Source: Mycolicibacterium smegmatis (lineage in GTDB: Bacteria; Actinomycetota; Actinomycetes; Mycobacteriales; Mycobacteriaceae). Taken from it: DNA of 32,000 bases. This document shows, one piece after another, positions 1 through 32,000 of the stretch. The notes beneath the pieces are model-generated. The model was not told where the DNA came from. It made no database searches and saw only the letters and a program-made list of their open reading frames with translations. How positions within the stretch are numbered: the stretch's first letter is position 1; each line of letters opens with the position of its first letter. Both the position numbers and the translations under genes were made by a program. The stretch covers positions 1,920,001 to 1,952,000 of the forward strand of contig NZ_LN831039.1 in the NCBI RefSeq assembly GCF_001457595.1, in the 5' to 3' direction.

Positions 1-104
1 GCCTACTCAGTACCGGCCCGTACCCGCCATACGAGTGATCGTACGAGGCAACGATATTCGCGGACATCCGGGAACATTCGGGAACTTCGGAAAGGAAAGT
101 GACG

Positions 105-404
105 ATGGCTGACGAACCTGTCGATCATGCCAGGACCACACGACCACACGCCGGCGAGACCATGAAGGACGCCAGAAACCTGCCGGGTCTGGCGATCATC
201 GGCGTCTCCCTCGTGGTGTTCGTGAGCAGCCTGGTCGCGTTCGCGACCGACCACATGAGCATCGGAGGAATGCTGGTGGGGTTGGCCGCGGTCGGTGCAG
301 TGGTGGGCGGGGCCTGGCTGGCCACCGAGCACTACCGCGTCCGCAAGAACGAAGAGCGTTGGTACGCAAATCATCCCGGGATCATGCGGCAGCACCCCAG
401 CTGA
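105..404 (+). CDS. UsfY-like small membrane protein, paralog 1 (99 aa)
   Basis: ATG 105 (track ORF starts at GTG 99) follows AAAGGAAAG. N-terminus is ADEPVDHARTTRPHAGETMKD, followed by two hydrophobic helices and a C-terminal EHYRVRKNEERWYANHPGIMRQ. Clear paralog of the ORFs at 8140 and 28772. The UsfY name is from recollection of mycobacterial annotation. Confidence 0.75.
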   Translation: MADEPVDHARTTRPHAGETMKDARNLPGLAIIGVSLVVFVSSLVAFATDHMSIGGMLVGLAAVGAVVGGAWLATEHYRVRKNEERWYANHPGIMRQHPS

Positions 405-425
405 CCGGTGCAAGAGAGCGCGAAA

Positions 426-457
426 AGATGGCCCAGCCGAAATCGGCTGGGCCATCT
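426..457. terminator. Bidirectional hairpin between convergent genes
   Basis: Perfect 14-bp inverted repeat AGATGGCCCAGCCG / CGGCTGGGCCATCT with an AAAT loop, lying between stop codons at 404 (+) and 473 (-). No U-tract. Confidence 0.6.
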
Positions 458-472
458 GCGTATTGCGCCGCA

Positions 473-715
473 TCAGGGTCGCTGTTCGGACTCCTGCCGC
501 TTCTCGGCTGCCTTTGCCCCGGCACGGGCCGATTCGGCCTCGGCTTCCTTCTTGGCGGCGGCCTGCTGGGCATCGGCCTTGTCCTGCTGGGCCTTGCCTT
601 CCCGAACCATGTCGTCACGGCCGGTCACGGTGCCGACGGCTTCCTTGGCCTTGCCCTTGACGTCCTCGACGGCGCCCTTGATGCCTTCTTCGGGTCCAGA
701 ATTCTTCTCGGTCAT
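473..715 (-). CDS. CsbD-family general stress protein (80 aa)
   Basis: ATG 715 follows GGAAAGG. MTEKNSGPEEGIKGAVEDVKGKAKEAVGTVTGRDDMVREGKAQQDKA is a typical CsbD-like repeat pattern. The track ORF 473..916 is trimmed to this start. Confidence 0.85.
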   Translation of the reverse strand: MTEKNSGPEEGIKGAVEDVKGKAKEAVGTVTGRDDMVREGKAQQDKADAQQAAAKKEAEAESARAGAKAAEKRQESEQRP

Positions 716-779
716 GGTTACCTTTCCGCTGCCGCGAGTGGATTGGTTGTTCATTGACGCGTCTTCGCGCTTCCTACTG

Positions 780-805
780 ATGCCCGGTATTCCGGGTCCC
801 GAAAC
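780..805 (-). promoter_or_regulatory. SigF-type promoter (near consensus) for the CsbD-like gene
   Basis: The minus strand reads GTTT(805-802)-N16-GGGCAT(785-780), about 65 nt upstream of ATG 715. It has the same GGGCAT -10 variant as the chaB promoter at 31273. Confidence 0.6.
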
Positions 806-847
806 GTGATCGGAAACGCGGCCCTGTGCATCGCCCGAGGTCGGAAG

Positions 848-871
848 GTTTGCCGGTCCACCAGATGGGTA
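848..871 (+). promoter_or_regulatory. SigF-type promoter, exact consensus, now separated from its gene by the IS
   Basis: GTTT(848-851)-N15-GGGTA(867-871) points right toward RBS-like GAAAGGA (891-897). The IS begins immediately after. Confidence 0.65.
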
Positions 872-912
872 CCAAACGAGCCAGGTGATCGAAAGGACTC
901 TCAATGAAGAAG

Positions 913-2121
913 TCAAGCCGCCGCGATGTTTGGGGGTGATTCAGGTTGCCAGGTCCGGTTGTCGCGGATGAGGGCGTAGAGAACGTTGGTGCGCCGTCGT
1001 GCCAGGCAGATGGTGGCGGGGATCGGCCGCTTTCCTTCGTCTCGTTTGCGCTGGTAGTAGGCCTTGGAATCTGGGTCGCAGCGGATCGCGGTCAACGCCG
1101 ACATGTACATGGCTCGGCGCAGTCGGCGACTGTAGCGCTTGGGGGTGTGCAGTCGTTCGGTGCGCTTTCTGGAGTCTCGAGACACTGGTGCCAGGCCGGC
1201 CCAGGCCGCGAGTTGGTCAGCCGATCCGATCAGTGCGGGATCACCGACGGCAGCGAGGAGTTCGGCGCCGAGTCGAAATCCCATGCCGGGCATACTGGTG
1301 ATCACCTCGGCGAGTGGATGGCGGCGAAATCGGCCCTCGATGTCGGCGTCGGTGGTCTTGATGCGGTCATCGAGGGCAATCACCTCCCGTGCCAGATCAG
1401 CGACCAACCCGGCGGCCACCTCTTCGCCGGGCAGACGCACCGTCTGGGTTTTCACCGCGGCCACCGCAGCCCCCGCGATCGAGGCGGCGTTGCGCACACC
1501 GGCATCGGTCAAGACTTTGGTCAGCCGCGAAACACCGCTTTGCCGAATCGCTTTGGGACGCTGGTAGCGCGCCAGCAATACCACCCAGCCACGGTCTTGG
1601 CTCAGTTGGGCGGCTCGTTCCAGGGCCGGGCAGACCGCGACGAGTTGTTGGCGCAGCCGGTTTATTGTGCGGGTGCGGTCGGCCACGAGGTCGGCGCGAT
1701 GGCCGGTGAGCATCCGCAACTCGCTGATCAAGTCATCATTGGGATGCAGAACGGGCAAGTCCTGCCCGCGCATCCGCGACTGGTCGGCGATCACCCGTGC
1801 ATCTTTGGCGTCGGTTTTGGCCTCCCCACCGCGGTAGGTCGCCGAGGCCTGCCACACCGCCCGGCCGGCCAGGTACCGGACCGTTTTGCCAGCGTCGGCC
1901 AGCACCGTCAACAACAGGGCGGCATACACCGTGGTCAGGTCCACCGCCCACAACACTCGCTCGGCCAGCTCGTCGATTTCAGCCACGAGCTCTCGGATCG
2001 GTTGCTCATCGTTAACCAACCGGCGCGACAACACCACCTTCCCGCTGTCGTCGACCACACATACCCAGTGATGCTCTTTACCGACATCCACTCCAGCCCA
2101 CACCTGGCCCGCCGCCATCAC
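913..2121 (-). CDS. IS110-family (DEDD-type) transposase/recombinase, 402 aa
   Basis: N-terminal VWAGVDVGKEHHWVCVVDDSGK...AVDL...TDAKDA (DEDD/RuvC-like) and C-terminal ITSMPGMGFRLGAELLAAVGD...AGLAPVSRDS are typical of IS110/IS900/IS1110 transposases. Start is GTG 2121 or ATG 2118. Confidence 0.9.
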   Translation of the reverse strand: MMAAGQVWAGVDVGKEHHWVCVVDDSGKVVLSRRLVNDEQPIRELVAEIDELAERVLWAVDLTTVYAALLLTVLADAGKTVRYLAGRAVWQASATYRGGEAKTDAKDARVIADQSRMRGQDLPVLHPNDDLISELRMLTGHRADLVADRTRTINRLRQQLVAVCPALERAAQLSQDRGWVVLLARYQRPKAIRQSGVSRLTKVLTDAGVRNAASIAGAAVAAVKTQTVRLPGEEVAAGLVADLAREVIALDDRIKTTDADIEGRFRRHPLAEVITSMPGMGFRLGAELLAAVGDPALIGSADQLAAWAGLAPVSRDSRKRTERLHTPKRYSRRLRRAMYMSALTAIRCDPDSKAYYQRKRDEGKRPIPATICLARRRTNVLYALIRDNRTWQPESPPNIAAA

Positions 2122-2362
2122 ACCTCTTTTCGCTTGTCTGCCAACATGATCCCCAAGGACAACCCCGCCAGCATTTCCTTAAACAAGCGATCACATCGCA
2201 GATCTCAATCAGCGGCCAGAGAAGTCCAGGCAGGCCGGGCGGCCAGTCCTTTCAAGCCGCACCAAGGGGCCGGCAACACACACCACAGCCACACCCGACC
2301 CACCCGGGTCACAGCCCAACGTAACTGCCTCAACAACACGAAGAAACTGCAACTACGAACTT
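2122..2362 (-). ncRNA. Candidate bridge-RNA-encoding 5' arm of the IS110 element
   Basis: 241-nt non-coding segment upstream of the recombinase inside the IS. It contains an inverted 9/9 copy (AGTCCTTTC, 2245-2253) of the left flank GAAAGGACT (891-899) and a direct AAGGAC (2155-2160). The assignment rests on analogy to IS110-family bridge RNAs. No structure was computed. Confidence 0.3.
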
Positions 2363-2372
2363 AAGGACTCAC

Positions 2373-3041
2373 ATGCTCGCTATCGCCGCTGAAGGTGTCT
2401 ACCGTCCGCAAGAAGACTCGCAGTTGCTCATCGATGCGCTGGAACGCAGTGGCGAGGTACCCGGCCGCCGCGTTCTCGATCTGTGTACGGGAAGCGGGGT
2501 TGTGGCGATCGCCGCCGCACACCTGGGTGCCGAACACGTGACCGCGCTGGACATCTGCCCGCGTGCCGTGGAATACGCCACGGCCAACGCCGCGGCGGCA
2601 GCAGCCGACGTGGACGTGAAGCTCGGCACCTGGAACGAGGCGCTCAACTGGGAGCCCTTCGATCTGGTCGTGTGCAACCCGCCGTACGTGCCCACCAGTC
2701 CTGCGGTCGATCCCGGCAGCGTGGCGCCGTGGGCCGGGCCCGCGACCGCCTGGGACGGCGGCGCGGACGGACGTATGATCCTCGACCCGCTGTGCGACGT
2801 GGCGGGTGCGATGCTCGCCGAGGGCGGCTCTCTGTTCCTCGTGCAGTCGGAATTCTCGGGTGTCGAGGAGTCCCTGACCCGCCTGAGCTGGAGCGGTCTC
2901 AAGACCGAGGTCGTCGTCACGCAGTCGATCCCGTGGGGTCCCGTGGTGACCGCCCAGGCGGAATGGCTGCGCGAAACCGGCCGGCTGCACGATGGTCGCG
3001 ACGACGAGGTGCTGGTGGTCATCCGAGCGGACAAGCCATGA
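2373..3041 (+). CDS. HemK2/Mtq2/N6AMT1-like class I SAM-dependent methyltransferase (222 aa)
   Basis: Contains EGVYRPQEDSQLLIDAL, LDLCTGSGVV (SAM motif I) and VVCNPPYVP (NPPY motif). ATG 2373 follows AAGGACTC. Confidence 0.8.
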   Translation: MLAIAAEGVYRPQEDSQLLIDALERSGEVPGRRVLDLCTGSGVVAIAAAHLGAEHVTALDICPRAVEYATANAAAAAADVDVKLGTWNEALNWEPFDLVVCNPPYVPTSPAVDPGSVAPWAGPATAWDGGADGRMILDPLCDVAGAMLAEGGSLFLVQSEFSGVEESLTRLSWSGLKTEVVVTQSIPWGPVVTAQAEWLRETGRLHDGRDDEVLVVIRADKP

Positions 3042-3253
3042 CCGCGCAGCGCAGGACCGTACAGATCACCGACCGCGGCCCAATGCTGGTCGAAGGCCCG
3101 GTGTGCATCGAACTGCCCGACGGGTCGAAGGTCGAATCGGACCGGTTCATGGTCGCGGTGTGCACATGCCGCCGCTCCAAGACCTACCCGTTGTGCGACA
3201 CGAGCCACCGCAAGCGGGTGAGGCCGGACAAGACGGCCAGACAGACCGCGTGA
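3038..3253 (+). CDS. CDGSH-type iron-sulfur domain protein (71 aa)
   Basis: CTCRRSKTYPLCDTSH fits C-x-C-x2-S-x3-P-x-C-D-(G)-S-H, with T replacing G. ATG 3038 overlaps the methyltransferase stop (ATGA). Confidence 0.7.
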   Translation: MTAQRRTVQITDRGPMLVEGPVCIELPDGSKVESDRFMVAVCTCRRSKTYPLCDTSHRKRVRPDKTARQTA

Positions 3254-3270
3254 GCGGCAGCCACCGACAA

Positions 3271-3309
3271 ACGATTTCGCCCCCACCGTCACGGTGGGGG
3301 CGAAATCGT
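3271..3309. terminator. Bidirectional hairpin between convergent genes
   Basis: Perfect 18-bp stem ACGATTTCGCCCCCACCG / CGGTGGGGGCGAAATCGT with a 3-nt loop, between the stops at 3253 (+) and 3335 (-). Confidence 0.7.
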
Positions 3310-3334
3310 CTGTGAATGATGACAGTGCGCCGTG

Positions 3335-4357
3335 TCAGTCGTCCAGGGGCCTGGTGAGCGAGCTGCGCTCGGCCGTCCAGCTCTTCATCAGATGATCGGC
3401 CAGGCGGTCTTCCAACGCGTCGAACGCGCGGATGCCGAACACCACGTCGGCGTCGAGTTCGGGTTCGCGCTCGACGAGGTCGCCGATCACGTTGAGCCGC
3501 ACCACCTGTTCGTGCACGGCGTCGGCCTCCACGTGCTCGGCGTAGAACCGCACACACGGCTCGGGGGCACCGAGGCGCTTCAGCGCGGCCGTCAGCCGCT
3601 GCGATCCCGGAGACGAGGTGATCTCGGTTGCCGCGAAATGCCCGGCAGCGGCCCCGCGGAGTTTGCGGTGCAGCCCGAACATCGACATCAGGTTCACCAG
3701 CGCGAGGGACTCGGCGGGTACGTGTCCGATGTAGCCGAGGTAGGTGGTGTCCAGGCCGGCCGCCTCCATCAGGTCGGCGAAGAGCTGCTGGTGCAGGTGG
3801 TTGCCGTGGCCGGCCCCGTATTCGTCGTACTCGATCGCCACAAACGACGCCTTCGCCTGACCGCCGATCCTGGGGATCAGCCACGCGTGCGGGTCACCCT
3901 CCTTGAGGTGATACAGCGAACGGTGTACGAAGTACTCCCGCATCTGCTCCCACGTGCCGTGGTCGCGCAGGAAGTAGGACGGCCCGGTGCCGTCCACCGG
4001 CTCGACGGACAACCGCTCCATCTCACTGGCTGCGGTGACGTCGGGCGGGATGGTGCCGATCTCCTTACGAACGGCCTCGAGGAAGACGCGTTCGAGCTGA
4101 GAGCGCAAGTGCAGGAGTCCGGCGCTCCACTCCCAGTCGGGGTCGACGCCGTCGAACCCGCGGTAGTGCAGTTCGTAACAGACGTACAGCGCGAGTTGGA
4201 TGTCCAGCCCCAGGGGGTCGGCGTCACGCAGCGGAACCCACACGGGTTCGAGGTGATTGTGCGGTGCACGGCCTTTGAGCTCGGATATCACCGCGGCCGA
4301 TATGCGGCCCTGGGCGTCGGGAAGCGGCGGTTGCAGGGTGGTCGGGATAGTCATCAT
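3335..4357 (-). CDS. Heme-oxygenase-like iron-containing redox enzyme family protein (340 aa)
   Basis: The MMTIPTT start is at 4357. EYDEYGAGHGNHLHQQLFADLMEAAGLD and FYAEHVEADAVHEQV resemble the Haem_oxygenase_2/CADD-like diiron family (by eye). The N-terminal 71 codons of the track ORF are trimmed. Confidence 0.7.
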   Translation of the reverse strand: MMTIPTTLQPPLPDAQGRISAAVISELKGRAPHNHLEPVWVPLRDADPLGLDIQLALYVCYELHYRGFDGVDPDWEWSAGLLHLRSQLERVFLEAVRKEIGTIPPDVTAASEMERLSVEPVDGTGPSYFLRDHGTWEQMREYFVHRSLYHLKEGDPHAWLIPRIGGQAKASFVAIEYDEYGAGHGNHLHQQLFADLMEAAGLDTTYLGYIGHVPAESLALVNLMSMFGLHRKLRGAAAGHFAATEITSSPGSQRLTAALKRLGAPEPCVRFYAEHVEADAVHEQVVRLNVIGDLVEREPELDADVVFGIRAFDALEDRLADHLMKSWTAERSSLTRPLDD

Positions 4358-4370
4358 ATTGCCCCCAGGA

Positions 4371-4394
4371 TTCCCATTTGTGCCTGCGGTAAAC
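4371..4394 (-). promoter_or_regulatory. SigF-like promoter (variant -10) for the heme-oxygenase-like gene
   Basis: The minus strand reads GTTT(4394-4391)-N15-GGGAAT(4375-4370). The ATG at 4357 lies 14 nt after the -10 A. Confidence 0.4.
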
Positions 4395-4554
4395 CTCAAA
4401 CGCGTCCTGGGCCTGGCGTTTTGCTGTGCGTTGATTGTGGTGCTCCTGGTCGTGTCGCGAACCGCGGCGGCGTTGGACAGTGGTATCTCACGGGCGTCGA
4501 TGCCTCGTGGATTGTGCGGAAGAGAAACGAAGAAGCTGGGCACAGAATAGTTCC

Positions 4555-4591
4555 GGACCGCCGTCCGCATCCGGAAATGGGACGACGGCCC
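4555..4591 (-). terminator. Possible imperfect hairpin downstream of the DUF4383-like gene
   Basis: GGACCGCCGTCC (4555-4566) pairs with GGACGACGGCCC (4580-4591) at 10 of 12 positions, just past the stop at 4614. Confidence 0.3.
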
Positions 4592-4613
4592 GGAACCAAC
4601 CTGGTGTGCCGGA

Positions 4614-5108
4614 TCAGTTCAGGGTGCCCGGGGCGCCGGTCCCCTCGCCGTTGGTCGCGCGCAACGTGGTCTGGCGGCCGAGTGCGACGCCGAGACCGAT
4701 CATGAGCACCGCGAGCGCGAAGTGCAGCCAGTTGTCAGCGGAGTTCACCGGGACGAAGTTGGCCGAGCTGTGCGGATCGATCACGAGACCGTACAGCCAC
4801 AACACCGCGTAGATGATGCCGCCGACGATCAGGTAGAGGCGGGCCGACGAAGGCTTACGCGCCATGGCCAGACCGGCGACACCGAACGCCAGGTGGACCA
4901 GGTTGTGCAGGACCGACACCGCGAAGATGCCCAGCAGCATGGCCTCGGAGTGGTGACTCGCGAACGTGAGGTCACCGTAGTTGGAGGTCAGGCCCGGGAT
5001 GAAGCCCGCGATGCCGACCAGGAGGAAGACCGCTCCCACGATGAGCGCCGCCCACTGAAGGGGCGACCGGGCGGAGGTCCCGGGCCTCGTGGCGTGTGTT
5101 GAACTCAT
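4614..5108 (-). CDS. DUF4383-like four-helix membrane protein (164 aa)
   Basis: ATG 5108 follows GGGAAGG. LQWAALIVGAVFLLVGIAGFIPGL and three more hydrophobic helices. The family name is from recollection. The track ORF (to 5552) is trimmed. Confidence 0.75.
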   Translation of the reverse strand: MSSTHATRPGTSARSPLQWAALIVGAVFLLVGIAGFIPGLTSNYGDLTFASHHSEAMLLGIFAVSVLHNLVHLAFGVAGLAMARKPSSARLYLIVGGIIYAVLWLYGLVIDPHSSANFVPVNSADNWLHFALAVLMIGLGVALGRQTTLRATNGEGTGAPGTLN

Positions 5109-5122
5109 TGCTGACCTTCCCT

Positions 5123-5146
5123 TGATGTGGCCTCTGATGTGGCCTC
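5123..5146. repeat. 12-nt tandem repeat TGATGTGGCCTC x2 (partial third copy to 5151)
   Basis: Read directly from the sequence. It lies in the predicted 5' UTR of the minus-strand gene starting at 5108. Confidence 0.9.
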
Positions 5147-5185
5147 GATGTACTTGCCGGCCATGGCGCCGGCATGCCGATCGAC

Positions 5186-5210
5186 TACCCGGGCCGCCTT
5201 TCGGCGAAAC
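5186..5210 (-). promoter_or_regulatory. SigF-type promoter, exact consensus, for the DUF4383-like gene
   Basis: The minus strand reads GTTT(5210-5207)-N16-GGGTA(5190-5186), 78 nt upstream of ATG 5108. Confidence 0.7.
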
Positions 5211-5245
5211 TCCGTCGAGAACCTCGGCAGGCGTGCTGACCATCA

Positions 5246-5269
5246 TGTTTGGTGCTCCGACCCGGGGGT
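5246..5269 (+). promoter_or_regulatory. SigF-type promoter, exact consensus, for the P450 gene
   Basis: GTTT(5246-5249)-N15-GGGTA(5265-5269). ATG 5282 lies 13 nt after the -10 A and there is no SD. Confidence 0.7.
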
Positions 5270-5281
5270 AGCCCGCTGCGC

Positions 5282-6655
5282 ATGAATAACGGTGGACACC
5301 GGTTGCACGGTGCGCAGGCCCTTGCCACGTTGGTCGATCTCGGGTTCCCGGCGATCGCGTCGGGCGTGATCGCACGACGGCCTCCTGTGCTCGGGCTGCT
5401 CGAGCGGATGCAAGCCGACGAACGCGCAGGCAAGAGAATGCGCCGGCTGCGCAGCGAGTTCGGCCGGGGTCCCGTCGAACTGGTGATACCGGGTCGACGC
5501 ATCGTGGTGGTGACCGATCCCGAGGATGTCGGCGCGGTGCTGGCGCAGGCACCCGAGCCCTTCCACCCCGCCAACCGGGAGAAGCGCAAGGCCCTGCAGT
5601 GGTTCCAGCCGCACGGTGTCCTGATCTCTCAGGGCCCGATCCGCGAGCAGCGACGCGCGGTCAACGAGGCCGCACTGGACTCGGGTGCCGCGATGCACCG
5701 GTTGGCGGAATCGTTCGCGGCGAAGATCGCCGCCGAGGCGGACACTCTGGTCGCCAGGACCCTGCCGGGCCATCTCCTGGATGCCGACGAGTTCATGACC
5801 GCGTGGTGGCGGTTGGTCCGCCGGCTGACGCTGGGGGAGCGGGCCCGCGACGACCACGCGATCACCGACCAACTCGCGCGGCTGCGCCGAGCGGGCAACT
5901 GGTCGTTTCTGTCACTCCCGCACTACCGGGCACGTTCGCGGTTCTTGTCCCACCTCTACCGCTACGCCGAAGACCCCGAACCGGGCACGCTGGTCGGTGC
6001 GCTCGCCGACGTCCCGGCGAGCGGCGCGGTCGACCCCGTGGGTCAGATACCGCAGTGGCTCTTCGCCTTCGACGCGGCGGGCATGGCGTTGCTGCGGGCG
6101 CTCGCGGTACTGGCGACCCATCCATTGCAGCGCGATCGCGCGCTGGAGGACGCCGGCGAGCCGAACCGGCCGCTGCTGCGGCCCTACCTTCGAGGTTGTC
6201 TGCTCGAGTCGGTGCGGTTGTGGCCCACCACGCCGGCCATCCTGCGCGACACCACCGAGGACACCCACTGGCGTGACGGCGCCGAGCGCTTCACGGTTAC
6301 CAAGGGTGCGGGCCTGCTGATCGTGGCGCCCGCGTTCCACCGCGACGACCAGGTGCTGCCCTTCGCGCACGACTTCGTTCCCGAGATCTGGATCGACGGT
6401 CGGGCCCAGCTCTATCCGCAACTCGTCCCCTTCTCGGCGGGGCCCGCCGAATGCCCCGGGCGCAACCTGGTGCTGTTCACCACGAGCACGCTGGCGGCGA
6501 ATCTGTTGAACCGCTTGCACTTCGAAGTTCGGTCCGAGCCGCGGCCGGTGGCGGGCGAACCGTTGCCGATGACGTTCAACCACGCGGGCATCGAGTTCTC
6601 CCTGCGTCCCGCGCGGCGCGCGGTCACGGCGGCGACCGCGGATCCGGTGACGTGA
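5282..6655 (+). CDS. Cytochrome P450 (457 aa)
   Basis: Heme-ligand loop FSAGPAECPGRNL (FxxGxxxCxG) near the C-terminus, and typical P450 length. The start is set at ATG 5282 downstream of the promoter; the track starts at 5249. Confidence 0.85.
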   Translation: MNNGGHRLHGAQALATLVDLGFPAIASGVIARRPPVLGLLERMQADERAGKRMRRLRSEFGRGPVELVIPGRRIVVVTDPEDVGAVLAQAPEPFHPANREKRKALQWFQPHGVLISQGPIREQRRAVNEAALDSGAAMHRLAESFAAKIAAEADTLVARTLPGHLLDADEFMTAWWRLVRRLTLGERARDDHAITDQLARLRRAGNWSFLSLPHYRARSRFLSHLYRYAEDPEPGTLVGALADVPASGAVDPVGQIPQWLFAFDAAGMALLRALAVLATHPLQRDRALEDAGEPNRPLLRPYLRGCLLESVRLWPTTPAILRDTTEDTHWRDGAERFTVTKGAGLLIVAPAFHRDDQVLPFAHDFVPEIWIDGRAQLYPQLVPFSAGPAECPGRNLVLFTTSTLAANLLNRLHFEVRSEPRPVAGEPLPMTFNHAGIEFSLRPARRAVTAATADPVT

Positions 6656-6686
6656 CGGGCGACGTGACAGGCGACGCGGACATCGG

Positions 6687-7616
6687 CTACGGCGAACGGC
6701 GTGGAACGGCGATGCGCGCCAGGTCATCCGCCACCACGAGCTCCCCGTCGTAAACCTCGGCCGCCTCCTCGAAGTGACGTTGCGTATCGCCGTAGCGTTG
6801 TGAGAAATGGGTCAGCACGAGTTTCCTCACGTGACACTCTGCTGCCACGCGCGCGGCCTGACGTGCGGTCAGGTGGCCGTATTTCAATGCGAGACCGGCA
6901 TGTTCGTTGAGGAATGTCGACTCGATCACCAACATGTCGGTGTCCTCTGCGAGCGCGTACACCGCGTCGCACAACCGGGTGTCCATCACGAAGGCGAACC
7001 GCTGCCCGGGCCGGGGCTCGCTGACCTGGGCGAGGTGCACAACCTCGGGGCCTGGGCCCGTGTCCGTGCTCACCCGGATCGTTCCCTCGCGCTGCAACTC
7101 TCCGACGGCCGGTCCGTGAATCCCATACAGCGCCAGCAGATCTGAGCGCATGCGCCGAGAGTCGGGTTCGGTCAACCGATAGCCGATCGAATCGACGGAA
7201 TGATCGAGCCTGCGCGCTTCAAGGGTTCCGAACGCACCGAAGGCGACCGGTCCGTCCGCCTCCACCGGATGTTCCCGGACGTCGACGGTGTCGTGGAACG
7301 CGCTTGCGTTGCGCAAACGGTTGAAGAACTCCTGCCCCGAGGCGGGGTAGTGGGCCGCGACCGGATGCGCGACGTGATCGAGCGACATGCGTTGCACGAT
7401 GCCCGGAACCCCGAGGCAGTGATCGCCGTGGAAGTGGGTCAGGCACAGGTGCGTGACCGAACTCGCCGAGACACCCGCCAGCAGCATCTGGCGTTGGGTG
7501 CCCTCGCCGGGATCGAACAGGAAGCCCTCGTCGTCCCAGCGCAACAGGTATCCGTTGTGATTGCGCAGCCGTGTCGGAACTTGGCTCGCGGTACCGAGGA
7601 CGACCAGCTCGCGCAT
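6687..7616 (-). CDS. RNase Z-like metallo-beta-lactamase-fold hydrolase (309 aa)
   Basis: [25 protein letters not shown]...[11 protein letters not shown]...[14 protein letters not shown] (HxHxDH) and the C-terminal [10 protein letters not shown] are typical of RNase Z/ElaC. Start is ATG 7616. Confidence 0.75.
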
Positions 7617-7680
7617 CGACACCCCTTCGACACTACGGCTCTGCCGGGGCCTACCAGCGCCCTGGCGCGGCCATCTTGGA

Positions 7681-7938
7681 TCAGCCGCCGAGGTTCGCCA
7701 CGGCGGCCTCCAACTTGGCGGCCTCTTCTTCGAGTTCGTGGTCGGAGAGATCCGCGCCCCGGTCGCCACCCGATCTGCCCAGATCGGAGCGAGTGGCCAC
7801 CTGCAGGGCCCCGCGGTACTCGTCGGTCTCGAGTTCGGTCGCCGGGATCACGGCGGTGCGTCCCTGTATGAGAACCAGGACAGCGTCAGGCGCGTCGGCC
7901 TCCAGCAGTCGGCGCACGTCGTCCGCGGAGATCGTCAT
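7681..7938 (-). CDS. Small acidic hypothetical protein (85 aa)
   Basis: ATG 7938 follows GGTGAGGAG. GC3-rich codons. It lies 64 nt upstream of the RNase Z-like gene and is probably co-transcribed. The track ORF 7681..8544 is trimmed. Confidence 0.55.
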
Positions 7939-8042
7939 GTCGGTGCTCCTCACCTGGGAATTCAGCCGGATCGGTTCGGTTGCGGGCCCTGGGGACCCGC
8001 TCAGGTATGCCCGTTTCCCGCGCGCTCGAAGCGCACCCCCGG

Positions 8043-8067
8043 GTTTTGCATCGACGCTCCCGGGGTA
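8043..8067 (+). promoter_or_regulatory. SigF-type promoter, exact consensus, for UsfY-like paralog 2
   Basis: GTTT(8043-8046)-N16-GGGTA(8063-8067), 73 nt upstream of ATG 8140 (SD GAAGGGAG). Confidence 0.7.
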
Positions 8068-8139
8068 GCCCGAAGGGCAAGTCCGGCCTGCCCGGTGCGG
8101 ACCGAAGATGATTCTGGGCGCCGCCGAAGGGAGCAGTAA

Positions 8140-8445
8140 ATGGGCGACACCGCGAAAGATCCGGTGGACCATGCACGAACGACGAGGCCGCACGCCGGCG
8201 AGACGCTGAAGGACACCACCAACATCCCCGCGTTGATCCTGTTGTTCCTGGGCGGTGTGTCCTTCGTGTCGTGTCTGTTCGCGTTCAGCACGAGCCATGA
8301 GACGGTCGGTATCGTCCTCGCGGTCGTTGCGGCCCTGTTGTTCGTGGTCAGTGGTTCGTGGCTGGTGATCGAGCACCGGAGGGTGACCCGTAAGGAACGC
8401 CAGTGGAATGCCGCCCACCCGGAGGTGCACCAGAGCCGGCCCTGA
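8140..8445 (+). CDS. UsfY-like small membrane protein, paralog 2 (101 aa)
   Basis: MGDTAKDPVDHARTTRPHAGETLKD, two hydrophobic helices, and EHRRVTRKERQWNAAHPEVHQ. Paralog of the ORFs at 105 and 28772. Confidence 0.8.
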   Translation: MGDTAKDPVDHARTTRPHAGETLKDTTNIPALILLFLGGVSFVSCLFAFSTSHETVGIVLAVVAALLFVVSGSWLVIEHRRVTRKERQWNAAHPEVHQSRP

Positions 8446-8453
8446 CCGGGAAT

Positions 8454-8795
8454 TCACCCGCCGGGACGCAGCCCCGGCGGGTGCCGCTCGAAGCCGCCGC
8501 GCAGCATGACGCGATCGGCAGTTATGCGGGCGATGTCGGCCCACTCGACCACGAACGTCCCGCGGTGGCGCCAGCGCGCGATCGCGGCGATCACGGCAGG
8601 CGCGTTGATGCCGGTGCGCTCGTATCCCAGGTATGACGACCTCGTGTGGGGGCTGACGACCAGCCCGGCGAGCCGTGGTGCCGGAGGATTCTCGGTCGCC
8701 GAGCCCGCTACCGTGAGCCGCACGTCGATGACTGTTCCGACGCGGTGATGTCCCGCGTCCGTGACCATGAGCCCCAGCAGATCACTCAGCTGCAT
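8454..8795 (-). CDS. PRC-barrel domain protein (113 aa)
   Basis: MQLSDLLGLMVTDAGHHRVGTVIDVRL... is typical of a PRC-barrel N-terminus. The start overlaps the upstream PRC gene by 14 nt. Confidence 0.7.
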   Translation of the reverse strand: MQLSDLLGLMVTDAGHHRVGTVIDVRLTVAGSATENPPAPRLAGLVVSPHTRSSYLGYERTGINAPAVIAAIARWRHRGTFVVEWADIARITADRVMLRGGFERHPPGLRPGG

Positions 8796-9180
8796 GGCGG
8801 CCGCCCGGTATGCGGGAGACGATGTGGTCGCGCAGCCAGTGTTCCACCCATTGCGCGTCGAAGTTCAGGTCGGTGGGGCGCAGCTGCAATGTGACGCCGA
8901 TCGAGGCGACCACATCCCACGGGATCTCGTGCAGCAGGGACCGCGGCGGTGCTCCGCCGAGAATCCGGGTGATCACCACCTGGCCGGTCAGCAGCGAGGT
9001 GACGCGAGGCGCCGGAGTTCCGGCCGCGATCGGTTTGTCGATCTCGATGCCGTCGAGTTCGAGGTCGTCGACGATGCCCACCGGTGCTCCGTCGTCGTCG
9101 ATCAATTGACGGTCCAGCAGGTGCAGGCGTGCATCCAGCGTCGTCCGGTGGGTCCGGCCACGGGTTGAGGAGCCGCTCAC
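8782..9180 (-). CDS. PRC-barrel-like protein (132 aa, GTG start)
   Basis: LLDRQLIDDDGAPVGIVDDLELD is PRC-barrel-like. The in-frame GTG 9180 overlaps the Nramp stop (GTGA). The rest of the track ORF 8782..10059 is an antisense shadow of the Nramp gene. Confidence 0.6.
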   Translation of the reverse strand: MSGSSTRGRTHRTTLDARLHLLDRQLIDDDGAPVGIVDDLELDGIEIDKPIAAGTPAPRVTSLLTGQVVITRILGGAPPRSLLHEIPWDVVASIGVTLQLRPTDLNFDAQWVEHWLRDHIVSRIPGGRHAAE

Positions 9181-10406
9181 CGTCCGGCTCCCGTCACGAT
9201 CATGAGCGGTATCGCGGCCAGCGAAGCCGCGAGGATGATCACCAGATAGACAGAGCCGAACATGTTGGTCACCTTTCCGTTCGTGTTCTCGCCCATGTAT
9301 TCCGGATCGTTGGCGACGATGAGGATGGGCAGATAGGTCAAGGGCAGGGCGATCGCCGAGAACACCACCGAGTACTCGGTCACCAGAACCGGGTCGACGC
9401 CGGTGAACAGCACGGCGGCGCCCACCACGATGCTGACGAACATCACCACATGGAACCGCGCGGCCTGGGCGGGCCTGCGGAACTTGCCCCATGGCCAGCC
9501 GAGGAACTGAGCGAGTGTGTATCCGCTCGACAGTGTGGTCTCCAGCGCCGCACCGAAAGTCGCCGCGACGATACCGATGACCGCGAACGCGAGCGCGAGC
9601 TTGCCGCCGGCCTCGACGACGGGCATCACCACCTGTGACAGGGAGGTCACCTCGATCTGCTGGGGTAACAAAACCAGCGTGGCGCATGTGGCGATCGCGA
9701 TGGACAGCAGCCCGCCGAGCGGGAAGCCCACCATGACGTTCATCCGGGAGACGCCGAGATCCTTGGTGGTCCAATGTTCTTCGACGGCGCCCGAGGAGAA
9801 GAAGAACACCTCGTACGGAGTCATCGCCGCGCCGAAGAGCGCGATCGCGTAGTACCAGTAGGTTGCCGCGGATTCCGATTCGGGGATCGCCGGCTGTACG
9901 GCCTGACCCGCGAGGTCGCCCCAGTTCGGTTGCAGCGCGAAGACACTGACGGCGAACACGATCAGGCACAGACCCAGGATCCCGGCGGCGTTCTCCATGA
10001 CGGTGAACTTGACGCGCCAGACCACCAGCCACACCGCGAACGCCGCAACCGGTATCCACATCATCGTGCCCACGTCGGTGGCGAGTTGCAGCGCCAGGGC
10101 GACGCCGCCGATCTCGGCCGTCAGCGTCATGAGGTTGATGAAGAACGAGGCGCCGAGGTTGGCGGCGGCCGTGCGCGGGCCGAGGCGTTCACGGATGATC
10201 TCGAACGTGGCGCGGCCACTGACCGCGGCCACCCGTCCGGCCATCTGCGCGAACAGGCAGATGCCGACAACGCCGACCACCACCACCCACACGAGTGCCA
10301 GCCCGAAGCGCGAGCCGACCACGGCATTGGTGACCAGGTCGCCGATGTCGAGGAAGCCGCCGATCGCGGTCAGGATGCCGAGTGCGACCGCGAAGAACTT
10401 CTTCAT
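9177..10406 (-). CDS. Nramp-family (MntH-related) metal ion transporter with non-canonical site residues (409 aa)
   Basis: About 11 hydrophobic helices. TM1 GGFLDIGDLVTN stands in place of the DPGN motif. TM6 FGAAMTPYEVFFFSS stands in place of GATVMPHNLYLHS (alignment by eye). Confidence 0.8.
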   Translation of the reverse strand: MKKFFAVALGILTAIGGFLDIGDLVTNAVVGSRFGLALVWVVVVGVVGICLFAQMAGRVAAVSGRATFEIIRERLGPRTAAANLGASFFINLMTLTAEIGGVALALQLATDVGTMMWIPVAAFAVWLVVWRVKFTVMENAAGILGLCLIVFAVSVFALQPNWGDLAGQAVQPAIPESESAATYWYYAIALFGAAMTPYEVFFFSSGAVEEHWTTKDLGVSRMNVMVGFPLGGLLSIAIATCATLVLLPQQIEVTSLSQVVMPVVEAGGKLALAFAVIGIVAATFGAALETTLSSGYTLAQFLGWPWGKFRRPAQAARFHVVMFVSIVVGAAVLFTGVDPVLVTEYSVVFSAIALPLTYLPILIVANDPEYMGENTNGKVTNMFGSVYLVIILAASLAAIPLMIVTGAGR

Positions 10407-10870
10407 CAGCGGTACCCGGTCTCGAGCGCGTCGGCCGCGGCCAGCAGATCGTCACGCAGGCGGGGCAGCGGAGGTTCGGCCGTGATCTCACGGACGCGGG
10501 CCGAGGCCGTGTTGAGCCGGCCGATGATGTCGGTCATGGACGCGGTGAGCAACCGCTGCCGACCGATGTCCGCCGCGTCTTCGGCTTCAAGATCGGCAAT
10601 GCCCTTGTACGCCTTGAGAACTTCGTCCCTGGCGTCGGAGACCTGCACATTGGCCAACTGTCTCGATGTGCGATCGCGGATCCGCAGGTCCAGCGCGTAG
10701 GCGCCGCTGCGGGCCGCGGCCACCGTTTCCTCCATGGCCTGCGCGAGCCGGCCCGGCATACCGTCGCGATTGCTCGGGCAGCGTGTCAGCAGCAGGCCCA
10801 GCGCGATGATCATCAACCCGGTCAGCAACACCGTCCGGAGGTGACGTCGTCTGTCATCGACGCCGGCCAT
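10406..10870 (-). CDS. Membrane-anchored hypothetical protein (154 aa)
   Basis: ATG 10870. N-terminal TM helix LRTVLLTGLMIIALGLLLT followed by a helical soluble part. Its stop overlaps the Nramp ATG (TGATG). The track ORF 10406..11434 is trimmed because it overlaps the SDR gene. Confidence 0.6.
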   Translation of the reverse strand: MAGVDDRRRHLRTVLLTGLMIIALGLLLTRCPSNRDGMPGRLAQAMEETVAAARSGAYALDLRIRDRTSRQLANVQVSDARDEVLKAYKGIADLEAEDAADIGRQRLLTASMTDIIGRLNTASARVREITAEPPLPRLRDDLLAAADALETGYR

Positions 10871-10887
10871 GATGCGTCGGCTTCGGC

Positions 10888-11775
10888 TCAGCCCGGAAGG
10901 GTTTCGCCACCCAGCGGCGCGAGTACCTCGCCGGTGTAGTACGACGACAGTTGGTCGGCGGCGAAGAAGACGTACGACGGTGCGATCTCGTCGGGTTGGG
11001 CCGCGCGGTTGTACGGCGTTTGCTCTCCGAACGACTCGACGCGGTCGGAATCCATGGTGGCAGGGATCAGCGGGGTCCAAACCGGCCCCGGCGCAACGCA
11101 GTTCACCCGGATTCGACGCTCGGTCAGTGACTGGGCCAGTGCATAGGTGAGTGCGATGACCGCGCCCTTGGTTGCCGAGTAGTCGATCAAGGTCTTGTTG
11201 CCGCGAAGTCCGTTGATGGAGGCGGTGTTGATGATCGCGCCGCCGTCGGGGAGGTAGTCGAGCGCAGCCTTGGTGACGTAGAAGAAGCTGTCGATGTTCA
11301 CCGCGAACGTGTGCCGCCACTGTTCGTCGCTGATATCGGTGAACTCCTCGGTGGGACGTTGGTACGCAACGTTGTTGACCAGGATGTCGATACCGCCCAG
11401 CGCTCCGGCGGTGCGCGTGACGATCGCCCTGCACTGCTCGACCTCGGCGAGATCGCCGGGCAGTCGCAGACAGCGACGGCCGGTGCGCTCCACCAGCGAA
11501 GCGGTGTGGGTGGCGTCGTCGTGCTCCTCCAGGTACGCGATCGCGACGTCTGCGCCTTCCTTGGCGAATGCCACCGCGACCGCACGCCCGATCCCCGAGT
11601 CACCACCCGTGATCAACGCGCGCTTGCCCTCGAGGAGACCCCGGCCGACATAGTCGGCCATCTCGTCGTGCGGATCGTCGTCCATGTCCTCGGTATGGCC
11701 GGGATAGGGGATCACGTTGTGCTGATCGTTGAGATCTTGATCTGCGCCGGGTTTGTCGGATTCGAAAGATTCCAT
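10888..11775 (-). CDS. YdaD/YhxC-like general-stress short-chain dehydrogenase (295 aa)
   Basis: KRALITGGDSGIGRAVAVAF (TGxxxGxG), NNVA, and YSATKGAV (YxxxK). An acidic N-terminal extension, as in the Bacillus general stress SDRs. Confidence 0.85.
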   Translation of the reverse strand: MESFESDKPGADQDLNDQHNVIPYPGHTEDMDDDPHDEMADYVGRGLLEGKRALITGGDSGIGRAVAVAFAKEGADVAIAYLEEHDDATHTASLVERTGRRCLRLPGDLAEVEQCRAIVTRTAGALGGIDILVNNVAYQRPTEEFTDISDEQWRHTFAVNIDSFFYVTKAALDYLPDGGAIINTASINGLRGNKTLIDYSATKGAVIALTYALAQSLTERRIRVNCVAPGPVWTPLIPATMDSDRVESFGEQTPYNRAAQPDEIAPSYVFFAADQLSSYYTGEVLAPLGGETLPG

Positions 11776-11790
11776 GGGTATTTCGCCTAC

Positions 11791-11994
11791 CTAGCTATCG
11801 CGGGGGTCATCGGGGTCGAGGTCGACGGTTTCGCGTTGCTCCTGCCAGTCACCGTCGCCGGCCTCCAGCGGAGGGCCGTCGGGGTCGGACACCGAGTTCT
11901 CGTCGCTCTCGCCGATGAGCGGCCGGACGGCAGGTTGATCTTGTTCGACAGCGTCTGCGACAGGTACCTCGTCGGGTACGTCCTGGTGTTCCAT
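11791..11994 (-). CDS. Small highly acidic hypothetical protein (67 aa)
   Basis: ATG 11994 lies 12 nt after the -10 A of the promoter at 12006. MEHQDVPDEVPVADAVEQDQ... is D/E/P-rich. It is 15 nt upstream of the SDR gene. Confidence 0.55.
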   Translation of the reverse strand: MEHQDVPDEVPVADAVEQDQPAVRPLIGESDENSVSDPDGPPLEAGDGDWQEQRETVDLDPDDPRDS

Positions 11995-12005
11995 GGCCGG
12001 GCGGA

Positions 12006-12029
12006 TACCCGAGAAGTTCTCGATCAAAC
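12006..12029 (-). promoter_or_regulatory. SigF-type promoter, exact consensus, for the 6-gene minus-strand operon
   Basis: The minus strand reads GTTT(12029-12026)-N15-GGGTATCCG(12010-12002). Confidence 0.7.
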
Positions 12030-12038
12030 TCTTCGAGT

Positions 12039-12062
12039 GTTTAAGAGTGCAGTGCCCGGGTA
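12039..12062 (+). promoter_or_regulatory. SigF-type promoter, exact consensus, for the first glycosyltransferase genes
   Basis: GTTT(12039-12042)-N15-GGGTA(12058-12062). ATG 12074 lies 12 nt after the -10 A. Confidence 0.7.
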
Positions 12063-12073
12063 CGCCCGGTCTC

Positions 12074-13045
12074 ATGACTTCAGACCGGTTGCGGTCGATC
12101 TTGGCTTGGCATGTGCACGGTTCCTGGATGGAATCGTTCGTTTCGGGCGGCCACCGTTATCTGATCCCGCTCAACGCGGCGGGCGACGCACACGGGCGTG
12201 GCCTGTGCGGTCGTAATTGGCCTGCCGCGCAATAAGTCTCACTCGATCGCCTGCGTGAGGAAGACGTCGACCTCGTGGTCCTGCAGCGGCCCGAGGAGAT
12301 CGAACTGGTCGAACGATTTCTCGGTCGGCGTCCCGGAATGGACATTCCCGCGGTGTATGTCGAGCACAATGCGCCACGGCCCTACGCCGTGGATGCTGTG
12401 CATCCGCTTGCGGAACGCTGTGACATCCCTGTGGTGCACGTGACCGATTACAACCGCTTGATGTGGGACACCGGCATCGCACCGACGCGCGTGATCACGC
12501 ACGGAATCGCCGATCCCGGCAACCTTTTCAGCCCGGAGATCGGTGCCGCGGCGACGATGATCAACGAACCGATACGGCGCTGGCGAACAGTCGGGACCGA
12601 TCTGCTCGCGAAACTGAGCACGCACGTTCCCATCGACGTCTGGGGCATCGGGAGCGCGGAGCTCAACATCGACGGCCGGCTCGGGGCGGTGCGGGGACGC
12701 GGCGACGTGGGACATCCACAGGTGCTGCACGAAATCGCGAGACGGCACGTCTATGTGCACACGGCGCGGTGGACCTCACTGGGGCTGTCCCTGCTCGAGG
12801 CGATGTTCGTCGGCATGCCGATCGTCGCCGTCGGTACCACGCAGGTGCCGATGGTGGTGCCTGCGGACGCGGGTGTGGTGAGCGCGGATGTCGAGGAGCT
12901 GGGATCCGCACTCCGGAGATATGTGAACGACCCGTCCGCGGCGGCTGTTGCGGGCAAAGCGGCCCGTGAATACGCACTGGTCCATTTCGGCCTCCACCGG
13001 TTCCTCACCGACTGGGACCGTCTGATCGCCGAATTCTGCCGGTGA
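12074..13045 (+). pseudogene. GT-B (GT4-like) glycosyltransferase interrupted by in-frame TAA at 12233-12235
   Basis: ORFs 11993..12235 and 12275..13045 share one frame and only one stop lies between them. The N-terminal part is MTSDRLRSILAWHVHGSWMESFVSGGHRYLIP. The C-terminal part has WTSLGLSLLEAMFVGMPIVAV. Confidence 0.75.
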
Positions 13046-13061
13046 CTTCGAGGAGTGGTGA

Positions 13062-14284
13062 ATGAAGATTGCGATGGTATCTGAGCACGCCAGCCCGCTC
13101 GCGGCTCTCGGCGGCGTCGACGCAGGAGGTCAAAATGTACACGTTGCCGAGCTGTCGGCGGCGTTGAGCCGCCGTGGCCATGAGGTGGCGGTCTACACCA
13201 GACGCGATGACCCGGATCTGCCCGAGCGCATCGTCACCCCCGACGGGTACAGCGTCCATCACGTGCCTGCCGGGCCGGCGGAGCCCATACCCAAAGACGA
13301 ATTGCTGCAATACATGGGGGATTCGCGCGGTACCTCGACCGGTGCTGGTCGGCCGACCGGCCGGACGTCGTGCACGCCCACTTCTGGATGTCCGGCGTCG
13401 CCACCCAGCTCGCGGCACGCCACCTCAACCTGCCCGCCGTCCAGACTTTCCACGCCCTGGGCGTCGTGAAACGGCGTTACCAGGGCGCCAAGGACACCAG
13501 CCCGCCCGACCGGTTGAAGTTGGAGGCGATGGTCGCACGCTGCGCCACGTGGGTTGCCGCGACGTGCACCGACGAGGTTTTCGAGCTCATGAGGCTGGGC
13601 CGGTCGCGTTCGCAGACGTCGGTCGTTCCATGCGGTGTCGATGTCGAGCTGTTCCGGCCCGACGGGCCGAAAGCCCCCCGCGGAGAGCTGCATCGAATCG
13701 TCAGTGTCGGGAGATTCGTGCCGCGCAAGGGTTTCGACGTGGTCATCCGAGCACTGCCGAGCGTTCCCGGCGCCGAACTGGTCATCGTCGGTGGACCGGA
13801 CCGGGCCGGCCTCGACAGCGACCCTGAAGCGTGCCGACTGCGCGAACTGGCGCGCCAACTCGGGGTCGGCGACCGGGTGAAGATGTACGGAGCGGTGGCT
13901 CGAAAGGACATGCCTGCCGTATTGCGCTCGGCCGATGTGGTCGCGTGCACTCCCTGGTACGAACCATTCGGGATCGTGCCGCTGGAGGCGATGGCGTGCG
14001 GAGCACCGGTGGTGGCTTCCGCCGTCGGCGGGATGCTCGACACCGTCGTACACGACGTGACCGGCCGCCTGGTGACACCCAAGCGGCCGGACCGGGTGGC
14101 CGAGGCGCTCAACGGTCTGCTGCGCGATGAGTTCCTGCGGCAGAGCCTGGGCGCTGCGGGGCGCGACCGCGCCCGGTCGCGCTACACCTGGGACCGCATC
14201 GCCGCGGACACCCTGCGAATCTACGACCGCATCGGACCGTCGGGCTACCAGCGGTCCGATGCGCCGAGCGCGTCGCTGGGGTGA
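13062..14284 (+). pseudogene. MshA-like GT4 glycosyltransferase with -1 frameshift near 13316-13322
   Basis: The N-terminal domain (MKIAMVSEHASPLAALGGVDAGGQNVHV...ELLQYMGD) is in the frame of 13062. The continuation FARYLDRCWSADRPDVVHAHFWMSG...EPFGIVPLEAMACGAPVVAS is in the frame of 13370. Confidence 0.8.
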
Positions 14285-14289
14285 GCGTG

Positions 14290-15186
14290 TCAGCGCTGAC
14301 GGTCGCGCTCCAGAACGGCGAGCGCACTTTCGACAGACGACGGCAGTCGCCTGCGGTGGGTGATCACCGCGGGCAGACGCAGCACTGCCTCGACCGCCGC
14401 ACGCGCGTGCTCGGTGTCGTGTGCGGCCGCCCGCAGCAGCGACGCGGTGGCCTCGACACAGTTCCGCGCGGGTCTGCGCAGCCAGGTGGTGAGCACGTCG
14501 TTACGCAGACTGCGAGCGTCCTGCGCCGCGGTGGTCGGCCGCTGCTGCGACGGTTGGTGGATGGCCGTCAGCTCGGCGCAGTAACACAGATCCCAGCCCA
14601 GCGCAGCCAGATCCAGTGCGAGCAGTCGCTCCTCGCCGCGGAAGTGCAGGATCTCACTGAATCCGCCCGCGGCCTCGAACGCCGTTTTCCTGACCATTGC
14701 CGAACACGCGAGGAACCCCAGGATCGAGGGACCCGGCAGGTCGTGGCGGTGTCCCAGGGCGCTGTTGGCCAACTGCTCGACGAGAGGATCCTCGCGGCGC
14801 TGCGGCCACACCTCGGTGCGGCCCGCGAGGACCGCGAGCGTGGGATACCGGTCGAACATCTGCGCGCCGCGTGCCGGAGCCTGCGGTTCCCACCACGAAT
14901 CGTCGTCACAGAAGGCGACGTAGGGTGTGCGGCACGCCGCGACGCCGACGTTGCGCCCGACCGCGCCGAGATTCGACGAGAGCCCCATCACCGCGACGCG
15001 GCCCGCCGACCGGGCGGCGACACGACCCACCACCTTCACCGAGTCGTCATCGGACCCGTTGTCCACCACGATGATCGGGCAGGCAGTGGTATCCAGAAGG
15101 CGCTGCACCACGCGGGAGAGTTCCGGTGCGCGGTTCCGGCTCGCGATCACGAACGACATCTTCTGCTGCAACGCACTCTCATCCAT
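14290..15186 (-). CDS. GT2-family glycosyltransferase (298 aa)
   Basis: MSFVIASRNRAPEL...IIVVDNGSDD...AFCDDDSWW (DxD) form a GT-A fold signature. Start is ATG 15186 or 15159. Confidence 0.8.
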   Translation of the reverse strand: MDESALQQKMSFVIASRNRAPELSRVVQRLLDTTACPIIVVDNGSDDDSVKVVGRVAARSAGRVAVMGLSSNLGAVGRNVGVAACRTPYVAFCDDDSWWEPQAPARGAQMFDRYPTLAVLAGRTEVWPQRREDPLVEQLANSALGHRHDLPGPSILGFLACSAMVRKTAFEAAGGFSEILHFRGEERLLALDLAALGWDLCYCAELTAIHQPSQQRPTTAAQDARSLRNDVLTTWLRRPARNCVEATASLLRAAAHDTEHARAAVEAVLRLPAVITHRRRLPSSVESALAVLERDRQR

Positions 15187-15198
15187 AACCCCGCGAGC

Positions 15199-15222
15199 TA
15201 CCCGCGACGACGATCGGTAAAC
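15199..15222 (-). promoter_or_regulatory. SigF-type promoter, exact consensus, for the GT2 gene
   Basis: The minus strand reads GTTT(15222-15219)-N15-GGGTA(15203-15199). ATG 15186 lies 13 nt after the -10 A. Confidence 0.65.
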
Positions 15223-15235
15223 CGCTGTGCATGAA

Positions 15236-16171
15236 ATGAAGCGTGTCCTGGTCACCGGAGGAGGCGGATTCCTCGGCGGCCATCTGTGCGAACGGCTGCT
15301 CGACGGCGGCCTCGAAGTGTTCTGTGTCGACGACCTGTCGACGAGCGCCCCGAGCACCGTCGACCTCCTGAGCGGACGAAGCGGGTACACCTTCGTCCAC
15401 CACGACATCAGCGCCCCGCTGACGGACGTGCCCGTTGTGGACACCGTGTTCCATCTGGCATCACCGGCCTCACCGGTGGATTACCAACGCATGCCGGTAC
15501 AGACCCTGCGCACCGGTTCACTCGGCACCGCCAATGCGCTGGATTTCGCCGAACGCTGCGGCGCCCGCTTGATCCTGACCTCCACCAGTGAGATCTATGG
15601 CGATCCCTTGGAACATCCGCAGCGCGAAACCTATTGGGGTAACGTCAATCCTGTTGGGCTGCGGAGCGTCTACGACGAGGCCAAGCGGTTCGCCGAAGCG
15701 TTGACTTTCGCATACCAACGCGCCAGGGACGCCGACATCGGAGTCGCGCGGCTCTTCAACACCTACGGGCCGCGGATGCGTGGCGACGACGGGCGCGTCG
15801 TGCCGACGTTCTGCCGGCAGGCACTGTGCGGGGAACCGATCACGGTGCACGGCACGGGACGGCAGACCCGCTCACTGTGCTACGTCGACGACACGGTCGA
15901 CGCATTGATCGCGCTCGCAGAATCCGATTGCACGGGACCACTCAACATAGGCAATCCCCACGAGATGACGGTGTTGGAGATCGCCGAGACCGTGCGTGAG
16001 CTGGCGGGCAGTGCGTCGTCCATCGAGTTCCTGCCCCTCGGTGAGGACGACCCGCAACGACGGTGCCCCGACATCACCGCCGCCAGAGAACAACTCGGCT
16101 GGCAACCCAAGATCGGATGCCGCGAAGGGCTTGCGAGAACGCTCAAATGGTTTTCTGTGCAACAACATTAG
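15236..16171 (+). CDS. UDP-glucuronate decarboxylase (UDP-xylose synthase)-type extended SDR (311 aa)
   Basis: VLVTGGGGFLGGHL, STSEIYGDPLEHPQRETYWGNVNPVGLRSVYDEAKRFAE and FNTYGPRM...DGRVV closely match the UXS family. An alternative GTG start is at 15227. Confidence 0.85.
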   Translation: MKRVLVTGGGGFLGGHLCERLLDGGLEVFCVDDLSTSAPSTVDLLSGRSGYTFVHHDISAPLTDVPVVDTVFHLASPASPVDYQRMPVQTLRTGSLGTANALDFAERCGARLILTSTSEIYGDPLEHPQRETYWGNVNPVGLRSVYDEAKRFAEALTFAYQRARDADIGVARLFNTYGPRMRGDDGRVVPTFCRQALCGEPITVHGTGRQTRSLCYVDDTVDALIALAESDCTGPLNIGNPHEMTVLEIAETVRELAGSASSIEFLPLGEDDPQRRCPDITAAREQLGWQPKIGCREGLARTLKWFSVQQH

Positions 16172-16174
16172 GAG

Positions 16175-17794
16175 ATGGACGTGCGGATTCTGGGAATCAA
16201 TGCGGTGTTCCACGACCCGGCCGCCGCGCTGGTCGTCGACGGCCACATCGTCGCAGCCGCCGAAGAGGAACGGTTCAGCAGGCGTAAACACGGCAAGGAG
16301 GCAGTCGCGTTCTCGACGTGGGAACTCCCCGTACAGGCGGCGCGTTGGTGCCTTGAACAGGCCGGCCTGTCGCCATCGGATCTCGATGCTGTTGGGTACT
16401 CCTATGATCCCCGGCTGATGCAGGGGCAGGGCACCGACCTCGCGGGCCTTGACCGTGACTGGGAGTACCTGCGAACGCTGTATGCCGAACGGGCGCCGCG
16501 CTTCCTGCAATCCGCCCTGCCGGGACTCGATCCCGATGTGGTGCGGTATGTCCGGCACCATGTGGCGCACGCCGCCTCGAGTGCGCTGGCCTCACCCCAC
16601 CCCGATTGCGCGGTGCTGGTGGTCGACGGCCGCGGTGAGCGGACATCCATGCTCATGGGGGATTACACCGACAACAAACTCGACATCCTGGCCACGCAGG
16701 ACCTGCCGCATTCCCTAGGCCTCCTGTACGAGGACCTGACGCAGCATCTGGGCTTCAAACGGTCCAGCGACGAGTACAAAGTCATGGCGATGGCGTCCTA
16801 CGGCAGGCCACGTTTCGTCGACGAATTCCGGGAACTCGTCCGCGCCACCGGTGACGGTGGTTTCCGCACCGAACCGGTGGACTGGGATCGGTATGGCACG
16901 GAGTGGGATGACCGTGTCGACCTCGCGTGCAGCGTCCAGTGCGTCGTCGAGGAGGTCCTGCTCGATTTGGTGCAGTGGCTGCGCGCCCGCACCGACCATG
17001 AAAATCTCTGTCTCGCCGGTGGAGTCGCCCTCAATTGCGTGGCGAACTCCAAGCTTTACAACAGCGGAGGTTTCCGCAGCGTGTGGGTGCAACCGGCGGC
17101 GGGGGACTCGGGTACGGCGCTCGGGGCGGCGCTGTCGCTGGCCGCCGAGGCCGGCGAACCGATCACACCGATGCCGACGGCTGCGCTCGGCCGGGGCTTC
17201 TCCGACGACGAGATCGAGGCGGTGCTCACCGAAGCCGCTGTGCCGTTCGAACGTCCACGCGACTTCGCCGCCGCCGTAGGTGACGCACTGGCCGAGGATC
17301 GGATCGTCGGATGGTTCCAGGGACGGTCCGAGTTCGGGCCGAGGGCGCTGGGCCGCCGGTCGCTGCTGGCCGACCCGCGTCGCGCGGAGAACCTCGACCG
17401 TCTCAACGCTGTGAAGGGCCGTGAGCAGTTCCGCCCCGTGGCACCCATGGTGCTCGCCGAGTGCGCCGCCGAGATCTTCTCCGGGGGACCGCTTCCCAGC
17501 CCGTACATGCTGTTCGTCCACGACGTGGCCCCACAGTGGCGGGCACAAATCCCCGCGGTCACCCACGTCGACAACACGGCGCGCATACAGACCGTCGACA
17601 ACGACGATGCGCTGCTGCACGCCACGATCAGCAGATTCGCCGAACGCACCGGTGTGCCGGTGATCGTCAACACCAGTTTCAACACCGCGGGCCGACCCAT
17701 GGTCGACACTCCACGCGACGCCCTGGAATGCTTCGGCAGCGCACCCATCGACGTGCTCGCGATCGGCCCGTTCCTCGTACGGAGGCCTCGTTGA
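16175..17794 (+). CDS. NodU/CmcH-family carbamoyltransferase (539 aa)
   Basis: ILGINAVFHDPAAALVVDGHIVAAAEEERFSRRKH at the N-terminus, and a C-terminal FRPVAPMV...NTSFNTAGRPMVDTPRDA. An AGGAG SD precedes ATG 16175. Confidence 0.85.
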   Translation: MDVRILGINAVFHDPAAALVVDGHIVAAAEEERFSRRKHGKEAVAFSTWELPVQAARWCLEQAGLSPSDLDAVGYSYDPRLMQGQGTDLAGLDRDWEYLRTLYAERAPRFLQSALPGLDPDVVRYVRHHVAHAASSALASPHPDCAVLVVDGRGERTSMLMGDYTDNKLDILATQDLPHSLGLLYEDLTQHLGFKRSSDEYKVMAMASYGRPRFVDEFRELVRATGDGGFRTEPVDWDRYGTEWDDRVDLACSVQCVVEEVLLDLVQWLRARTDHENLCLAGGVALNCVANSKLYNSGGFRSVWVQPAAGDSGTALGAALSLAAEAGEPITPMPTAALGRGFSDDEIEAVLTEAAVPFERPRDFAAAVGDALAEDRIVGWFQGRSEFGPRALGRRSLLADPRRAENLDRLNAVKGREQFRPVAPMVLAECAAEIFSGGPLPSPYMLFVHDVAPQWRAQIPAVTHVDNTARIQTVDNDDALLHATISRFAERTGVPVIVNTSFNTAGRPMVDTPRDALECFGSAPIDVLAIGPFLVRRPR

Positions 17795-19296
17795 GCTCGA
17801 CCGGTCCGGACTTCGCTGTCGTCATCCCCACCATCGGACGGCCCACCCTGCAGCGCCTGATCGCGGCTCTGGAGAGGGATCTGGTGAACACTCCTGGTGT
17901 CACACCGCAGGCGGTGATCATCGTCGACGACCGGGCGGAAGCTGTTCCACCCCTGCTGATCACGTCGGAGCTTCCGATCACCGTGGTGCGCAGCGGAGGC
18001 CGCGGGCCCGCCGCTGCGCGTAATGCCGGGTGGCGCCGTGCCGACGCCCGCTGGATCTGCTTCCTCGACGACGACGTGCGCCCTGATCCCGGTTGGGCCG
18101 CGGCGCTCGCGGAGGATCTCGCGGCCGCCGACGCCACCGGGGCCGTCGGCTCGCAGGCGATCATCGGTGTTCCGGTCCGGCCCGGGCGACGCGTCTCCGA
18201 CGACGAGCGGCGAACGCAGCGGCTTGAGACCGCGCAGTGGATCACCGCCGACATGGCGTATCGCAGATCCGCGCTGGTCGAGGTCGGCGGGTTCGACGAG
18301 CGCTTTCCCCGCGCCTACCGCGAGGATTCCGATCTGGGGCTTCGGATCACGTTGTCGGGGAAGGCCATCGTGCAGGGTGGTCGCCGCTCGACACATCCCG
18401 TGGCACGGGCGAGGTGGGCAAGCAGCGTGCGTGCACAGGTCGGCAATCGAGACGATGCCCTGTTGCACCGCAAGTACGGCAAGGGCTGGCGACCGGCCAT
18501 CGGTGAGGGCCGGGGCCGCCTGTCCGCGCACATCGCGACGACCGTGGCGGCCTGCACCGCGCTCGCCGCGCGCGACCGCCAGGTGTCGCGGTGGGGCCGC
18601 ATAGCGTGGTGCGCCCTGACCGCCGATTTCGCGCTGCGCCGGTTCCTGTCCGGGCAACGCACGGTCGGCGAAGCGGCGCGGATGTTGGTGACCAGCATCC
18701 TGATCCCACCGGTAGCGGTGTATCACCGCCTGCGCGGGGAGTGGGACCACCGTGCCGCACGTCGTGATCCACCGCTCGCGGTGCTTCTGGACCGGGACGA
18801 CACGATCATCGAGGACGTCCCGTATCTCAACGATCCCGGCGGTGTCGTTCCGGTGGCCGGGGCCGACGACGCGTTGAACAGCCTGCGCGCCAACGGGATA
18901 CTGCTCGCGGTGGTGACGAATCAGTCCGGGGTCGCAAAAGGGCTGATCGACACGGACCAGTTGGCCGAGGTCAACGCGCGCGTCGACGAACTGCTCGGGC
19001 CGTTCGACACCTGGCAGATCTGTGTGCACGACGCAGGCGACGGGTGTGAATGCCGCAAACCCCGGCCCGGCATGGTGCTGGCCGCCGCCGAGGCGCTCGG
19101 TGTACCTCCCGACCGCTGCGTGCTGATCGGCGACACCGGAGGCGACGTGCAAGCCGCACTGGCTGCCCGCGCCCGAGCGGTCCTGGTGCCCACCGGGAAA
19201 ACCTTGCCGCACGAGGTTTCACATGCGCGTGAGCGGGCACGCGTGGCGTCGACGTTGACCGAGGCGGTGGCGATGGTGCTCAAGGAGGCCCGATGA
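17791..19296 (+). CDS. gmhB: Fusion protein: GT2 glycosyltransferase + D,D-heptose-1,7-bisphosphate phosphatase (GmhB) domain (501 aa)
   Basis: TTG 17791 (GGAGG lies 5 nt upstream; TTGA overlaps the previous stop). The N-terminal part is FAVVIPTIGRP...FLDDDV (GT-A). The C-terminal part is LLDRDDTII...VVTNQSGVAKG...CVHDAGDGCECRKPRPGM...IGDTGGD (HAD, GmhB-type). Confidence 0.8.
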   Translation: MSSTGPDFAVVIPTIGRPTLQRLIAALERDLVNTPGVTPQAVIIVDDRAEAVPPLLITSELPITVVRSGGRGPAAARNAGWRRADARWICFLDDDVRPDPGWAAALAEDLAAADATGAVGSQAIIGVPVRPGRRVSDDERRTQRLETAQWITADMAYRRSALVEVGGFDERFPRAYREDSDLGLRITLSGKAIVQGGRRSTHPVARARWASSVRAQVGNRDDALLHRKYGKGWRPAIGEGRGRLSAHIATTVAACTALAARDRQVSRWGRIAWCALTADFALRRFLSGQRTVGEAARMLVTSILIPPVAVYHRLRGEWDHRAARRDPPLAVLLDRDDTIIEDVPYLNDPGGVVPVAGADDALNSLRANGILLAVVTNQSGVAKGLIDTDQLAEVNARVDELLGPFDTWQICVHDAGDGCECRKPRPGMVLAAAEALGVPPDRCVLIGDTGGDVQAALAARARAVLVPTGKTLPHEVSHARERARVASTLTEAVAMVLKEAR

Positions 19297-20315
19297 CCCG
19301 AGCGGTGGTGGCGCGACTCGACAGTGCCGGTGATGTGCTGATCACCGGTCCTGCGGTACGGGCCGTCGCGGCGGCCCACGACTCGGTGACGTTCCTGGCC
19401 GGTCCGCGAGGCCGCGCCGCGGCCGAGATGCTGCCCGGTGTCGACGATGTCATCGAGTGGCAGGCACCATGGGTGGACTTCGACTCCCCCGAGCTCACCG
19501 CCGGTCATGTGGAGGCGCTGGTCAAGCAGCTAAGCGATCTGACGCCCGAGCGTGCGCTGATCTGCACGTCATTTCACCAGTCGCCGCTGCCCTTGGCGCT
19601 GCTGTTCCGAATGGCCGGGGTGCCATGGATCGGCGCCATCAGCGAGGACTATCCGGGAACTCTGCTGAACCTGCGACACCACGTCGAGCCGGGCGTACCG
19701 GAACCGGAACGCGCGTTGTCCCTCGCGCGGGCAGCCGGATTCGACCTACCCGCCGGCGACGACGGGTCACTGCGGGTGCGCACGGCACCCGGGCTGCCAC
19801 GTGAGCTCGCCGATCGGATCGGACCCGACCCATTCGTGGTGTTCCACCCCGGTGCCGCGGTTCCGGCGCGCAGGCCCACCGCCTCACGCAGCGCACGCAT
19901 GGTCCGCGCGCTGCACGCGGCAGGCCATCGGGTGGTGGTCACCGGGGACGACCGCGAACGGGATCTGACAGCCGCGGTCGCAGGCGATGTCGCGGTCGAC
20001 CTCGGTGGCGCCACGACGCTCACCACGCTGGGCACGGTCTTCGCGCACGCCGAGACGGTCGTCGTACCGAACACCGGGCCGGCGCATCTGGCGGCCGCGG
20101 TCGGCGCCCCGATCGTCTCACTGTTCGCGCCGGTGGTGCCGGCATCGCAGTGGAGCCCATACGCGCGCAACGTCATCCGGCTCGGTGACCAGAATGCGCC
20201 GTGCCGTCAGACCCGTGCCCGCGAGTGCCCGGTGCCCGGCCATCCGTGCCTGGACGGCATCACCGACACCCAACTGGTGGACGCGGTCGAACGACTGGGA
20301 GGGAGACCACGATGA
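19293..20315 (+). CDS. GT9-family glycosyltransferase (heptosyltransferase-like) 1 (340 aa)
   Basis: ARLDSAGDVLITGPAVRAV, VVFHPGAAVPARR and VVPNTGPAHLAAAVGAPIVSLFAPV resemble RfaC/RfaF-type enzymes. ATGA overlap with the upstream gene. Confidence 0.75.
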   Translation: MTRAVVARLDSAGDVLITGPAVRAVAAAHDSVTFLAGPRGRAAAEMLPGVDDVIEWQAPWVDFDSPELTAGHVEALVKQLSDLTPERALICTSFHQSPLPLALLFRMAGVPWIGAISEDYPGTLLNLRHHVEPGVPEPERALSLARAAGFDLPAGDDGSLRVRTAPGLPRELADRIGPDPFVVFHPGAAVPARRPTASRSARMVRALHAAGHRVVVTGDDRERDLTAAVAGDVAVDLGGATTLTTLGTVFAHAETVVVPNTGPAHLAAAVGAPIVSLFAPVVPASQWSPYARNVIRLGDQNAPCRQTRARECPVPGHPCLDGITDTQLVDAVERLGGRPR

Positions 20316-20962
20316 AAGAAGCGGTGGGCAAGGTGATCAACCCCACATCAACTGCCTCGGCAGGGATAGGCCCGATCGGGGACCACGTCGCCGCACTCGG
20401 ACACGCGGTCGGTCGAATCGACTGCGAGACCCCGCGCCTGACCCGGTGGGGCAGACACCTCGCGCAGATCCTCACCGGCGGAGGCCGATTACTGGCCTGC
20501 GGTAACGGCGGCAGCGCCGCGGAGGCCCAGCACCTGACCGCCGAACTCGTCGGACGGTTCCGTGACGAACGGGTCCCGTTGTCGGCCATCGCGTTACACG
20601 CCGACACGTCGGCGCTCACCGCGATCTGCAACGACTACGGCGCCGAAGAGATCTTCGCCCGCGGCGTACACGCGCACGGCCGCCCAGGCGATGTGCTGGT
20701 GGCCCTGTCGACCAGCGGAACCAGCCCGAACGTGCTCGCGGCGGTCAAGGCCGCCCACGCCGAAGGGCTCACCACGTGGGCCATGACCGGGCCCGCACCC
20801 AACCCGCTGGCGGCGATGTGCGATGACGCGATCTGTGTCGAGGCGCCCAACACAGCAACCGTGCAGGAGATCCACCTGCTGCTGGTCCATGCGTTGTGTA
20901 TCGCGCTCGACGGCGTATTGCCCATGAGCGGAGGGGTTTTGGGGGTGCGTGATGCGCGGTGA
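20312..20962 (+). CDS. gmhA: Sedoheptulose-7-phosphate isomerase (SIS domain) (216 aa)
   Basis: LLACGNGGSAAEAQHLTAELVGRF, NDYG and ALSTSGTSPNVL resemble GmhA. ATGA overlap with the upstream gene. Confidence 0.8.
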   Translation: MKEAVGKVINPTSTASAGIGPIGDHVAALGHAVGRIDCETPRLTRWGRHLAQILTGGGRLLACGNGGSAAEAQHLTAELVGRFRDERVPLSAIALHADTSALTAICNDYGAEEIFARGVHAHGRPGDVLVALSTSGTSPNVLAAVKAAHAEGLTTWAMTGPAPNPLAAMCDDAICVEAPNTATVQEIHLLLVHALCIALDGVLPMSGGVLGVRDAR

Positions 20963-22317
20963 CCCGCTTGTGATCGTCGGGGACTGCATGCTCGACGTGG
21001 ATGTCGAAGGAACCGCGACACGGCTCAGTCCCGAGGCGCCGGTGCCCGTGGTGGACGCCCAGCGGGTCTGGCACCGACCGGGCGGGGCGGGCCTGGCGGC
21101 CATGCTCGCCGCGCGAGGCGAACCGGACGTCGTGCTGGTCACCGCGCTCGCCGACGACGAGGACGGCCGTCGCCTTCGCGGCCTGCTGGAGCGCGCGGGC
21201 GTCGCGGTGGTCTCACTGCCGCTGAAGGGAACCACGGTGTGCAAGACCAGGATCCGTGCGGTCGGACAGTCGATGCTGCGTCTGGACCACGGTGACGGCA
21301 CGGCCGCCGACGACGAGCTTCCCGCTCAGGACGCGGGTGCTGCACCAGGCGCGGGCGATATGCGTCGCCGACTACGGCCGCGGCGTCACGGCGCACGCCG
21401 GTATCCGCGGAATCCTCGGCGACGTTGCCGCGCGGGTGCCGGTGGTGTGGGATCCCCATCCGCGCGGTGCGCCACCGGTGCCGGGATGCCGGCTCGTGAC
21501 CCCCAACGAGGCCGAGGCGCAGGGTCGCTCGGCCGAGACGATGCGCGAACAGTGGCAGGCCGACGCCGTGTGTGTGACCCTCGGCTCACGGGGAGCGATG
21601 GTCGCCACGGAGGACGACGGCACGGTGCTGGTGGCGGTGCCCAGCACCGTGATGGCCGCATCGGGACGATCCGACACGTGCGGCGCGGGCGATCGCTTCG
21701 CCGTCGCTGCCACGCTCGCACTCGCCGACGGGCATGCCGTCGTGCCCGTGGTCACCGCGGCCGTCGAGGCCGCCGGCAGGTTCGTGGCCGCAGGGGGTGC
21801 GGTGGGGGTGTCGAGTCCGGCCGAGTGCGGCGGATACCGGGGCGCCGCGGGAGAAGCGACCGCGGTCATCGGGGACGTGACCGAGATACGAGATCGCTTG
21901 CGCAGCAGGGGCGGACGTCTCGTGGCCACGGGAGGCTGTTTCGACCTGCTCCACACCGGCCATGTGCGGCTGCTGCACCAGGCGCGCCAACTGGGCGACG
22001 CCCTCGTGGTGCTGGTGAATTCGGACTCGTCGGTGCGGGCGCTGAAAGGTCCTGACCGCCCGGTGATGGCCGACGTGGACCGTGCGCGGGTCCTCGCGGC
22101 ACTGGCGTGCGTGGATGCCGTGGTGATCTTCGACGAGTCCTCACCCGAACAACAGTTGGAGCGCCTGCGTCCCGACGTGTGGGTCAAAGGTGGTGACTAC
22201 ACCGAGGCCGATCTGCCGGAGGCCGCAGTCGTACGCCGCCACGGTGGGGAAGTTGTCCTGCTGCCCACAGTGGCGGGCTATTCATCGTCGAATCTGATCG
22301 CAGCGATGCGGTCATGA
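20949..22317 (+). pseudogene. hldE: Bifunctional heptose-7-P kinase / heptose-1-P adenylyltransferase (HldE/RfaE) with +1 frameshift near 21327-21340
   Basis: The kinase N-terminus (VIVGDCMLDVDVEGTATRLSPEAPVPVV...RPGGAG) is in the frame of 20949. The continuation (ICVADYGRGV...DTCGAGDRF...GGCFDLLHTGHVRLL...KGGDY) is in the frame of 21256. Confidence 0.8.
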
Positions 22318-22333
22318 CAAGAGGGGGAGTCAC

Positions 22334-23026
22334 ATGAACACGAACATCGGGAACGTGATCATCACCGGCGGCGCGTCGGGTCTGGGTGCTGCCACCGTCG
22401 AAGCCGTTGTCCGACAGGGGGGTACACCACTCGTCCTGGACCGGAACACGCCCGCGGCGGACGTGCCGTACCGCTGTGTCGACCTGGCCGACACCGGGGC
22501 TGTCGAGACCGCGGTCGCCGCACTGGCCGACCAGGTAGGCGGTGTGGTCAACGGTGTGTTCACCGCCGGGGGCACCGACGCGTGCGGCAAGCTCGCCGAT
22601 GTCCCGGTCAAGGACTGGGAGCGGGTGATCCACGTGAACCTTCTGGGAACCGTGGCGGTGGTCCGCGCGGCGCTGCCCTACCTCAGATCGAGTGGGGGAC
22701 GCATCGTCACGTGCGCTTCGACGCTGGGCGTCAAGGCCGTGAGCGACGCCACCGCCTACTGCGCGTCGAAGTTCGGCGTCGTGGGTTTCAGCCGCGCGCT
22801 GGCCGCCGAACTCGCGGGCGAGGTGGGCGTCACGTTGTTGATCCCCGGCGGGATGCACACAGCGTTCTTCGACGGACGGGACGAGCAGTACAAGCCGCCG
22901 GCGGATGCCAAGCTCAACGATCCGGCGAACGTGGCCCAGACGGTGCTGTTCGCGCTCTCCCAGCCCGCCGGGTGTGAGATCCGGGAACTGGTCGTCTGCG
23001 CATCCACCGAATCATCATGGCCGTGA
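22334..23026 (+). CDS. Classical short-chain dehydrogenase/reductase (230 aa)
   Basis: VIITGGASGLGAAT and YCASKFGV (YxxxK). A GAGGGGGAG SD precedes ATG 22334. Confidence 0.8.
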   Translation: MNTNIGNVIITGGASGLGAATVEAVVRQGGTPLVLDRNTPAADVPYRCVDLADTGAVETAVAALADQVGGVVNGVFTAGGTDACGKLADVPVKDWERVIHVNLLGTVAVVRAALPYLRSSGGRIVTCASTLGVKAVSDATAYCASKFGVVGFSRALAAELAGEVGVTLLIPGGMHTAFFDGRDEQYKPPADAKLNDPANVAQTVLFALSQPAGCEIRELVVCASTESSWP

Positions 23027-23985
23027 CCTCACCGGGAACCCAGTGGAATTCGTCCGTCGAGCACGTGCTCGTGCTGCGGGCGCTGGGACTCGGTGACCTG
23101 CTGACGGGCATACCCGCGCTGCGCGGCCTGCGCCGTGCCTTTCCCGGCGCCGTCGTCACGCTGGCCGCCCCGCAGCGGTTCGCCGATCTGGCCATGCTCT
23201 CCGGCGCGGTGACCGAGGTCCGGCCCACCGACGGACTGGGGCGGCTGCGGCCCGGGCCCCGGCCGCCGGATCTCGCGGTCAACCTGCACGGCAGCGGGCC
23301 GCAGAGCACGGCGGATCTGCTGGCGCTGCGACCCCGGACATTGCTCACCCACCGCCATCCTGAGTATCAGGATGTGTCCGGCCCGCCGTGGCGTACCGAT
23401 CTACACGAGGTGGATCGCTGGTGTCATCTTCTGCAGTGGTACGGCATCGACTGCGATGCAGAGGATCTCGCGTTGCCCAGACCCGCGGGGTATGACGACT
23501 TCTCCGGGGTGGTGGTGATCCATCCCGGTGCGGCGTACCCGGCGCGCAGGTGGCCGGTCGAGCGGTTCGCCGCGGTCGCGGGCGCTCTGCGCGCTGCCGG
23601 TCACGATGTGGTGGTCACCGGCGACGCGAGCGAGGAAGACCTCGCACGTTCGGTCGTCGAGCTCGCCGGTCTGCCCGAAACCTGCTTGTTCGCAGGCAAG
23701 CTCGATGTGCTGGGACTGGTGGCGCTGATCAGCGACTGCCGGCTGTTGGTGTGCGGCGACACCGGGGTCGGCCACGTCGCGACGGCCACGGGTACGCCTT
23801 CGGTGCTGTTGTTCGGGCCCACCCCGCCCAGCCGTTGGGGCCCGCGCGGGAACGGACCGCACGTGGCGTTGTGGGCCGGCGACCGGGGCGATCCGCACGG
23901 CCAGGAACCGCACAGCGGCCTGCTGCTGATCACAGTGCCCCGAGTGCTCGACGCCGCACGAGAACTTCTGGGGGTGCGAGCGTGA
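23017..23985 (+). CDS. GT9-family glycosyltransferase (heptosyltransferase-like) 2 (322 aa)
   Basis: VLVLRALGLGDLLTGIPALRGL, VVIHPGAAYPARRWP and LVCGDTGVGHVATATGTPSVLLFGPT. It overlaps the SDR stop by 10 nt. Confidence 0.75.
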   Translation: MAVTSPGTQWNSSVEHVLVLRALGLGDLLTGIPALRGLRRAFPGAVVTLAAPQRFADLAMLSGAVTEVRPTDGLGRLRPGPRPPDLAVNLHGSGPQSTADLLALRPRTLLTHRHPEYQDVSGPPWRTDLHEVDRWCHLLQWYGIDCDAEDLALPRPAGYDDFSGVVVIHPGAAYPARRWPVERFAAVAGALRAAGHDVVVTGDASEEDLARSVVELAGLPETCLFAGKLDVLGLVALISDCRLLVCGDTGVGHVATATGTPSVLLFGPTPPSRWGPRGNGPHVALWAGDRGDPHGQEPHSGLLLITVPRVLDAARELLGVRA

Positions 23986-25277
23986 AGGTGGGCGTCGTCG
24001 GAGTCGGCTACGTGGGATTGACCACCGCGGTCTGCCTCGCCGAGCGCTCCCACGACACCGTGTGCATCGACATCGACGAGAACCGCGTGCGGCAACTGTC
24101 CTCCGGCATCACACCGATCGACGAGCCCGGTCTTCCAGAACTGCTCGAGGCCGGACTGCGGCACGCGACGCTGCGATTCAGCAGTGACATCGGGGCGCTC
24201 GCCGATCGCCAGGTGGTGTTCGTGTGTGTTCCCACGCCCAGCGGCGACGACGGGTCGGCGGACCTGCGCGCGGTCGACGACGTCGTGGAGGGCGTCGCGC
24301 GGGTCGGTGCGGCAGGAGCGGTACTCGCGATGAAGTCGACAGTGCCGGTGGGAACCACGCGCCGGGTCGAAAACCGGCTGCGCGAGGTTGGAATCCACGC
24401 GGTGTCCAACCCGGAGTTCCTGCGGGAGAGCCACGCCGTCTACGACTTCCGCCACCCCGACCGGATCCTGATCGGGTCTGATGACGAGGCGGCGGCAGAC
24501 GTCGTGGCTCGGGTGTACGGCGAGACGGCCCGGGAAACGGCGATGCGCATGAGCCCCGAGAGCGCCGAGCTCGCGAAGTACGCCAGCAACGCATTCTTGG
24601 CATTGAAGGTCTCGTATGCCAACTCGCTGGCCCAGCTGTGCGCACATGCCGGTGCAGACATCGGCGACGTCGTGCGGTGCATGGGCGCCGACGTCCGGAT
24701 CGGACCGCACTTCCTGCAACCGGGCCCGGGGTGGGGCGGATCGTGTCTGCCCAAGGACACCGCGGCGCTGCTGCACACCGGTCGCCGCTACGGCGTCGAT
24801 CTCCCCGAGGTGTCCTCGGCGTGTGCGACCAACCGCGCGCAGGCCGCTCGGATCATCGCCGTGCTGCAGCGCAACATGTCCGCTCCCATTGCCACCGCGC
24901 GTGTGGCGGCACTCGGCCTGACGTTCAAGGCCGGCACGTGCGACATCCGGGACTCGCCCGCGTTGGCGGTGTGCGAGGAGATGGCGCGCGCGGGCGCCCA
25001 GATCAACGGTTACGACCCGCGACTGGAGATGATCGACCACGCCGTGCTGCGTCGCTCCTCGGTGGCCGCGGTGGACGACCCCTACCTCGCGACCAAGGAC
25101 GCCGACGGCATCGTCATCTTCACCGAATGGCCCGAATTCCGCGATCTGAACTGGTCGAGGATCGCCGATCAGGCACCGGGCGCGGTGGTGGTGGACACCC
25201 GCAACCTGCTCGACCCCGATTCGGTGAAGGCCCGCGGTCTGACATACCTCGGCAACGGCAGACCCGCGGGGTTCTGA
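23982..25277 (+). CDS. UDP-glucose 6-dehydrogenase family (431 aa)
   Basis: VKVGVVGVGYVGLTTAVCLA (Rossmann), NPEFLRES and GWGGSCLPKD (catalytic Cys). GTG 23982 overlaps the previous stop (GTGA). Confidence 0.85.
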   Translation: MKVGVVGVGYVGLTTAVCLAERSHDTVCIDIDENRVRQLSSGITPIDEPGLPELLEAGLRHATLRFSSDIGALADRQVVFVCVPTPSGDDGSADLRAVDDVVEGVARVGAAGAVLAMKSTVPVGTTRRVENRLREVGIHAVSNPEFLRESHAVYDFRHPDRILIGSDDEAAADVVARVYGETARETAMRMSPESAELAKYASNAFLALKVSYANSLAQLCAHAGADIGDVVRCMGADVRIGPHFLQPGPGWGGSCLPKDTAALLHTGRRYGVDLPEVSSACATNRAQAARIIAVLQRNMSAPIATARVAALGLTFKAGTCDIRDSPALAVCEEMARAGAQINGYDPRLEMIDHAVLRRSSVAAVDDPYLATKDADGIVIFTEWPEFRDLNWSRIADQAPGAVVVDTRNLLDPDSVKARGLTYLGNGRPAGF

Positions 25278-25280
25278 GCG

Positions 25281-26297
25281 TCAGCCGCGCGCCATCCTCC
25301 GGATCAACCGGGCAGTCGCGCGGTCCAGCACGGACTGACGCTCATCGGCAGACCGCGTGCGCGCGGCGCGGCGCACCGCGGACTCGATCGTGATGCCGTT
25401 GCGGTAGGCCTGCACCACCCGTGGGTCGACGTAGGCACTGCGCGCGACCGCAGGGGTGTTCCCGAGCCCTTCGGAGACCTCCCGCATCACCGCCGACTCG
25501 ACGCGCTTGACCACTTTGGGGTCCACCGGCGGATCGGCATCGACGAACGCCTCGGCGGCCAGCACCGTGCCGTGCCAGGTACGCAGGTCCTTGACCGTGT
25601 AGTCTTCACCGACCATCTCTTTGAAGCGAAGATTGAGGTCGTCGGCGTGGACCTCCACCCAGTCCGCCGATTCCTGGTACGCCAGAAAACGTTCCCCGCG
25701 CTTGCGGTGTCGCTGCAGGGCCCGCACGGCACGGACCACGTCGTCGTCCTCGACGAGCAACGTACGCCGTACCCCGCTCTTCGCCGGATAGTCGAACTCC
25801 ACTCCGTCGCGGCCCACGCTCACGTGCTCGCACTGCAGTGTCGCGATACCGAACGAATTGTTCTCCTCGGCGTATCTCTCACCGCCCGCACGGAAGTATC
25901 CGAGGTCGAGCAGACGCAGCCCCAGCGCCAGCACCCGATCGCGGCGCAGGCCTCGCCGGGCGAGATCGGCTGCCACGTGCTGTCGCCAATCATGAAGCCC
26001 TGCAGACATTTCCAGTACGCGGTCGAATTTCTCCTCACTGCGTTCCTGTTGCCACTGCGGGTGGTACAGGTACTGGCGCCTGCCTGCGACATCGGTGCCG
26101 ACAGCCTGGATGTGCCCGGAAGCATGCGGGCAGATCCAGACCGCCTTCCAGGCCGGGGGGATGACGAGATCGTCGATGCGCTGCAGCACCTTGCGATCAG
26201 TTACCGCCTGCCCGTCGGGCTTTCGATAGCTGAAGCCTCGGCCCCTGCGGATCCGCTTGATCCCGGGGCCGTCGACGACGCTTCGACGCAGCCGCAT
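25281..26297 (-). CDS. Bacterial poxvirus-like type IB DNA topoisomerase (338 aa)
   Basis: FSYRKPDG...DLVIPPAW..VWICP...GHIQAVGTDVAGRRQYLYHP, YTVKDLRTWHGT and LGNTPAVARSAYVDP (candidate catalytic Tyr). Pattern matched by eye. Confidence 0.75.
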   Translation of the reverse strand: MRLRRSVVDGPGIKRIRRGRGFSYRKPDGQAVTDRKVLQRIDDLVIPPAWKAVWICPHASGHIQAVGTDVAGRRQYLYHPQWQQERSEEKFDRVLEMSAGLHDWRQHVAADLARRGLRRDRVLALGLRLLDLGYFRAGGERYAEENNSFGIATLQCEHVSVGRDGVEFDYPAKSGVRRTLLVEDDDVVRAVRALQRHRKRGERFLAYQESADWVEVHADDLNLRFKEMVGEDYTVKDLRTWHGTVLAAEAFVDADPPVDPKVVKRVESAVMREVSEGLGNTPAVARSAYVDPRVVQAYRNGITIESAVRRAARTRSADERQSVLDRATARLIRRMARG

Positions 26298-26316
26298 GAT
26301 CAGCAGCTCGCGACGC

Positions 26317-26342
26317 GTTTAGTGCCCGCGTAGGCACGGGTA
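26317..26342 (+). promoter_or_regulatory. SigF-type promoter, exact consensus, for the RsbW-like gene
   Basis: GTTT(26317-26320)-N17-GGGTA(26338-26342), followed by AGGAG (26349-26353). Confidence 0.6.
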
Positions 26343-26352
26343 ACCCGCAGGA

Positions 26353-26973
26353 GTGACGCGGGTGGGCCCTCGGGCAGGAGACGGTGAAGAGGTTCGCCGG
26401 TTGTCCCTGGGCGGCAATCCGAAATGGATGGGGCTGCCGTCATCGCAGCGGCCGCCGATCACGATGGTTCATCCCGAGCGGTTACCCGGTGCCCCGGCGC
26501 CGTACACCGTCGACCGGCGTCGTGTGGTGGTCGAGGTCCCGGCGCGCGAGGCGATGCTCGTGACGCTACGCAACATTCTCGGGGCGATCGCGACCTTCGA
26601 GGGCCTGGACAGTGACGTGGTCGCCGACCTGTGCCTGGCGGTGGACGAGGCGTGCGCGGTGCTGATCAACGCGGCCGCGCCGGACTCGCTGGTGTCTCTC
26701 GACATCGTCGCGGACGCACAGATGCTCGTCGTCGACGCGTCAACCACATGTTCACGTCCTGAGGACGCGGGCCTCGGTCGCTTCAGTGAGCGTGTGCTGT
26801 CGGCGCTGACCGATGAGGTCGGCACGTTCGCGGCGGCGGCCGACACGGCGAACAGCACAGAAGACGATCCCGGAAGCAGCCCCGAAAACGGCACGGACCC
26901 CCGAGGGGTGTTCGGGATATCCCTGACCACCCGACGGAGGCCGCCGACCGCTTCTGACCCGGTGTCGGACTAA
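26353..26973 (+). CDS. RsbW/UsfX-like anti-sigma factor paralog
   Basis: VVVEVPAREAMLVTLRNILGAIATFEGLDSDVVADLCLAVDEAC parallels the RsbW fragment at 31866 (SVEIRVAAMLENLAVVRTVVAAIATFEDLDFDVV). The start is uncertain (GTG 26353/26362, ATG 26428/26464). No DxGxG ATP-lid motif was seen. Confidence 0.75.
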   Translation: MTRVGPRAGDGEEVRRLSLGGNPKWMGLPSSQRPPITMVHPERLPGAPAPYTVDRRRVVVEVPAREAMLVTLRNILGAIATFEGLDSDVVADLCLAVDEACAVLINAAAPDSLVSLDIVADAQMLVVDASTTCSRPEDAGLGRFSERVLSALTDEVGTFAAAADTANSTEDDPGSSPENGTDPRGVFGISLTTRRRPPTASDPVSD

Positions 26974-27410
26974 GTGTTCTCCACCAGTTGCAGTGGTCGT
27001 TGATCGCTCTTGCGGGACAACGCCGACGCAACGTCGGGAGAGGTGGTCAGCCCGGAGTCCGGATCACAGATGCGGAGCACCCGTGTGACGGCCTTGCTCG
27101 GCACCACCACCCACTCGGCGTCGGCCCCGGCGCACCGCACATTGAGAGTGTGCAACGTGGTGAAACACGCAGCTCCGAAGAAGGCGACATCGCTCAGGTC
27201 GAGCACGAGTTTCGTGTTCCGTGTGAGGGCCTTCAGGGCATAGTCGGTGAGGAGGCCTGCATTGGAGGCATCCAGGTCGCCGTGAACTGTCACGACGGCG
27301 GTCGTGGTGTTGATCCGTTCGGTGGTGAAATGCGCGTGTTGTCGTGCATGGCTGCCGCTGTGAGGACTACTCCTCTTGGCAACGCTGATTGTGGGCATGT
27401 GTGACTCCAT
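26970..27410 (-). CDS. STAS-domain anti-sigma-factor antagonist (RsfA-like) (146 aa)
   Basis: AVVTVHGDLDASNAGLL...KLVLDLSDVAFFGAACFTTL is a SpoIIAA/RsbV-like fold pattern. Its stop overlaps the convergent RsbW-like stop (CTAA). Confidence 0.75.
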   Translation of the reverse strand: MESHMPTISVAKRSSPHSGSHARQHAHFTTERINTTTAVVTVHGDLDASNAGLLTDYALKALTRNTKLVLDLSDVAFFGAACFTTLHTLNVRCAGADAEWVVVPSKAVTRVLRICDPDSGLTTSPDVASALSRKSDQRPLQLVENT

Positions 27411-27872
27411 CAGTAGAAAACACGATTCGTACTGCAGTCACGTCACTCAGGCTCTGCTCGCTCAAAGCCCCCGGGCGCAGGGTGTGCTGGCCTGCACGTC
27501 GATGACGATTCCAGCTGGCTGTGAACTCAACCTGGGTCGAACTTTACGCCAGATCGTTACCATCGACAATTGCGTTGGCTCGGTTCTCATAAAACAATCA
27601 GCAACGCCCGTGCGGCCCGCCGAAGTCGCGAAAGTTGTTGCGGCAGAAACAACATTAGTTTGCCAACAGGCGACGAGCACGTGTCGTCCCGCTTATACCG
27701 GATTGCTGTCGCGCGCGTCGGCGTTATCGGGGAACATGCGTCCGGAGCCACCGAAACCGGCGGTCATCCGCCTGTGGCGGGTTTTGCTGGCGTGGTCGGT
27801 GGCGCCCCGGACCGACTTCCGACGCGCCACGGTTCGACGCATCGGCGTGCGACATCCGTGTTCGCCGACTTG

Positions 27873-27897
27873 GTTTGGTACTCGAAGTGTCCGGGTA
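27873..27897 (+). promoter_or_regulatory. SigF-type promoter, exact consensus, for the small-protein operon
   Basis: GTTT(27873-27876)-N16-GGGTATCCG(27893-27901). ATG 27908 lies 11 nt after the -10 A. Confidence 0.7.
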
Positions 27898-27907
27898 TCC
27901 GGGCCGC

Positions 27908-28141
27908 ATGAGATTCGGTGGCTTGTTCGGAACGCTAGTTCTCATCTGGTTGCTGATCGGAGTTCTGGCCGCGTGGCAACGCGACTATTTCCAGAACGGC
28001 ACAACCGATTGCGCGACAGCGGGCCAAACTGCGCTCACTGTGTTGGCCGGACCGCTCAACTATGCCGGCGTCAACCCGAAGGTGGGCGAGTGCCGCCTGC
28101 CCGAACCCAGTGCGATGCCCGTCATCGCCAACCTGAAGTGA
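27908..28141 (+). CDS. Small membrane-anchored hypothetical protein (77 aa)
   Basis: MRFGGLFGTLVLIWLLIGVLAAW is a TM helix, followed by a Cys-containing tail. Start is at ATG 27908; the track starts at 27875. Confidence 0.6.
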   Translation: MRFGGLFGTLVLIWLLIGVLAAWQRDYFQNGTTDCATAGQTALTVLAGPLNYAGVNPKVGECRLPEPSAMPVIANLK

Positions 28142-28148
28142 GGTCGTC

Positions 28149-28304
28149 ATGATTGTCTTCGGAGCGATTCTGCTCATCCTCGGCCTGGTGCTGAACATCT
28201 ACTGGCTGTGGGTCGTCGGCGTGATCTTGATGGTCGTCGGCGCGGTGTTCTGGCTGCTCGGCTCCATCGGGCGCCCGGTCGGTGGCCGCCGGGCCTGGTA
28301 TTAG
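28149..28304 (+). CDS. Unlisted small two-helix membrane protein (51 aa)
   Basis: Translated by hand and absent from the ORF track: MIVFGAILLILGLVLNIYWLWVVGVILMVVGAVFWLLGSIGRPVGGRRAWY*. It starts 7 nt after the upstream stop and has GC3-rich codons. Confidence 0.5.
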   Translation: MIVFGAILLILGLVLNIYWLWVVGVILMVVGAVFWLLGSIGRPVGGRRAWY

Positions 28305-28340
28305 GCGCACGCGAACAAGACGCACCGTAGGAGCTGAACG

Positions 28341-28598
28341 ATGCCGAATTCATCGATCAAGGACGAGAAGCTCTACCAGGACCTGCGTAAGCAGGGCGAC
28401 TCGAAGGAGAAGGCCGCGCGCATCTCCAACGCGGCGGCTTCCCGAGGCCGCTCCAAGGTCGGGCGCTCGGGCGGCAAGTCCGGATCCTATGAAGACTGGA
28501 CTGTGTCCGACCTGCGCAGTCGTGCGAAAGAACTTGGGATCACCGGATATTCCGACAAGAACAAGGGTGAGTTGGTGAAGATGCTCAGGAGTCACTGA
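28341..28598 (+). CDS. Small basic protein with C-terminal Rho_N/SAP-like domain (85 aa)
   Basis: A TAGGAG SD precedes ATG 28341. The N-terminus is IKDEKLYQDLRKQGDSKEKAARISNA. The C-terminus is WTVSDLRSRAKELGITGYSDKNKGELVKML (Rho termination factor N-terminal-like helix-extended-helix). Confidence 0.75.
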   Translation: MPNSSIKDEKLYQDLRKQGDSKEKAARISNAAASRGRSKVGRSGGKSGSYEDWTVSDLRSRAKELGITGYSDKNKGELVKMLRSH

Positions 28599-28629
28599 GC
28601 GTTCCCTCCGCCCCGAAAAACCCCGCACG

Positions 28630-28662
28630 AAGGGCCCCGCTGATCAACTCAGCGGGGCCCTT
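28630..28662 (+). terminator. Hairpin terminator after the small-protein operon
   Basis: Perfect 14-bp stem AAGGGCCCCGCTGA / TCAGCGGGGCCCTT with a TCAAC loop, 32 nt after the stop at 28598. Confidence 0.65.
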
Positions 28663-28771
28663 CCCCGTTGTTCTGAGGTTGATCGCCGTTCGGCCCCTCA
28701 TGAGGACAAATCGTTCTAACGTGGGAAGCAGCCCCGAATGCCAGGGCGGAGCAATGGCGGAAGGAGCAGCC

Positions 28772-29080
28772 ATGAAAGGCCCAAAGGATCCTGTCGATCA
28801 TGCTCGGACGACACGGCCACATGCCGGGGAGTCGATGAAGGACAACATGATCATGCCTGCGCTGATCGTGATCGGCCTGGCGCTGGTGACGTTCGTCGGA
28901 TCCCTCGCCGCGTTCGCCACCAGCCACCATGATGTCGGACTGACCCTGGTGAGCCTCGCGGCCGCCGGGTTCGTCATCGGAGCTTTGTGGCTGGCGCTCG
29001 AGCACCTGAGGGTGCGTCGTATCGAAGATCGTTGGTACGCAGAGCATCCCGGGGTGATGAGGCAAGGCCCCAGCAGCTGA
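28772..29080 (+). CDS. UsfY-like small membrane protein, paralog 3 (102 aa)
   Basis: ATG 28772 follows GGAAGGAG. MKGPKDPVDHARTTRPHAGESMKD, two hydrophobic helices, and EHLRVRRIEDRWYAEHPGVMRQ. The track ORF starts at 28679. Confidence 0.8.
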   Translation: MKGPKDPVDHARTTRPHAGESMKDNMIMPALIVIGLALVTFVGSLAAFATSHHDVGLTLVSLAAAGFVIGALWLALEHLRVRRIEDRWYAEHPGVMRQGPSS

Positions 29081-29096
29081 TCGGCCAGGCGGACCT

Positions 29097-29118
29097 GCGG
29101 GGCGGATCGTTCGCCCGC
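29097..29118 (+). terminator. Possible GC-rich hairpin after UsfY-like paralog 3
   Basis: GCGGGGCG (29097-29104) pairs with CGCCCGC (29112-29118) with one bulge, followed by GGGTGTTTG. Confidence 0.3.
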
Positions 29119-29135
29119 GGGTGTTTGCGTGCCCG

Positions 29136-29486
29136 TCAGAAGGTCAGAGCCAGAACGATGAAGTCGATCGCCAGCAACGCCAGCCCGATGATCGGCACCA
29201 GGATGCCGCGCCGGGCACGCGCGGTGAACACCGTCAGCGCGATCACCACGACCGGGACCACCGGAGCGCCGTAGAACAGCACTCCGAACCAGAACTCGCC
29301 CGGACCCTGATTCGCGCACGCATCGTCGGCGCACCCGGCCATGCTCATGACCGCGCCCATGCCGTACAGGAACACCGCCACGGCGGCCGGAATCGTCAGC
29401 AGAGCCAGCACCCACGTCGCCGAGATCCGTGTCTTGCGGCCGGTCTCGGTCTGCTCGATCTGTGCCTTGCTCGTGTTCGGGGTCAT
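29136..29486 (-). CDS. Hypothetical integral membrane protein (116 aa)
   Basis: ATG 29486. Three hydrophobic helices (WVLALLTIPAAVAVFLYGMGAV, FWFGVLFYGAPVVPVVVIALTVF, ILVPIIGLALLAIDFIVLALTF). The track ORF (TTG 29582) is trimmed. Confidence 0.55.
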   Translation of the reverse strand: MTPNTSKAQIEQTETGRKTRISATWVLALLTIPAAVAVFLYGMGAVMSMAGCADDACANQGPGEFWFGVLFYGAPVVPVVVIALTVFTARARRGILVPIIGLALLAIDFIVLALTF

Positions 29487-29502
29487 ATCTGGCGGGTACC
29501 CA

Positions 29503-29526
29503 GTTTCGCGGCCCGGTGCACGGGTA
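29503..29526 (+). promoter_or_regulatory. SigF-type promoter, exact consensus, for the LLM oxidoreductase gene
   Basis: GTTT(29503-29506)-N15-GGGTATCCG(29522-29530). ATG 29537 lies 11 nt after the -10 A. Confidence 0.7.
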
Positions 29527-29536
29527 TCCGCAGCCC

Positions 29537-30523
29537 ATGACGAGATTCGGATACACGCTGATGACCGAGCAGAGCGGGCCAAAAGATCTTGTGCGTTACG
29601 CCGTCGCGGCGGAGCAGGCGGGATTCGATTTCGAGGTGTGCAGTGACCACTTCTCGCCCTGGCTGACCAGCCAGGGGCACGCCCCGAACGCGTGGGCGGT
29701 GCTCGGGGCGGTCGCGCACGCCACCGAATCGGCGCACCTGTATTCGTACGTCACCTGCCCGACGATGCGCTATCACCCGGCCGTCGTGGCCCAACAGGCC
29801 GCGACCGTGCAGATCCTCTCCGACGGGCGGTTCACGCTGGGACTGGGCAGCGGTGAGAACCTCAACGAACACGTCGTCGGCAAGGGTTGGCCGACCGTCG
29901 AACGGCGTCTCGACATGCTGGCCGAGGCCATCAAGATCATCCGGGAGTTGTTCACCGGCGAACTCATCGACTTCCGGGGCGAGTACTTCGAGGTCGATTC
30001 GGCGCGGATCTGGGATGTCCCCGACGAACCGGTCGGCATCGGCGTCTCACTGACAGGCGAGAGGGCCCTCGACAAACTCGCGGTCTCGACGGACCACCTG
30101 ATCAACGCCGCGCCGGACGCGGCGGTGGTCGAGGGATGGCGCAAGCGCCGTGAGGCCACCGGAATACTGCCCGCGGGCCGCGTGGTCGGACAGATACCGG
30201 TGTGCTGGGATCCCGACAAGGACGCCGCCATCGCCCGCGCACACGATCAGTTCCGGTGGTTCGCCGGCGGGTGGGCGGTGAACGCCGACCTGCCCACCCC
30301 GGCCGGTTTCGCGGCCGCGACACAGTTCGTGCGGCCCGAGGACGTCGCGTCGGCCATTCCCTGCGGTCCCGACCTCGACGCGATCGTCGCCGCCGTCGAC
30401 GAGTACCGCCAGGCGGGCTTCACCGATATCGCGCTGATCCAGATCGGTGGCGACAGCCAGGAGCAGTTCCTTGCCGAGGCCGCCAAGCCGCTACTCGCGG
30501 CGCTGCGCGAGAGTGCCGGGTGA
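29537..30523 (+). CDS. Luciferase-like monooxygenase (LLM) class, F420-dependent G6PDH-family-like oxidoreductase (328 aa)
   Basis: MTRFGYTLMTEQSGPKDLVRYAVAAEQAGFDFEVCSDHFSPWL and FTLGLGSGENLNEHV resemble the F420-dependent glucose-6-phosphate dehydrogenase family (by eye). The track ORF starts at 29429. Confidence 0.75.
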   Translation: MTRFGYTLMTEQSGPKDLVRYAVAAEQAGFDFEVCSDHFSPWLTSQGHAPNAWAVLGAVAHATESAHLYSYVTCPTMRYHPAVVAQQAATVQILSDGRFTLGLGSGENLNEHVVGKGWPTVERRLDMLAEAIKIIRELFTGELIDFRGEYFEVDSARIWDVPDEPVGIGVSLTGERALDKLAVSTDHLINAAPDAAVVEGWRKRREATGILPAGRVVGQIPVCWDPDKDAAIARAHDQFRWFAGGWAVNADLPTPAGFAAATQFVRPEDVASAIPCGPDLDAIVAAVDEYRQAGFTDIALIQIGGDSQEQFLAEAAKPLLAALRESAG

Positions 30524-31054
30524 GGCGGCCGTCGAGCCGGGACGACCGCCCATGGGCTGCCCCGACCGCATGGTGAACGGCCAGACGATCCAACAACCCA
30601 CGAACACAACCAGTGCCACCGCACCCGCGGTGAATCCGGCCGGGCGGCCGGCGACGGTGTCGAAGATGATCAGCACCACGCCCGCCATCGCGAACCCCAG
30701 CAACAGCAGTCCCGCGTAGGCGCAGCGGTGTGCCGCGGTCACCACGAGATTCATCCGGTGACGCCGGAACACCATGCGGTGCATGGCAACCGGAGCCACG
30801 AGCAGCGCGGTGGATCCGGCCGAGCACGCGACGGTGATCAGGAAGACCGTGCGCATGGTCCCGTCGAGAACGTCGAACTCCTCCTGGAACGGCAGGGTCA
30901 ACAGCAGGCCGGTGAGTAGCTGGACGCCCGTCTGCACCACACGGAGTTCCTGCAACAGGTTGTTCCAGTTACGGTCGAGCCGTTCGGCCTCGGTCTCGTT
31001 GCGCGCCACCCCGGGAGGCCGTTTGTCGTCGTGGGCGCGCATGTGGTCGATCAT
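30491..31054 (-). CDS. DUF6328-like membrane protein (187 aa)
   Basis: RNETEAERLDRNWNNLLQELRVVQTGVQLLTGLLLTLPF followed by further TM helices. Start is ATG 31054 or 31042. The 3' end overlaps the convergent LLM gene by 33 nt. The family name is from recollection. Confidence 0.65.
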   Translation of the reverse strand: MIDHMRAHDDKRPPGVARNETEAERLDRNWNNLLQELRVVQTGVQLLTGLLLTLPFQEEFDVLDGTMRTVFLITVACSAGSTALLVAPVAMHRMVFRRHRMNLVVTAAHRCAYAGLLLLGFAMAGVVLIIFDTVAGRPAGFTAGAVALVVFVGCWIVWPFTMRSGQPMGGRPGSTAASPGTLAQRRE

Positions 31055-31109
31055 GCATCGCCGACGACGAACCCGGTACAAAAGGCGCGTTTCCGGGTAC
31101 GTCTGAGGT

Positions 31110-31241
31110 ATGGACGGCGGTTCGCCGCACATGCTGCGGCGCCTTCTCATCTCACTGGCGCTGATTCTGGCCGTGGTGATCGCGATCGTCGCAGCGGTGT
31201 ACGCGATGGCGTTCATCATGCTCGCCCCGATGATGACCTGA
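31110..31241 (+). CDS. Possible unlisted small membrane protein (43 aa)
   Basis: Translated by hand: MDGGSPHMLRRLLISLALILAVVIAIVAAVYAMAFIMLAPMMT*. GC3-rich. An alternative start is ATG 31131. It lies just upstream of the chaB promoter. Confidence 0.3.
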   Translation: MDGGSPHMLRRLLISLALILAVVIAIVAAVYAMAFIMLAPMMT

Positions 31242-31252
31242 GGTGGTCGAGG

Positions 31253-31277
31253 GTTTCCCGAATGCCGACGTTGGGCA
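31253..31277 (+). promoter_or_regulatory. SigF-type promoter (near consensus) upstream of chaB-rsbW
   Basis: GGTTTC(31252-31257)-N-GGGCAT(31273-31278), with 16 nt between GTTT and GGG. Autoregulated SigF promoters upstream of the sigF operon are described in mycobacteria. Confidence 0.65.
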
Positions 31278-31342
31278 TCCGGTGGGGCGGACAGCGGAAT
31301 CGATACATGAAGACGTGAGGGACCCGAGAGGAAGTGGTCACG

Positions 31343-31762
31343 GTGCCGAAGACGACCCGTCAGGGTGCGGCCAAGAAGAGCGAACTGCCGAGCACACTGA
31401 AGAAGTCGGACGCCAAGGCGCAGCGGACCTTTGCCAAGGCGCACGACGCGGCGGCCGAAGAGTACGGCGAAGGGGAGCGCGCCCACCGCGTCGCGTACTC
31501 CGCGCTGAAGCACAGCTACGAGAAGGTGGGCGACCACTGGGAGGCCAAGACGCGTCGTGGCCCGTCCGATCAGCGCGCACGTGGCGGCGGTCCGAACGCG
31601 AAGGGCAAGACGGCCGAAGGCGTGGACGCGCACGCCAGCAAGGCCCACCTGCTGCAGATCGCCAGGCGCCTCGACATCCGGGGCCGCTCGACGATGAACA
31701 AGGGCGACCTGGTGACCGCTATCGAGAAGGCGAACCGGCGCGAAACCCGGGCCAGGCGTTGA
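31343..31762 (+). CDS. chaB: ChaB-family protein with C-terminal Rho_N/SAP-like domain (139 aa)
   Basis: GTG 31343 (VPKTTRQG...) follows GAGAGGAAG; the track starts at GTG 31334. ELPSTLKKSDAKAQRTFAKAHDAAAEEYGEGERAHRVAYSALKHSYEKVGDHW is ChaB-like. The C-terminal part is AHLLQIARRLDIRGRSTMNKGDLVTAIEKA. Confidence 0.8.
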   Translation: MPKTTRQGAAKKSELPSTLKKSDAKAQRTFAKAHDAAAEEYGEGERAHRVAYSALKHSYEKVGDHWEAKTRRGPSDQRARGGGPNAKGKTAEGVDAHASKAHLLQIARRLDIRGRSTMNKGDLVTAIEKANRRETRARR

Positions 31763-31865
31763 ACCGCCACCGCGGGCCGTGTGATCCGGCAGCGGAACAA
31801 GGAGTGGCGCGGTGAATCCACCCACCCGCCTGAGGTACTGTCGGTCACAAATTCCAGGAGGTCAG

Positions 31866-32000
31866 ATGGCGGAAACACCCGCTCGGGGCGAGCGGTCGGT
31901 AGAGATCCGCGTCGCCGCGATGTTGGAGAACCTGGCGGTGGTGCGCACCGTGGTCGCTGCGATCGCAACGTTCGAGGACCTCGACTTCGACGTGGTCGCG
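31866..32000 (+). CDS. rsbW: Anti-sigma-F factor RsbW/UsfX, 5' part (runs off the window)
   Basis: ATG 31866 follows CAGGAG. MAETPARGERSVEIRVAAMLENLAVVRTVVAAIATFEDLDFDVV matches the N-terminus of mycobacterial UsfX/RsbW as I recall it. Position after chaB fits the chaB-rsbW-sigF arrangement. Confidence 0.75.
   Translation, partial: MAETPARGERSVEIRVAAMLENLAVVRTVVAAIATFEDLDFDVVA

Follow-up and report, generated by a model that had tools for sequence, protein, structure and literature searches.

The window, that is, the whole 32,000-nucleotide stretch of DNA that was analysed, is with a probability of about 0.93 the sigF-proximal stress-gene cluster of a Mycolicibacterium smegmatis strain other than mc2155, in which 13 GTTT/GGGTA-type motifs are SigF promoters. 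It matches a contig from an M. smegmatis assembly other than mc2155 with 100% identity. Its gene content corresponds to the orthologues of MSMEG_1768 to MSMEG_1803, and chaB, rsbW1 (a HATPase_c_2 anti-sigma factor) and sigF (sigma-70 family) are located at and beyond the right edge. A sequence-only reading had proposed a SigF regulon island next to sigF, which is supported by the published orthologous cluster and by the location of sigF just right of the window. Humpel reportedly described, in 2010, the part of the SigF regulon that is clustered at MSMEG_1766-MSMEG_1804 in M. smegmatis mc2155. A “stress response gene cluster” covering MSMEG_1766-1802 was described in 2010 (PMC5445863), and deletion of sigF lowers the expression of MSMEG_1766-1804, almost without gaps, by 2^3- to 2^6-fold (Singh 2015, PMC4694148, Table 1). 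Two of them, MSMEG_1777 as well as MSMEG_1782, serve as markers of the SigF regulon (PMC7693655). The promoter density, the glycan genes and the anti-sigma paralog had been singled out for attention, most of which is published; the link to the glycan genes is unpublished. Our claim is thus a modest one: the island is real and mostly known already, and the glycan link alone is apparently new.

Nine sites in the window share both motif and spacer length with entries in Singh 2015 (PMC4694148), while MSMEG_1788-1790 and MSMEG_1794 are down in the sigF mutant and listed there with a different motif. The targets of 11 of the 13 sites are therefore sigF-dependent in mc2155, in line with the earlier expectation that some of the promoters would be known. 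In the following, the motifs and distances listed by Singh 2015 (PMC4694148) are given in brackets, and our distances are from the -10 element to the start codon. At the left end, a SigF-type promoter at 781-805(-), GTTT-N16-GGGCA, precedes a csbD-like gene (473-715) by 65 nt (MSMEG_1770: GTTT-N16-GGGCA at 64 nt; log2 changes of -5.9/-3.3 in the sigF mutant). The SigF-type promoter GTTT-N15-GGGAA at 4371-4394(-) is located 13 nt from the ATG of a Haem_oxygenas_2-family gene, 3335-4357 (MSMEG_1773: GTTT-N15-GGGAA at 11 nt), and a relaxed motif is present at 6 of 7 loci orthologous to MSMEG_1773. Back to back follow GTTT-N16-GGGTA at 5186-5210(-), 77 nt from a DUF4383 gene at 4614-5108 (MSMEG_1774: GTTT-N16-GGGTA at 64 nt), and GTTT-N15-GGGTA at 5247-5270(+), with a leaderless-type layout in which the ATG of a cytochrome P450 gene (5282-6655) is placed 11 nt downstream (MSMEG_1775: GTTT-N15-GGGTA at 9 nt). 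The promoter at 8043-8067(+), GTTT-N16-GGGTA, is 72 nt from a UsfY-like gene at 8140-8445 (MSMEG_1777: motif at 69 nt), and UsfY-family genes have an exact motif upstream at 22 of 32 loci.

Two sites are special cases. The first is the promoter GTTT-N15-GGGTA at 848-871(+), which belongs to a methylase-CDGSH operon at 2373-3253, orthologous to MSMEG_1771/1772 (MSMEG_1771: GTTT-N15-GGGTA at 29 nt); the methylase orthologue has an exact upstream motif in 6 of 6 other species. The ancestral ATG is 33 nt away, and the promoter is now cut off from the operon because a 1,462-bp IS110-family element (901-2362(-), transposase at 913-2118, Pfam DEDD_Tnp_IS110 and Transposase_20) inserted between them. 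The element sits between the ribosome-binding site (GAAAGGA) and the methylase ATG, with the 8-bp sequence AAGGACTC at both junctions (893-900 and 2363-2370). The empty site is found on another contig (L003), and MSMEG_1770 and MSMEG_1771 are only 188 nt apart in mc2155. A transcript from 848(+) must cross 1.46 kb of IS sequence before it reaches the operon. The start codon previously assigned to this site was probably that of a spurious ORF, 946-2364(+), antisense to the transposase.

The second is the promoter GTTT-N15-GGGTA at 12006-12029(-), which serves a small acidic ORF of 67 codons (ATG at 11994, 11 nt away, to the stop at 11791) and an operon of an SDR, a 154-aa protein, an Nramp protein and proteins of 132 and 113 aa; the unit at 8454-11775 is orthologous to MSMEG_1783-1778. 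The distance to the SDR gene is 230 nt (MSMEG_1778-1782: GTTT-N15-GGGTA at 221 nt). The statement that every site is correctly oriented and within about 80 nt of a start codon thus applies to 11 sites and fails for 848(+), owing to the IS element, and for 12006(-), when measured to the SDR gene.

On the right side, GTTT-N17-GGGTA at 26317-26342(+) precedes rsbW3, the orthologue of MSMEG_1787, which ends at 26973 and starts at 26362, 19 nt away, or at the alternative GTG at 26353, 10 nt away. In mc2155, rsbW3 has GTTT-N17-GGGTAA upstream and its expression is lost in the sigF mutant (Oh 2020, PMC7693655); it is also among the Singh 2015 entries (PMC4694148). RsbW3 does not bind SigF but counteracts the anti-sigma factor RsbW1, and with its own expression dependent on SigF it provides a positive-feedback “booster” (PMC7693655). 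What had been taken for a second anti-sigma paralog is this published antagonist. Inside rsbW3, a weaker SigF-type site, GTGT-N16-GGGTA at 26483-26507(-), is located 185 nt upstream of a topoisomerase IB gene (25281-26297), in agreement with the entry for MSMEG_1784 (GTGT-N16-GGGTA at 183 nt; PMC4694148), and a relaxed motif is found upstream of the orthologue at all 13 loci. The gene rsfA (26970-27398(-), Pfam STAS, MSMEG_1786 orthologue; PMC7693655), which codes for an antagonist of the anti-sigma factor, has no SigF motif. The promoter at 27873-27897(+), GTTT-N16-GGGTA, is placed 10 nt from the first ATG of three small genes (27908-28598, MSMEG_1788-1790 orthologues), and GTTT-N15-GGGTA at 29503-29526(+) is 10 nt from the ATG of a luciferase-like oxidoreductase gene (29537-30523; MSMEG_1794: -5.6/-5.7 in the sigF mutant, PMC4694148). 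A second, weaker site at 29473/29475-29498 is in tandem with the latter. Finally, the SigF-type promoter GTTT-N16-GGGCA at 31253-31277(+) is located 65 nt upstream of chaB (31343-31762), which is followed by rsbW1 from 31866 and by sigF beyond the window (MSMEG_1802: GTTT-N16-GGGCA at 63 nt; PMC4694148).

Transcription start sites of mc2155 (PMC6448022) were placed on the window by their distance from annotated gene starts rather than by alignment to the mc2155 sequence. In the accessible part of this map, position 1859173, 56 nt upstream of the MSMEG_1770 start, corresponds to 771; 1868518, 33 nt inside annotated MSMEG_1783, to 11994, which is the A of the small ORF's ATG; and 1880670, 54 nt upstream of chaB, to 31289. 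These starts are 10, 12 and 12 nt, respectively, past the last A of the -10 element, not 6-9 nt as had been anticipated. The other 10 sites have no counterpart among the log-phase, high-confidence starts in that part of the map, where the rsfA start, 1870904, corresponds to about 27532. At 8 sites the start codon is 10-13 nt past the -10 element, which suggests that these units give leaderless mRNAs, which would be translated as such.

The apparently new point is that two SigF-type promoters would drive a glycan gene cluster that is missing in mc2155 and kept by most mycobacteria. The cluster covers twelve genes at 12074-25277, as identified by Pfam on called genes and by NCBIfam: GT1, GT4, GT2 (on the minus strand), an epimerase/dehydratase, a NodU-like carbamoyltransferase and a GT2 fused to a GmhB-like phosphatase, followed by GT9, a GmhA-like isomerase, an HldE-like enzyme, an SDR, a second GT9 and a nucleotide-sugar dehydrogenase. 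GTTT-N15-GGGTA at 12039-12062(+) precedes GT1 (12074-13045) and GT4 (13062-14284), at a distance of 65 nt, or of 11 nt to the better start at 12074, and GTTT-N15-GGGTA at 15199-15222(-) is 12 nt from the ATG of GT2 (14290-15186). Neither promoter has a counterpart in mc2155, the strain used in all SigF studies: by their mc2155 coordinates, MSMEG_1783 and MSMEG_1784 are 89 nt apart, and a deletion-type locus is present on another contig (L021). Synteny of the cluster is retained in 58-76 of 80 species. Among other mycobacterial genomes, 79 of 80 have the exact motif upstream of their GT2 orthologue and 60 of 73 upstream of their GT1 orthologue. Information content across species is high only at GTTT, GGGTA and ATG, and in the GT1 upstream regions the -35, the -10 and the ATG 10-11 nt later are the sole conserved parts. 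The motif is rare upstream of the orthologues of GT4 (1/75) and the carbamoyltransferase (4/74), and absent upstream of those of seven operon-internal genes (0/58 to 0/70). The inclusion of glycan genes in the SigF set, as suggested earlier, would apply to only 3 of the 12 genes, those located behind a SigF motif in the present strain, two of which are pseudogenes; the nine-gene heptose operon (15236-25277) has no recognisable SigF motif here, and such a motif precedes it in just 24 of 71 other species. GT1 is broken by a nonsense mutation, GT4 by a 1-bp deletion near 13320 and HldE by a 2-bp deletion near 21329. With pseudogenes at both GT1 and GT4, 12039(+) has no intact gene left to serve. 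Presence of the cluster is the ancestral state of this locus in mycobacteria; mc2155 has lost it by deletion, and in the present strain it is partly decayed.

It is improbable, at odds of about one in twenty, that some of these real promoters respond to a different sigma factor or depend on an additional activator, so that SigF dependence is indirect or absent there. This concerns mainly the two glycan promoters and the GGGAA/GGGCA variants; the log-phase start assigned to MSMEG_1773 corresponds to 4536 and not to the near match at 4371, in the accessible part of the map, and several SigB-like sigma factors cross-recognise GGGTA promoters in Streptomyces (PMC8346170). However, both glycan sites are exact consensus sequences, indistinguishable from their validated neighbours, and 12039(+) is back to back with the validated 12006(-). 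Moreover, M. smegmatis has, to our knowledge, a single group-3 SigF-type sigma factor. We thus infer that SigF also controls the two glycan promoters.

The motif excess, its placement and its conservation across species are established here. The window contains 10 exact matches to GTTT-N15-17-GGGTA versus 0.09 expected (mean of dinucleotide-preserving shuffles; shuffle maximum 2), in accordance with the prediction of fewer than one by chance. All ten sites of the sequence-only reading were recovered, one of them shifted by 1 nt (5247-5270(+), not 5246-5269), as were its three near matches (GGGCA at 781-805(-), there placed at 780, GGGAA at 4371-4394(-) and GGGCA at 31253-31277(+)). According to a gene map based on called genes on contigs identical to the window, the 2,613 nt of intergenic DNA hold all 10 exact sites versus 0.03 expected, and the remaining 29,387 nt, which are coding or IS sequence, hold none versus 0.26. 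Of the 19 gaps between genes that measure 30 nt or more, ten contain a site. By our own count, 6 of about 31 distinct exact-consensus promoters in the genome-wide Singh 2015 table fall within this ~25 kb of the 7 Mb genome, and the adjoining 5.4 kb past the right edge of the window contain no exact SigF site. Short degenerate motifs do arise by chance: the relaxed pattern gives 15 matches versus 1.24 expected, and its two surplus matches, 16812(+) and 19216(+), both in coding sequence, agree with the chance expectation. The latter precedes GT9a, whose orthologues have no upstream motif (0/68), and the former, 956 nt from the next start, is beyond the reach of this test. A chance or base-composition origin of the sites as a whole is effectively refuted by the shuffle counts, the intergenic placement and the conservation of positions across about 80 species, with all 10 exact sites pointing towards a gene start. 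Equally implausible is that the sites are copies of a dispersed MITE- or REP-like repeat, as the three back-to-back pairs could hint at a palindromic element: the 13 sites aligned on the -10 have unrelated spacers and flanks with no similarity seen past the two boxes, conservation across species is confined to the two hexamer-like boxes and the ATG, and an Rfam search of the window gave no match.

With the 13 motifs read as SigF promoters, RNA polymerase would recognise each, through the group-3 sigma factor SigF, by a -35 GTTT, a 15-17 nt spacer and a -10 GGGTA, or the weaker GGGCA and GGGAA. Partner switching by RsfA, RsfB and RsbW3 would free SigF from RsbW1, whereupon about 13 transcription units in 32 kb, including three divergent promoter pairs, would fire together. 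Two units, chaB-rsbW1-sigF and rsbW3, would provide positive feedback, and 12039(+) and 15199(-) would drive glycosyltransferases of an ADP-heptose-type glycan cluster.

The closest known system, the MSMEG_1766-MSMEG_1804 cluster of mc2155, has orthologous genes in the same order with sigF immediately downstream, and both have the autoregulatory chaB promoter and a SigF-dependent rsbW3. The present strain differs as follows: the orthologues of MSMEG_1783 and MSMEG_1784 flank the 13.3 kb glycan cluster, which adds two exact SigF promoters; the IS110-family element separates the MSMEG_1771 promoter from its start codon; the distance from the MSMEG_1776 to the MSMEG_1777 orthologue is ~380 nt longer; and the ~6 kb MSMEG_1795-1801 segment is missing. 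Mycobacterial IS110-family elements such as IS900 and IS901 also place themselves between the ribosome-binding site of a gene and its start codon. The present element resembles them in its DEDD-type transposase, its location exactly between GAAAGGA and the target ATG and the short sequence including the ribosome-binding site at both junctions, but its transposase runs opposite to the target gene. SigB of Bacillus subtilis uses GTTT/GGGTA promoters with spacers of ~12-15 nt at scattered targets, together with RsbW and STAS-domain antagonists. The promoter type, the kinase-like anti-sigma factor RsbW, the STAS antagonists, a csbD-family target and an autoregulated sigma operon are shared, whereas M. 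smegmatis has spacers of 15-17 nt, many leaderless layouts, targets clustered next to the sigma gene instead of dispersed, and in RsbW3 an RsbW paralog that antagonises the anti-sigma factor (PMC7693655). In M. tuberculosis, the usfY-usfX-sigF locus has a SigF-dependent promoter (PMC7693655), and there too an anti-sigma factor and sigF are in one operon behind a SigF-type promoter, with UsfY-family genes upstream. However, the M. smegmatis island is far larger and comprises, within the window, about 13 promoters and three UsfY paralogs.

The ten exact matches to the SigF-type pattern GTTT-N15-17-GGGTA claimed in the sequence-only reading were all recovered by a pattern search of both strands of the 32-kb window, with a -35 GTTT and a -10 GGGTA separated by 15-17 nt at each site and with one coordinate corrected by 1 nt (5247-5270(+), not 5246-5269). 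A relaxed pattern also returned its three near matches, which are located at 781-805(-) with GGGCA, at 4371-4394(-) with GGGAA and at 31253-31277(+) with GGGCA; the same variants are given for the same genes in Singh 2015 (PMC4694148). Windows shuffled with preservation of dinucleotides contain 0.09 exact sites on average and two at most, in agreement with the earlier estimate of fewer than one chance match, and the relaxed pattern gives 15 matches against 1.24 expected. All ten exact sites are placed in intergenic DNA, which totals 2,613 nt and has an expectation of 0.03 sites; the 29,387 nt of coding or IS sequence contain none, against an expected 0.26. The orientation is correct for all 13 sites in that each points at a gene, although the site at 848(+) is split from its operon by an IS element in the window strain. 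The shuffles and the intergenic placement exclude a chance origin of the sites, and because neither their spacers nor their flanks are related to one another, an origin from a dispersed repeat is excluded as well. Two further relaxed matches, 16812(+) and 19216(+), were rejected because they are intragenic and two such matches correspond to the chance level; the latter lies upstream of the glycosyltransferase gene GT9a, and the motif is found in no GT9a orthologue of other species. A near motif, GTTT-N15-GGGTT, is present within the IS110 element at 2161-2184(-), 42 nt upstream of the transposase start.

The window is 100% identical to contig JBDQEF010000001.1 of GCA_039889265.1 and 99.7-99.99% identical to further M. 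smegmatis assemblies, including MKD8 (CP027541) and CP082846. According to the genes called and the Pfam families precomputed on the identical contigs, its left part contains a UsfY-like gene (105-404, +), a csbD-like gene (473-715, -), an IS110-family transposase (913-2118, -), a methyltransferase (2373-3041, +), a zf-CDGSH protein (3038-3253, +), a member of the Haem_oxygenas_2 family (3335-4357, -), a DUF4383 protein (4614-5108, -), a P450 (5282-6655, +), a protein of the metallo-beta-lactamase fold (6687-7622, -), a second UsfY-like gene (8140-8445, +) and a five-gene operon (8454-11775, -) that ends with an SDR and is preceded by a small acidic ORF. The 12-gene glycan cluster (~12074-25277) is followed by a topoisomerase IB (25281-26297, -), an RsbW-like HATPase_c_2 protein (26353/26362-26973, +), a STAS protein (26970-27398, -), small genes (27908-29080, +), a 116-aa gene (29136-29486, -), a luciferase-like oxidoreductase (29537-30523, +), a DUF6328 protein (30491-31051, -), chaB (31343-31762, +) and the start of rsbW1 (31866). 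A gene with Sigma70_r2, r3 and r4 domains lies directly beyond the window edge on the identical contigs. The components of a SigF partner-switching locus are present, namely HATPase_c_2 proteins at 26362-26973 and from 31866, the STAS protein and the adjacent sigma gene, with weak HATPase_c_2 matches. The gap between rsfA, the STAS antagonist gene, and the next SigF unit (27399-27907) is unusually long, 509 nt, and AT-rich around 27570-27670. A strong rsfA transcription start of mc2155, taken from the supplementary part of the published start mapping, corresponds to window position ~27532, and an Rfam search of the window, this gap included, found no RNA family.

The genes served by most of these sites are already established SigF targets in mc2155, the standard laboratory strain. 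In Table 1 of Singh 2015 (PMC4694148), which also flags the genes in common with Humpel et al. 2010, nearly all genes from MSMEG_1766 to MSMEG_1804 are log2 3-6 lower in the sigF deletion mutant. The motifs reported there agree with the window sites in spacer length and approximate distance: N16-GGGCA at 64 nt for MSMEG_1770 (781(-)), N15-GGGTA at 29 nt for MSMEG_1771 (848(+)), N15-GGGAA at 11 nt for MSMEG_1773 (4371(-)), N16-GGGTA at 64 nt for MSMEG_1774 (5186(-)), N15-GGGTA at 9 nt for MSMEG_1775 (5247(+)), N16-GGGTA at 69 nt for MSMEG_1777 (8043(+)), N15-GGGTA at 221 nt for MSMEG_1778-1782 (12006(-)), N17-GGGTA at 56 nt for MSMEG_1787 (26317(+)) and N16-GGGCA at 63 nt for MSMEG_1802 (31253(+)). 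MSMEG_1788-1790 and MSMEG_1794 are also strongly down in the mutant (PMC4694148), and the exact sites at 27873(+) and 29503(+) are better candidate promoters for these genes than the weaker motifs of that study. MSMEG_1777 and MSMEG_1782 serve as SigF marker genes (Oh et al. 2020, PMC7693655). The same study shows that RsbW3 (MSMEG_1787) binds the anti-sigma factor RsbW1 and not SigF itself. Its gene has a "GTTT-N17-GGGTAA" promoter and is no longer expressed in the sigF mutant, and RsbW3 acts as a booster by positive feedback.

At 11 of the 13 sites, the mc2155 orthologues of the downstream genes are thus published as sigF-dependent (PMC4694148; PMC7693655). Taken together, the sigF-mutant data, the motifs and the work on RsbW3 mean that the island itself, the second anti-sigma paralog and the target genes of these 11 sites, nine of them published with the motif seen here, were already known. 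The sequence-only reading of a dense SigF promoter island beside sigF is thereby supported, including its guess that some of the promoters had been described. The second anti-sigma paralog that it singled out for attention does exist, but it is the published RsbW3.

The island also appears dense relative to the rest of the genome, as judged from the shuffles, a published table and the flanking DNA. The table in Singh 2015 (PMC4694148) lists, by our count, ~31 distinct exact-consensus promoters, six of which fall within this ~25 kb stretch of the 7 Mb genome, a roughly 50-fold enrichment. No exact site is present in the 5.4 kb that follow the window on its right, a stretch that includes sigF and the genes beyond it. 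The homologous loci of other species average 6.2 exact sites per 32 kb, and the density of the island is therefore conserved.

To place transcription starts on the window, we used the part of the supplement of Martini et al. 2019 (PMC6448022) that gives mc2155 gene coordinates and log-phase starts, and transferred each start by its distance from the gene start. The csbD start corresponds to window position 771, the 10th nucleotide past the final A of the -10, the chaB start to 31289, the 12th nucleotide, and the MSMEG_1783 start to 11994, which is likewise the 12th nucleotide and at the same time the A of an ATG, so that this message would be leaderless. The proposed distance of 6-9 nt between the -10 and the start was thus too short, and a range of ~9-13 nt would be more appropriate. 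None of the remaining ten sites has a start among the log-phase starts in that part of the supplement. The log-phase start of MSMEG_1773 maps to 4536, away from the GGGAA site at 4371. Among the hypoxia-induced starts reported in the same paper, 56 classed as high-confidence and 96 as putative have SigF motifs. When the 13 sites are aligned on the -10, a start codon in frame with the gene is found 10-13 nt downstream at eight of them (4371, 5247, 12006, 12039, 15199, 26317 with GTG at 26353, 27873 and 29503), and these units are probably translated from leaderless messages. The other five sites (781, 848, 5186, 8043 and 31253) have leaders of 33-77 nt. The third UsfY paralog (28772, the MSMEG_1791 orthologue) has no SigF motif upstream (28700-28772), and its start in the same supplement corresponds to 28730, behind a SigA-like TAACGT, in agreement with a 2010 paper (PMC5445863) that described this copy as lacking co-regulation. 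SigF motifs are present at other UsfY-family genes in the window and at 22 of 32 loci of other species.

The window was compared with mc2155 using the published coordinates and a single M. smegmatis contig (L021) that has the mc2155-type arrangement. In the gene coordinates of the supplement (PMC6448022), the gap between MSMEG_1770 and MSMEG_1771 in mc2155 is 188 nt. In the window, this gap contains a 1,462-bp element at 901-2362, downstream of the SigF promoter 848(+), which is identified as IS110-family by PF01548 (DEDD transposase) and PF02371 (Transposase_20). It separates the methylase ATG from the ribosome-binding site GAAAGGA, with the insertion point exactly between the two. Since AAGGACTC is present at both junctions (893-900 and 2363-2370), the methylase gene retains a ribosome-binding site. 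The element is absent from mc2155, present in MKD8 and CP082846, and represented by an empty site in another contig (L003). The window also has an additional ~380 nt (within 7623-8139) between the orthologues of MSMEG_1776 and MSMEG_1777, including an 85-codon ORF at 7681-7938, and it lacks the ~6 kb segment MSMEG_1795-1801 of mc2155 between the DUF6328 gene and chaB (31052-31342).

The largest difference concerns the glycan cluster. In the same supplementary coordinates (PMC6448022), MSMEG_1783 (1868321-1868551) and the topoisomerase gene MSMEG_1784 (1868641-1869657) are 89 nt apart in mc2155, and in the window the glycan cluster separates their orthologues by 13.3 kb. The point at which the mc2155-like contig departs from the window coincides with the -35 of promoter 12006(-), and the contig rejoins the window at ~25298; the segment that it lacks (12030-25298) is found in most M. 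smegmatis assemblies. The deletion-type allele contains another plus-strand near motif, GTCT-N15-GGGTA, aimed into the antisense strand of the topoisomerase gene, and the mc2155 annotation has an ORF, MSMEG_1785, that overlaps this gene on the opposite strand. The cluster is apparently missing from the M. smegmatis representative genome too, since the best relative of the GT2 gene among the GTDB species representatives is from M. wolinskyi, with 78% identity.

By Pfam and NCBIfam, the cluster encodes a GmhA-like isomerase, an HldE-like kinase/nucleotidyltransferase, a GmhB-like phosphatase fused to a GT2 domain, two GT9 heptosyltransferase-like proteins, a NodU-like carbamoyltransferase, a nucleotide-sugar dehydrogenase, an epimerase/dehydratase, an SDR and further glycosyltransferases of the MshA-like GT4, GT1 and GT2 types. 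It contains no transporter gene. All four enzyme types of ADP-heptose synthesis and transfer (GmhA, HldE, GmhB and GT9 heptosyltransferase) are represented by Pfam, through the families SIS, PfkB with CTP_transf_like, HAD and, twice, Glyco_transf_9. ADP-heptose chemistry is no more than likely, because the NCBIfam scores are below the curated equivalog cut-offs for GmhA (185 versus 276 bits), GmhB (120 versus 178 bits) and the heptosyltransferases (51-72 versus 135-185 bits). In the window strain, GT1 has a nonsense codon at 12233-12235 (codon 36 from 12128), GT4 a 1-bp deletion at ~13320 and the HldE-like gene a 2-bp frameshifting deletion at ~21329. MKD8 and several other assemblies have intact copies of all three, and the cluster appears to be decaying in the lineage of the window strain.

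Across 80 loci from other mycobacteria, fast and slow growers with one genome per species, the same cluster is present in the same gene order at 58-76 loci, and in several species it adjoins the SDR-Nramp operon, as in the window. From the conserved order and this adjacency, the cluster is ancestral at this position and the mc2155 arrangement is a derived loss. An exact SigF motif within ~250 nt upstream is found for 79 of 80 orthologues of GT2 and 60 of 73 of GT1, both heads of operons, and for 24 of 71 of the epimerase, which heads a nine-gene operon. For the genes internal to operons, the motif is absent from the GT2-HAD fusion (0/70), GT9a (0/68), the SIS isomerase (0/64), HldE (0/65), the 230-aa SDR (0/64), GT9b (0/65) and the sugar dehydrogenase (0/58), and is found once for GT4 (1/75) and four times for the carbamoyltransferase (4/74). 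The information content of the aligned columns is high solely at GTTT, GGGTA and the ATG 10-13 nt later, and the spacers and flanks are free to vary. This conservation is a clear phylogenetic footprint of what are predicted to be functional promoters.

The M. smegmatis nine-gene operon, which begins at 15236(+), has no SigF motif of its own; the 49-nt gap upstream contains the GT2 promoter alone. In about one third of the species among the 80 loci (L027-L106), mainly slow growers, a second exact motif faces the other way, toward the epimerase/heptose operon, from the strand opposite to the GT2 orthologue and ~60-90 nt upstream of it. Neither M. smegmatis nor its close relatives have this motif. 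The genus is therefore not uniform in SigF control of the nine-gene operon. The GT1 and GT2 genes behind 12039(+) and 15199(-) have no mc2155 counterpart, and their promoters are predicted from the motif to depend on SigF. Another sigma factor or an extra activator might act at these two glycan sites only, which is unlikely as they are exact-consensus matches paired with validated neighbours. No description of the cluster or of its control by SigF was found in the literature, a weak negative since many journals fall outside the coverage of the search.

The most far-reaching reading, with a probability of about 40%, is that the 12-gene ADP-heptose-type cluster is an ancestral, genus-wide part of the mycobacterial SigF stress regulon that was overlooked because mc2155, the only strain in which the regulon was studied, has deleted it; its product would be an undescribed stress-induced glycoconjugate or soluble glycoside. 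The cluster offers a concrete gene set to hold against effects on the cell surface of mycobacteria that have been reported for SigF but not explained. mc2155 lacks 13 kb that other M. smegmatis strains and most of the mycobacteria examined carry inside the island, and with the IS insertion and three pseudogenes the island is apparently decaying in cultured lineages.

As established by others in mc2155, RsbW1 holds SigF, RsfA, RsfB and RsbW3 release it, and free SigF steers RNA polymerase to promoters of the GTTT/GGGTA type. The intergenic gaps of the island hold about 13 of these, including three divergent pairs, in a layout that is conserved across the genus, and two of the units, chaB-rsbW1-sigF and rsbW3, close positive feedback loops. 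The observation is thus confirmed and its interpretation supported, and the phenomenon is already in the literature. The new content is modest and consists of the conserved SigF promoters before the glycan cluster missing from mc2155, the leaderless layout and the strain-specific lesions. As a discovery the main finding weighs little: earlier publications cover the M. smegmatis SigF regulon and its promoter consensus, the way its genes cluster beside sigF and what RsbW3 does. The island serves as a positive control, in which a real regulon was recovered from raw sequence alone.

What the first reader, a model, noticed from the sequence alone, without database searches (positions are those of the whole stretch)
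848..2375. IS110-family element inserted exactly between RBS and ATG, uncoupling a methyltransferase-CDGSH operon from its SigF-type promoter
The order read on the plus strand is as follows. First comes an exact SigF-type promoter (848-871), then GAAAGGA (891-897), then AAGGACTC (893-900). Next is 1462 bp of IS carrying a minus-strand transposase, then AAGGACTC (2363-2370), then AC, then ATG 2373. Removing one repeat copy plus the IS restores a conventional promoter-RBS-5 nt-ATG arrangement (GAAAGGACTCACATG). The IS therefore sits in the RBS-to-start window. As I recall, this is the classic site preference of the IS900/IS901/IS1110 subgroup (target resembling CATG-N4-6-CNCCTT on the other strand). 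One consequence is that SigF-driven transcription must now cross 1.47 kb antisense to the transposase before reaching the methyltransferase. The gene nonetheless keeps an RBS-like AAGGA supplied at the IS junction. This could simultaneously dampen transposase expression and alter stress control of the operon.
Basis: partly seen in the sequence, partly recalled or inferred. Interest (0 to 1): 0.65.

Follow-up and report, generated by a model that had tools for sequence, protein, structure and literature searches.

The report
IS110 element splitting a ribosome-binding site
A 1.47-kb mobile IS110-family insertion sequence has recombined into the ribosome-binding site of a SigF-controlled methyltransferase gene of Mycolicibacterium smegmatis, at a site that matches a guide ("bridge") RNA encoded by the element; it is an ordinary member of a known kind of element.

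Summary
Every motif is at the stated coordinates.

The insert is an IS110-family RNA-guided insertion sequence (897-2364, transposase on the minus strand). It occurs at six or more different sites in M. smegmatis genomes, including a second copy in the genome that matches this window.

The target gene is MSMEG_1771. Published data show it is strongly SigF-dependent from this GTTT-N15-GGGTA promoter.

Two corrections:
- The 8-bp AAGGACTC repeat is not a target duplication. It is a 2-nt crossover core (CC; GG on the plus strand) plus chance identity between the target flank and the element's end.
- The crossover lies inside the Shine-Dalgarno sequence, not between it and the ATG. An AAGGA is rebuilt at both junctions.

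In 21 of 22 independent insertions of this clade, the element sits in a Shine-Dalgarno sequence 5-11 nt before a start codon and antisense to the gene, as IS900 does. The left end encodes a bridge-RNA-like structure whose four guide segments match, and co-vary with, the target and the element ends.

Whether the operon is really uncoupled from SigF was not tested. Verdict: new member of a known kind, modest interest.

The parts
848..871 (+). SigF-type promoter of the methyltransferase gene (MSMEG_1771 orthologue): GTTT 848-851, 15-nt spacer, GGGTA 867-871
   Evidence: Sequence. PMC4694148 Table 1 lists MSMEG_1771 with GTTT-N15-GGGTA and strong sigF dependence. PMC5445863 gives the mc2155 promoter TCGGAAGGTTTG...GATGGGTAC with the same -35 and -10.
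889..896 (-). Right half of the target plus the left core copy. On the transposase strand this reads CC-TTTCGA. It is complementary to the proposed right target guide UUGAAAGG and is the promoter-side half of the original Shine-Dalgarno GAAAGGA.
   Evidence: RT co-varies with the guide in L027-L029 (CCTCTC with GAGAGG).
895..896 (.). Left copy of the 2-nt crossover core (GG on +, CC on the transposase strand)
   Evidence: These are the only junction positions identical in all elements. L031 differs at position 1 of TCCTT; L106, L044 and L049 differ at position 4; L027-29 differ at position 5.
897..2364 (-). The insertion sequence proper: 1468 bp, or 1470 bp with one core copy
   Evidence: Empty-site comparison. 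Junction alignment of about 30 related copies. Stand-alone contigs of about 1470 bp in many assemblies.
897..916 (-). Right end of the element: ...TTGACTTCTTCATTGAGAGT. It holds the -35-like TTGACT (916-911) and the left-donor sequence ATTGAGAGT.
   Evidence: After circularisation the junction reads TTGACT-N17-TAAGTT across the core.
904..939 (+). 11-codon ORF (MKKSSRRDVWG*) that now follows the host Shine-Dalgarno sequence at 6-nt spacing. It is in phase with the long antisense ORF but is stopped by TGA 937-939.
913..2118 (-). IS110-family DEDD/Tnp recombinase gene, 401 aa, with RBS AAAGAGG at 2129-2123
   Evidence: Pfam and NCBIfam. PDB homologues are the ISCro4 transposase (3.1e-14) and IS621 transposase (1.9e-11). 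Exact protein in GCA_019930745.1.
2165..2215 (-). Proposed donor-binding loop of the bridge RNA: stem CCGCUG/UGGCGG, LDG AUUGAGAUCU (2209-2200), hairpin GCGAU-GUG-AUCGC (2199-2187), RDG UUGUUUAAGG (2186-2177) plus handshake AA (2176-2175)
   Evidence: Complementarity to the element ends. RDG UUUAGGGA co-varies with RD TCCCTAAG in the Nocardia relatives. Column identity in this segment is 97%.
2226..2308 (-). Proposed target-binding loop of the bridge RNA: 18-bp basal stem, hypervariable LTG GGUGUGUGUU (2284-2275), hairpin (2274-2256), RTG UUGAAAGG (2255-2248) plus handshake AC (2247-2246)
   Evidence: RNAalifold on 16 relatives. Pair counts: 97.4% paired against 29-51% when slid. LTG-LT permutation test: no shuffle in 20,000 reached the observed match. 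RTG and handshake co-variation.
2358..2363 (-). -10-like TAAGTT at the left end. It becomes a full promoter only when joined to the right end.
   Evidence: By analogy with IS621 (PMC11208160).
2365..2366 (.). Right copy of the crossover core (GG on +)
   Evidence: As for 895-896
2366..2375 (-). Left half of the target (CATGTGAGT on the transposase strand, then the first core C, 2366). It comprises the spacer and start codon of the methyltransferase gene and matches the LTG at 8 of 10 positions (6 Watson-Crick, 2 wobble).
2363..2367 (+). Rebuilt Shine-Dalgarno AAGGA in front of ATG 2373: AA from the element, GG core, A from the target
   Evidence: Sequence and the junction model
2373..3253 (+). 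Target operon: methyltransferase (2373-3041, 222 aa, MSMEG_1771 orthologue, HemK2/MTQ2-type) and CDGSH protein (3038-3253, MSMEG_1772 orthologue)
   Evidence: Gene order matches MSMEG_1770-1775. MSMEG_1771 is 222 aa (PMC9679996).

Best explanation
Window 897-2364 is an active IS110-group insertion sequence of the IS900-like mycobacterial clade. It has recombined into the Shine-Dalgarno sequence of the MSMEG_1771 orthologue of Mycolicibacterium smegmatis.

Shown:
- It encodes a 401-aa DEDD/Tnp recombinase on the minus strand, with about 245 nt of non-coding left end upstream of the gene.
- The same element sits at six or more other sites in M. smegmatis genomes, and an empty site exists.
- Insertion adds 1470 bp.
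- The only sequence common to both junctions in all relatives is CC.
- 21 of 22 independent insertions lie in GAAAGGA-type ribosome-binding sites 5-11 nt before a start codon, always antisense to the gene.

Inferred from sequence and co-variation:
- The left end encodes a bridge RNA built like that of IS621.
- Its target loop carries a nearly invariant right guide UUGAAAGG, in effect a copy of the Shine-Dalgarno sequence, which pairs with CCTTTCGA.
- It also carries a hypervariable left guide (here GGUGUGUGUU) that matches the spacer and start-codon side of the target.
- Its donor loop matches the two ends of the element.
- 2-nt handshake guides match the opposite partner.

Inferred by analogy with IS621:
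- The element excises as a circle.
- The joined ends create the promoter TTGACT-N17-TAAGTT.
- The RNA-recombinase complex then exchanges strands at CC.

Consequences, shown by sequence only:
- The ribosome-binding site is split but an AAGGA is rebuilt on both sides.
- The SigF promoter now lies 1470 bp further from the ATG.
- Any SigF transcript must run antisense through the transposase gene.

Whether this lowers operon expression is not known.
For: Family. NCBI names a 95%-identical protein 'IS110 family RNA-guided transposase'.

Empty site.

Other sites of the same element (hypC, an amino-acid permease in the same genome CP082846.1, and three more).

Junction table. Site context, 21 of 22.

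Target-loop fold. Pair counts, 97.4% paired with 3 compensatory pairs.

LTG hypervariability: column identity 0.44 against 0.94-0.98 for neighbouring segments, and 15 distinct LTGs in 16 elements.

LTG against its own target scores 7.2 of 10, against 5.6 for other elements' targets. No shuffle in 20,000 reached this. L018 LTG CAUGGGUGUU matches its flank CATGGGTGTC; L049 AUCGGUGU matches ATCGGTGT.

Other co-variation:
- RTG GAGAGG with target CCTCTC at three sites.
- Handshake AC/AU with element end GT/AT.
- RDG UUUAGGGA with left end TCCCTAAG.

Mechanistic template: PMC11208160 and PMC11208158.

Promoter and gene identity.
Against: - No RNA or expression data, so the bridge RNA, its ends and the junction promoter are predictions.
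- No Rfam family matches the left end.
- Structural co-variation is thin because the relatives are close. Only 3 pairs have compensatory changes, and the covariation score is no better than shuffles.
- The donor-loop basal stem is weak. RNAalifold preferred a different fold for that region.
- The LDG match needs one skipped base.
- The LTG register shifts by 1 nt in some elements.
- In IS621, handshake pairing with the cognate target inhibits exchange. Here the target flank (GT) equals the donor flank.
- One M. smegmatis site (L106) is not next to a start codon and has a mismatch in the right target.
Confidence: 0.85

Rival explanations
1. The element inserted between an intact RBS and the ATG and generated or used an 8-bp AAGGACTC direct repeat that marks its ends.
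For: AAGGACTC flanks the insert and occurs only there in the window. Removing the insert plus one repeat gives the real empty site.
Against: Five other insertions of the same element have GGC, GTG, GCG, GTG and GTG instead of GAG before TCCTT, while the other junction is always GAGTCC(T/C)TTC. Junction positions 1, 4 and 5 of TCCTT differ between the two sides in some elements, so only CC is shared. GAG belongs to the element's right end. It co-varies with the RNA handshake guide.
Confidence: 0.03
2. Site choice is made by the protein alone, which recognises Shine-Dalgarno-like DNA. The left-end complementarities are coincidental or only regulate translation.
For: The right half of the target is nearly invariant (CCTTTC), as expected for protein recognition. 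No RNA has been detected experimentally for this element.
Against: Guide and DNA change together in four separate segments: LTG-LT (no shuffle in 20,000 matched it), RTG-RT, handshake-LD and RDG-RD. The recombinase is homologous to the IS621 and ISCro4 transposases, the two solved-structure matches. IS621 is the bridge-RNA recombinase of the papers read. It also passes the NCBIfam RNA-guided transposase model.
Confidence: 0.05
3. Consequence rival: the insertion is nearly neutral for the operon. SigF-driven transcripts read through the 1.47-kb element, and the rebuilt AAGGA lets the methyltransferase be translated, so SigF control is kept and only attenuated.
For: No significant terminator-like sites lie on the plus strand inside the element: 3 in the region on both strands, against 1.4 +/- 1.1 expected. 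AAGGA is kept at the same 5-nt spacing. The insertion is carried by several independent assemblies. The gene is dispensable in any case (deletion mutant made, PMC9679996).
Against: After the 11-codon ORF, about 1.4 kb of the transcript would be untranslated. This invites Rho-dependent polarity (general knowledge, not tested). Transcription also converges with the transposase gene. No outward-facing sigma-70-like promoter was found.
Confidence: 0.4
4. The segment is an immobile relic fixed at this locus.
For: Only one copy lies in the window.
Against: An empty site exists with an identical methyltransferase. Six or more different insertion sites carry 99-100% identical transposases, including a second copy in the same genome. 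The ORF is intact. A chimeric locus (L002/L101) shows recombination between two copies.
Confidence: 0.02

Closest known systems
IS900 of Mycobacterium avium subsp. paratuberculosis, and from memory its relatives IS901/IS902/IS1110
   Same: IS110 family; about 1.45 kb; no terminal inverted repeats; no target duplication. Inserts in one orientation into a ribosome-binding site and start-codon region (published motif CATGNNNNNNTCTCCTT, PMC8141618; Doran 1997, cited there). The transposase is antisense to the target gene. A long antisense 'hed'-like ORF spans the element.
   Different: Sequence identity to IS900 was not measured, because no IS900 sequence was available in the tools. The target here is GAAAGGA with a 5-nt spacer rather than TCTCCTT with 6 nt. 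The antisense ORF shows no sign of selection and is stopped at codon 12 after the host-supplied ATG.
IS621 of E. coli and its bridge RNA (Durrant 2024 PMC11208160; Hiraizumi 2024 PMC11208158)
   Same: IS110 group, with a long left end upstream of the recombinase gene. The recombinase is homologous (E 1.9e-11). The RNA has two loops, each with a stem, left guide, hairpin and right guide, plus 2-nt handshake guides. There is a 2-nt core. A promoter is rebuilt across the circle junction.
   Different: The core is CC, not CT. The right target guide is fixed on the Shine-Dalgarno sequence while the left guide is hypervariable among close relatives. The LTG covers only the first core base. The handshake guide can also pair with the cognate target. 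None of this was tested biochemically here.
IS1111-group elements and seekRNA (Siddiquee 2024, PMC11187229)
   Same: DEDD transposase, RNA-guided site choice, specific targets.
   Different: Those elements carry the RNA in the right end and have subterminal inverted repeats. Here the non-coding region is upstream of the gene (about 245 nt, against 16 nt downstream) and no terminal inverted repeat was found.

Membership tests
IS110 family (IS110 group) | DEDD (RuvC-like) N-terminal domain plus Tnp C-terminal domain | tested here: met
   PF01548 9e-50 and PF02371 2.8e-22. NF033542 at 242.6 bits, cut-off 140. PDB hits to the IS621 and ISCro4 transposases.
IS110 family (IS110 group) | No terminal inverted repeats and no target-site duplication beyond the shared core | tested here: met
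   No inverted pair joins the two ends. Only CC is common to both junctions across elements.
IS110 family (IS110 group) | Long non-coding left end upstream of the recombinase gene and a short right end (the opposite of the IS1111 group) | tested here: met
   Left end 2119-2364 (246 nt); right end 897-912 (16 nt).
IS110 family (IS110 group) | Mobility with sequence-specific insertion | tested here: met
   An empty site; six or more sites in M. smegmatis that share GTGNGT-CC-TTTC.
Bridge-RNA-guided recombination (IS621 type) | Left-end RNA with target- and donor-binding loops whose guides are complementary to the target and to the joined ends | tested here: met
   At the level of sequence and co-variation only.
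Bridge-RNA-guided recombination (IS621 type) | The RNA is expressed and bound by the recombinase; changing a guide retargets recombination | not testable with these tools
   Needs small-RNA sequencing and a recombination assay.
Bridge-RNA-guided recombination (IS621 type) | A circular intermediate that rebuilds a promoter across the core | tested here: inconclusive
   The joined ends would read TTGACT-N17-TAAGTT, and TTGACA in most relatives. The circle itself was not observed.
IS900-like subgroup | Orientation-specific insertion between or within the ribosome-binding site and start codon, with the transposase antisense to the target gene | tested here: met
   21 of 22 independent sites. Matches the published IS900 motif in kind.
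IS900-like subgroup | Close sequence relationship to the IS900 transposase | not tested
   No IS900 sequence could be retrieved. The closest named proteins are generic 'IS110 family transposase' entries from Mycobacteriaceae.
Mycobacterial SigF promoter | GTTT-N15-17-GGGTA upstream of a gene whose expression falls in a sigF mutant | tested here: met
   The motif is at 848-871. The orthologue MSMEG_1771 falls by log2 6.17/5.69 in a sigF deletion and carries this motif. SigF dependence in the IS-bearing strain was not tested.

The most novel reading that the evidence does not exclude
The IS900-like clade may be a natural library of retargeted bridge RNAs. One guide (UUGAAAGG) is frozen as a copy of the Shine-Dalgarno sequence. 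The other guide drifts rapidly and reads the spacer and start codon, so each variant picks its own set of genes but always lands antisense in a translation-initiation region. That geometry may itself be adaptive in two ways: host transcription would silence integrated copies by antisense collision, and the element rebuilds an AAGGA so the target gene stays translatable. In the library searched, no paper holds both 'IS900' and 'bridge RNA'.
Probability: 0.3. Interest if true: 0.55.

Novelty: new member of a known kind. Interest (0 to 1): 0.35.

Why it matters
For this genome, the finding records a strain polymorphism that probably alters expression of one of the most strongly SigF-dependent operons of M. 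smegmatis. It should be kept in mind when comparing SigF regulons between strains.

More generally, the mycobacterial IS900-like elements have been used for decades as diagnostic markers and are known to target translation-initiation signals. Bridge-RNA logic appears to explain that preference: a fixed guide that mimics the Shine-Dalgarno sequence and a naturally variable second guide. This gives a ready set of natural guide-target pairs for studying how bridge RNAs are reprogrammed in evolution.

None of this overturns current understanding.

Tried and rejected
1. An exact-protein look-up with the GTG start (402 aa) found nothing. The ATG start (401 aa) is the annotated product.
2. Rfam gave no hit at gathering score over the whole window. 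The only E-value hits on the left end were meaningless lncRNA and SRP matches.
3. A CT core, by analogy with IS621, was rejected in favour of CC. L106, L044 and L049 differ between the two junctions at the position after CC, and L031 differs at the position before it.
4. RNAalifold's fold of the 3' half pairs UCGCUUGUUU with AGACAAGCGA. It was not adopted for the donor loop because it buries the RDG. It may be an alternative mRNA-leader structure.
5. The hed-like antisense ORF was tested as a functional gene. It is in phase with the transposase codons, which is the expected artefact in GC-rich genes. In the non-coding left end all three antisense frames have only 0-4 stops, and the ORF end varies among relatives. 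There is therefore no evidence of selection.
6. A search for an outward-facing or internal sigma-70-like promoter found none. Terminator-like hits were not above chance.
7. A second copy in the window was sought and not found.
8. Direct comparison with IS900 was not possible.
Full report
**Observation.** The plus strand reads GTTT (848-851), 15 nt, GGGTA (867-871), GAAAGGA (891-897), AAGGACTC (893-900), then 1462 bp, AAGGACTC (2363-2370), AC, ATG (2373). AAGGACTC occurs nowhere else in the window, and the window holds no second copy of the insert. The minus-strand ORF 913-2118 encodes a 401-aa protein with DEDD_Tnp_IS110 (9e-50) and Transposase_20 (2.8e-22). It passes NCBIfam NF033542 'IS110 family RNA-guided transposase' (242.6 bits, cut-off 140). 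It is homologous to the solved ISCro4 and IS621 transposases (3.1e-14 and 1.9e-11). Downstream lie an MTS/HemK2-type methyltransferase (2373-3041) and a CDGSH protein (3038-3253). Upstream and divergent lies a CsbD-like gene.

**Empty site and mobility.** Looking up the exact methyltransferase protein returned contigs with and without the insert. The exact transposase is found in GCA_019930745.1 (CP082846.1), which is 100% identical to the window over 1590 bp. Transposases 99-100% identical to it sit at five or more further sites in M. smegmatis genomes:
- upstream of hypC;
- upstream of an amino-acid permease, in the same CP082846.1 genome;
- three other sites (L105, L106, L109).

One assembly (L002/L101) joins the methyltransferase flank to the permease-site flank across the element, so two copies have recombined there. 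Relatives with 72-89% protein identity occur in many Mycobacterium, Mycolicibacterium, Rhodococcus and Nocardia genomes. They often appear as stand-alone contigs of about 1470 bp with high coverage, which is typical of collapsed multicopy elements. The element is therefore mobile and multicopy.

**Element ends.** I aligned about 30 copies in transposase orientation. The upstream junction is always variable flank + (T)CCTT + AAGTTCGTAG. The downstream junction is ...CATTGAGAGTCCTTTC + variable flank. At the six M. smegmatis sites the three bases before TCCTT are GAG, GGC, GTG, GCG, GTG and GTG. The GAG seen in the window is therefore a coincidence with the element's own terminal GAG, not a duplication. 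The two junctions of single elements differ as follows:
- position 1 of TCCTT in L031;
- position 4 in L106, L044 and L049;
- position 5 in L027-29.

Only CC is always shared. On the plus strand this is GG at 895-896 and 2365-2366, and the element proper is 897-2364. The crossover thus lies inside the Shine-Dalgarno GAAAGGA. The promoter side keeps GAAAGG + A from the element. The gene side gets TTAA from the element + GG + ACTCACATG, which rebuilds AAGGA at the original 5-nt spacing.

**Site preference.** In 21 of 22 independent insertions (six in M. smegmatis, sixteen in relatives), an ATG, GTG or TTG lies 5-11 nt after AAGGA on the strand opposite the transposase and opens an ORF of 91 or more codons. 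This is the behaviour published for IS900: motif CATGNNNNNNTCTCCTT, one orientation, and an antisense 'hed' ORF (PMC8141618, which cites Doran 1997).

**Bridge RNA.** IS110-group elements encode a bridge RNA in the left end, with a target-binding and a donor-binding loop and 2-nt handshake guides (PMC11208160 and PMC11208158). An alignment of 16 left ends (A1) folds into a target loop of that architecture:
- an 18-bp basal stem;
- a 5' loop strand;
- a hairpin;
- a 3' loop strand, UUGAAAGGAC.

On this structure 97.4% of cells are paired, against 29-51% when the partner is slid, and three pairs carry compensatory changes. The support from structural co-variation is modest because the sequences are close.

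The guide evidence is stronger.
1. The 5' loop strand is hypervariable. Its column identity is 0.44, against 0.94-0.98 for neighbouring segments, and there are 15 different strings in 16 elements. Each element's string matches its own left flank better than other elements' flanks: 7.2 against 5.6 of 10, and none of 20,000 shuffles reached this, also with one site per distinct guide. Examples are L018 CAUGGGUGUU with CATGGGTGTC, and L049 AUCGGUGU with ATCGGTGT. In the window, GGUGUGUGUU matches CATGTGAGTC at 8 of 10 positions. The six M. smegmatis sites give the consensus GTGNGT-CC.
2. The right guide GAAAGG pairs with CCTTTC. The three L027-29 sites have GAGAGG with CCTCTC.
3. The two bases after the right guide (AC) pair with the element's own right end (GT). 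They read AU where the end is AT, in L030, L036 and L037. This is the handshake rule.
4. In the donor loop, AUUGAGAUCU repeats the right end ATTGAGA(G)TCC, and UUUAAGG pairs with CCTTAAG of the left end. The Nocardia relatives have UUUAGGGA with TCCCTAAG.

The joined ends would read TTGACT-N17-TAAGTT, and TTGACA in most relatives, which is the junction promoter expected for this family. No RNA, circle or recombination was observed. These steps are inferred.

**The target gene and promoter.** The gene order CsbD / methylase / CDGSH / haem-oxygenase-like / DUF4383 / P450 matches MSMEG_1770-1775. PMC4694148 Table 1 lists MSMEG_1771 ('methylase, putative') with GTTT-N15-GGGTA 29 nt from the start codon and log2 changes of -6.17/-5.69 in a sigF deletion. 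Its neighbours are also SigF-dependent. PMC5445863 prints the mc2155 promoter TCGGAAGGTTTGCGCGCCCGCGAGATGGGTAC. The window has TCGGAAGGTTTGCCGGTCCACCAGATGGGTAC, with the same -35 and -10. MSMEG_1771 is 222 aa, and a deletion mutant of it was constructed (PMC9679996). The SigF assignment is therefore well founded for the orthologue. From those papers, mc2155 has the uninterrupted arrangement.

**Consequences.** What the sequence shows is this:
- The promoter is now 1470 bp further from the ATG.
- The host Shine-Dalgarno sequence is followed after 6 nt by an ATG (904) that opens only an 11-codon ORF.
- The rest of the path to the gene is antisense to the transposase.
- No sigma-70-like promoter faces the gene, and terminator-like sites are not above chance.

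I could not determine whether the operon is silenced, attenuated or still SigF-controlled by read-through. I rate near-neutral read-through at about 0.4. The idea that antisense transcription dampens the transposase is plausible but untested. The same geometry holds for every insertion of the clade.

**Comparison and novelty.** The element is a member of the IS110 group. It behaves like IS900 and appears to work like IS621. Differences from IS621 are the CC core, a right guide fixed on the ribosome-binding site, and a rapidly diverging left guide. I found no paper in the searched library that holds both 'IS900' and 'bridge RNA', so the explicit link may be unpublished. It follows directly from known mechanisms, however. 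This is a new member of a known kind, of modest interest.

Noticed in passing
window 781-805 (minus strand): A second, divergent SigF-type promoter for the CsbD-like gene: GTTT (805-802), 16 nt, GGGCA (785-781). It matches the MSMEG_1770 entry in the published tables (GTTT-N16-GGGCA; GATCACGTTTCGG...CCGGGCAT). The two SigF promoters lie back to back, 42 nt apart.
   Followed up: partly
window 946-2364 (plus strand) and 904-939: A 472-codon antisense ORF spans the element in phase with the transposase codons, like IS900 'hed'. In seven relatives (L030-33, L035-37) the ATG just inside the right end opens it for 420-486 codons, 6 nt after the host ribosome-binding site. In the window it stops after 11 codons. 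Stop counts in the non-coding left end are no lower than in the other frames, so it looks like a GC-bias artefact.
   Followed up: yes
L002/L101 (GCA_039889265.1, JBDQEF010000001.1): A chimeric copy: the methyltransferase flank lies on one side and the luciferase-like flank of the amino-acid-permease site on the other. This implies an inversion or deletion by recombination between two copies, or a misassembly.
   Followed up: partly
L106 (CP027541.1, about 4.21 Mb): One insertion of the same element has CCCTTC instead of CCTTTC at the right target and no start codon nearby. It appears to be an off-target event that tolerated a mismatch next to the core.
   Followed up: no
L013, L014, L016: Three assemblies labelled as different species (Mycobacterium sp. 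WUMAC-067, M. nebraskense DSM 44803, M. gordonae DSM 44160) carry an identical element with identical flanks. In two of them it sits at the same contig coordinates (1699-7886). This suggests a shared plasmid or cross-contamination.
   Followed up: no
L021 (MAG labelled Kribbella sp.): An element with 84% protein identity to the mycobacterial one sits in a Kribbella metagenome bin. This indicates either horizontal transfer or a binning error.
   Followed up: no
window about 3270-3310: A long perfect palindrome (ACGATTTCGCCCCCACCG...CGGTGGGGGCGAAATCGT) lies between the convergent CDGSH gene and the haem-oxygenase-like gene. It is probably a bidirectional terminator, which would shield the element from read-through on the minus strand.
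   Followed up: no
window 2187-2199 (minus strand): The terminator scan flagged the hairpin GCGAUGUGAUCGC followed by UUGUUU. In my model this is the donor-loop hairpin plus the right donor guide. It could also act as an attenuator ahead of the transposase gene.
   Followed up: no
window 2246-2255 (minus strand): The right target guide GAAAGGA is itself a Shine-Dalgarno sequence, so the bridge RNA could in principle pair with the 3' end of 16S rRNA. This is from general knowledge and was not examined.
   Followed up: no

Follow-up and report, generated by a model that had tools for sequence, protein, structure and literature searches.

A mycobacterial IS110-family insertion sequence whose left-end arm very likely encodes a two-loop bridge RNA directed at ribosome-binding sites

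The analysed stretch of the Mycolicibacterium smegmatis chromosome (32,000 nucleotides; hereafter the window) contains, as a single copy, an IS110-family insertion sequence of 1470 bp (898-2367, minus strand), and we consider it very likely (probability of about 0.9) that the left-end arm of this element (2122-2367, minus strand) encodes a two-loop bridge RNA that guides the element to ribosome-binding sites. The claim is built on comparisons of the element with its relatives and their insertion sites, from which we infer the production of the RNA, its binding by the recombinase, its need for insertion, the exact crossover core and the ends of the RNA. The bridge RNA is an instance of the system described in 2024 and is not new as such. 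A bridge RNA transcribed from the minus strand of the arm had been proposed in the original prediction, and the comparative data support this proposal, as the guides vary with the flanks and the fold is conserved. We also agree that the arm contains no credible ORF, as only short ones of 44-47 aa were detected.

Three identical full copies of the element and one 517-bp left-end fragment were found in the genome. In an alignment of their junctions, identity began with GAAAGGA... on the left side and ended with ...CTTAAGGA on the right side. Other assemblies of M. smegmatis have the site unoccupied, as ...GATCGAAAGGACTCACATG..., which sets the size of the insertion at 1470 bp and shifts the end of the arm, previously placed at 2362, to 2365-2367. 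The segment AAGGACTC is present at both junctions (893-900 and 2363-2370). Elsewhere in the genus, the search for an empty site was uninformative, only the CsbD coding part being conserved there. In the orientation of the element (minus strand), the target reads CATGTGAG-TCCTT-TCGATC, and the junction of the circular form was reconstructed as ...CATTGAGAG-TCCTT-AAGTTCG.... The left end thus delimited comprises about 245 nt (2122-2367), and the right end extends about 15 nt beyond the stop codon of the recombinase gene. On the host side, the left target (LT; 2368..2375, minus strand) is CATGTGAG in element orientation and contains the ATG (2373-2375) of a methyltransferase gene. The right target (RT; 891..895, minus strand), host CTTTC in element orientation, belongs to the Shine-Dalgarno sequence of the methyltransferase gene, GAAAGGA, and is complementary to the right target guide described below. 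Both LT and RT are found in the empty site. We noticed that the insertion re-creates a Shine-Dalgarno-like TTAAGGA at an unchanged distance from the methyltransferase ATG at 2373 (window positions 2360-2375). The methyltransferase gene has in this way kept a ribosome-binding site, but any former upstream promoter now lies 1470 bp farther off.

The recombinase gene (913..2121, minus strand) encodes an IS110-family DEDD/Ser recombinase matching Pfam PF01548 and PF02371 (DEDD_Tnp_IS110, E = 9e-50; Transposase_20, E = 2.8e-22). The protein is 402 aa long when counted from the GTG at 2121, albeit comparison with relatives suggests that the ATG at 2118 is probably the true start. It is homologous to the bridge recombinases of ISCro4 and IS621, the solved structures of which matched at E = 3e-14 and 2e-11, respectively. 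The D..KTDAxD and Ser motifs align with those of ISCro4 and IS621, the second acidic residue being D, not E. Relatives were collected by a protein-guided scan covering one genome per species, which yielded 80 loci. Twenty-three of these, mostly from mycobacteria, were 76-89% identical, and the remainder, from Streptomyces, Nocardia, Nocardiopsis, Actinomadura and Pseudonocardia, were 38-54% identical. Searching 400 genomes of the family at the DNA level brought in further copies. In the group with 43-54% identity, the central 150 nt of the arm could still be detected with a left-end profile. Two of the copies, L104 and L116, have decayed, with recombinase ORFs broken down to 123 and 65 aa, respectively; in L104, the right target guide has gained a G and the left junction reads TCATTAA, and the donor guides are altered in L116.

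The original prediction pointed to a 9-mer, GAAAGGACT at 891-899 (plus strand), the reverse complement of which, AGTCCTTTC, lies in the arm at 2245-2253 (plus strand). Searching both strands of the 32-kb window confirmed this pair and returned just these two occurrences of the 9-mer, at 891-899 (plus) and 2245-2253 (minus). Its assignment to the left flank needs to be divided: 891-897 is host DNA (plus strand), and the element (minus strand) contributes 898-899, the final two bases of its right end. The proposed role as a guide is borne out by the relatives, in which arm and right junction vary together, and can be given more exactly as a 7-nt right target guide (RTG), GAAAGGA (2247..2253, minus strand), complementary to host TCCTTTC at the right junction, followed by a 2-nt handshake guide of the target loop, CU (2245..2246, minus strand), pairing with AG at 898-899. 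Among the relatives, at least five variant types have an RTG that is altered in step with the flank. GAGAGGA is combined with TCCTCTC at three independent sites, and the other combinations of guide and site are GAAAUGA/TCATTTC, GGAAGGA/TCCTTCC, GAAAGGC/GCCTTTC and AGGAGA/TCTCCT. The handshake pairings vary likewise, with CU/AG, UU/AA (in two lineages), AU/AT and GU/AC being observed. When the RTG and the handshake guide were taken together, their reverse complement agreed with the right junction at 9/9 positions in the window copy and in most insertions. Such full agreement extends over seven sequence types (AGTCCTTTC, AGTCCTCTC, AATCCTTTC, AGTCATTTC, ATTCCTTCC, AAGCCTTTC and ATTCTCCT), the AGTCCTCTC type being represented by three independent sites. 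Over ten distinct types, 83 of 90 positions matched, compared with 63.8 ± 3.4 after permutation, and none of 20,000 permutations scored as high. Covariation of guide and flank, which had been suggested as a check of the prediction, is therefore found in other insertions, and we did not encounter the opposite pattern of the same internal 9-mer beside unrelated flanks. Three unrelated insertions (L103, L039 and L032) have TCCCTTC at the right junction despite a GAAAGGA guide; this position may tolerate the A-C mismatch that recurs at TCCCTTC sites. Extending the RTG past 7 nt into the flank gave no consistent flank match by eye.

The 5' strand of the same loop carries a hypervariable block, UGUGGUGUGUGUU (2275..2287, minus strand), which we assign as the left target guide (LTG). 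Among the relatives, this block has a mean pairwise identity of 44%; the corresponding values are 91% for the left end outside the block and 100% for the loop of the left donor guide. The LTG has the sense of the left flank, and it matches the cognate flank better than permuted ones (6.06/9 versus 4.35/9; z = 9.9, 0/20,000); the match reaches 8/9 in five relatives. In the window copy, the LTG is a low-complexity GU run with several possible registers, and the matches in this genome are only moderate (6, 5, 5 and 3 of 9). This genome contains 203 TCCTTTC sites, of which 200 are free after subtraction of the three right junctions of the element. The site in the window, with an LTG score of 6/9, lies above all 200 free sites; the sites of the two other copies score 5/9 (top 5%) and that of the fragment 3/9, so that of the four occupied sites, three fall within the top 5%. 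The LT in the window ends in AG, like the left donor, and the handshake guide of the target loop could pair with its own target. In IS621, a handshake guide pairing with its own target blocks strand exchange in vitro (PMC11208160, PMC11208158).

The second loop is assigned to the ends of the element itself. The left donor (LD), CATTGAGAG (898..906, minus strand), is the tip of the right end, and its last two bases, AG (898-899), are the partner of the handshake guide; both LDG-LD and handshake guide-LD covariation support this assignment. The left donor guide (LDG), AUUGAGAUCU (2200..2209, minus strand), has the same sense as ATTGAGAG of the LD and matches it at 7/8 positions here, AUUGAGA(UCU) copying ATTGAGA of the right-end tip. 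Compensatory variants of the LDG and the element end were found in relatives (ATTGAAA, ATTCAGA and ATTGGGA), and 21 of 20,000 permutations reached the observed LDG-LD agreement. The right donor guide (RDG), UUAAGGA (2176..2182, minus strand), is complementary at 7/7 positions to TCCTTAA, with which the left end begins, and varies with the element ends TCCCTAA, TCCTTAG, TCCTTAC and GCCCTAC in relatives. AA (2174..2175, minus strand), on the 3' side of the RDG, was assigned by its position as the handshake guide of the donor loop; it matches the last two bases of the left flank in some relatives only, and does not match the left flanks occupied in this genome. The LTG, LDG and RDG had all been missed in the original prediction, which had instead named AAGGAC as a second guide-like segment. 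AAGGAC does occur at 2155-2160 (plus strand), but we rejected it as a guide, because it is the sequence of the stem closing the donor loop and varies in relatives. At this site, GUCC forms the 3' strand of the closing stem and is the only conserved part, the two bases beside it being variable (GUCCGU and GUCCAU).

The guides fall into a fold that is conserved across homologous copies. RNAalifold, applied to an alignment of 46 distinct left ends with protein identities of about 44-100%, recovered two modules, in each of which an outer stem leads through an internal loop to an inner hairpin. The outer stem of the target-binding loop is formed by 2288..2308 and 2226..2244 (5' and 3' strands, respectively; minus strand, as are all the elements of the fold), with alignment pairs 81-95/151-163 and up to six pair types per column. 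The hairpin inside this loop lies at 2256..2274 (pairs 110-113/133-136, of which 113/133 covaries). In the donor-binding module, the outer stem consists of 2212..2227 and 2157..2172 (pairs 166-184/228-244), the latter strand covering most of AAGGAC, and the inner hairpin, with the conserved pairs 201-204/210-213, lies at 2187..2199. A terminator scan picked up 2187-2199 as a terminator-like site, which we rejected, as it corresponds to the hairpin of the donor loop, with the U-rich beginning of the RDG strand behind it. Compensatory changes on both sides were observed in 12 of the 28 pairs, e.g., all six standard pair types at column pair 81/163. Standard pairs occupied 97.3% of the cells, versus 34-49% when the 3' partner was slid by 1-3 columns; shuffling within columns (n = 500) left 90.1 ± 0.4%, with a maximum of 91.5%. 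Many of the pairs are G-U, which places the fold on the recombinase-sense strand. A further stem-loop at the 5' end (2311..2350) was seen in the single-sequence fold but was not called by RNAalifold, and the hairpin is placed differently in distant relatives. Folded as a single sequence, the arm was not more stable than its shuffles (z = -0.98), and this held for both strands (z of about -1 for either); the case for the structure thus comes from the comparative data. In a scan of 700-2600 against Rfam 15 with E values up to 10, no bridge-RNA family was found, and the two matches returned (lincRNA-p21 region and gntR-DTE) are chance ones.

The junctions of variant insertions bear on the crossover core. 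Within TCCTT, the left and right junctions disagree at position 3 for L105 and L037, at position 4 for L103 and at position 5 for L020-22. In L029, position 1 is G at each junction as well as in the two right guides, and in L024 position 1 is the sole difference. As the variants leave only positions 1-2 of TCCTT common to the two junctions, the core is likely TC, with C invariant. Core copies are accordingly placed at 896..897 at the right junction and at 2366..2367 at the left junction (both minus strand), the latter position being drawn from the junction alignment, the empty site and the variant insertions. A CT core at positions 3-4, suggested by analogy with IS621, was rejected on account of the junctions differing at position 3 (L105, L037) and position 4 (L103). 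The CT dinucleotide of IS110-group systems probably does not hold for this element; a non-CT core is a variant and no argument against a bridge RNA mechanism. With TC as the core, the right guides would be composed of 2 + 5 nt followed by the 2-nt handshake guides, which is the geometry of IS621. The 3' ends of the LTG and LDG (UU and CU, respectively) would form wobble-only or no pairing with the proposed TC core.

Expression of the RNA can be considered from the reconstructed circle junctions. A putative -35 box, TTGACT (911..916, minus strand), overlaps the stop codon of the recombinase gene in the right end, and the left end opens with a putative -10 box, TAAGTT (2358..2363, minus strand); circularisation would bring them to a spacing of 17 nt. 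TTGAC(A/T), 17 nt and TAnnnT were present in 31 of 32 distinct reconstructed circle junctions, including those of distant relatives, and a sigma-70 promoter scan of the integrated copy returned no site. The RNA and the recombinase are probably transcribed from a promoter that is formed only on circularisation, judging from these junctions. A junction promoter has been described for IS621 (PMC11208160, PMC11208158).

In the mechanism we propose, the RNA would be made in the direction of the recombinase gene and would fold into a 5' hairpin and two internal loops. The target loop would present a guide pairing with the complement of the host Shine-Dalgarno sequence, and in the donor loop AUUGAGA(UCU) would read the right-end tip and UUAAGGA the left-end start. 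The DEDD/Ser recombinase would exchange strands at a short core, probably TC, after which CU behind the RTG would form the handshake by pairing with the two terminal bases of the right end. The expected outcome is an element lying, on the opposite strand, between the ribosome-binding site and the start codon of a gene; this landing place would follow from the right guide having the sequence of the Shine-Dalgarno motif.

Other explanations for the arm and its matches deserve consideration. The least probable, in our judgement close to negligible, is that the 9-mer match arose by chance with the aid of a low-complexity, purine-rich ribosome-binding-site motif. AAGGA-like motifs are indeed common upstream of genes, and dinucleotide-preserving shuffles, with 0.08 expected 9-mer matches, reached two matches in 1 of 100 cases. 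Nevertheless, chance would have to account for a 9/9 match kept in dozens of relatives through the seven sequence variants, and shared by all other copies in the genome. The left end could also be a mere cis-regulatory leader of the recombinase mRNA, acting on translation or stability with no part in DNA guidance. Its position, immediately in front of the Shine-Dalgarno sequence and start codon of the recombinase gene, would suit a leader, but a leader has no need for loop strands whose sequence follows that of host flanks and element tips from one independent insertion to the next, or for a hypervariable block tracking the left flank, and we regard this explanation as very improbable.

The same low standing is given to the idea that the 9-mer and the other matches are subterminal repeats acting at the DNA level, bound by the recombinase protein and not serving as RNA guides. 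Subterminal inverted repeats are present in IS1111 relatives, and the 9-mer repeats the right junction in inverted form. On the other hand, seven of its nine bases correspond to the host and not to the element, and in relatives they change with the host site; the segments sit in the internal loops of a fold supported by compensatory changes and G-U pairs; and the left and right guides of each pair read opposite strands, as in IS621.

Several likenesses link the bridge RNA proposed here to that of IS621 (PMC11208160, PMC11208158). The order of the 5' hairpin, target-binding loop and donor-binding loop is the same, and the 5' strand of each loop has the sense of the left half-site, the 3' strand being complementary to the core and the right half-site. 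The right guides of 7 nt are followed by candidate handshake guides of 2 nt, a probable promoter has its two boxes on opposite ends that meet in the circle, and the DEDD/Ser recombinases are homologous. However, the recombinase of IS621 is only distantly related (E of about 1e-11). The core is CT in IS621 but appears to be TC here, and the target is of the REP type in IS621 but a ribosome-binding site plus spacer here.

A much closer counterpart is IS1110 of Mycobacterium avium (with ISMysp1). By comparison of the proteins, the 1470-bp element is a close relative of IS1110, the two recombinases being very similar by eye along the whole length. Both elements share a mycobacterial host, a long left end and a short right end, and a left-end bridge RNA is on record for IS1110: Supplementary Table 5 of Durrant et al. 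2024 gives 'IS1110: detected bridge RNA end LE', a model-based detection, and likewise lists IS900 and IS902 (PMC11208160). For IS1110, the table specifies neither the guides nor the core nor a rule for the target. The element studied here is a separate one, residing in M. smegmatis with its own left target guide, and was compared with IS1110 by the protein row only. The IS900/IS901/IS902 group of M. avium belongs to the same family and shares the detection of a left-end bridge RNA, but its recombinases are more distant.

The landing rule of these elements was recognised well before bridge RNAs. IS900-type elements insert in one orientation between the Shine-Dalgarno sequence and the start codon, at a consensus near CATG-N4-6-CNCCTT. 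The sites found in this study consist of CATG or CACG, then 4-6 nt and then TCCTT. No paper linking IS900 to a bridge RNA was found in the literature that we searched. It is attractive to speculate, and we hold it to be slightly favoured by the present data, that throughout the IS1110/IS900-type clade of actinobacterial elements the bridge RNA acts as an address for translation-start regions, made up of four parts taken together. A nearly fixed right target guide may itself be the Shine-Dalgarno sequence GAAAGGA; in most members, the LTG may open with (C/G/A)AUG, which corresponds to the complementary strand of the host start codon; the individual gene may be chosen by some six rapidly evolving bases lying in between; and the core may be TC in place of CT. 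If this is true, the IS900-type target consensus reported in the 1990s would receive a mechanistic explanation, and guides would have been reprogrammed naturally among elements otherwise >90% identical. The guide map, the TC core and the Shine-Dalgarno reading of the right guide may be unrecorded for this clade, for which, as far as we found, the previous knowledge was a yes/no detection. Base-level guide assignments would now be available for a group including the diagnostic markers IS900 and IS1110, and a 245-nt "non-coding" arm of a mycobacterial insertion sequence could be annotated as an RNA gene. The natural series of reprogrammed left guides and the likely non-CT core could also interest those developing bridge recombinases for use in high-GC hosts.

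Besides the features above, we made several minor observations on the element and its copies. On the opposite strand, host GAAAGGA is followed by an ATG at 904, which opens an 11-codon ORF running to a TGA at 937 (904-939, plus strand). In frame with it, a 472-aa antisense ORF passes through the whole element (946-2364, plus strand). This arrangement is reminiscent of the 'hed' ORF described for IS900 (PMC8141618), though high G+C may be its sole cause. The left-end fragment (L004; G000:C1:1877406-1877922) is located ~43 kb upstream of the window and retains the left end together with ~270 nt of the recombinase gene. On the left it is flanked by GTTGTGGAG-TCC, a poor match to the left target guide in the standard register. 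Finally, in another M. smegmatis assembly (L093; GCA_039889265.1), compared with L001 and L002, the copy preceding the methyltransferase gene has the left flank ...GCGGTCAGAAAGGA..., which in this genome belongs to the copy at 4.63 Mb. This swap of flanks points to a rearrangement between two copies of the insertion sequence.

Follow-up and report, generated by a model that had tools for sequence, protein, structure and literature searches.

The closest described relative of the locus analysed here is the cwg operon of Streptomyces coelicolor (sco6179-6190, cwgA-L; Hong, Paget and Buttner 2002; Tran et al. 2019, PMC6767563), a 12-gene, sigmaE-dependent operon whose 'cell wall glycan' label is itself a prediction (PMC6767563). 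In the literature, we found no reported product, acceptor or enzyme activity of the cluster for any organism. The window, a stretch of 32,000 nucleotides from Mycolicibacterium smegmatis, carries a block of twelve consecutive sugar-pathway genes just upstream of sigF, and we put at about 80% the probability that this block represents, in mycobacteria, the cwg-type glycan-biosynthesis cluster of actinobacteria. The link rests on synteny and on a published promoter sequence that lies upstream of an orthologous cluster in Streptomyces. The Streptomyces gene order, UXS-CarbT-GT2-HAD-GT9-GTB-GT4-GmhA-HldE-GT9-GT2-GT2, agrees position by position with the published cwg annotation, in which SCO6186 and SCO6187 are the counterparts of GmhA and RfaE/HldE, and the counterpart of UXS, cwgA/SCO6179, is described as a nucleotide sugar dehydratase (PMC6767563). 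Upstream of UXS in the Streptomyces locus L072 stands CGCAACCAGGTCCCCGTTTTCGTCATCTT, which matches the published cwg sigmaE promoter at 27 of 29 bases.

Although a reading of the sequence alone had presented the locus as a mycobacterial peculiarity, its synteny is kept across Actinomycetota, and the similar Streptomyces clusters that the same reading mentioned were confirmed by the synteny search. Around hldE, the gene set is syntenic in 39 full-length actinobacterial loci, with GmhA present in 37 of them, GT9a in 35, GT4 in 33, GT-B and GT9b in 32 each, the carbamoyltransferase in 27, GT2-HAD and the short-chain dehydrogenase (SDR) in 24 each, and UXS in 20. Closer to home, M. goodii and an M. 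fortuitum-type contig carry all twelve genes intact, in identical order and in a shared context (Nramp-SDR-[cluster]-TopIB). Between M. smegmatis and M. goodii, pN/pS is 0.17 for the cluster and 0.16 for its flanks, which argues for purifying selection wherever the cluster is intact.

In M. smegmatis, the locus forms three transcription units. The twelve genes proposed by the sequence-only reading were borne out in their coordinates and, by Pfam, in their predicted domains, but three of the twelve (GT-B, GT4 and hldE, the last encoding the key enzyme for ADP-heptose) lack an intact reading frame. The first of these is a GT-B-fold glycosyltransferase pseudogene (12074..13045, plus strand; 323 aa when intact; Glycos_transf_1, 35.7 bits), in which an in-frame TAA at 12233-12235 replaces Glu54; relatives have GAA, and the base at this site is G in L001-L006 and L010. 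It is followed by a GT4 glycosyltransferase pseudogene of the sucrose-phosphate-synthase/MshA clade (13062..14284, plus strand; 407 aa when intact), assigned to GT4 in the Pfam search as well, whose frame shifts after about codon 86 through a 1-bp deletion at 13320. Its best PDB matches are the sucrose-phosphate synthase Tll1590 (226 bits) and MshA (173 bits), and it reaches 237.6 bits against the NCBIfam MshA model, for which the cutoff is 462.5. On the opposite strand lies an intact GT2 glycosyltransferase (14290..15186, minus strand; 298 aa; Glycos_transf_2, 66.4 bits), with which gene calls in relatives concur.

The nine-gene core (15236 to 25277, plus strand) is tightly coupled, with stop/start overlaps exactly where they had been placed (TTGA at 17791, ATGA at 19293 and 20312, GTGA at 23982). 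It begins with a UDP-glucuronate decarboxylase, UXS (15236..16171; 311 aa; Epimerase/GDP_Man_Dehyd), which scores 338 bits to human UXS1, itself a UDP-glucuronate decarboxylase, and 124 bits to the next family, a strong assignment. Then comes an O-carbamoyltransferase of the TobZ/NodU/CmcH family (16181..17794; 537 aa; Carbam_trans_N and Carbam_trans_C), matched in the PDB by TobZ, NovN and GdmN with E-values of 1e-83 to 1e-97. The next gene encodes a GT2 domain fused to a GmhB-type HAD-IIIA phosphatase (17791..19296; 501 aa), both domains being supported by Pfam; the fusion passes the NCBIfam HAD-IIIA and Histidinol-ppas cutoffs, has GmhB as its best equivalog (120.5 bits, cutoff 178) and displays DRDDT and CxH...CxCRKP motifs. 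Two Glyco_transf_9 proteins are present. In GT9 a (19293..20315; 340 aa; PF01075, 76.5 bits) only the C-terminal donor-binding domain matches the solved GT9 and WaaF structures, and it is likewise over the C-terminal domain that GT9 b (23017..23985; 322 aa; PF01075, 99.4 bits) matches 3tov, WaaF and WaaC. Between them are a GmhA-type sedoheptulose-7-phosphate isomerase (20312..20962; 216 aa; SIS_2; 165.8 bits against TIGR00441, cutoff 209), the hldE pseudogene, and a classical short-chain dehydrogenase (22334..23026; 230 aa; adh_short), among the best-conserved proteins of the cluster with a median identity of 66% across the loci that have it. When intact, hldE (20952..22317; 455 aa; PfkB and CTP_transf_like) encodes a heptose-7-phosphate kinase joined to a heptose-1-phosphate adenylyltransferase; here 2 bp are missing at about 21329-21331, so that the kinase domain is split past codon ~127 and two reading frames remain. 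The core closes with a UDP-glucose 6-dehydrogenase (23982..25277; 431 aa; N, central and C UDPG_MGDP_dh domains), which scores 411.7 bits against the NCBIfam NDP-sugDHase model (cutoff 189.8).

These family matches uphold two GT9 proteins, a supply of UDP-xylose from UDP-glucuronate and a TobZ/NodU-type O-carbamoyltransferase. They likewise support enzymology of the ADP-heptose type, with a PfkB kinase and an RfaE-type adenylyltransferase in place of HddA/HddC; an intact HldE orthologue passes the rfaE_dom_II cutoff (182.8 bits, cutoff 181.5). Most NCBIfam equivalog cutoffs are missed (HldE 277 against 521, the GT9s 51-72 against 134-185), and with such scores the substrate specificities could differ from those of the Gram-negative enzymes.

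Both flanking transcription units had been credited with SigF-type promoters, and exact motifs (GTTT-N15-GGGTA) uphold them: GTTTAAGAGTGCAGTGCCCGGGTA at 12039..12062 on the plus strand precedes GT-B and GT4, and GTTTACCGATCGTCGTCGCGGGTA at 15199..15222 on the minus strand precedes the GT2 gene. The former stands back-to-back with the promoter motif of MSMEG_1782 (12029-12006, minus strand) and keeps its -35 and -10 elements, with a varying spacer sequence, in another M. smegmatis strain, M. goodii and the M. fortuitum-type contig; the latter is conserved in three species. For the nine-gene core no promoter was found, as in the sequence-only reading. The window holds 10 SigF motifs, against 0.09 expected by chance, and the block sits inside a sigF-proximal SigF regulon island. 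Elsewhere, SigB/F-type sigma factor genes adjoin the cluster in 11 loci, and in several other genera cluster genes are preceded, at 29-71 bp, by SigF-type motifs. From the position in the regulon island and from the conserved SigF-type promoters of two of the three units, we infer that the cluster is expressed under stationary-phase or stress conditions. The strain used for work on the SigF regulon is without these cluster promoters.

For intact relatives, family membership points most likely to cytoplasmic assembly, under stress-sigma control, of a carbamoylated glycan that contains heptose together with xylose or glucuronate. UDP-glucose dehydrogenase and UXS would provide UDP-glucuronate and UDP-xylose, the two GT9 enzymes would add heptose, and four further transferases (GT-B, the SPS/MshA-like GT4 and two GT2 domains) would add other sugars. 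The TobZ/NodU-type enzyme would O-carbamoylate a sugar, and the conserved 230-aa SDR would modify one. None of the twelve proteins showed a hydrophobic stretch of the kind that spans membranes, and all look soluble; this places the proposed assembly in the cytoplasm. The locus does not encode the acceptor, and any export would depend on genes elsewhere.

Alternatively, the product could be not an envelope glycan but a small specialised metabolite, for example a carbamoylated glycoside that bears heptose and is built on a soluble primer. The solved TobZ/NovN/GdmN-type carbamoyltransferases matched here all use small-molecule substrates, the closest characterised relatives of GT4 (sucrose-phosphate synthase, MshA, GlgM) transfer sugars to small acceptors that are phosphorylated, EpsD and then MftF give the best scores for the GT2 domains, and flippase, polymerase, priming transferase and transporter are absent from the cluster and its conserved neighbours. 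We nevertheless regard this as unlikely, given a twelve-gene synteny at 45-65% protein identity from Mycobacteriaceae to Acidimicrobiales and Solirubrobacterales, which is unusual for secondary metabolism, a position fixed inside the stress regulon in three mycobacterial species, the association of a polysaccharide pyruvyl transferase in 11 loci, and the absence of PKS, NRPS, aminotransferase and resistance genes. It is also conceivable, if distinctly improbable, that the two GT9s heptosylate cytoplasmic proteins in the manner of the TibC/AAH autotransporter heptosyltransferases, with the other transferases extending the glycan. ADP-heptose-dependent protein O-heptosylation occurs in Gram-negative bacteria, the cluster enzymes are all predicted to be soluble, and neither GT9 resembles LPS heptosyltransferases in its N-terminal acceptor domain. 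However, either GT9 retrieves from the PDB only the LPS-type 3tov, WaaF and WaaC, with TibC absent at E<=0.001, and no conserved candidate substrate protein was found beside the cluster.

The cwg-type pathway has recently been inactivated in this strain, in which hldE, GT4 and GT-B are pseudogenes, so that no product is to be expected from it. A complete GmhA, HldE and GmhB route, as had been proposed, is not borne out in this genome, in which hldE is frameshifted. The three lesioned genes have intact counterparts in other M. smegmatis strains, in M. goodii and in the M. fortuitum-type contig; the lesions are distributed as a mosaic, and other strains carry further ones in UXS (15895) and SDR (22416). 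The window shares 99.7% identity with CP027541.1 and 100% with JBDQEF010000001.1. In a cluster-less M. smegmatis haplotype (L102, aligned to the window), a 13,267-bp block (12031..25297) is replaced by 103 unrelated bases. Judging from this empty site and from published gene coordinates of the same geometry, which put MSMEG_1783 and MSMEG_1784 only 89 bp apart in place of the window's 13.3 kb, the standard laboratory strain mc2 155 is without the whole block. The strain of the window and mc2 155 are thus both unsuited to a wild-type versus mutant comparison of the locus.

That the locus still functions here, through internal starts, split or truncated enzymes, or a kinase encoded elsewhere, seems very unlikely. 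Gene callers do call the truncated downstream frames (GT-B 256 aa, GT4 304 aa, HldE 326-341 aa), the HldE frame retains the whole adenylyltransferase domain downstream of the frameshift, and the other nine genes are intact, with few substitutions relative to an intact strain (13 nonsynonymous and 17 synonymous). Yet the frameshift in hldE hits the PfkB kinase fold itself, near residue 127 of about 300, and not a domain boundary, and the first ~100 residues of GT4 and ~67 of GT-B are lost. The indels lie outside long repeats, which speaks against phase switching, except for one G7 to G8 change in another strain. Added to this, the independent UXS and SDR lesions in sister strains and the haplotype missing the block complete the picture of a locus that is dispensable and decaying. 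Long-read assemblies commonly carry single-base indel artefacts, but it is barely credible that the stop and frameshifts arose in assembly or sequencing and that all twelve genes are really intact, because the lesions are identical in the NCBI assembly and in a short-read Logan contig seen in at least 20 samples (100% identity to the window over 21,023 bp), recur in strains that differ elsewhere (L007, L010-L014, with the GT-B base listed as G in L010), include one substitution, and in no case of the three lie in a long homopolymer.

Heptose pathways described elsewhere offer partial parallels. With the Gram-negative LPS route to ADP-heptose, the locus shares the logic of a four-step enzymatic route, the domain families, the bifunctional PfkB-adenylyltransferase HldE and a recognisable GT9 donor-binding domain. 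Unlike that system, it has no HldD 6-epimerase, which makes the D,D-heptose form the probable donor, and no Kdo-lipid A acceptor; its GmhB is fused to GT2, and the N-terminal domains of its GT9s are unrelated in sequence to LPS heptosyltransferases, all of whose equivalog cutoffs are widely missed. The 7-O-carbamoyl group that a NodU-family enzyme places on the core heptose of Pseudomonas aeruginosa is a precedent for pairing a carbamoyltransferase with GT9. In M. tuberculosis, Rv0113-Rv0115 (gmhA, gmhB, hddA) are of the GDP-heptose type: both sets start from sedoheptulose-7-phosphate with a GmhA-type isomerase and a HAD phosphatase, but the locus has a PfkB kinase and an RfaE adenylyltransferase (ADP, beta-anomer) where M. 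tuberculosis has a GHMP kinase and a guanylyltransferase. Septacidin and hygromycin B in Streptomyces exemplify, like this locus, ADP-heptose-type chemistry in a Gram-positive actinomycete; their heptose genes lie within strain-specific antibiotic clusters, whereas the locus is a conserved chromosomal cluster at a fixed position without scaffold-forming enzymes.

The locus would thus be a decayed mycobacterial member of the long-known, chemically unsolved cwg-type clusters. It differs from cwg in comprising three transcription units instead of a single operon, with GT-B and GT4 at the front and a single GT2 on the opposite strand, a fused GT2 and GmhB, an added SDR and UDP-glucose dehydrogenase, no pyruvyl transferase nearby, SigF-type promoters in place of the sigmaE type (AAC...CGTCT) and, in this window, three dead genes. 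What the two have in common is a set of about twelve genes, induced by stress in cwg and, by inference, in M. smegmatis, with like protein families and a gene order that outside mycobacteria is largely alike.

The sequence-only reading had assigned the twelve genes of this block (window 12031-25297) to heptose, nucleotide-sugar, glycosyltransferase and carbamoyltransferase families, and Pfam bears out each gene and its domains. The start/stop codon overlaps it had described are real and visible in the sequence, and its enzymology holds up in the Pfam, NCBIfam and PDB comparisons. The sugar isomerase GmhA matches Pfam SIS_2 at 88 bits, above the cutoff, and its top NCBIfam matches are gmhA equivalogs, at scores under their cutoffs (185 versus 276, and 165.8 versus 209.45). 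The intact orthologue of HldE (locus L002 of CP027541.1, 13162-14529) passes rfaE_dom_II with 182.8 bits against a cutoff of 181.5 and aligns to the full-length HldE model over residues 6-454 at 277 bits, below the cutoff of 521. The HxGH motif is present in HldE as GCFDLLHTGH, and the intact orthologue has the make-up of a bifunctional PfkB-type heptose-7-phosphate kinase and heptose-1-phosphate adenylyltransferase. The GT2-HAD fusion, which carries the GmhB-type phosphatase, passes the NCBIfam HAD-IIIA and Histidinol-ppas domain models; its top equivalog is beta-GmhB PRK08942 (120.5 bits, cutoff 178), both the DxDxT and the CxH...CxC motifs of GmhB are found in its HAD domain, and the fusion is 99% identical to an M. 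smegmatis protein. The two GT9 glycosyltransferases score 76.5 bits (GT9a) and 99.4 bits (GT9b) against Pfam Glyco_transf_9, for which the cutoff is 22. Equivalence of either to WaaC, WaaF or WaaQ fails, with NCBIfam heptsyl_trn_I, II and III at 31-72 bits against cutoffs of 134-185, and in a PDB search their alignment to solved structures is confined to the C-terminal donor domain. GmhA, full-length HldE, GmhB and both GT9s each have the expected family as top match but stay below the equivalog cutoff, and are thus divergent members.

UXS reaches 338 bits to human UXS1 (residues 2-307), with the next family at 124 bits; by this measure it is close to characterised UDP-glucuronate decarboxylases and set apart from other extended SDRs. 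The carbamoyltransferase CarbT has the Kae1-like N-terminal and YrdC-like C-terminal domain architecture (Pfam Carbam_trans_N 182.6 bits, Carbam_trans_C 220.9 bits) and matches TobZ, NovN and GdmN in the PDB at E-values of 1e-83 to 1e-97; against the NodU equivalog of NCBIfam it misses the cutoff of 1000, with 187.6 bits. Its start is annotated at 16181 in relatives, compared with 16175 in the sequence-only reading. UGDH passes an NCBIfam nucleotide-sugar dehydrogenase model, and GT4 belongs to the sucrose-phosphate-synthase/MshA/GlgM clade, whose members use small phosphorylated acceptors. The SDR has no PDB match at E<=1e-20, and the PDB matches of the GT-B glycosyltransferase are merely marginal. 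An Rfam scan over the entire window gave zero matches. A literature search on M. smegmatis for ADP-heptose, heptosyltransferase and phosphoheptose isomerase returned nothing on the cluster locus; the sole M. smegmatis 'gmhA' found in print, MSMEG_2706, is a SIS protein of a hydrogenase cluster.

In the window's own strain the block is broken. Translation in three frames, together with alignment to six further M. smegmatis contigs, revealed three lesions: a GAA to TAA change at 12233 that places a stop at codon 54 of GT-B, the loss of one A at 13320 that shifts the GT4 frame after about codon 86, and the loss of 2 bp at ~21329-21331 that splits the PfkB kinase domain of hldE after about codon 127. 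Because of this last deletion, the complete GmhA, HldE and GmhB route that had been proposed for this genome does not survive. In the strain of CP027541.1 (assembly GCA_000331165.2), which we take to be MKD8, all twelve genes are intact (323, 407, 298, 311, 537, 501, 340, 216, 455, 230, 322 and 431 aa), and the window is 99.7% identical to it. Window 9293-30315 (21,023 bp) is 100% identical to JBDQEF010000001.1 and to a Logan contig from at least 20 samples. The same lesions turn up again in short-read assemblies made independently and in strains with differences at other positions, so they are not artefacts. They are also mosaic among strains: three contigs (L007, L013 and L014) carry an extra 1-bp UXS deletion at 15895, another (L010) has GT-B intact and an additional G in the SDR at 22416, and a fifth (L011) has hldE intact and retains the GT-B stop and both the GT4 and the UXS deletions. 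Phase variation was rejected as an explanation, as none of the three window lesions lies in a long repeat. Across the cluster the window differs from the intact strain by only 13 nonsynonymous and 17 synonymous changes, which argues that inactivation is recent. The pN/pS ratio between the intact M. smegmatis strain and M. goodii is 0.17 across the cluster's twelve genes, compared with 0.16 in the flanking genes; judged by these ratios, the intact cluster is under ordinary purifying selection in the two species.

The standard laboratory strain mc2 155 is without the whole block, to judge from its gene coordinates and from a contig of the same geometry. MSMEG_1783 ends at 1868551 and MSMEG_1784 starts at 1868641 (Martini et al. 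2019, Table_1, PMC6448022), which allows 89 bp at a site occupied by 13,260 bp in the window. The empty-site contig L102, with the mc2 155 geometry, aligns with the window to 12030 and resumes at 25298, with 103 unrelated bases between. The left breakpoint directly adjoins the MSMEG_1782 promoter at its -35 element, so that the cluster's SigF motif (12039-12062) falls within the missing block. All twelve genes are intact in M. goodii and in an M. fortuitum-type contig, where the surroundings are likewise Nramp-SDR-[cluster]-TopIB-HATPase-STAS; presence is therefore ancestral and absence a derived loss. One alternative is that the block serves an already known M. smegmatis glycoconjugate pathway (arabinogalactan, LM/LAM, PIMs, GPLs, trehalose lipids or MGLP/MMP). 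The known glycoconjugates of the species were characterised in mc2 155, and we reject this alternative on the absence of the block from that strain; no pks, mmpL, papA or fadD gene occurs in the block or beside it.

Mapping of the flanks to mc2 155, by the Table_1 coordinates of PMC6448022 and locus-tag descriptions in other papers, equates the left flank with MSMEG_1780 (Nramp), MSMEG_1782 (a 295-aa SDR) and MSMEG_1783 (a small ORF), and the right flank with MSMEG_1784 (topoisomerase IB), MSMEG_1786 (the STAS gene, RsfA) and MSMEG_1787 (the HATPase gene); chaB, rsbW and sigF lie just past the window's right end. Locus tags and published coordinates also ruled out mc2 155 as the source of the window. 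In L102 the left flank is 99.4% identical to the window and the right flank (25298-32000) 98.0%, with a differing TopIB 3' end, and this inequality favours recombinational mosaicism at the block over one simple, clean deletion. A further segment of ~6 kb, MSMEG_1795-1800, lies between the DUF6328 gene and chaB in mc2 155 (1874566-1880365) and is missing both from the window's strain (L098 4056-4348 compared) and from L102; with the block and this segment both variable, the sigF neighbourhood differs by at least two large indels between strains. In the CP027541.1 strain a DDE transposase (DDE_Tnp_1_4; L002 19306-20709) separates the MSMEG_1787-like HATPase from the STAS gene (RsfA), at the equivalent of window 26970/26973, where the window has no insertion. 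A sister strain (L010/L100) has an 8-bp deletion (window 26491-26498) in the RsbW-like HATPase, giving 158 aa. The equivalent of MSMEG_1783 (window 11791-12075, minus strand) is a 94-aa ORF with no Pfam or NCBIfam match that encloses the promoter and the mc2 155 mapped transcription start of the downstream SDR gene, and it may not be a real gene. The type IB topoisomerase gene (window 25281-26297, minus strand), whose mc2 155 counterpart MSMEG_1784 is SigF-dependent, adjoins the cluster in M. smegmatis, M. goodii and the M. fortuitum-type contig; TopIB is also beside the cluster in Micromonospora, Flexivirga and uncultured Actinomycetota, at 6 of the 39 full loci listed (TopIB-adjacent loci: L036, L040, L041, L047, L049, L052 and L054).

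The two SigF-type motifs reported in the block by the sequence-only reading match GTTT-N15-17-GGGTA exactly, the consensus used for the M. smegmatis SigF regulon. The 32,000-nt window holds 10 such sites against 0.09 expected by chance (848, 5186, 5247, 8043, 12006, 12039, 15199, 26317, 27873 and 29503), and as a whole is a dense SigF-promoter island, approximately MSMEG_1770-1801, adjoining sigF. To our knowledge, work on the M. smegmatis SigF regulon has all been done in mc2 155. Both block motifs keep their -35 and -10 elements around a variable spacer in M. smegmatis, M. goodii and the M. fortuitum-type contig. The motif at 12039-12062 (plus strand) forms a divergent, back-to-back pair with that at 12029-12006 (minus strand), 9 bp away. 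The latter is the promoter motif of the strongly SigF-dependent MSMEG_1782, whose mapped transcription start (PMC6448022) lies ~13 nt downstream of the motif in mc2 155-type sequence. For the nine-gene core (15236-25277, plus strand) we found neither a sigma70-type site nor an exact SigF motif, the same outcome as before. A candidate core promoter, GTTG-N15-GGGCA (15058-15081), is conserved in three species; since it sits inside the conserved coding sequence of GT2 on the opposite strand, its conservation proves nothing, and it was rejected. A SigB/F-type sigma factor gene adjoins the cluster in 11 of the loci listed, from several orders. In other taxa, among them Saccharomonospora, Marmoricola, Kutzneria, one Streptomyces and a Streptosporangiaceae MAG, cluster genes are preceded by SigF-type motifs at a distance of 29-71 bp upstream. 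From these adjacent genes and motifs, general-stress sigma control looks widespread, with sigmaE control instead in the S. coelicolor lineage.

The cluster had been taken for a mycobacterial oddity, a view that gives way to its presence across Actinomycetota. We scanned one genome per species with an HldE alignment and used tblastn with the intact versions of all twelve M. smegmatis proteins to annotate the loci. Among the loci listed, 58 are actinobacterial, 39 of them with full flanks. At these 39 loci, GmhA is found in 37, GT9a in 35, GT4 in 33, GT-B and GT9b in 32 each, CarbT in 27, GT2-HAD and SDR in 24 each, UXS in 20, GT2 in 17 and UGDH in 4, and median identities to the M. smegmatis proteins are 43-66%. 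The taxa among the 58 include Mycobacterium, Nocardia, Saccharomonospora, Amycolatopsis, Actinomadura, Streptosporangium, Nonomuraea, Micromonospora, Dactylosporangium, Arthrobacter, Microbacterium, Nocardiopsis, Streptomyces, Acidimicrobiales and Solirubrobacterales; HldE of Prescottella equi is 53% identical. Non-actinobacterial loci listed have hldE only, with or without gmhA. A second, more distant HldE-like gene lies a few kb from the cluster in Arthrobacter, Kutzneria and Pseudonocardia (L035, L046, L061, L062 and L070), at 36-38% identity, with two Pseudonocardia copies at 41% and 47%.

Family membership gives the cluster an isomerase, a PfkB kinase, a HAD phosphatase and an adenylyltransferase, the enzymes of an ADP-heptose-type route, together with a branch from UDP-Glc through UDP-GlcA to UDP-Xyl. 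Its transfer set comprises two GT9s, four other glycosyltransferase domains and one O-carbamoyltransferase. We infer ADP-heptose as the probable GT9 donor only from the co-localisation of GT9 with gmhA and hldE, seen at 35 of the 39 loci listed. Both GT9s would use ADP-D,D-heptose, since no HldD-type epimerase is present, and the product would contain heptose, xylose and/or glucuronate, and a carbamoyl group. Two gammaproteobacterial loci (L085 and L095) have a CarbT homologue (32-39% identity) near hldE, in keeping with the O-carbamoyl-heptose of some LPS cores, and this hints that heptose may be the sugar carbamoylated by the cluster. None of the twelve proteins has a membrane-span-like hydrophobic segment, and the conserved neighbours of the cluster include no flippase, polymerase, priming transferase or transporter, so that assembly is placed in the cytoplasm; export and ligation genes are likewise absent from the cluster and its vicinity. 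Among the possible outcomes, an envelope or lipid-linked glycan ranks highest, ahead of a soluble glycoside, with protein heptosylation last. At 11 of the loci listed a polysaccharide pyruvyl transferase is found with the cluster, a pointer to a polysaccharide repeat unit. In their acceptor domains the GT9s do not resemble LPS enzymes, and neither GT9 matched TibC-type protein heptosyltransferases at E<=0.001 in the PDB search. A bolder reading, held at a little short of even odds (roughly 0.45), is that intact clusters direct an undescribed, stress-induced carbamoylated-heptose glycoconjugate in most Actinomycetota, including Streptomyces (cwg), rapidly growing mycobacteria, Nocardia and Prescottella equi, and that it was overlooked in mycobacteria because of the mc2 155 deletion.

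If this reading is true, Gram-positive-type bacteria with an intact cluster, pathogens included, would produce ADP-heptose, a known innate-immune agonist. The cwg operon of Streptomyces coelicolor, for a putative cell wall glycan, is sigmaE-dependent and induced by cell-wall antibiotics; it has reportedly been used since 2002 to mark the response of Streptomyces to envelope stress, and we know of no report of its product. New here are the phylum-wide occurrence of the cwg-type cluster, its purifying selection in rapidly growing mycobacteria, and its position within the SigF regulon island of M. smegmatis. The original observation was real but incomplete: the enzymology stands, completeness falls to the three lesions, and uniqueness falls to the many Actinomycetota loci. 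The window alone is of modest interest, as it holds a copy, dead only recently, of a cluster that was already recognised though uncharacterised. The main value of the locus lies in a natural series within one species, intact in the CP027541.1 strain, progressively broken in the window's strain and its relatives, and deleted in the mc2 155 haplotype, which opens the cwg product question to experiment by making the product searchable through comparative glycomics without mutant construction. It also follows that results from mc2 155 are unrepresentative of M. smegmatis as a species for this pathway.

Papers later than Hong et al. 2002 describe sco6179-6190 of S. coelicolor as a 12-gene cwg operon in which SCO6179, the first gene, encodes a nucleotide sugar dehydratase, cwgE, the fifth, a putative heptosyl transferase, cwgH, the eighth, a phosphoheptose isomerase and cwgI, the ninth, a bifunctional RfaE; in this literature, too, a 'cell wall glycan' is a predicted product. 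The Streptomyces loci found through M. smegmatis HldE, S. coelicolor not among them, hold twelve genes in the order UXS, CarbT, GT2, HAD, GT9, GT-B, GT4, GmhA, HldE, GT9, GT2, GT2, with the named cwg genes at matching ordinal positions, and include orthologues of 10 of the 12 M. smegmatis proteins. In one of them, L072, CGCAACCAGGTCCCCGTTTTCGTCATCTT lies upstream of UXS and agrees with the published cwg promoter at 27 of 29 bases. A strict sigmaE promoter pattern had no match upstream of the Streptomyces UXS genes; reading the upstream sequence revealed a cwg-like promoter at L072 only, and none within 300 bp in the other Streptomyces loci. On the evidence of matching gene order and the L072 promoter, the M. 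smegmatis block is the mycobacterial cwg cluster, and the window locus is a recently decayed version of this recognised, chemically uncharacterised cluster type. The M. smegmatis block differs from cwg in being split into three transcription units, in the fusion of GT2 with GmhB and in the extra SDR and UGDH; and whereas cwg has a sigmaE-dependent promoter, AAC-N16-18-CGTCT, the M. smegmatis block has SigF-type motifs.
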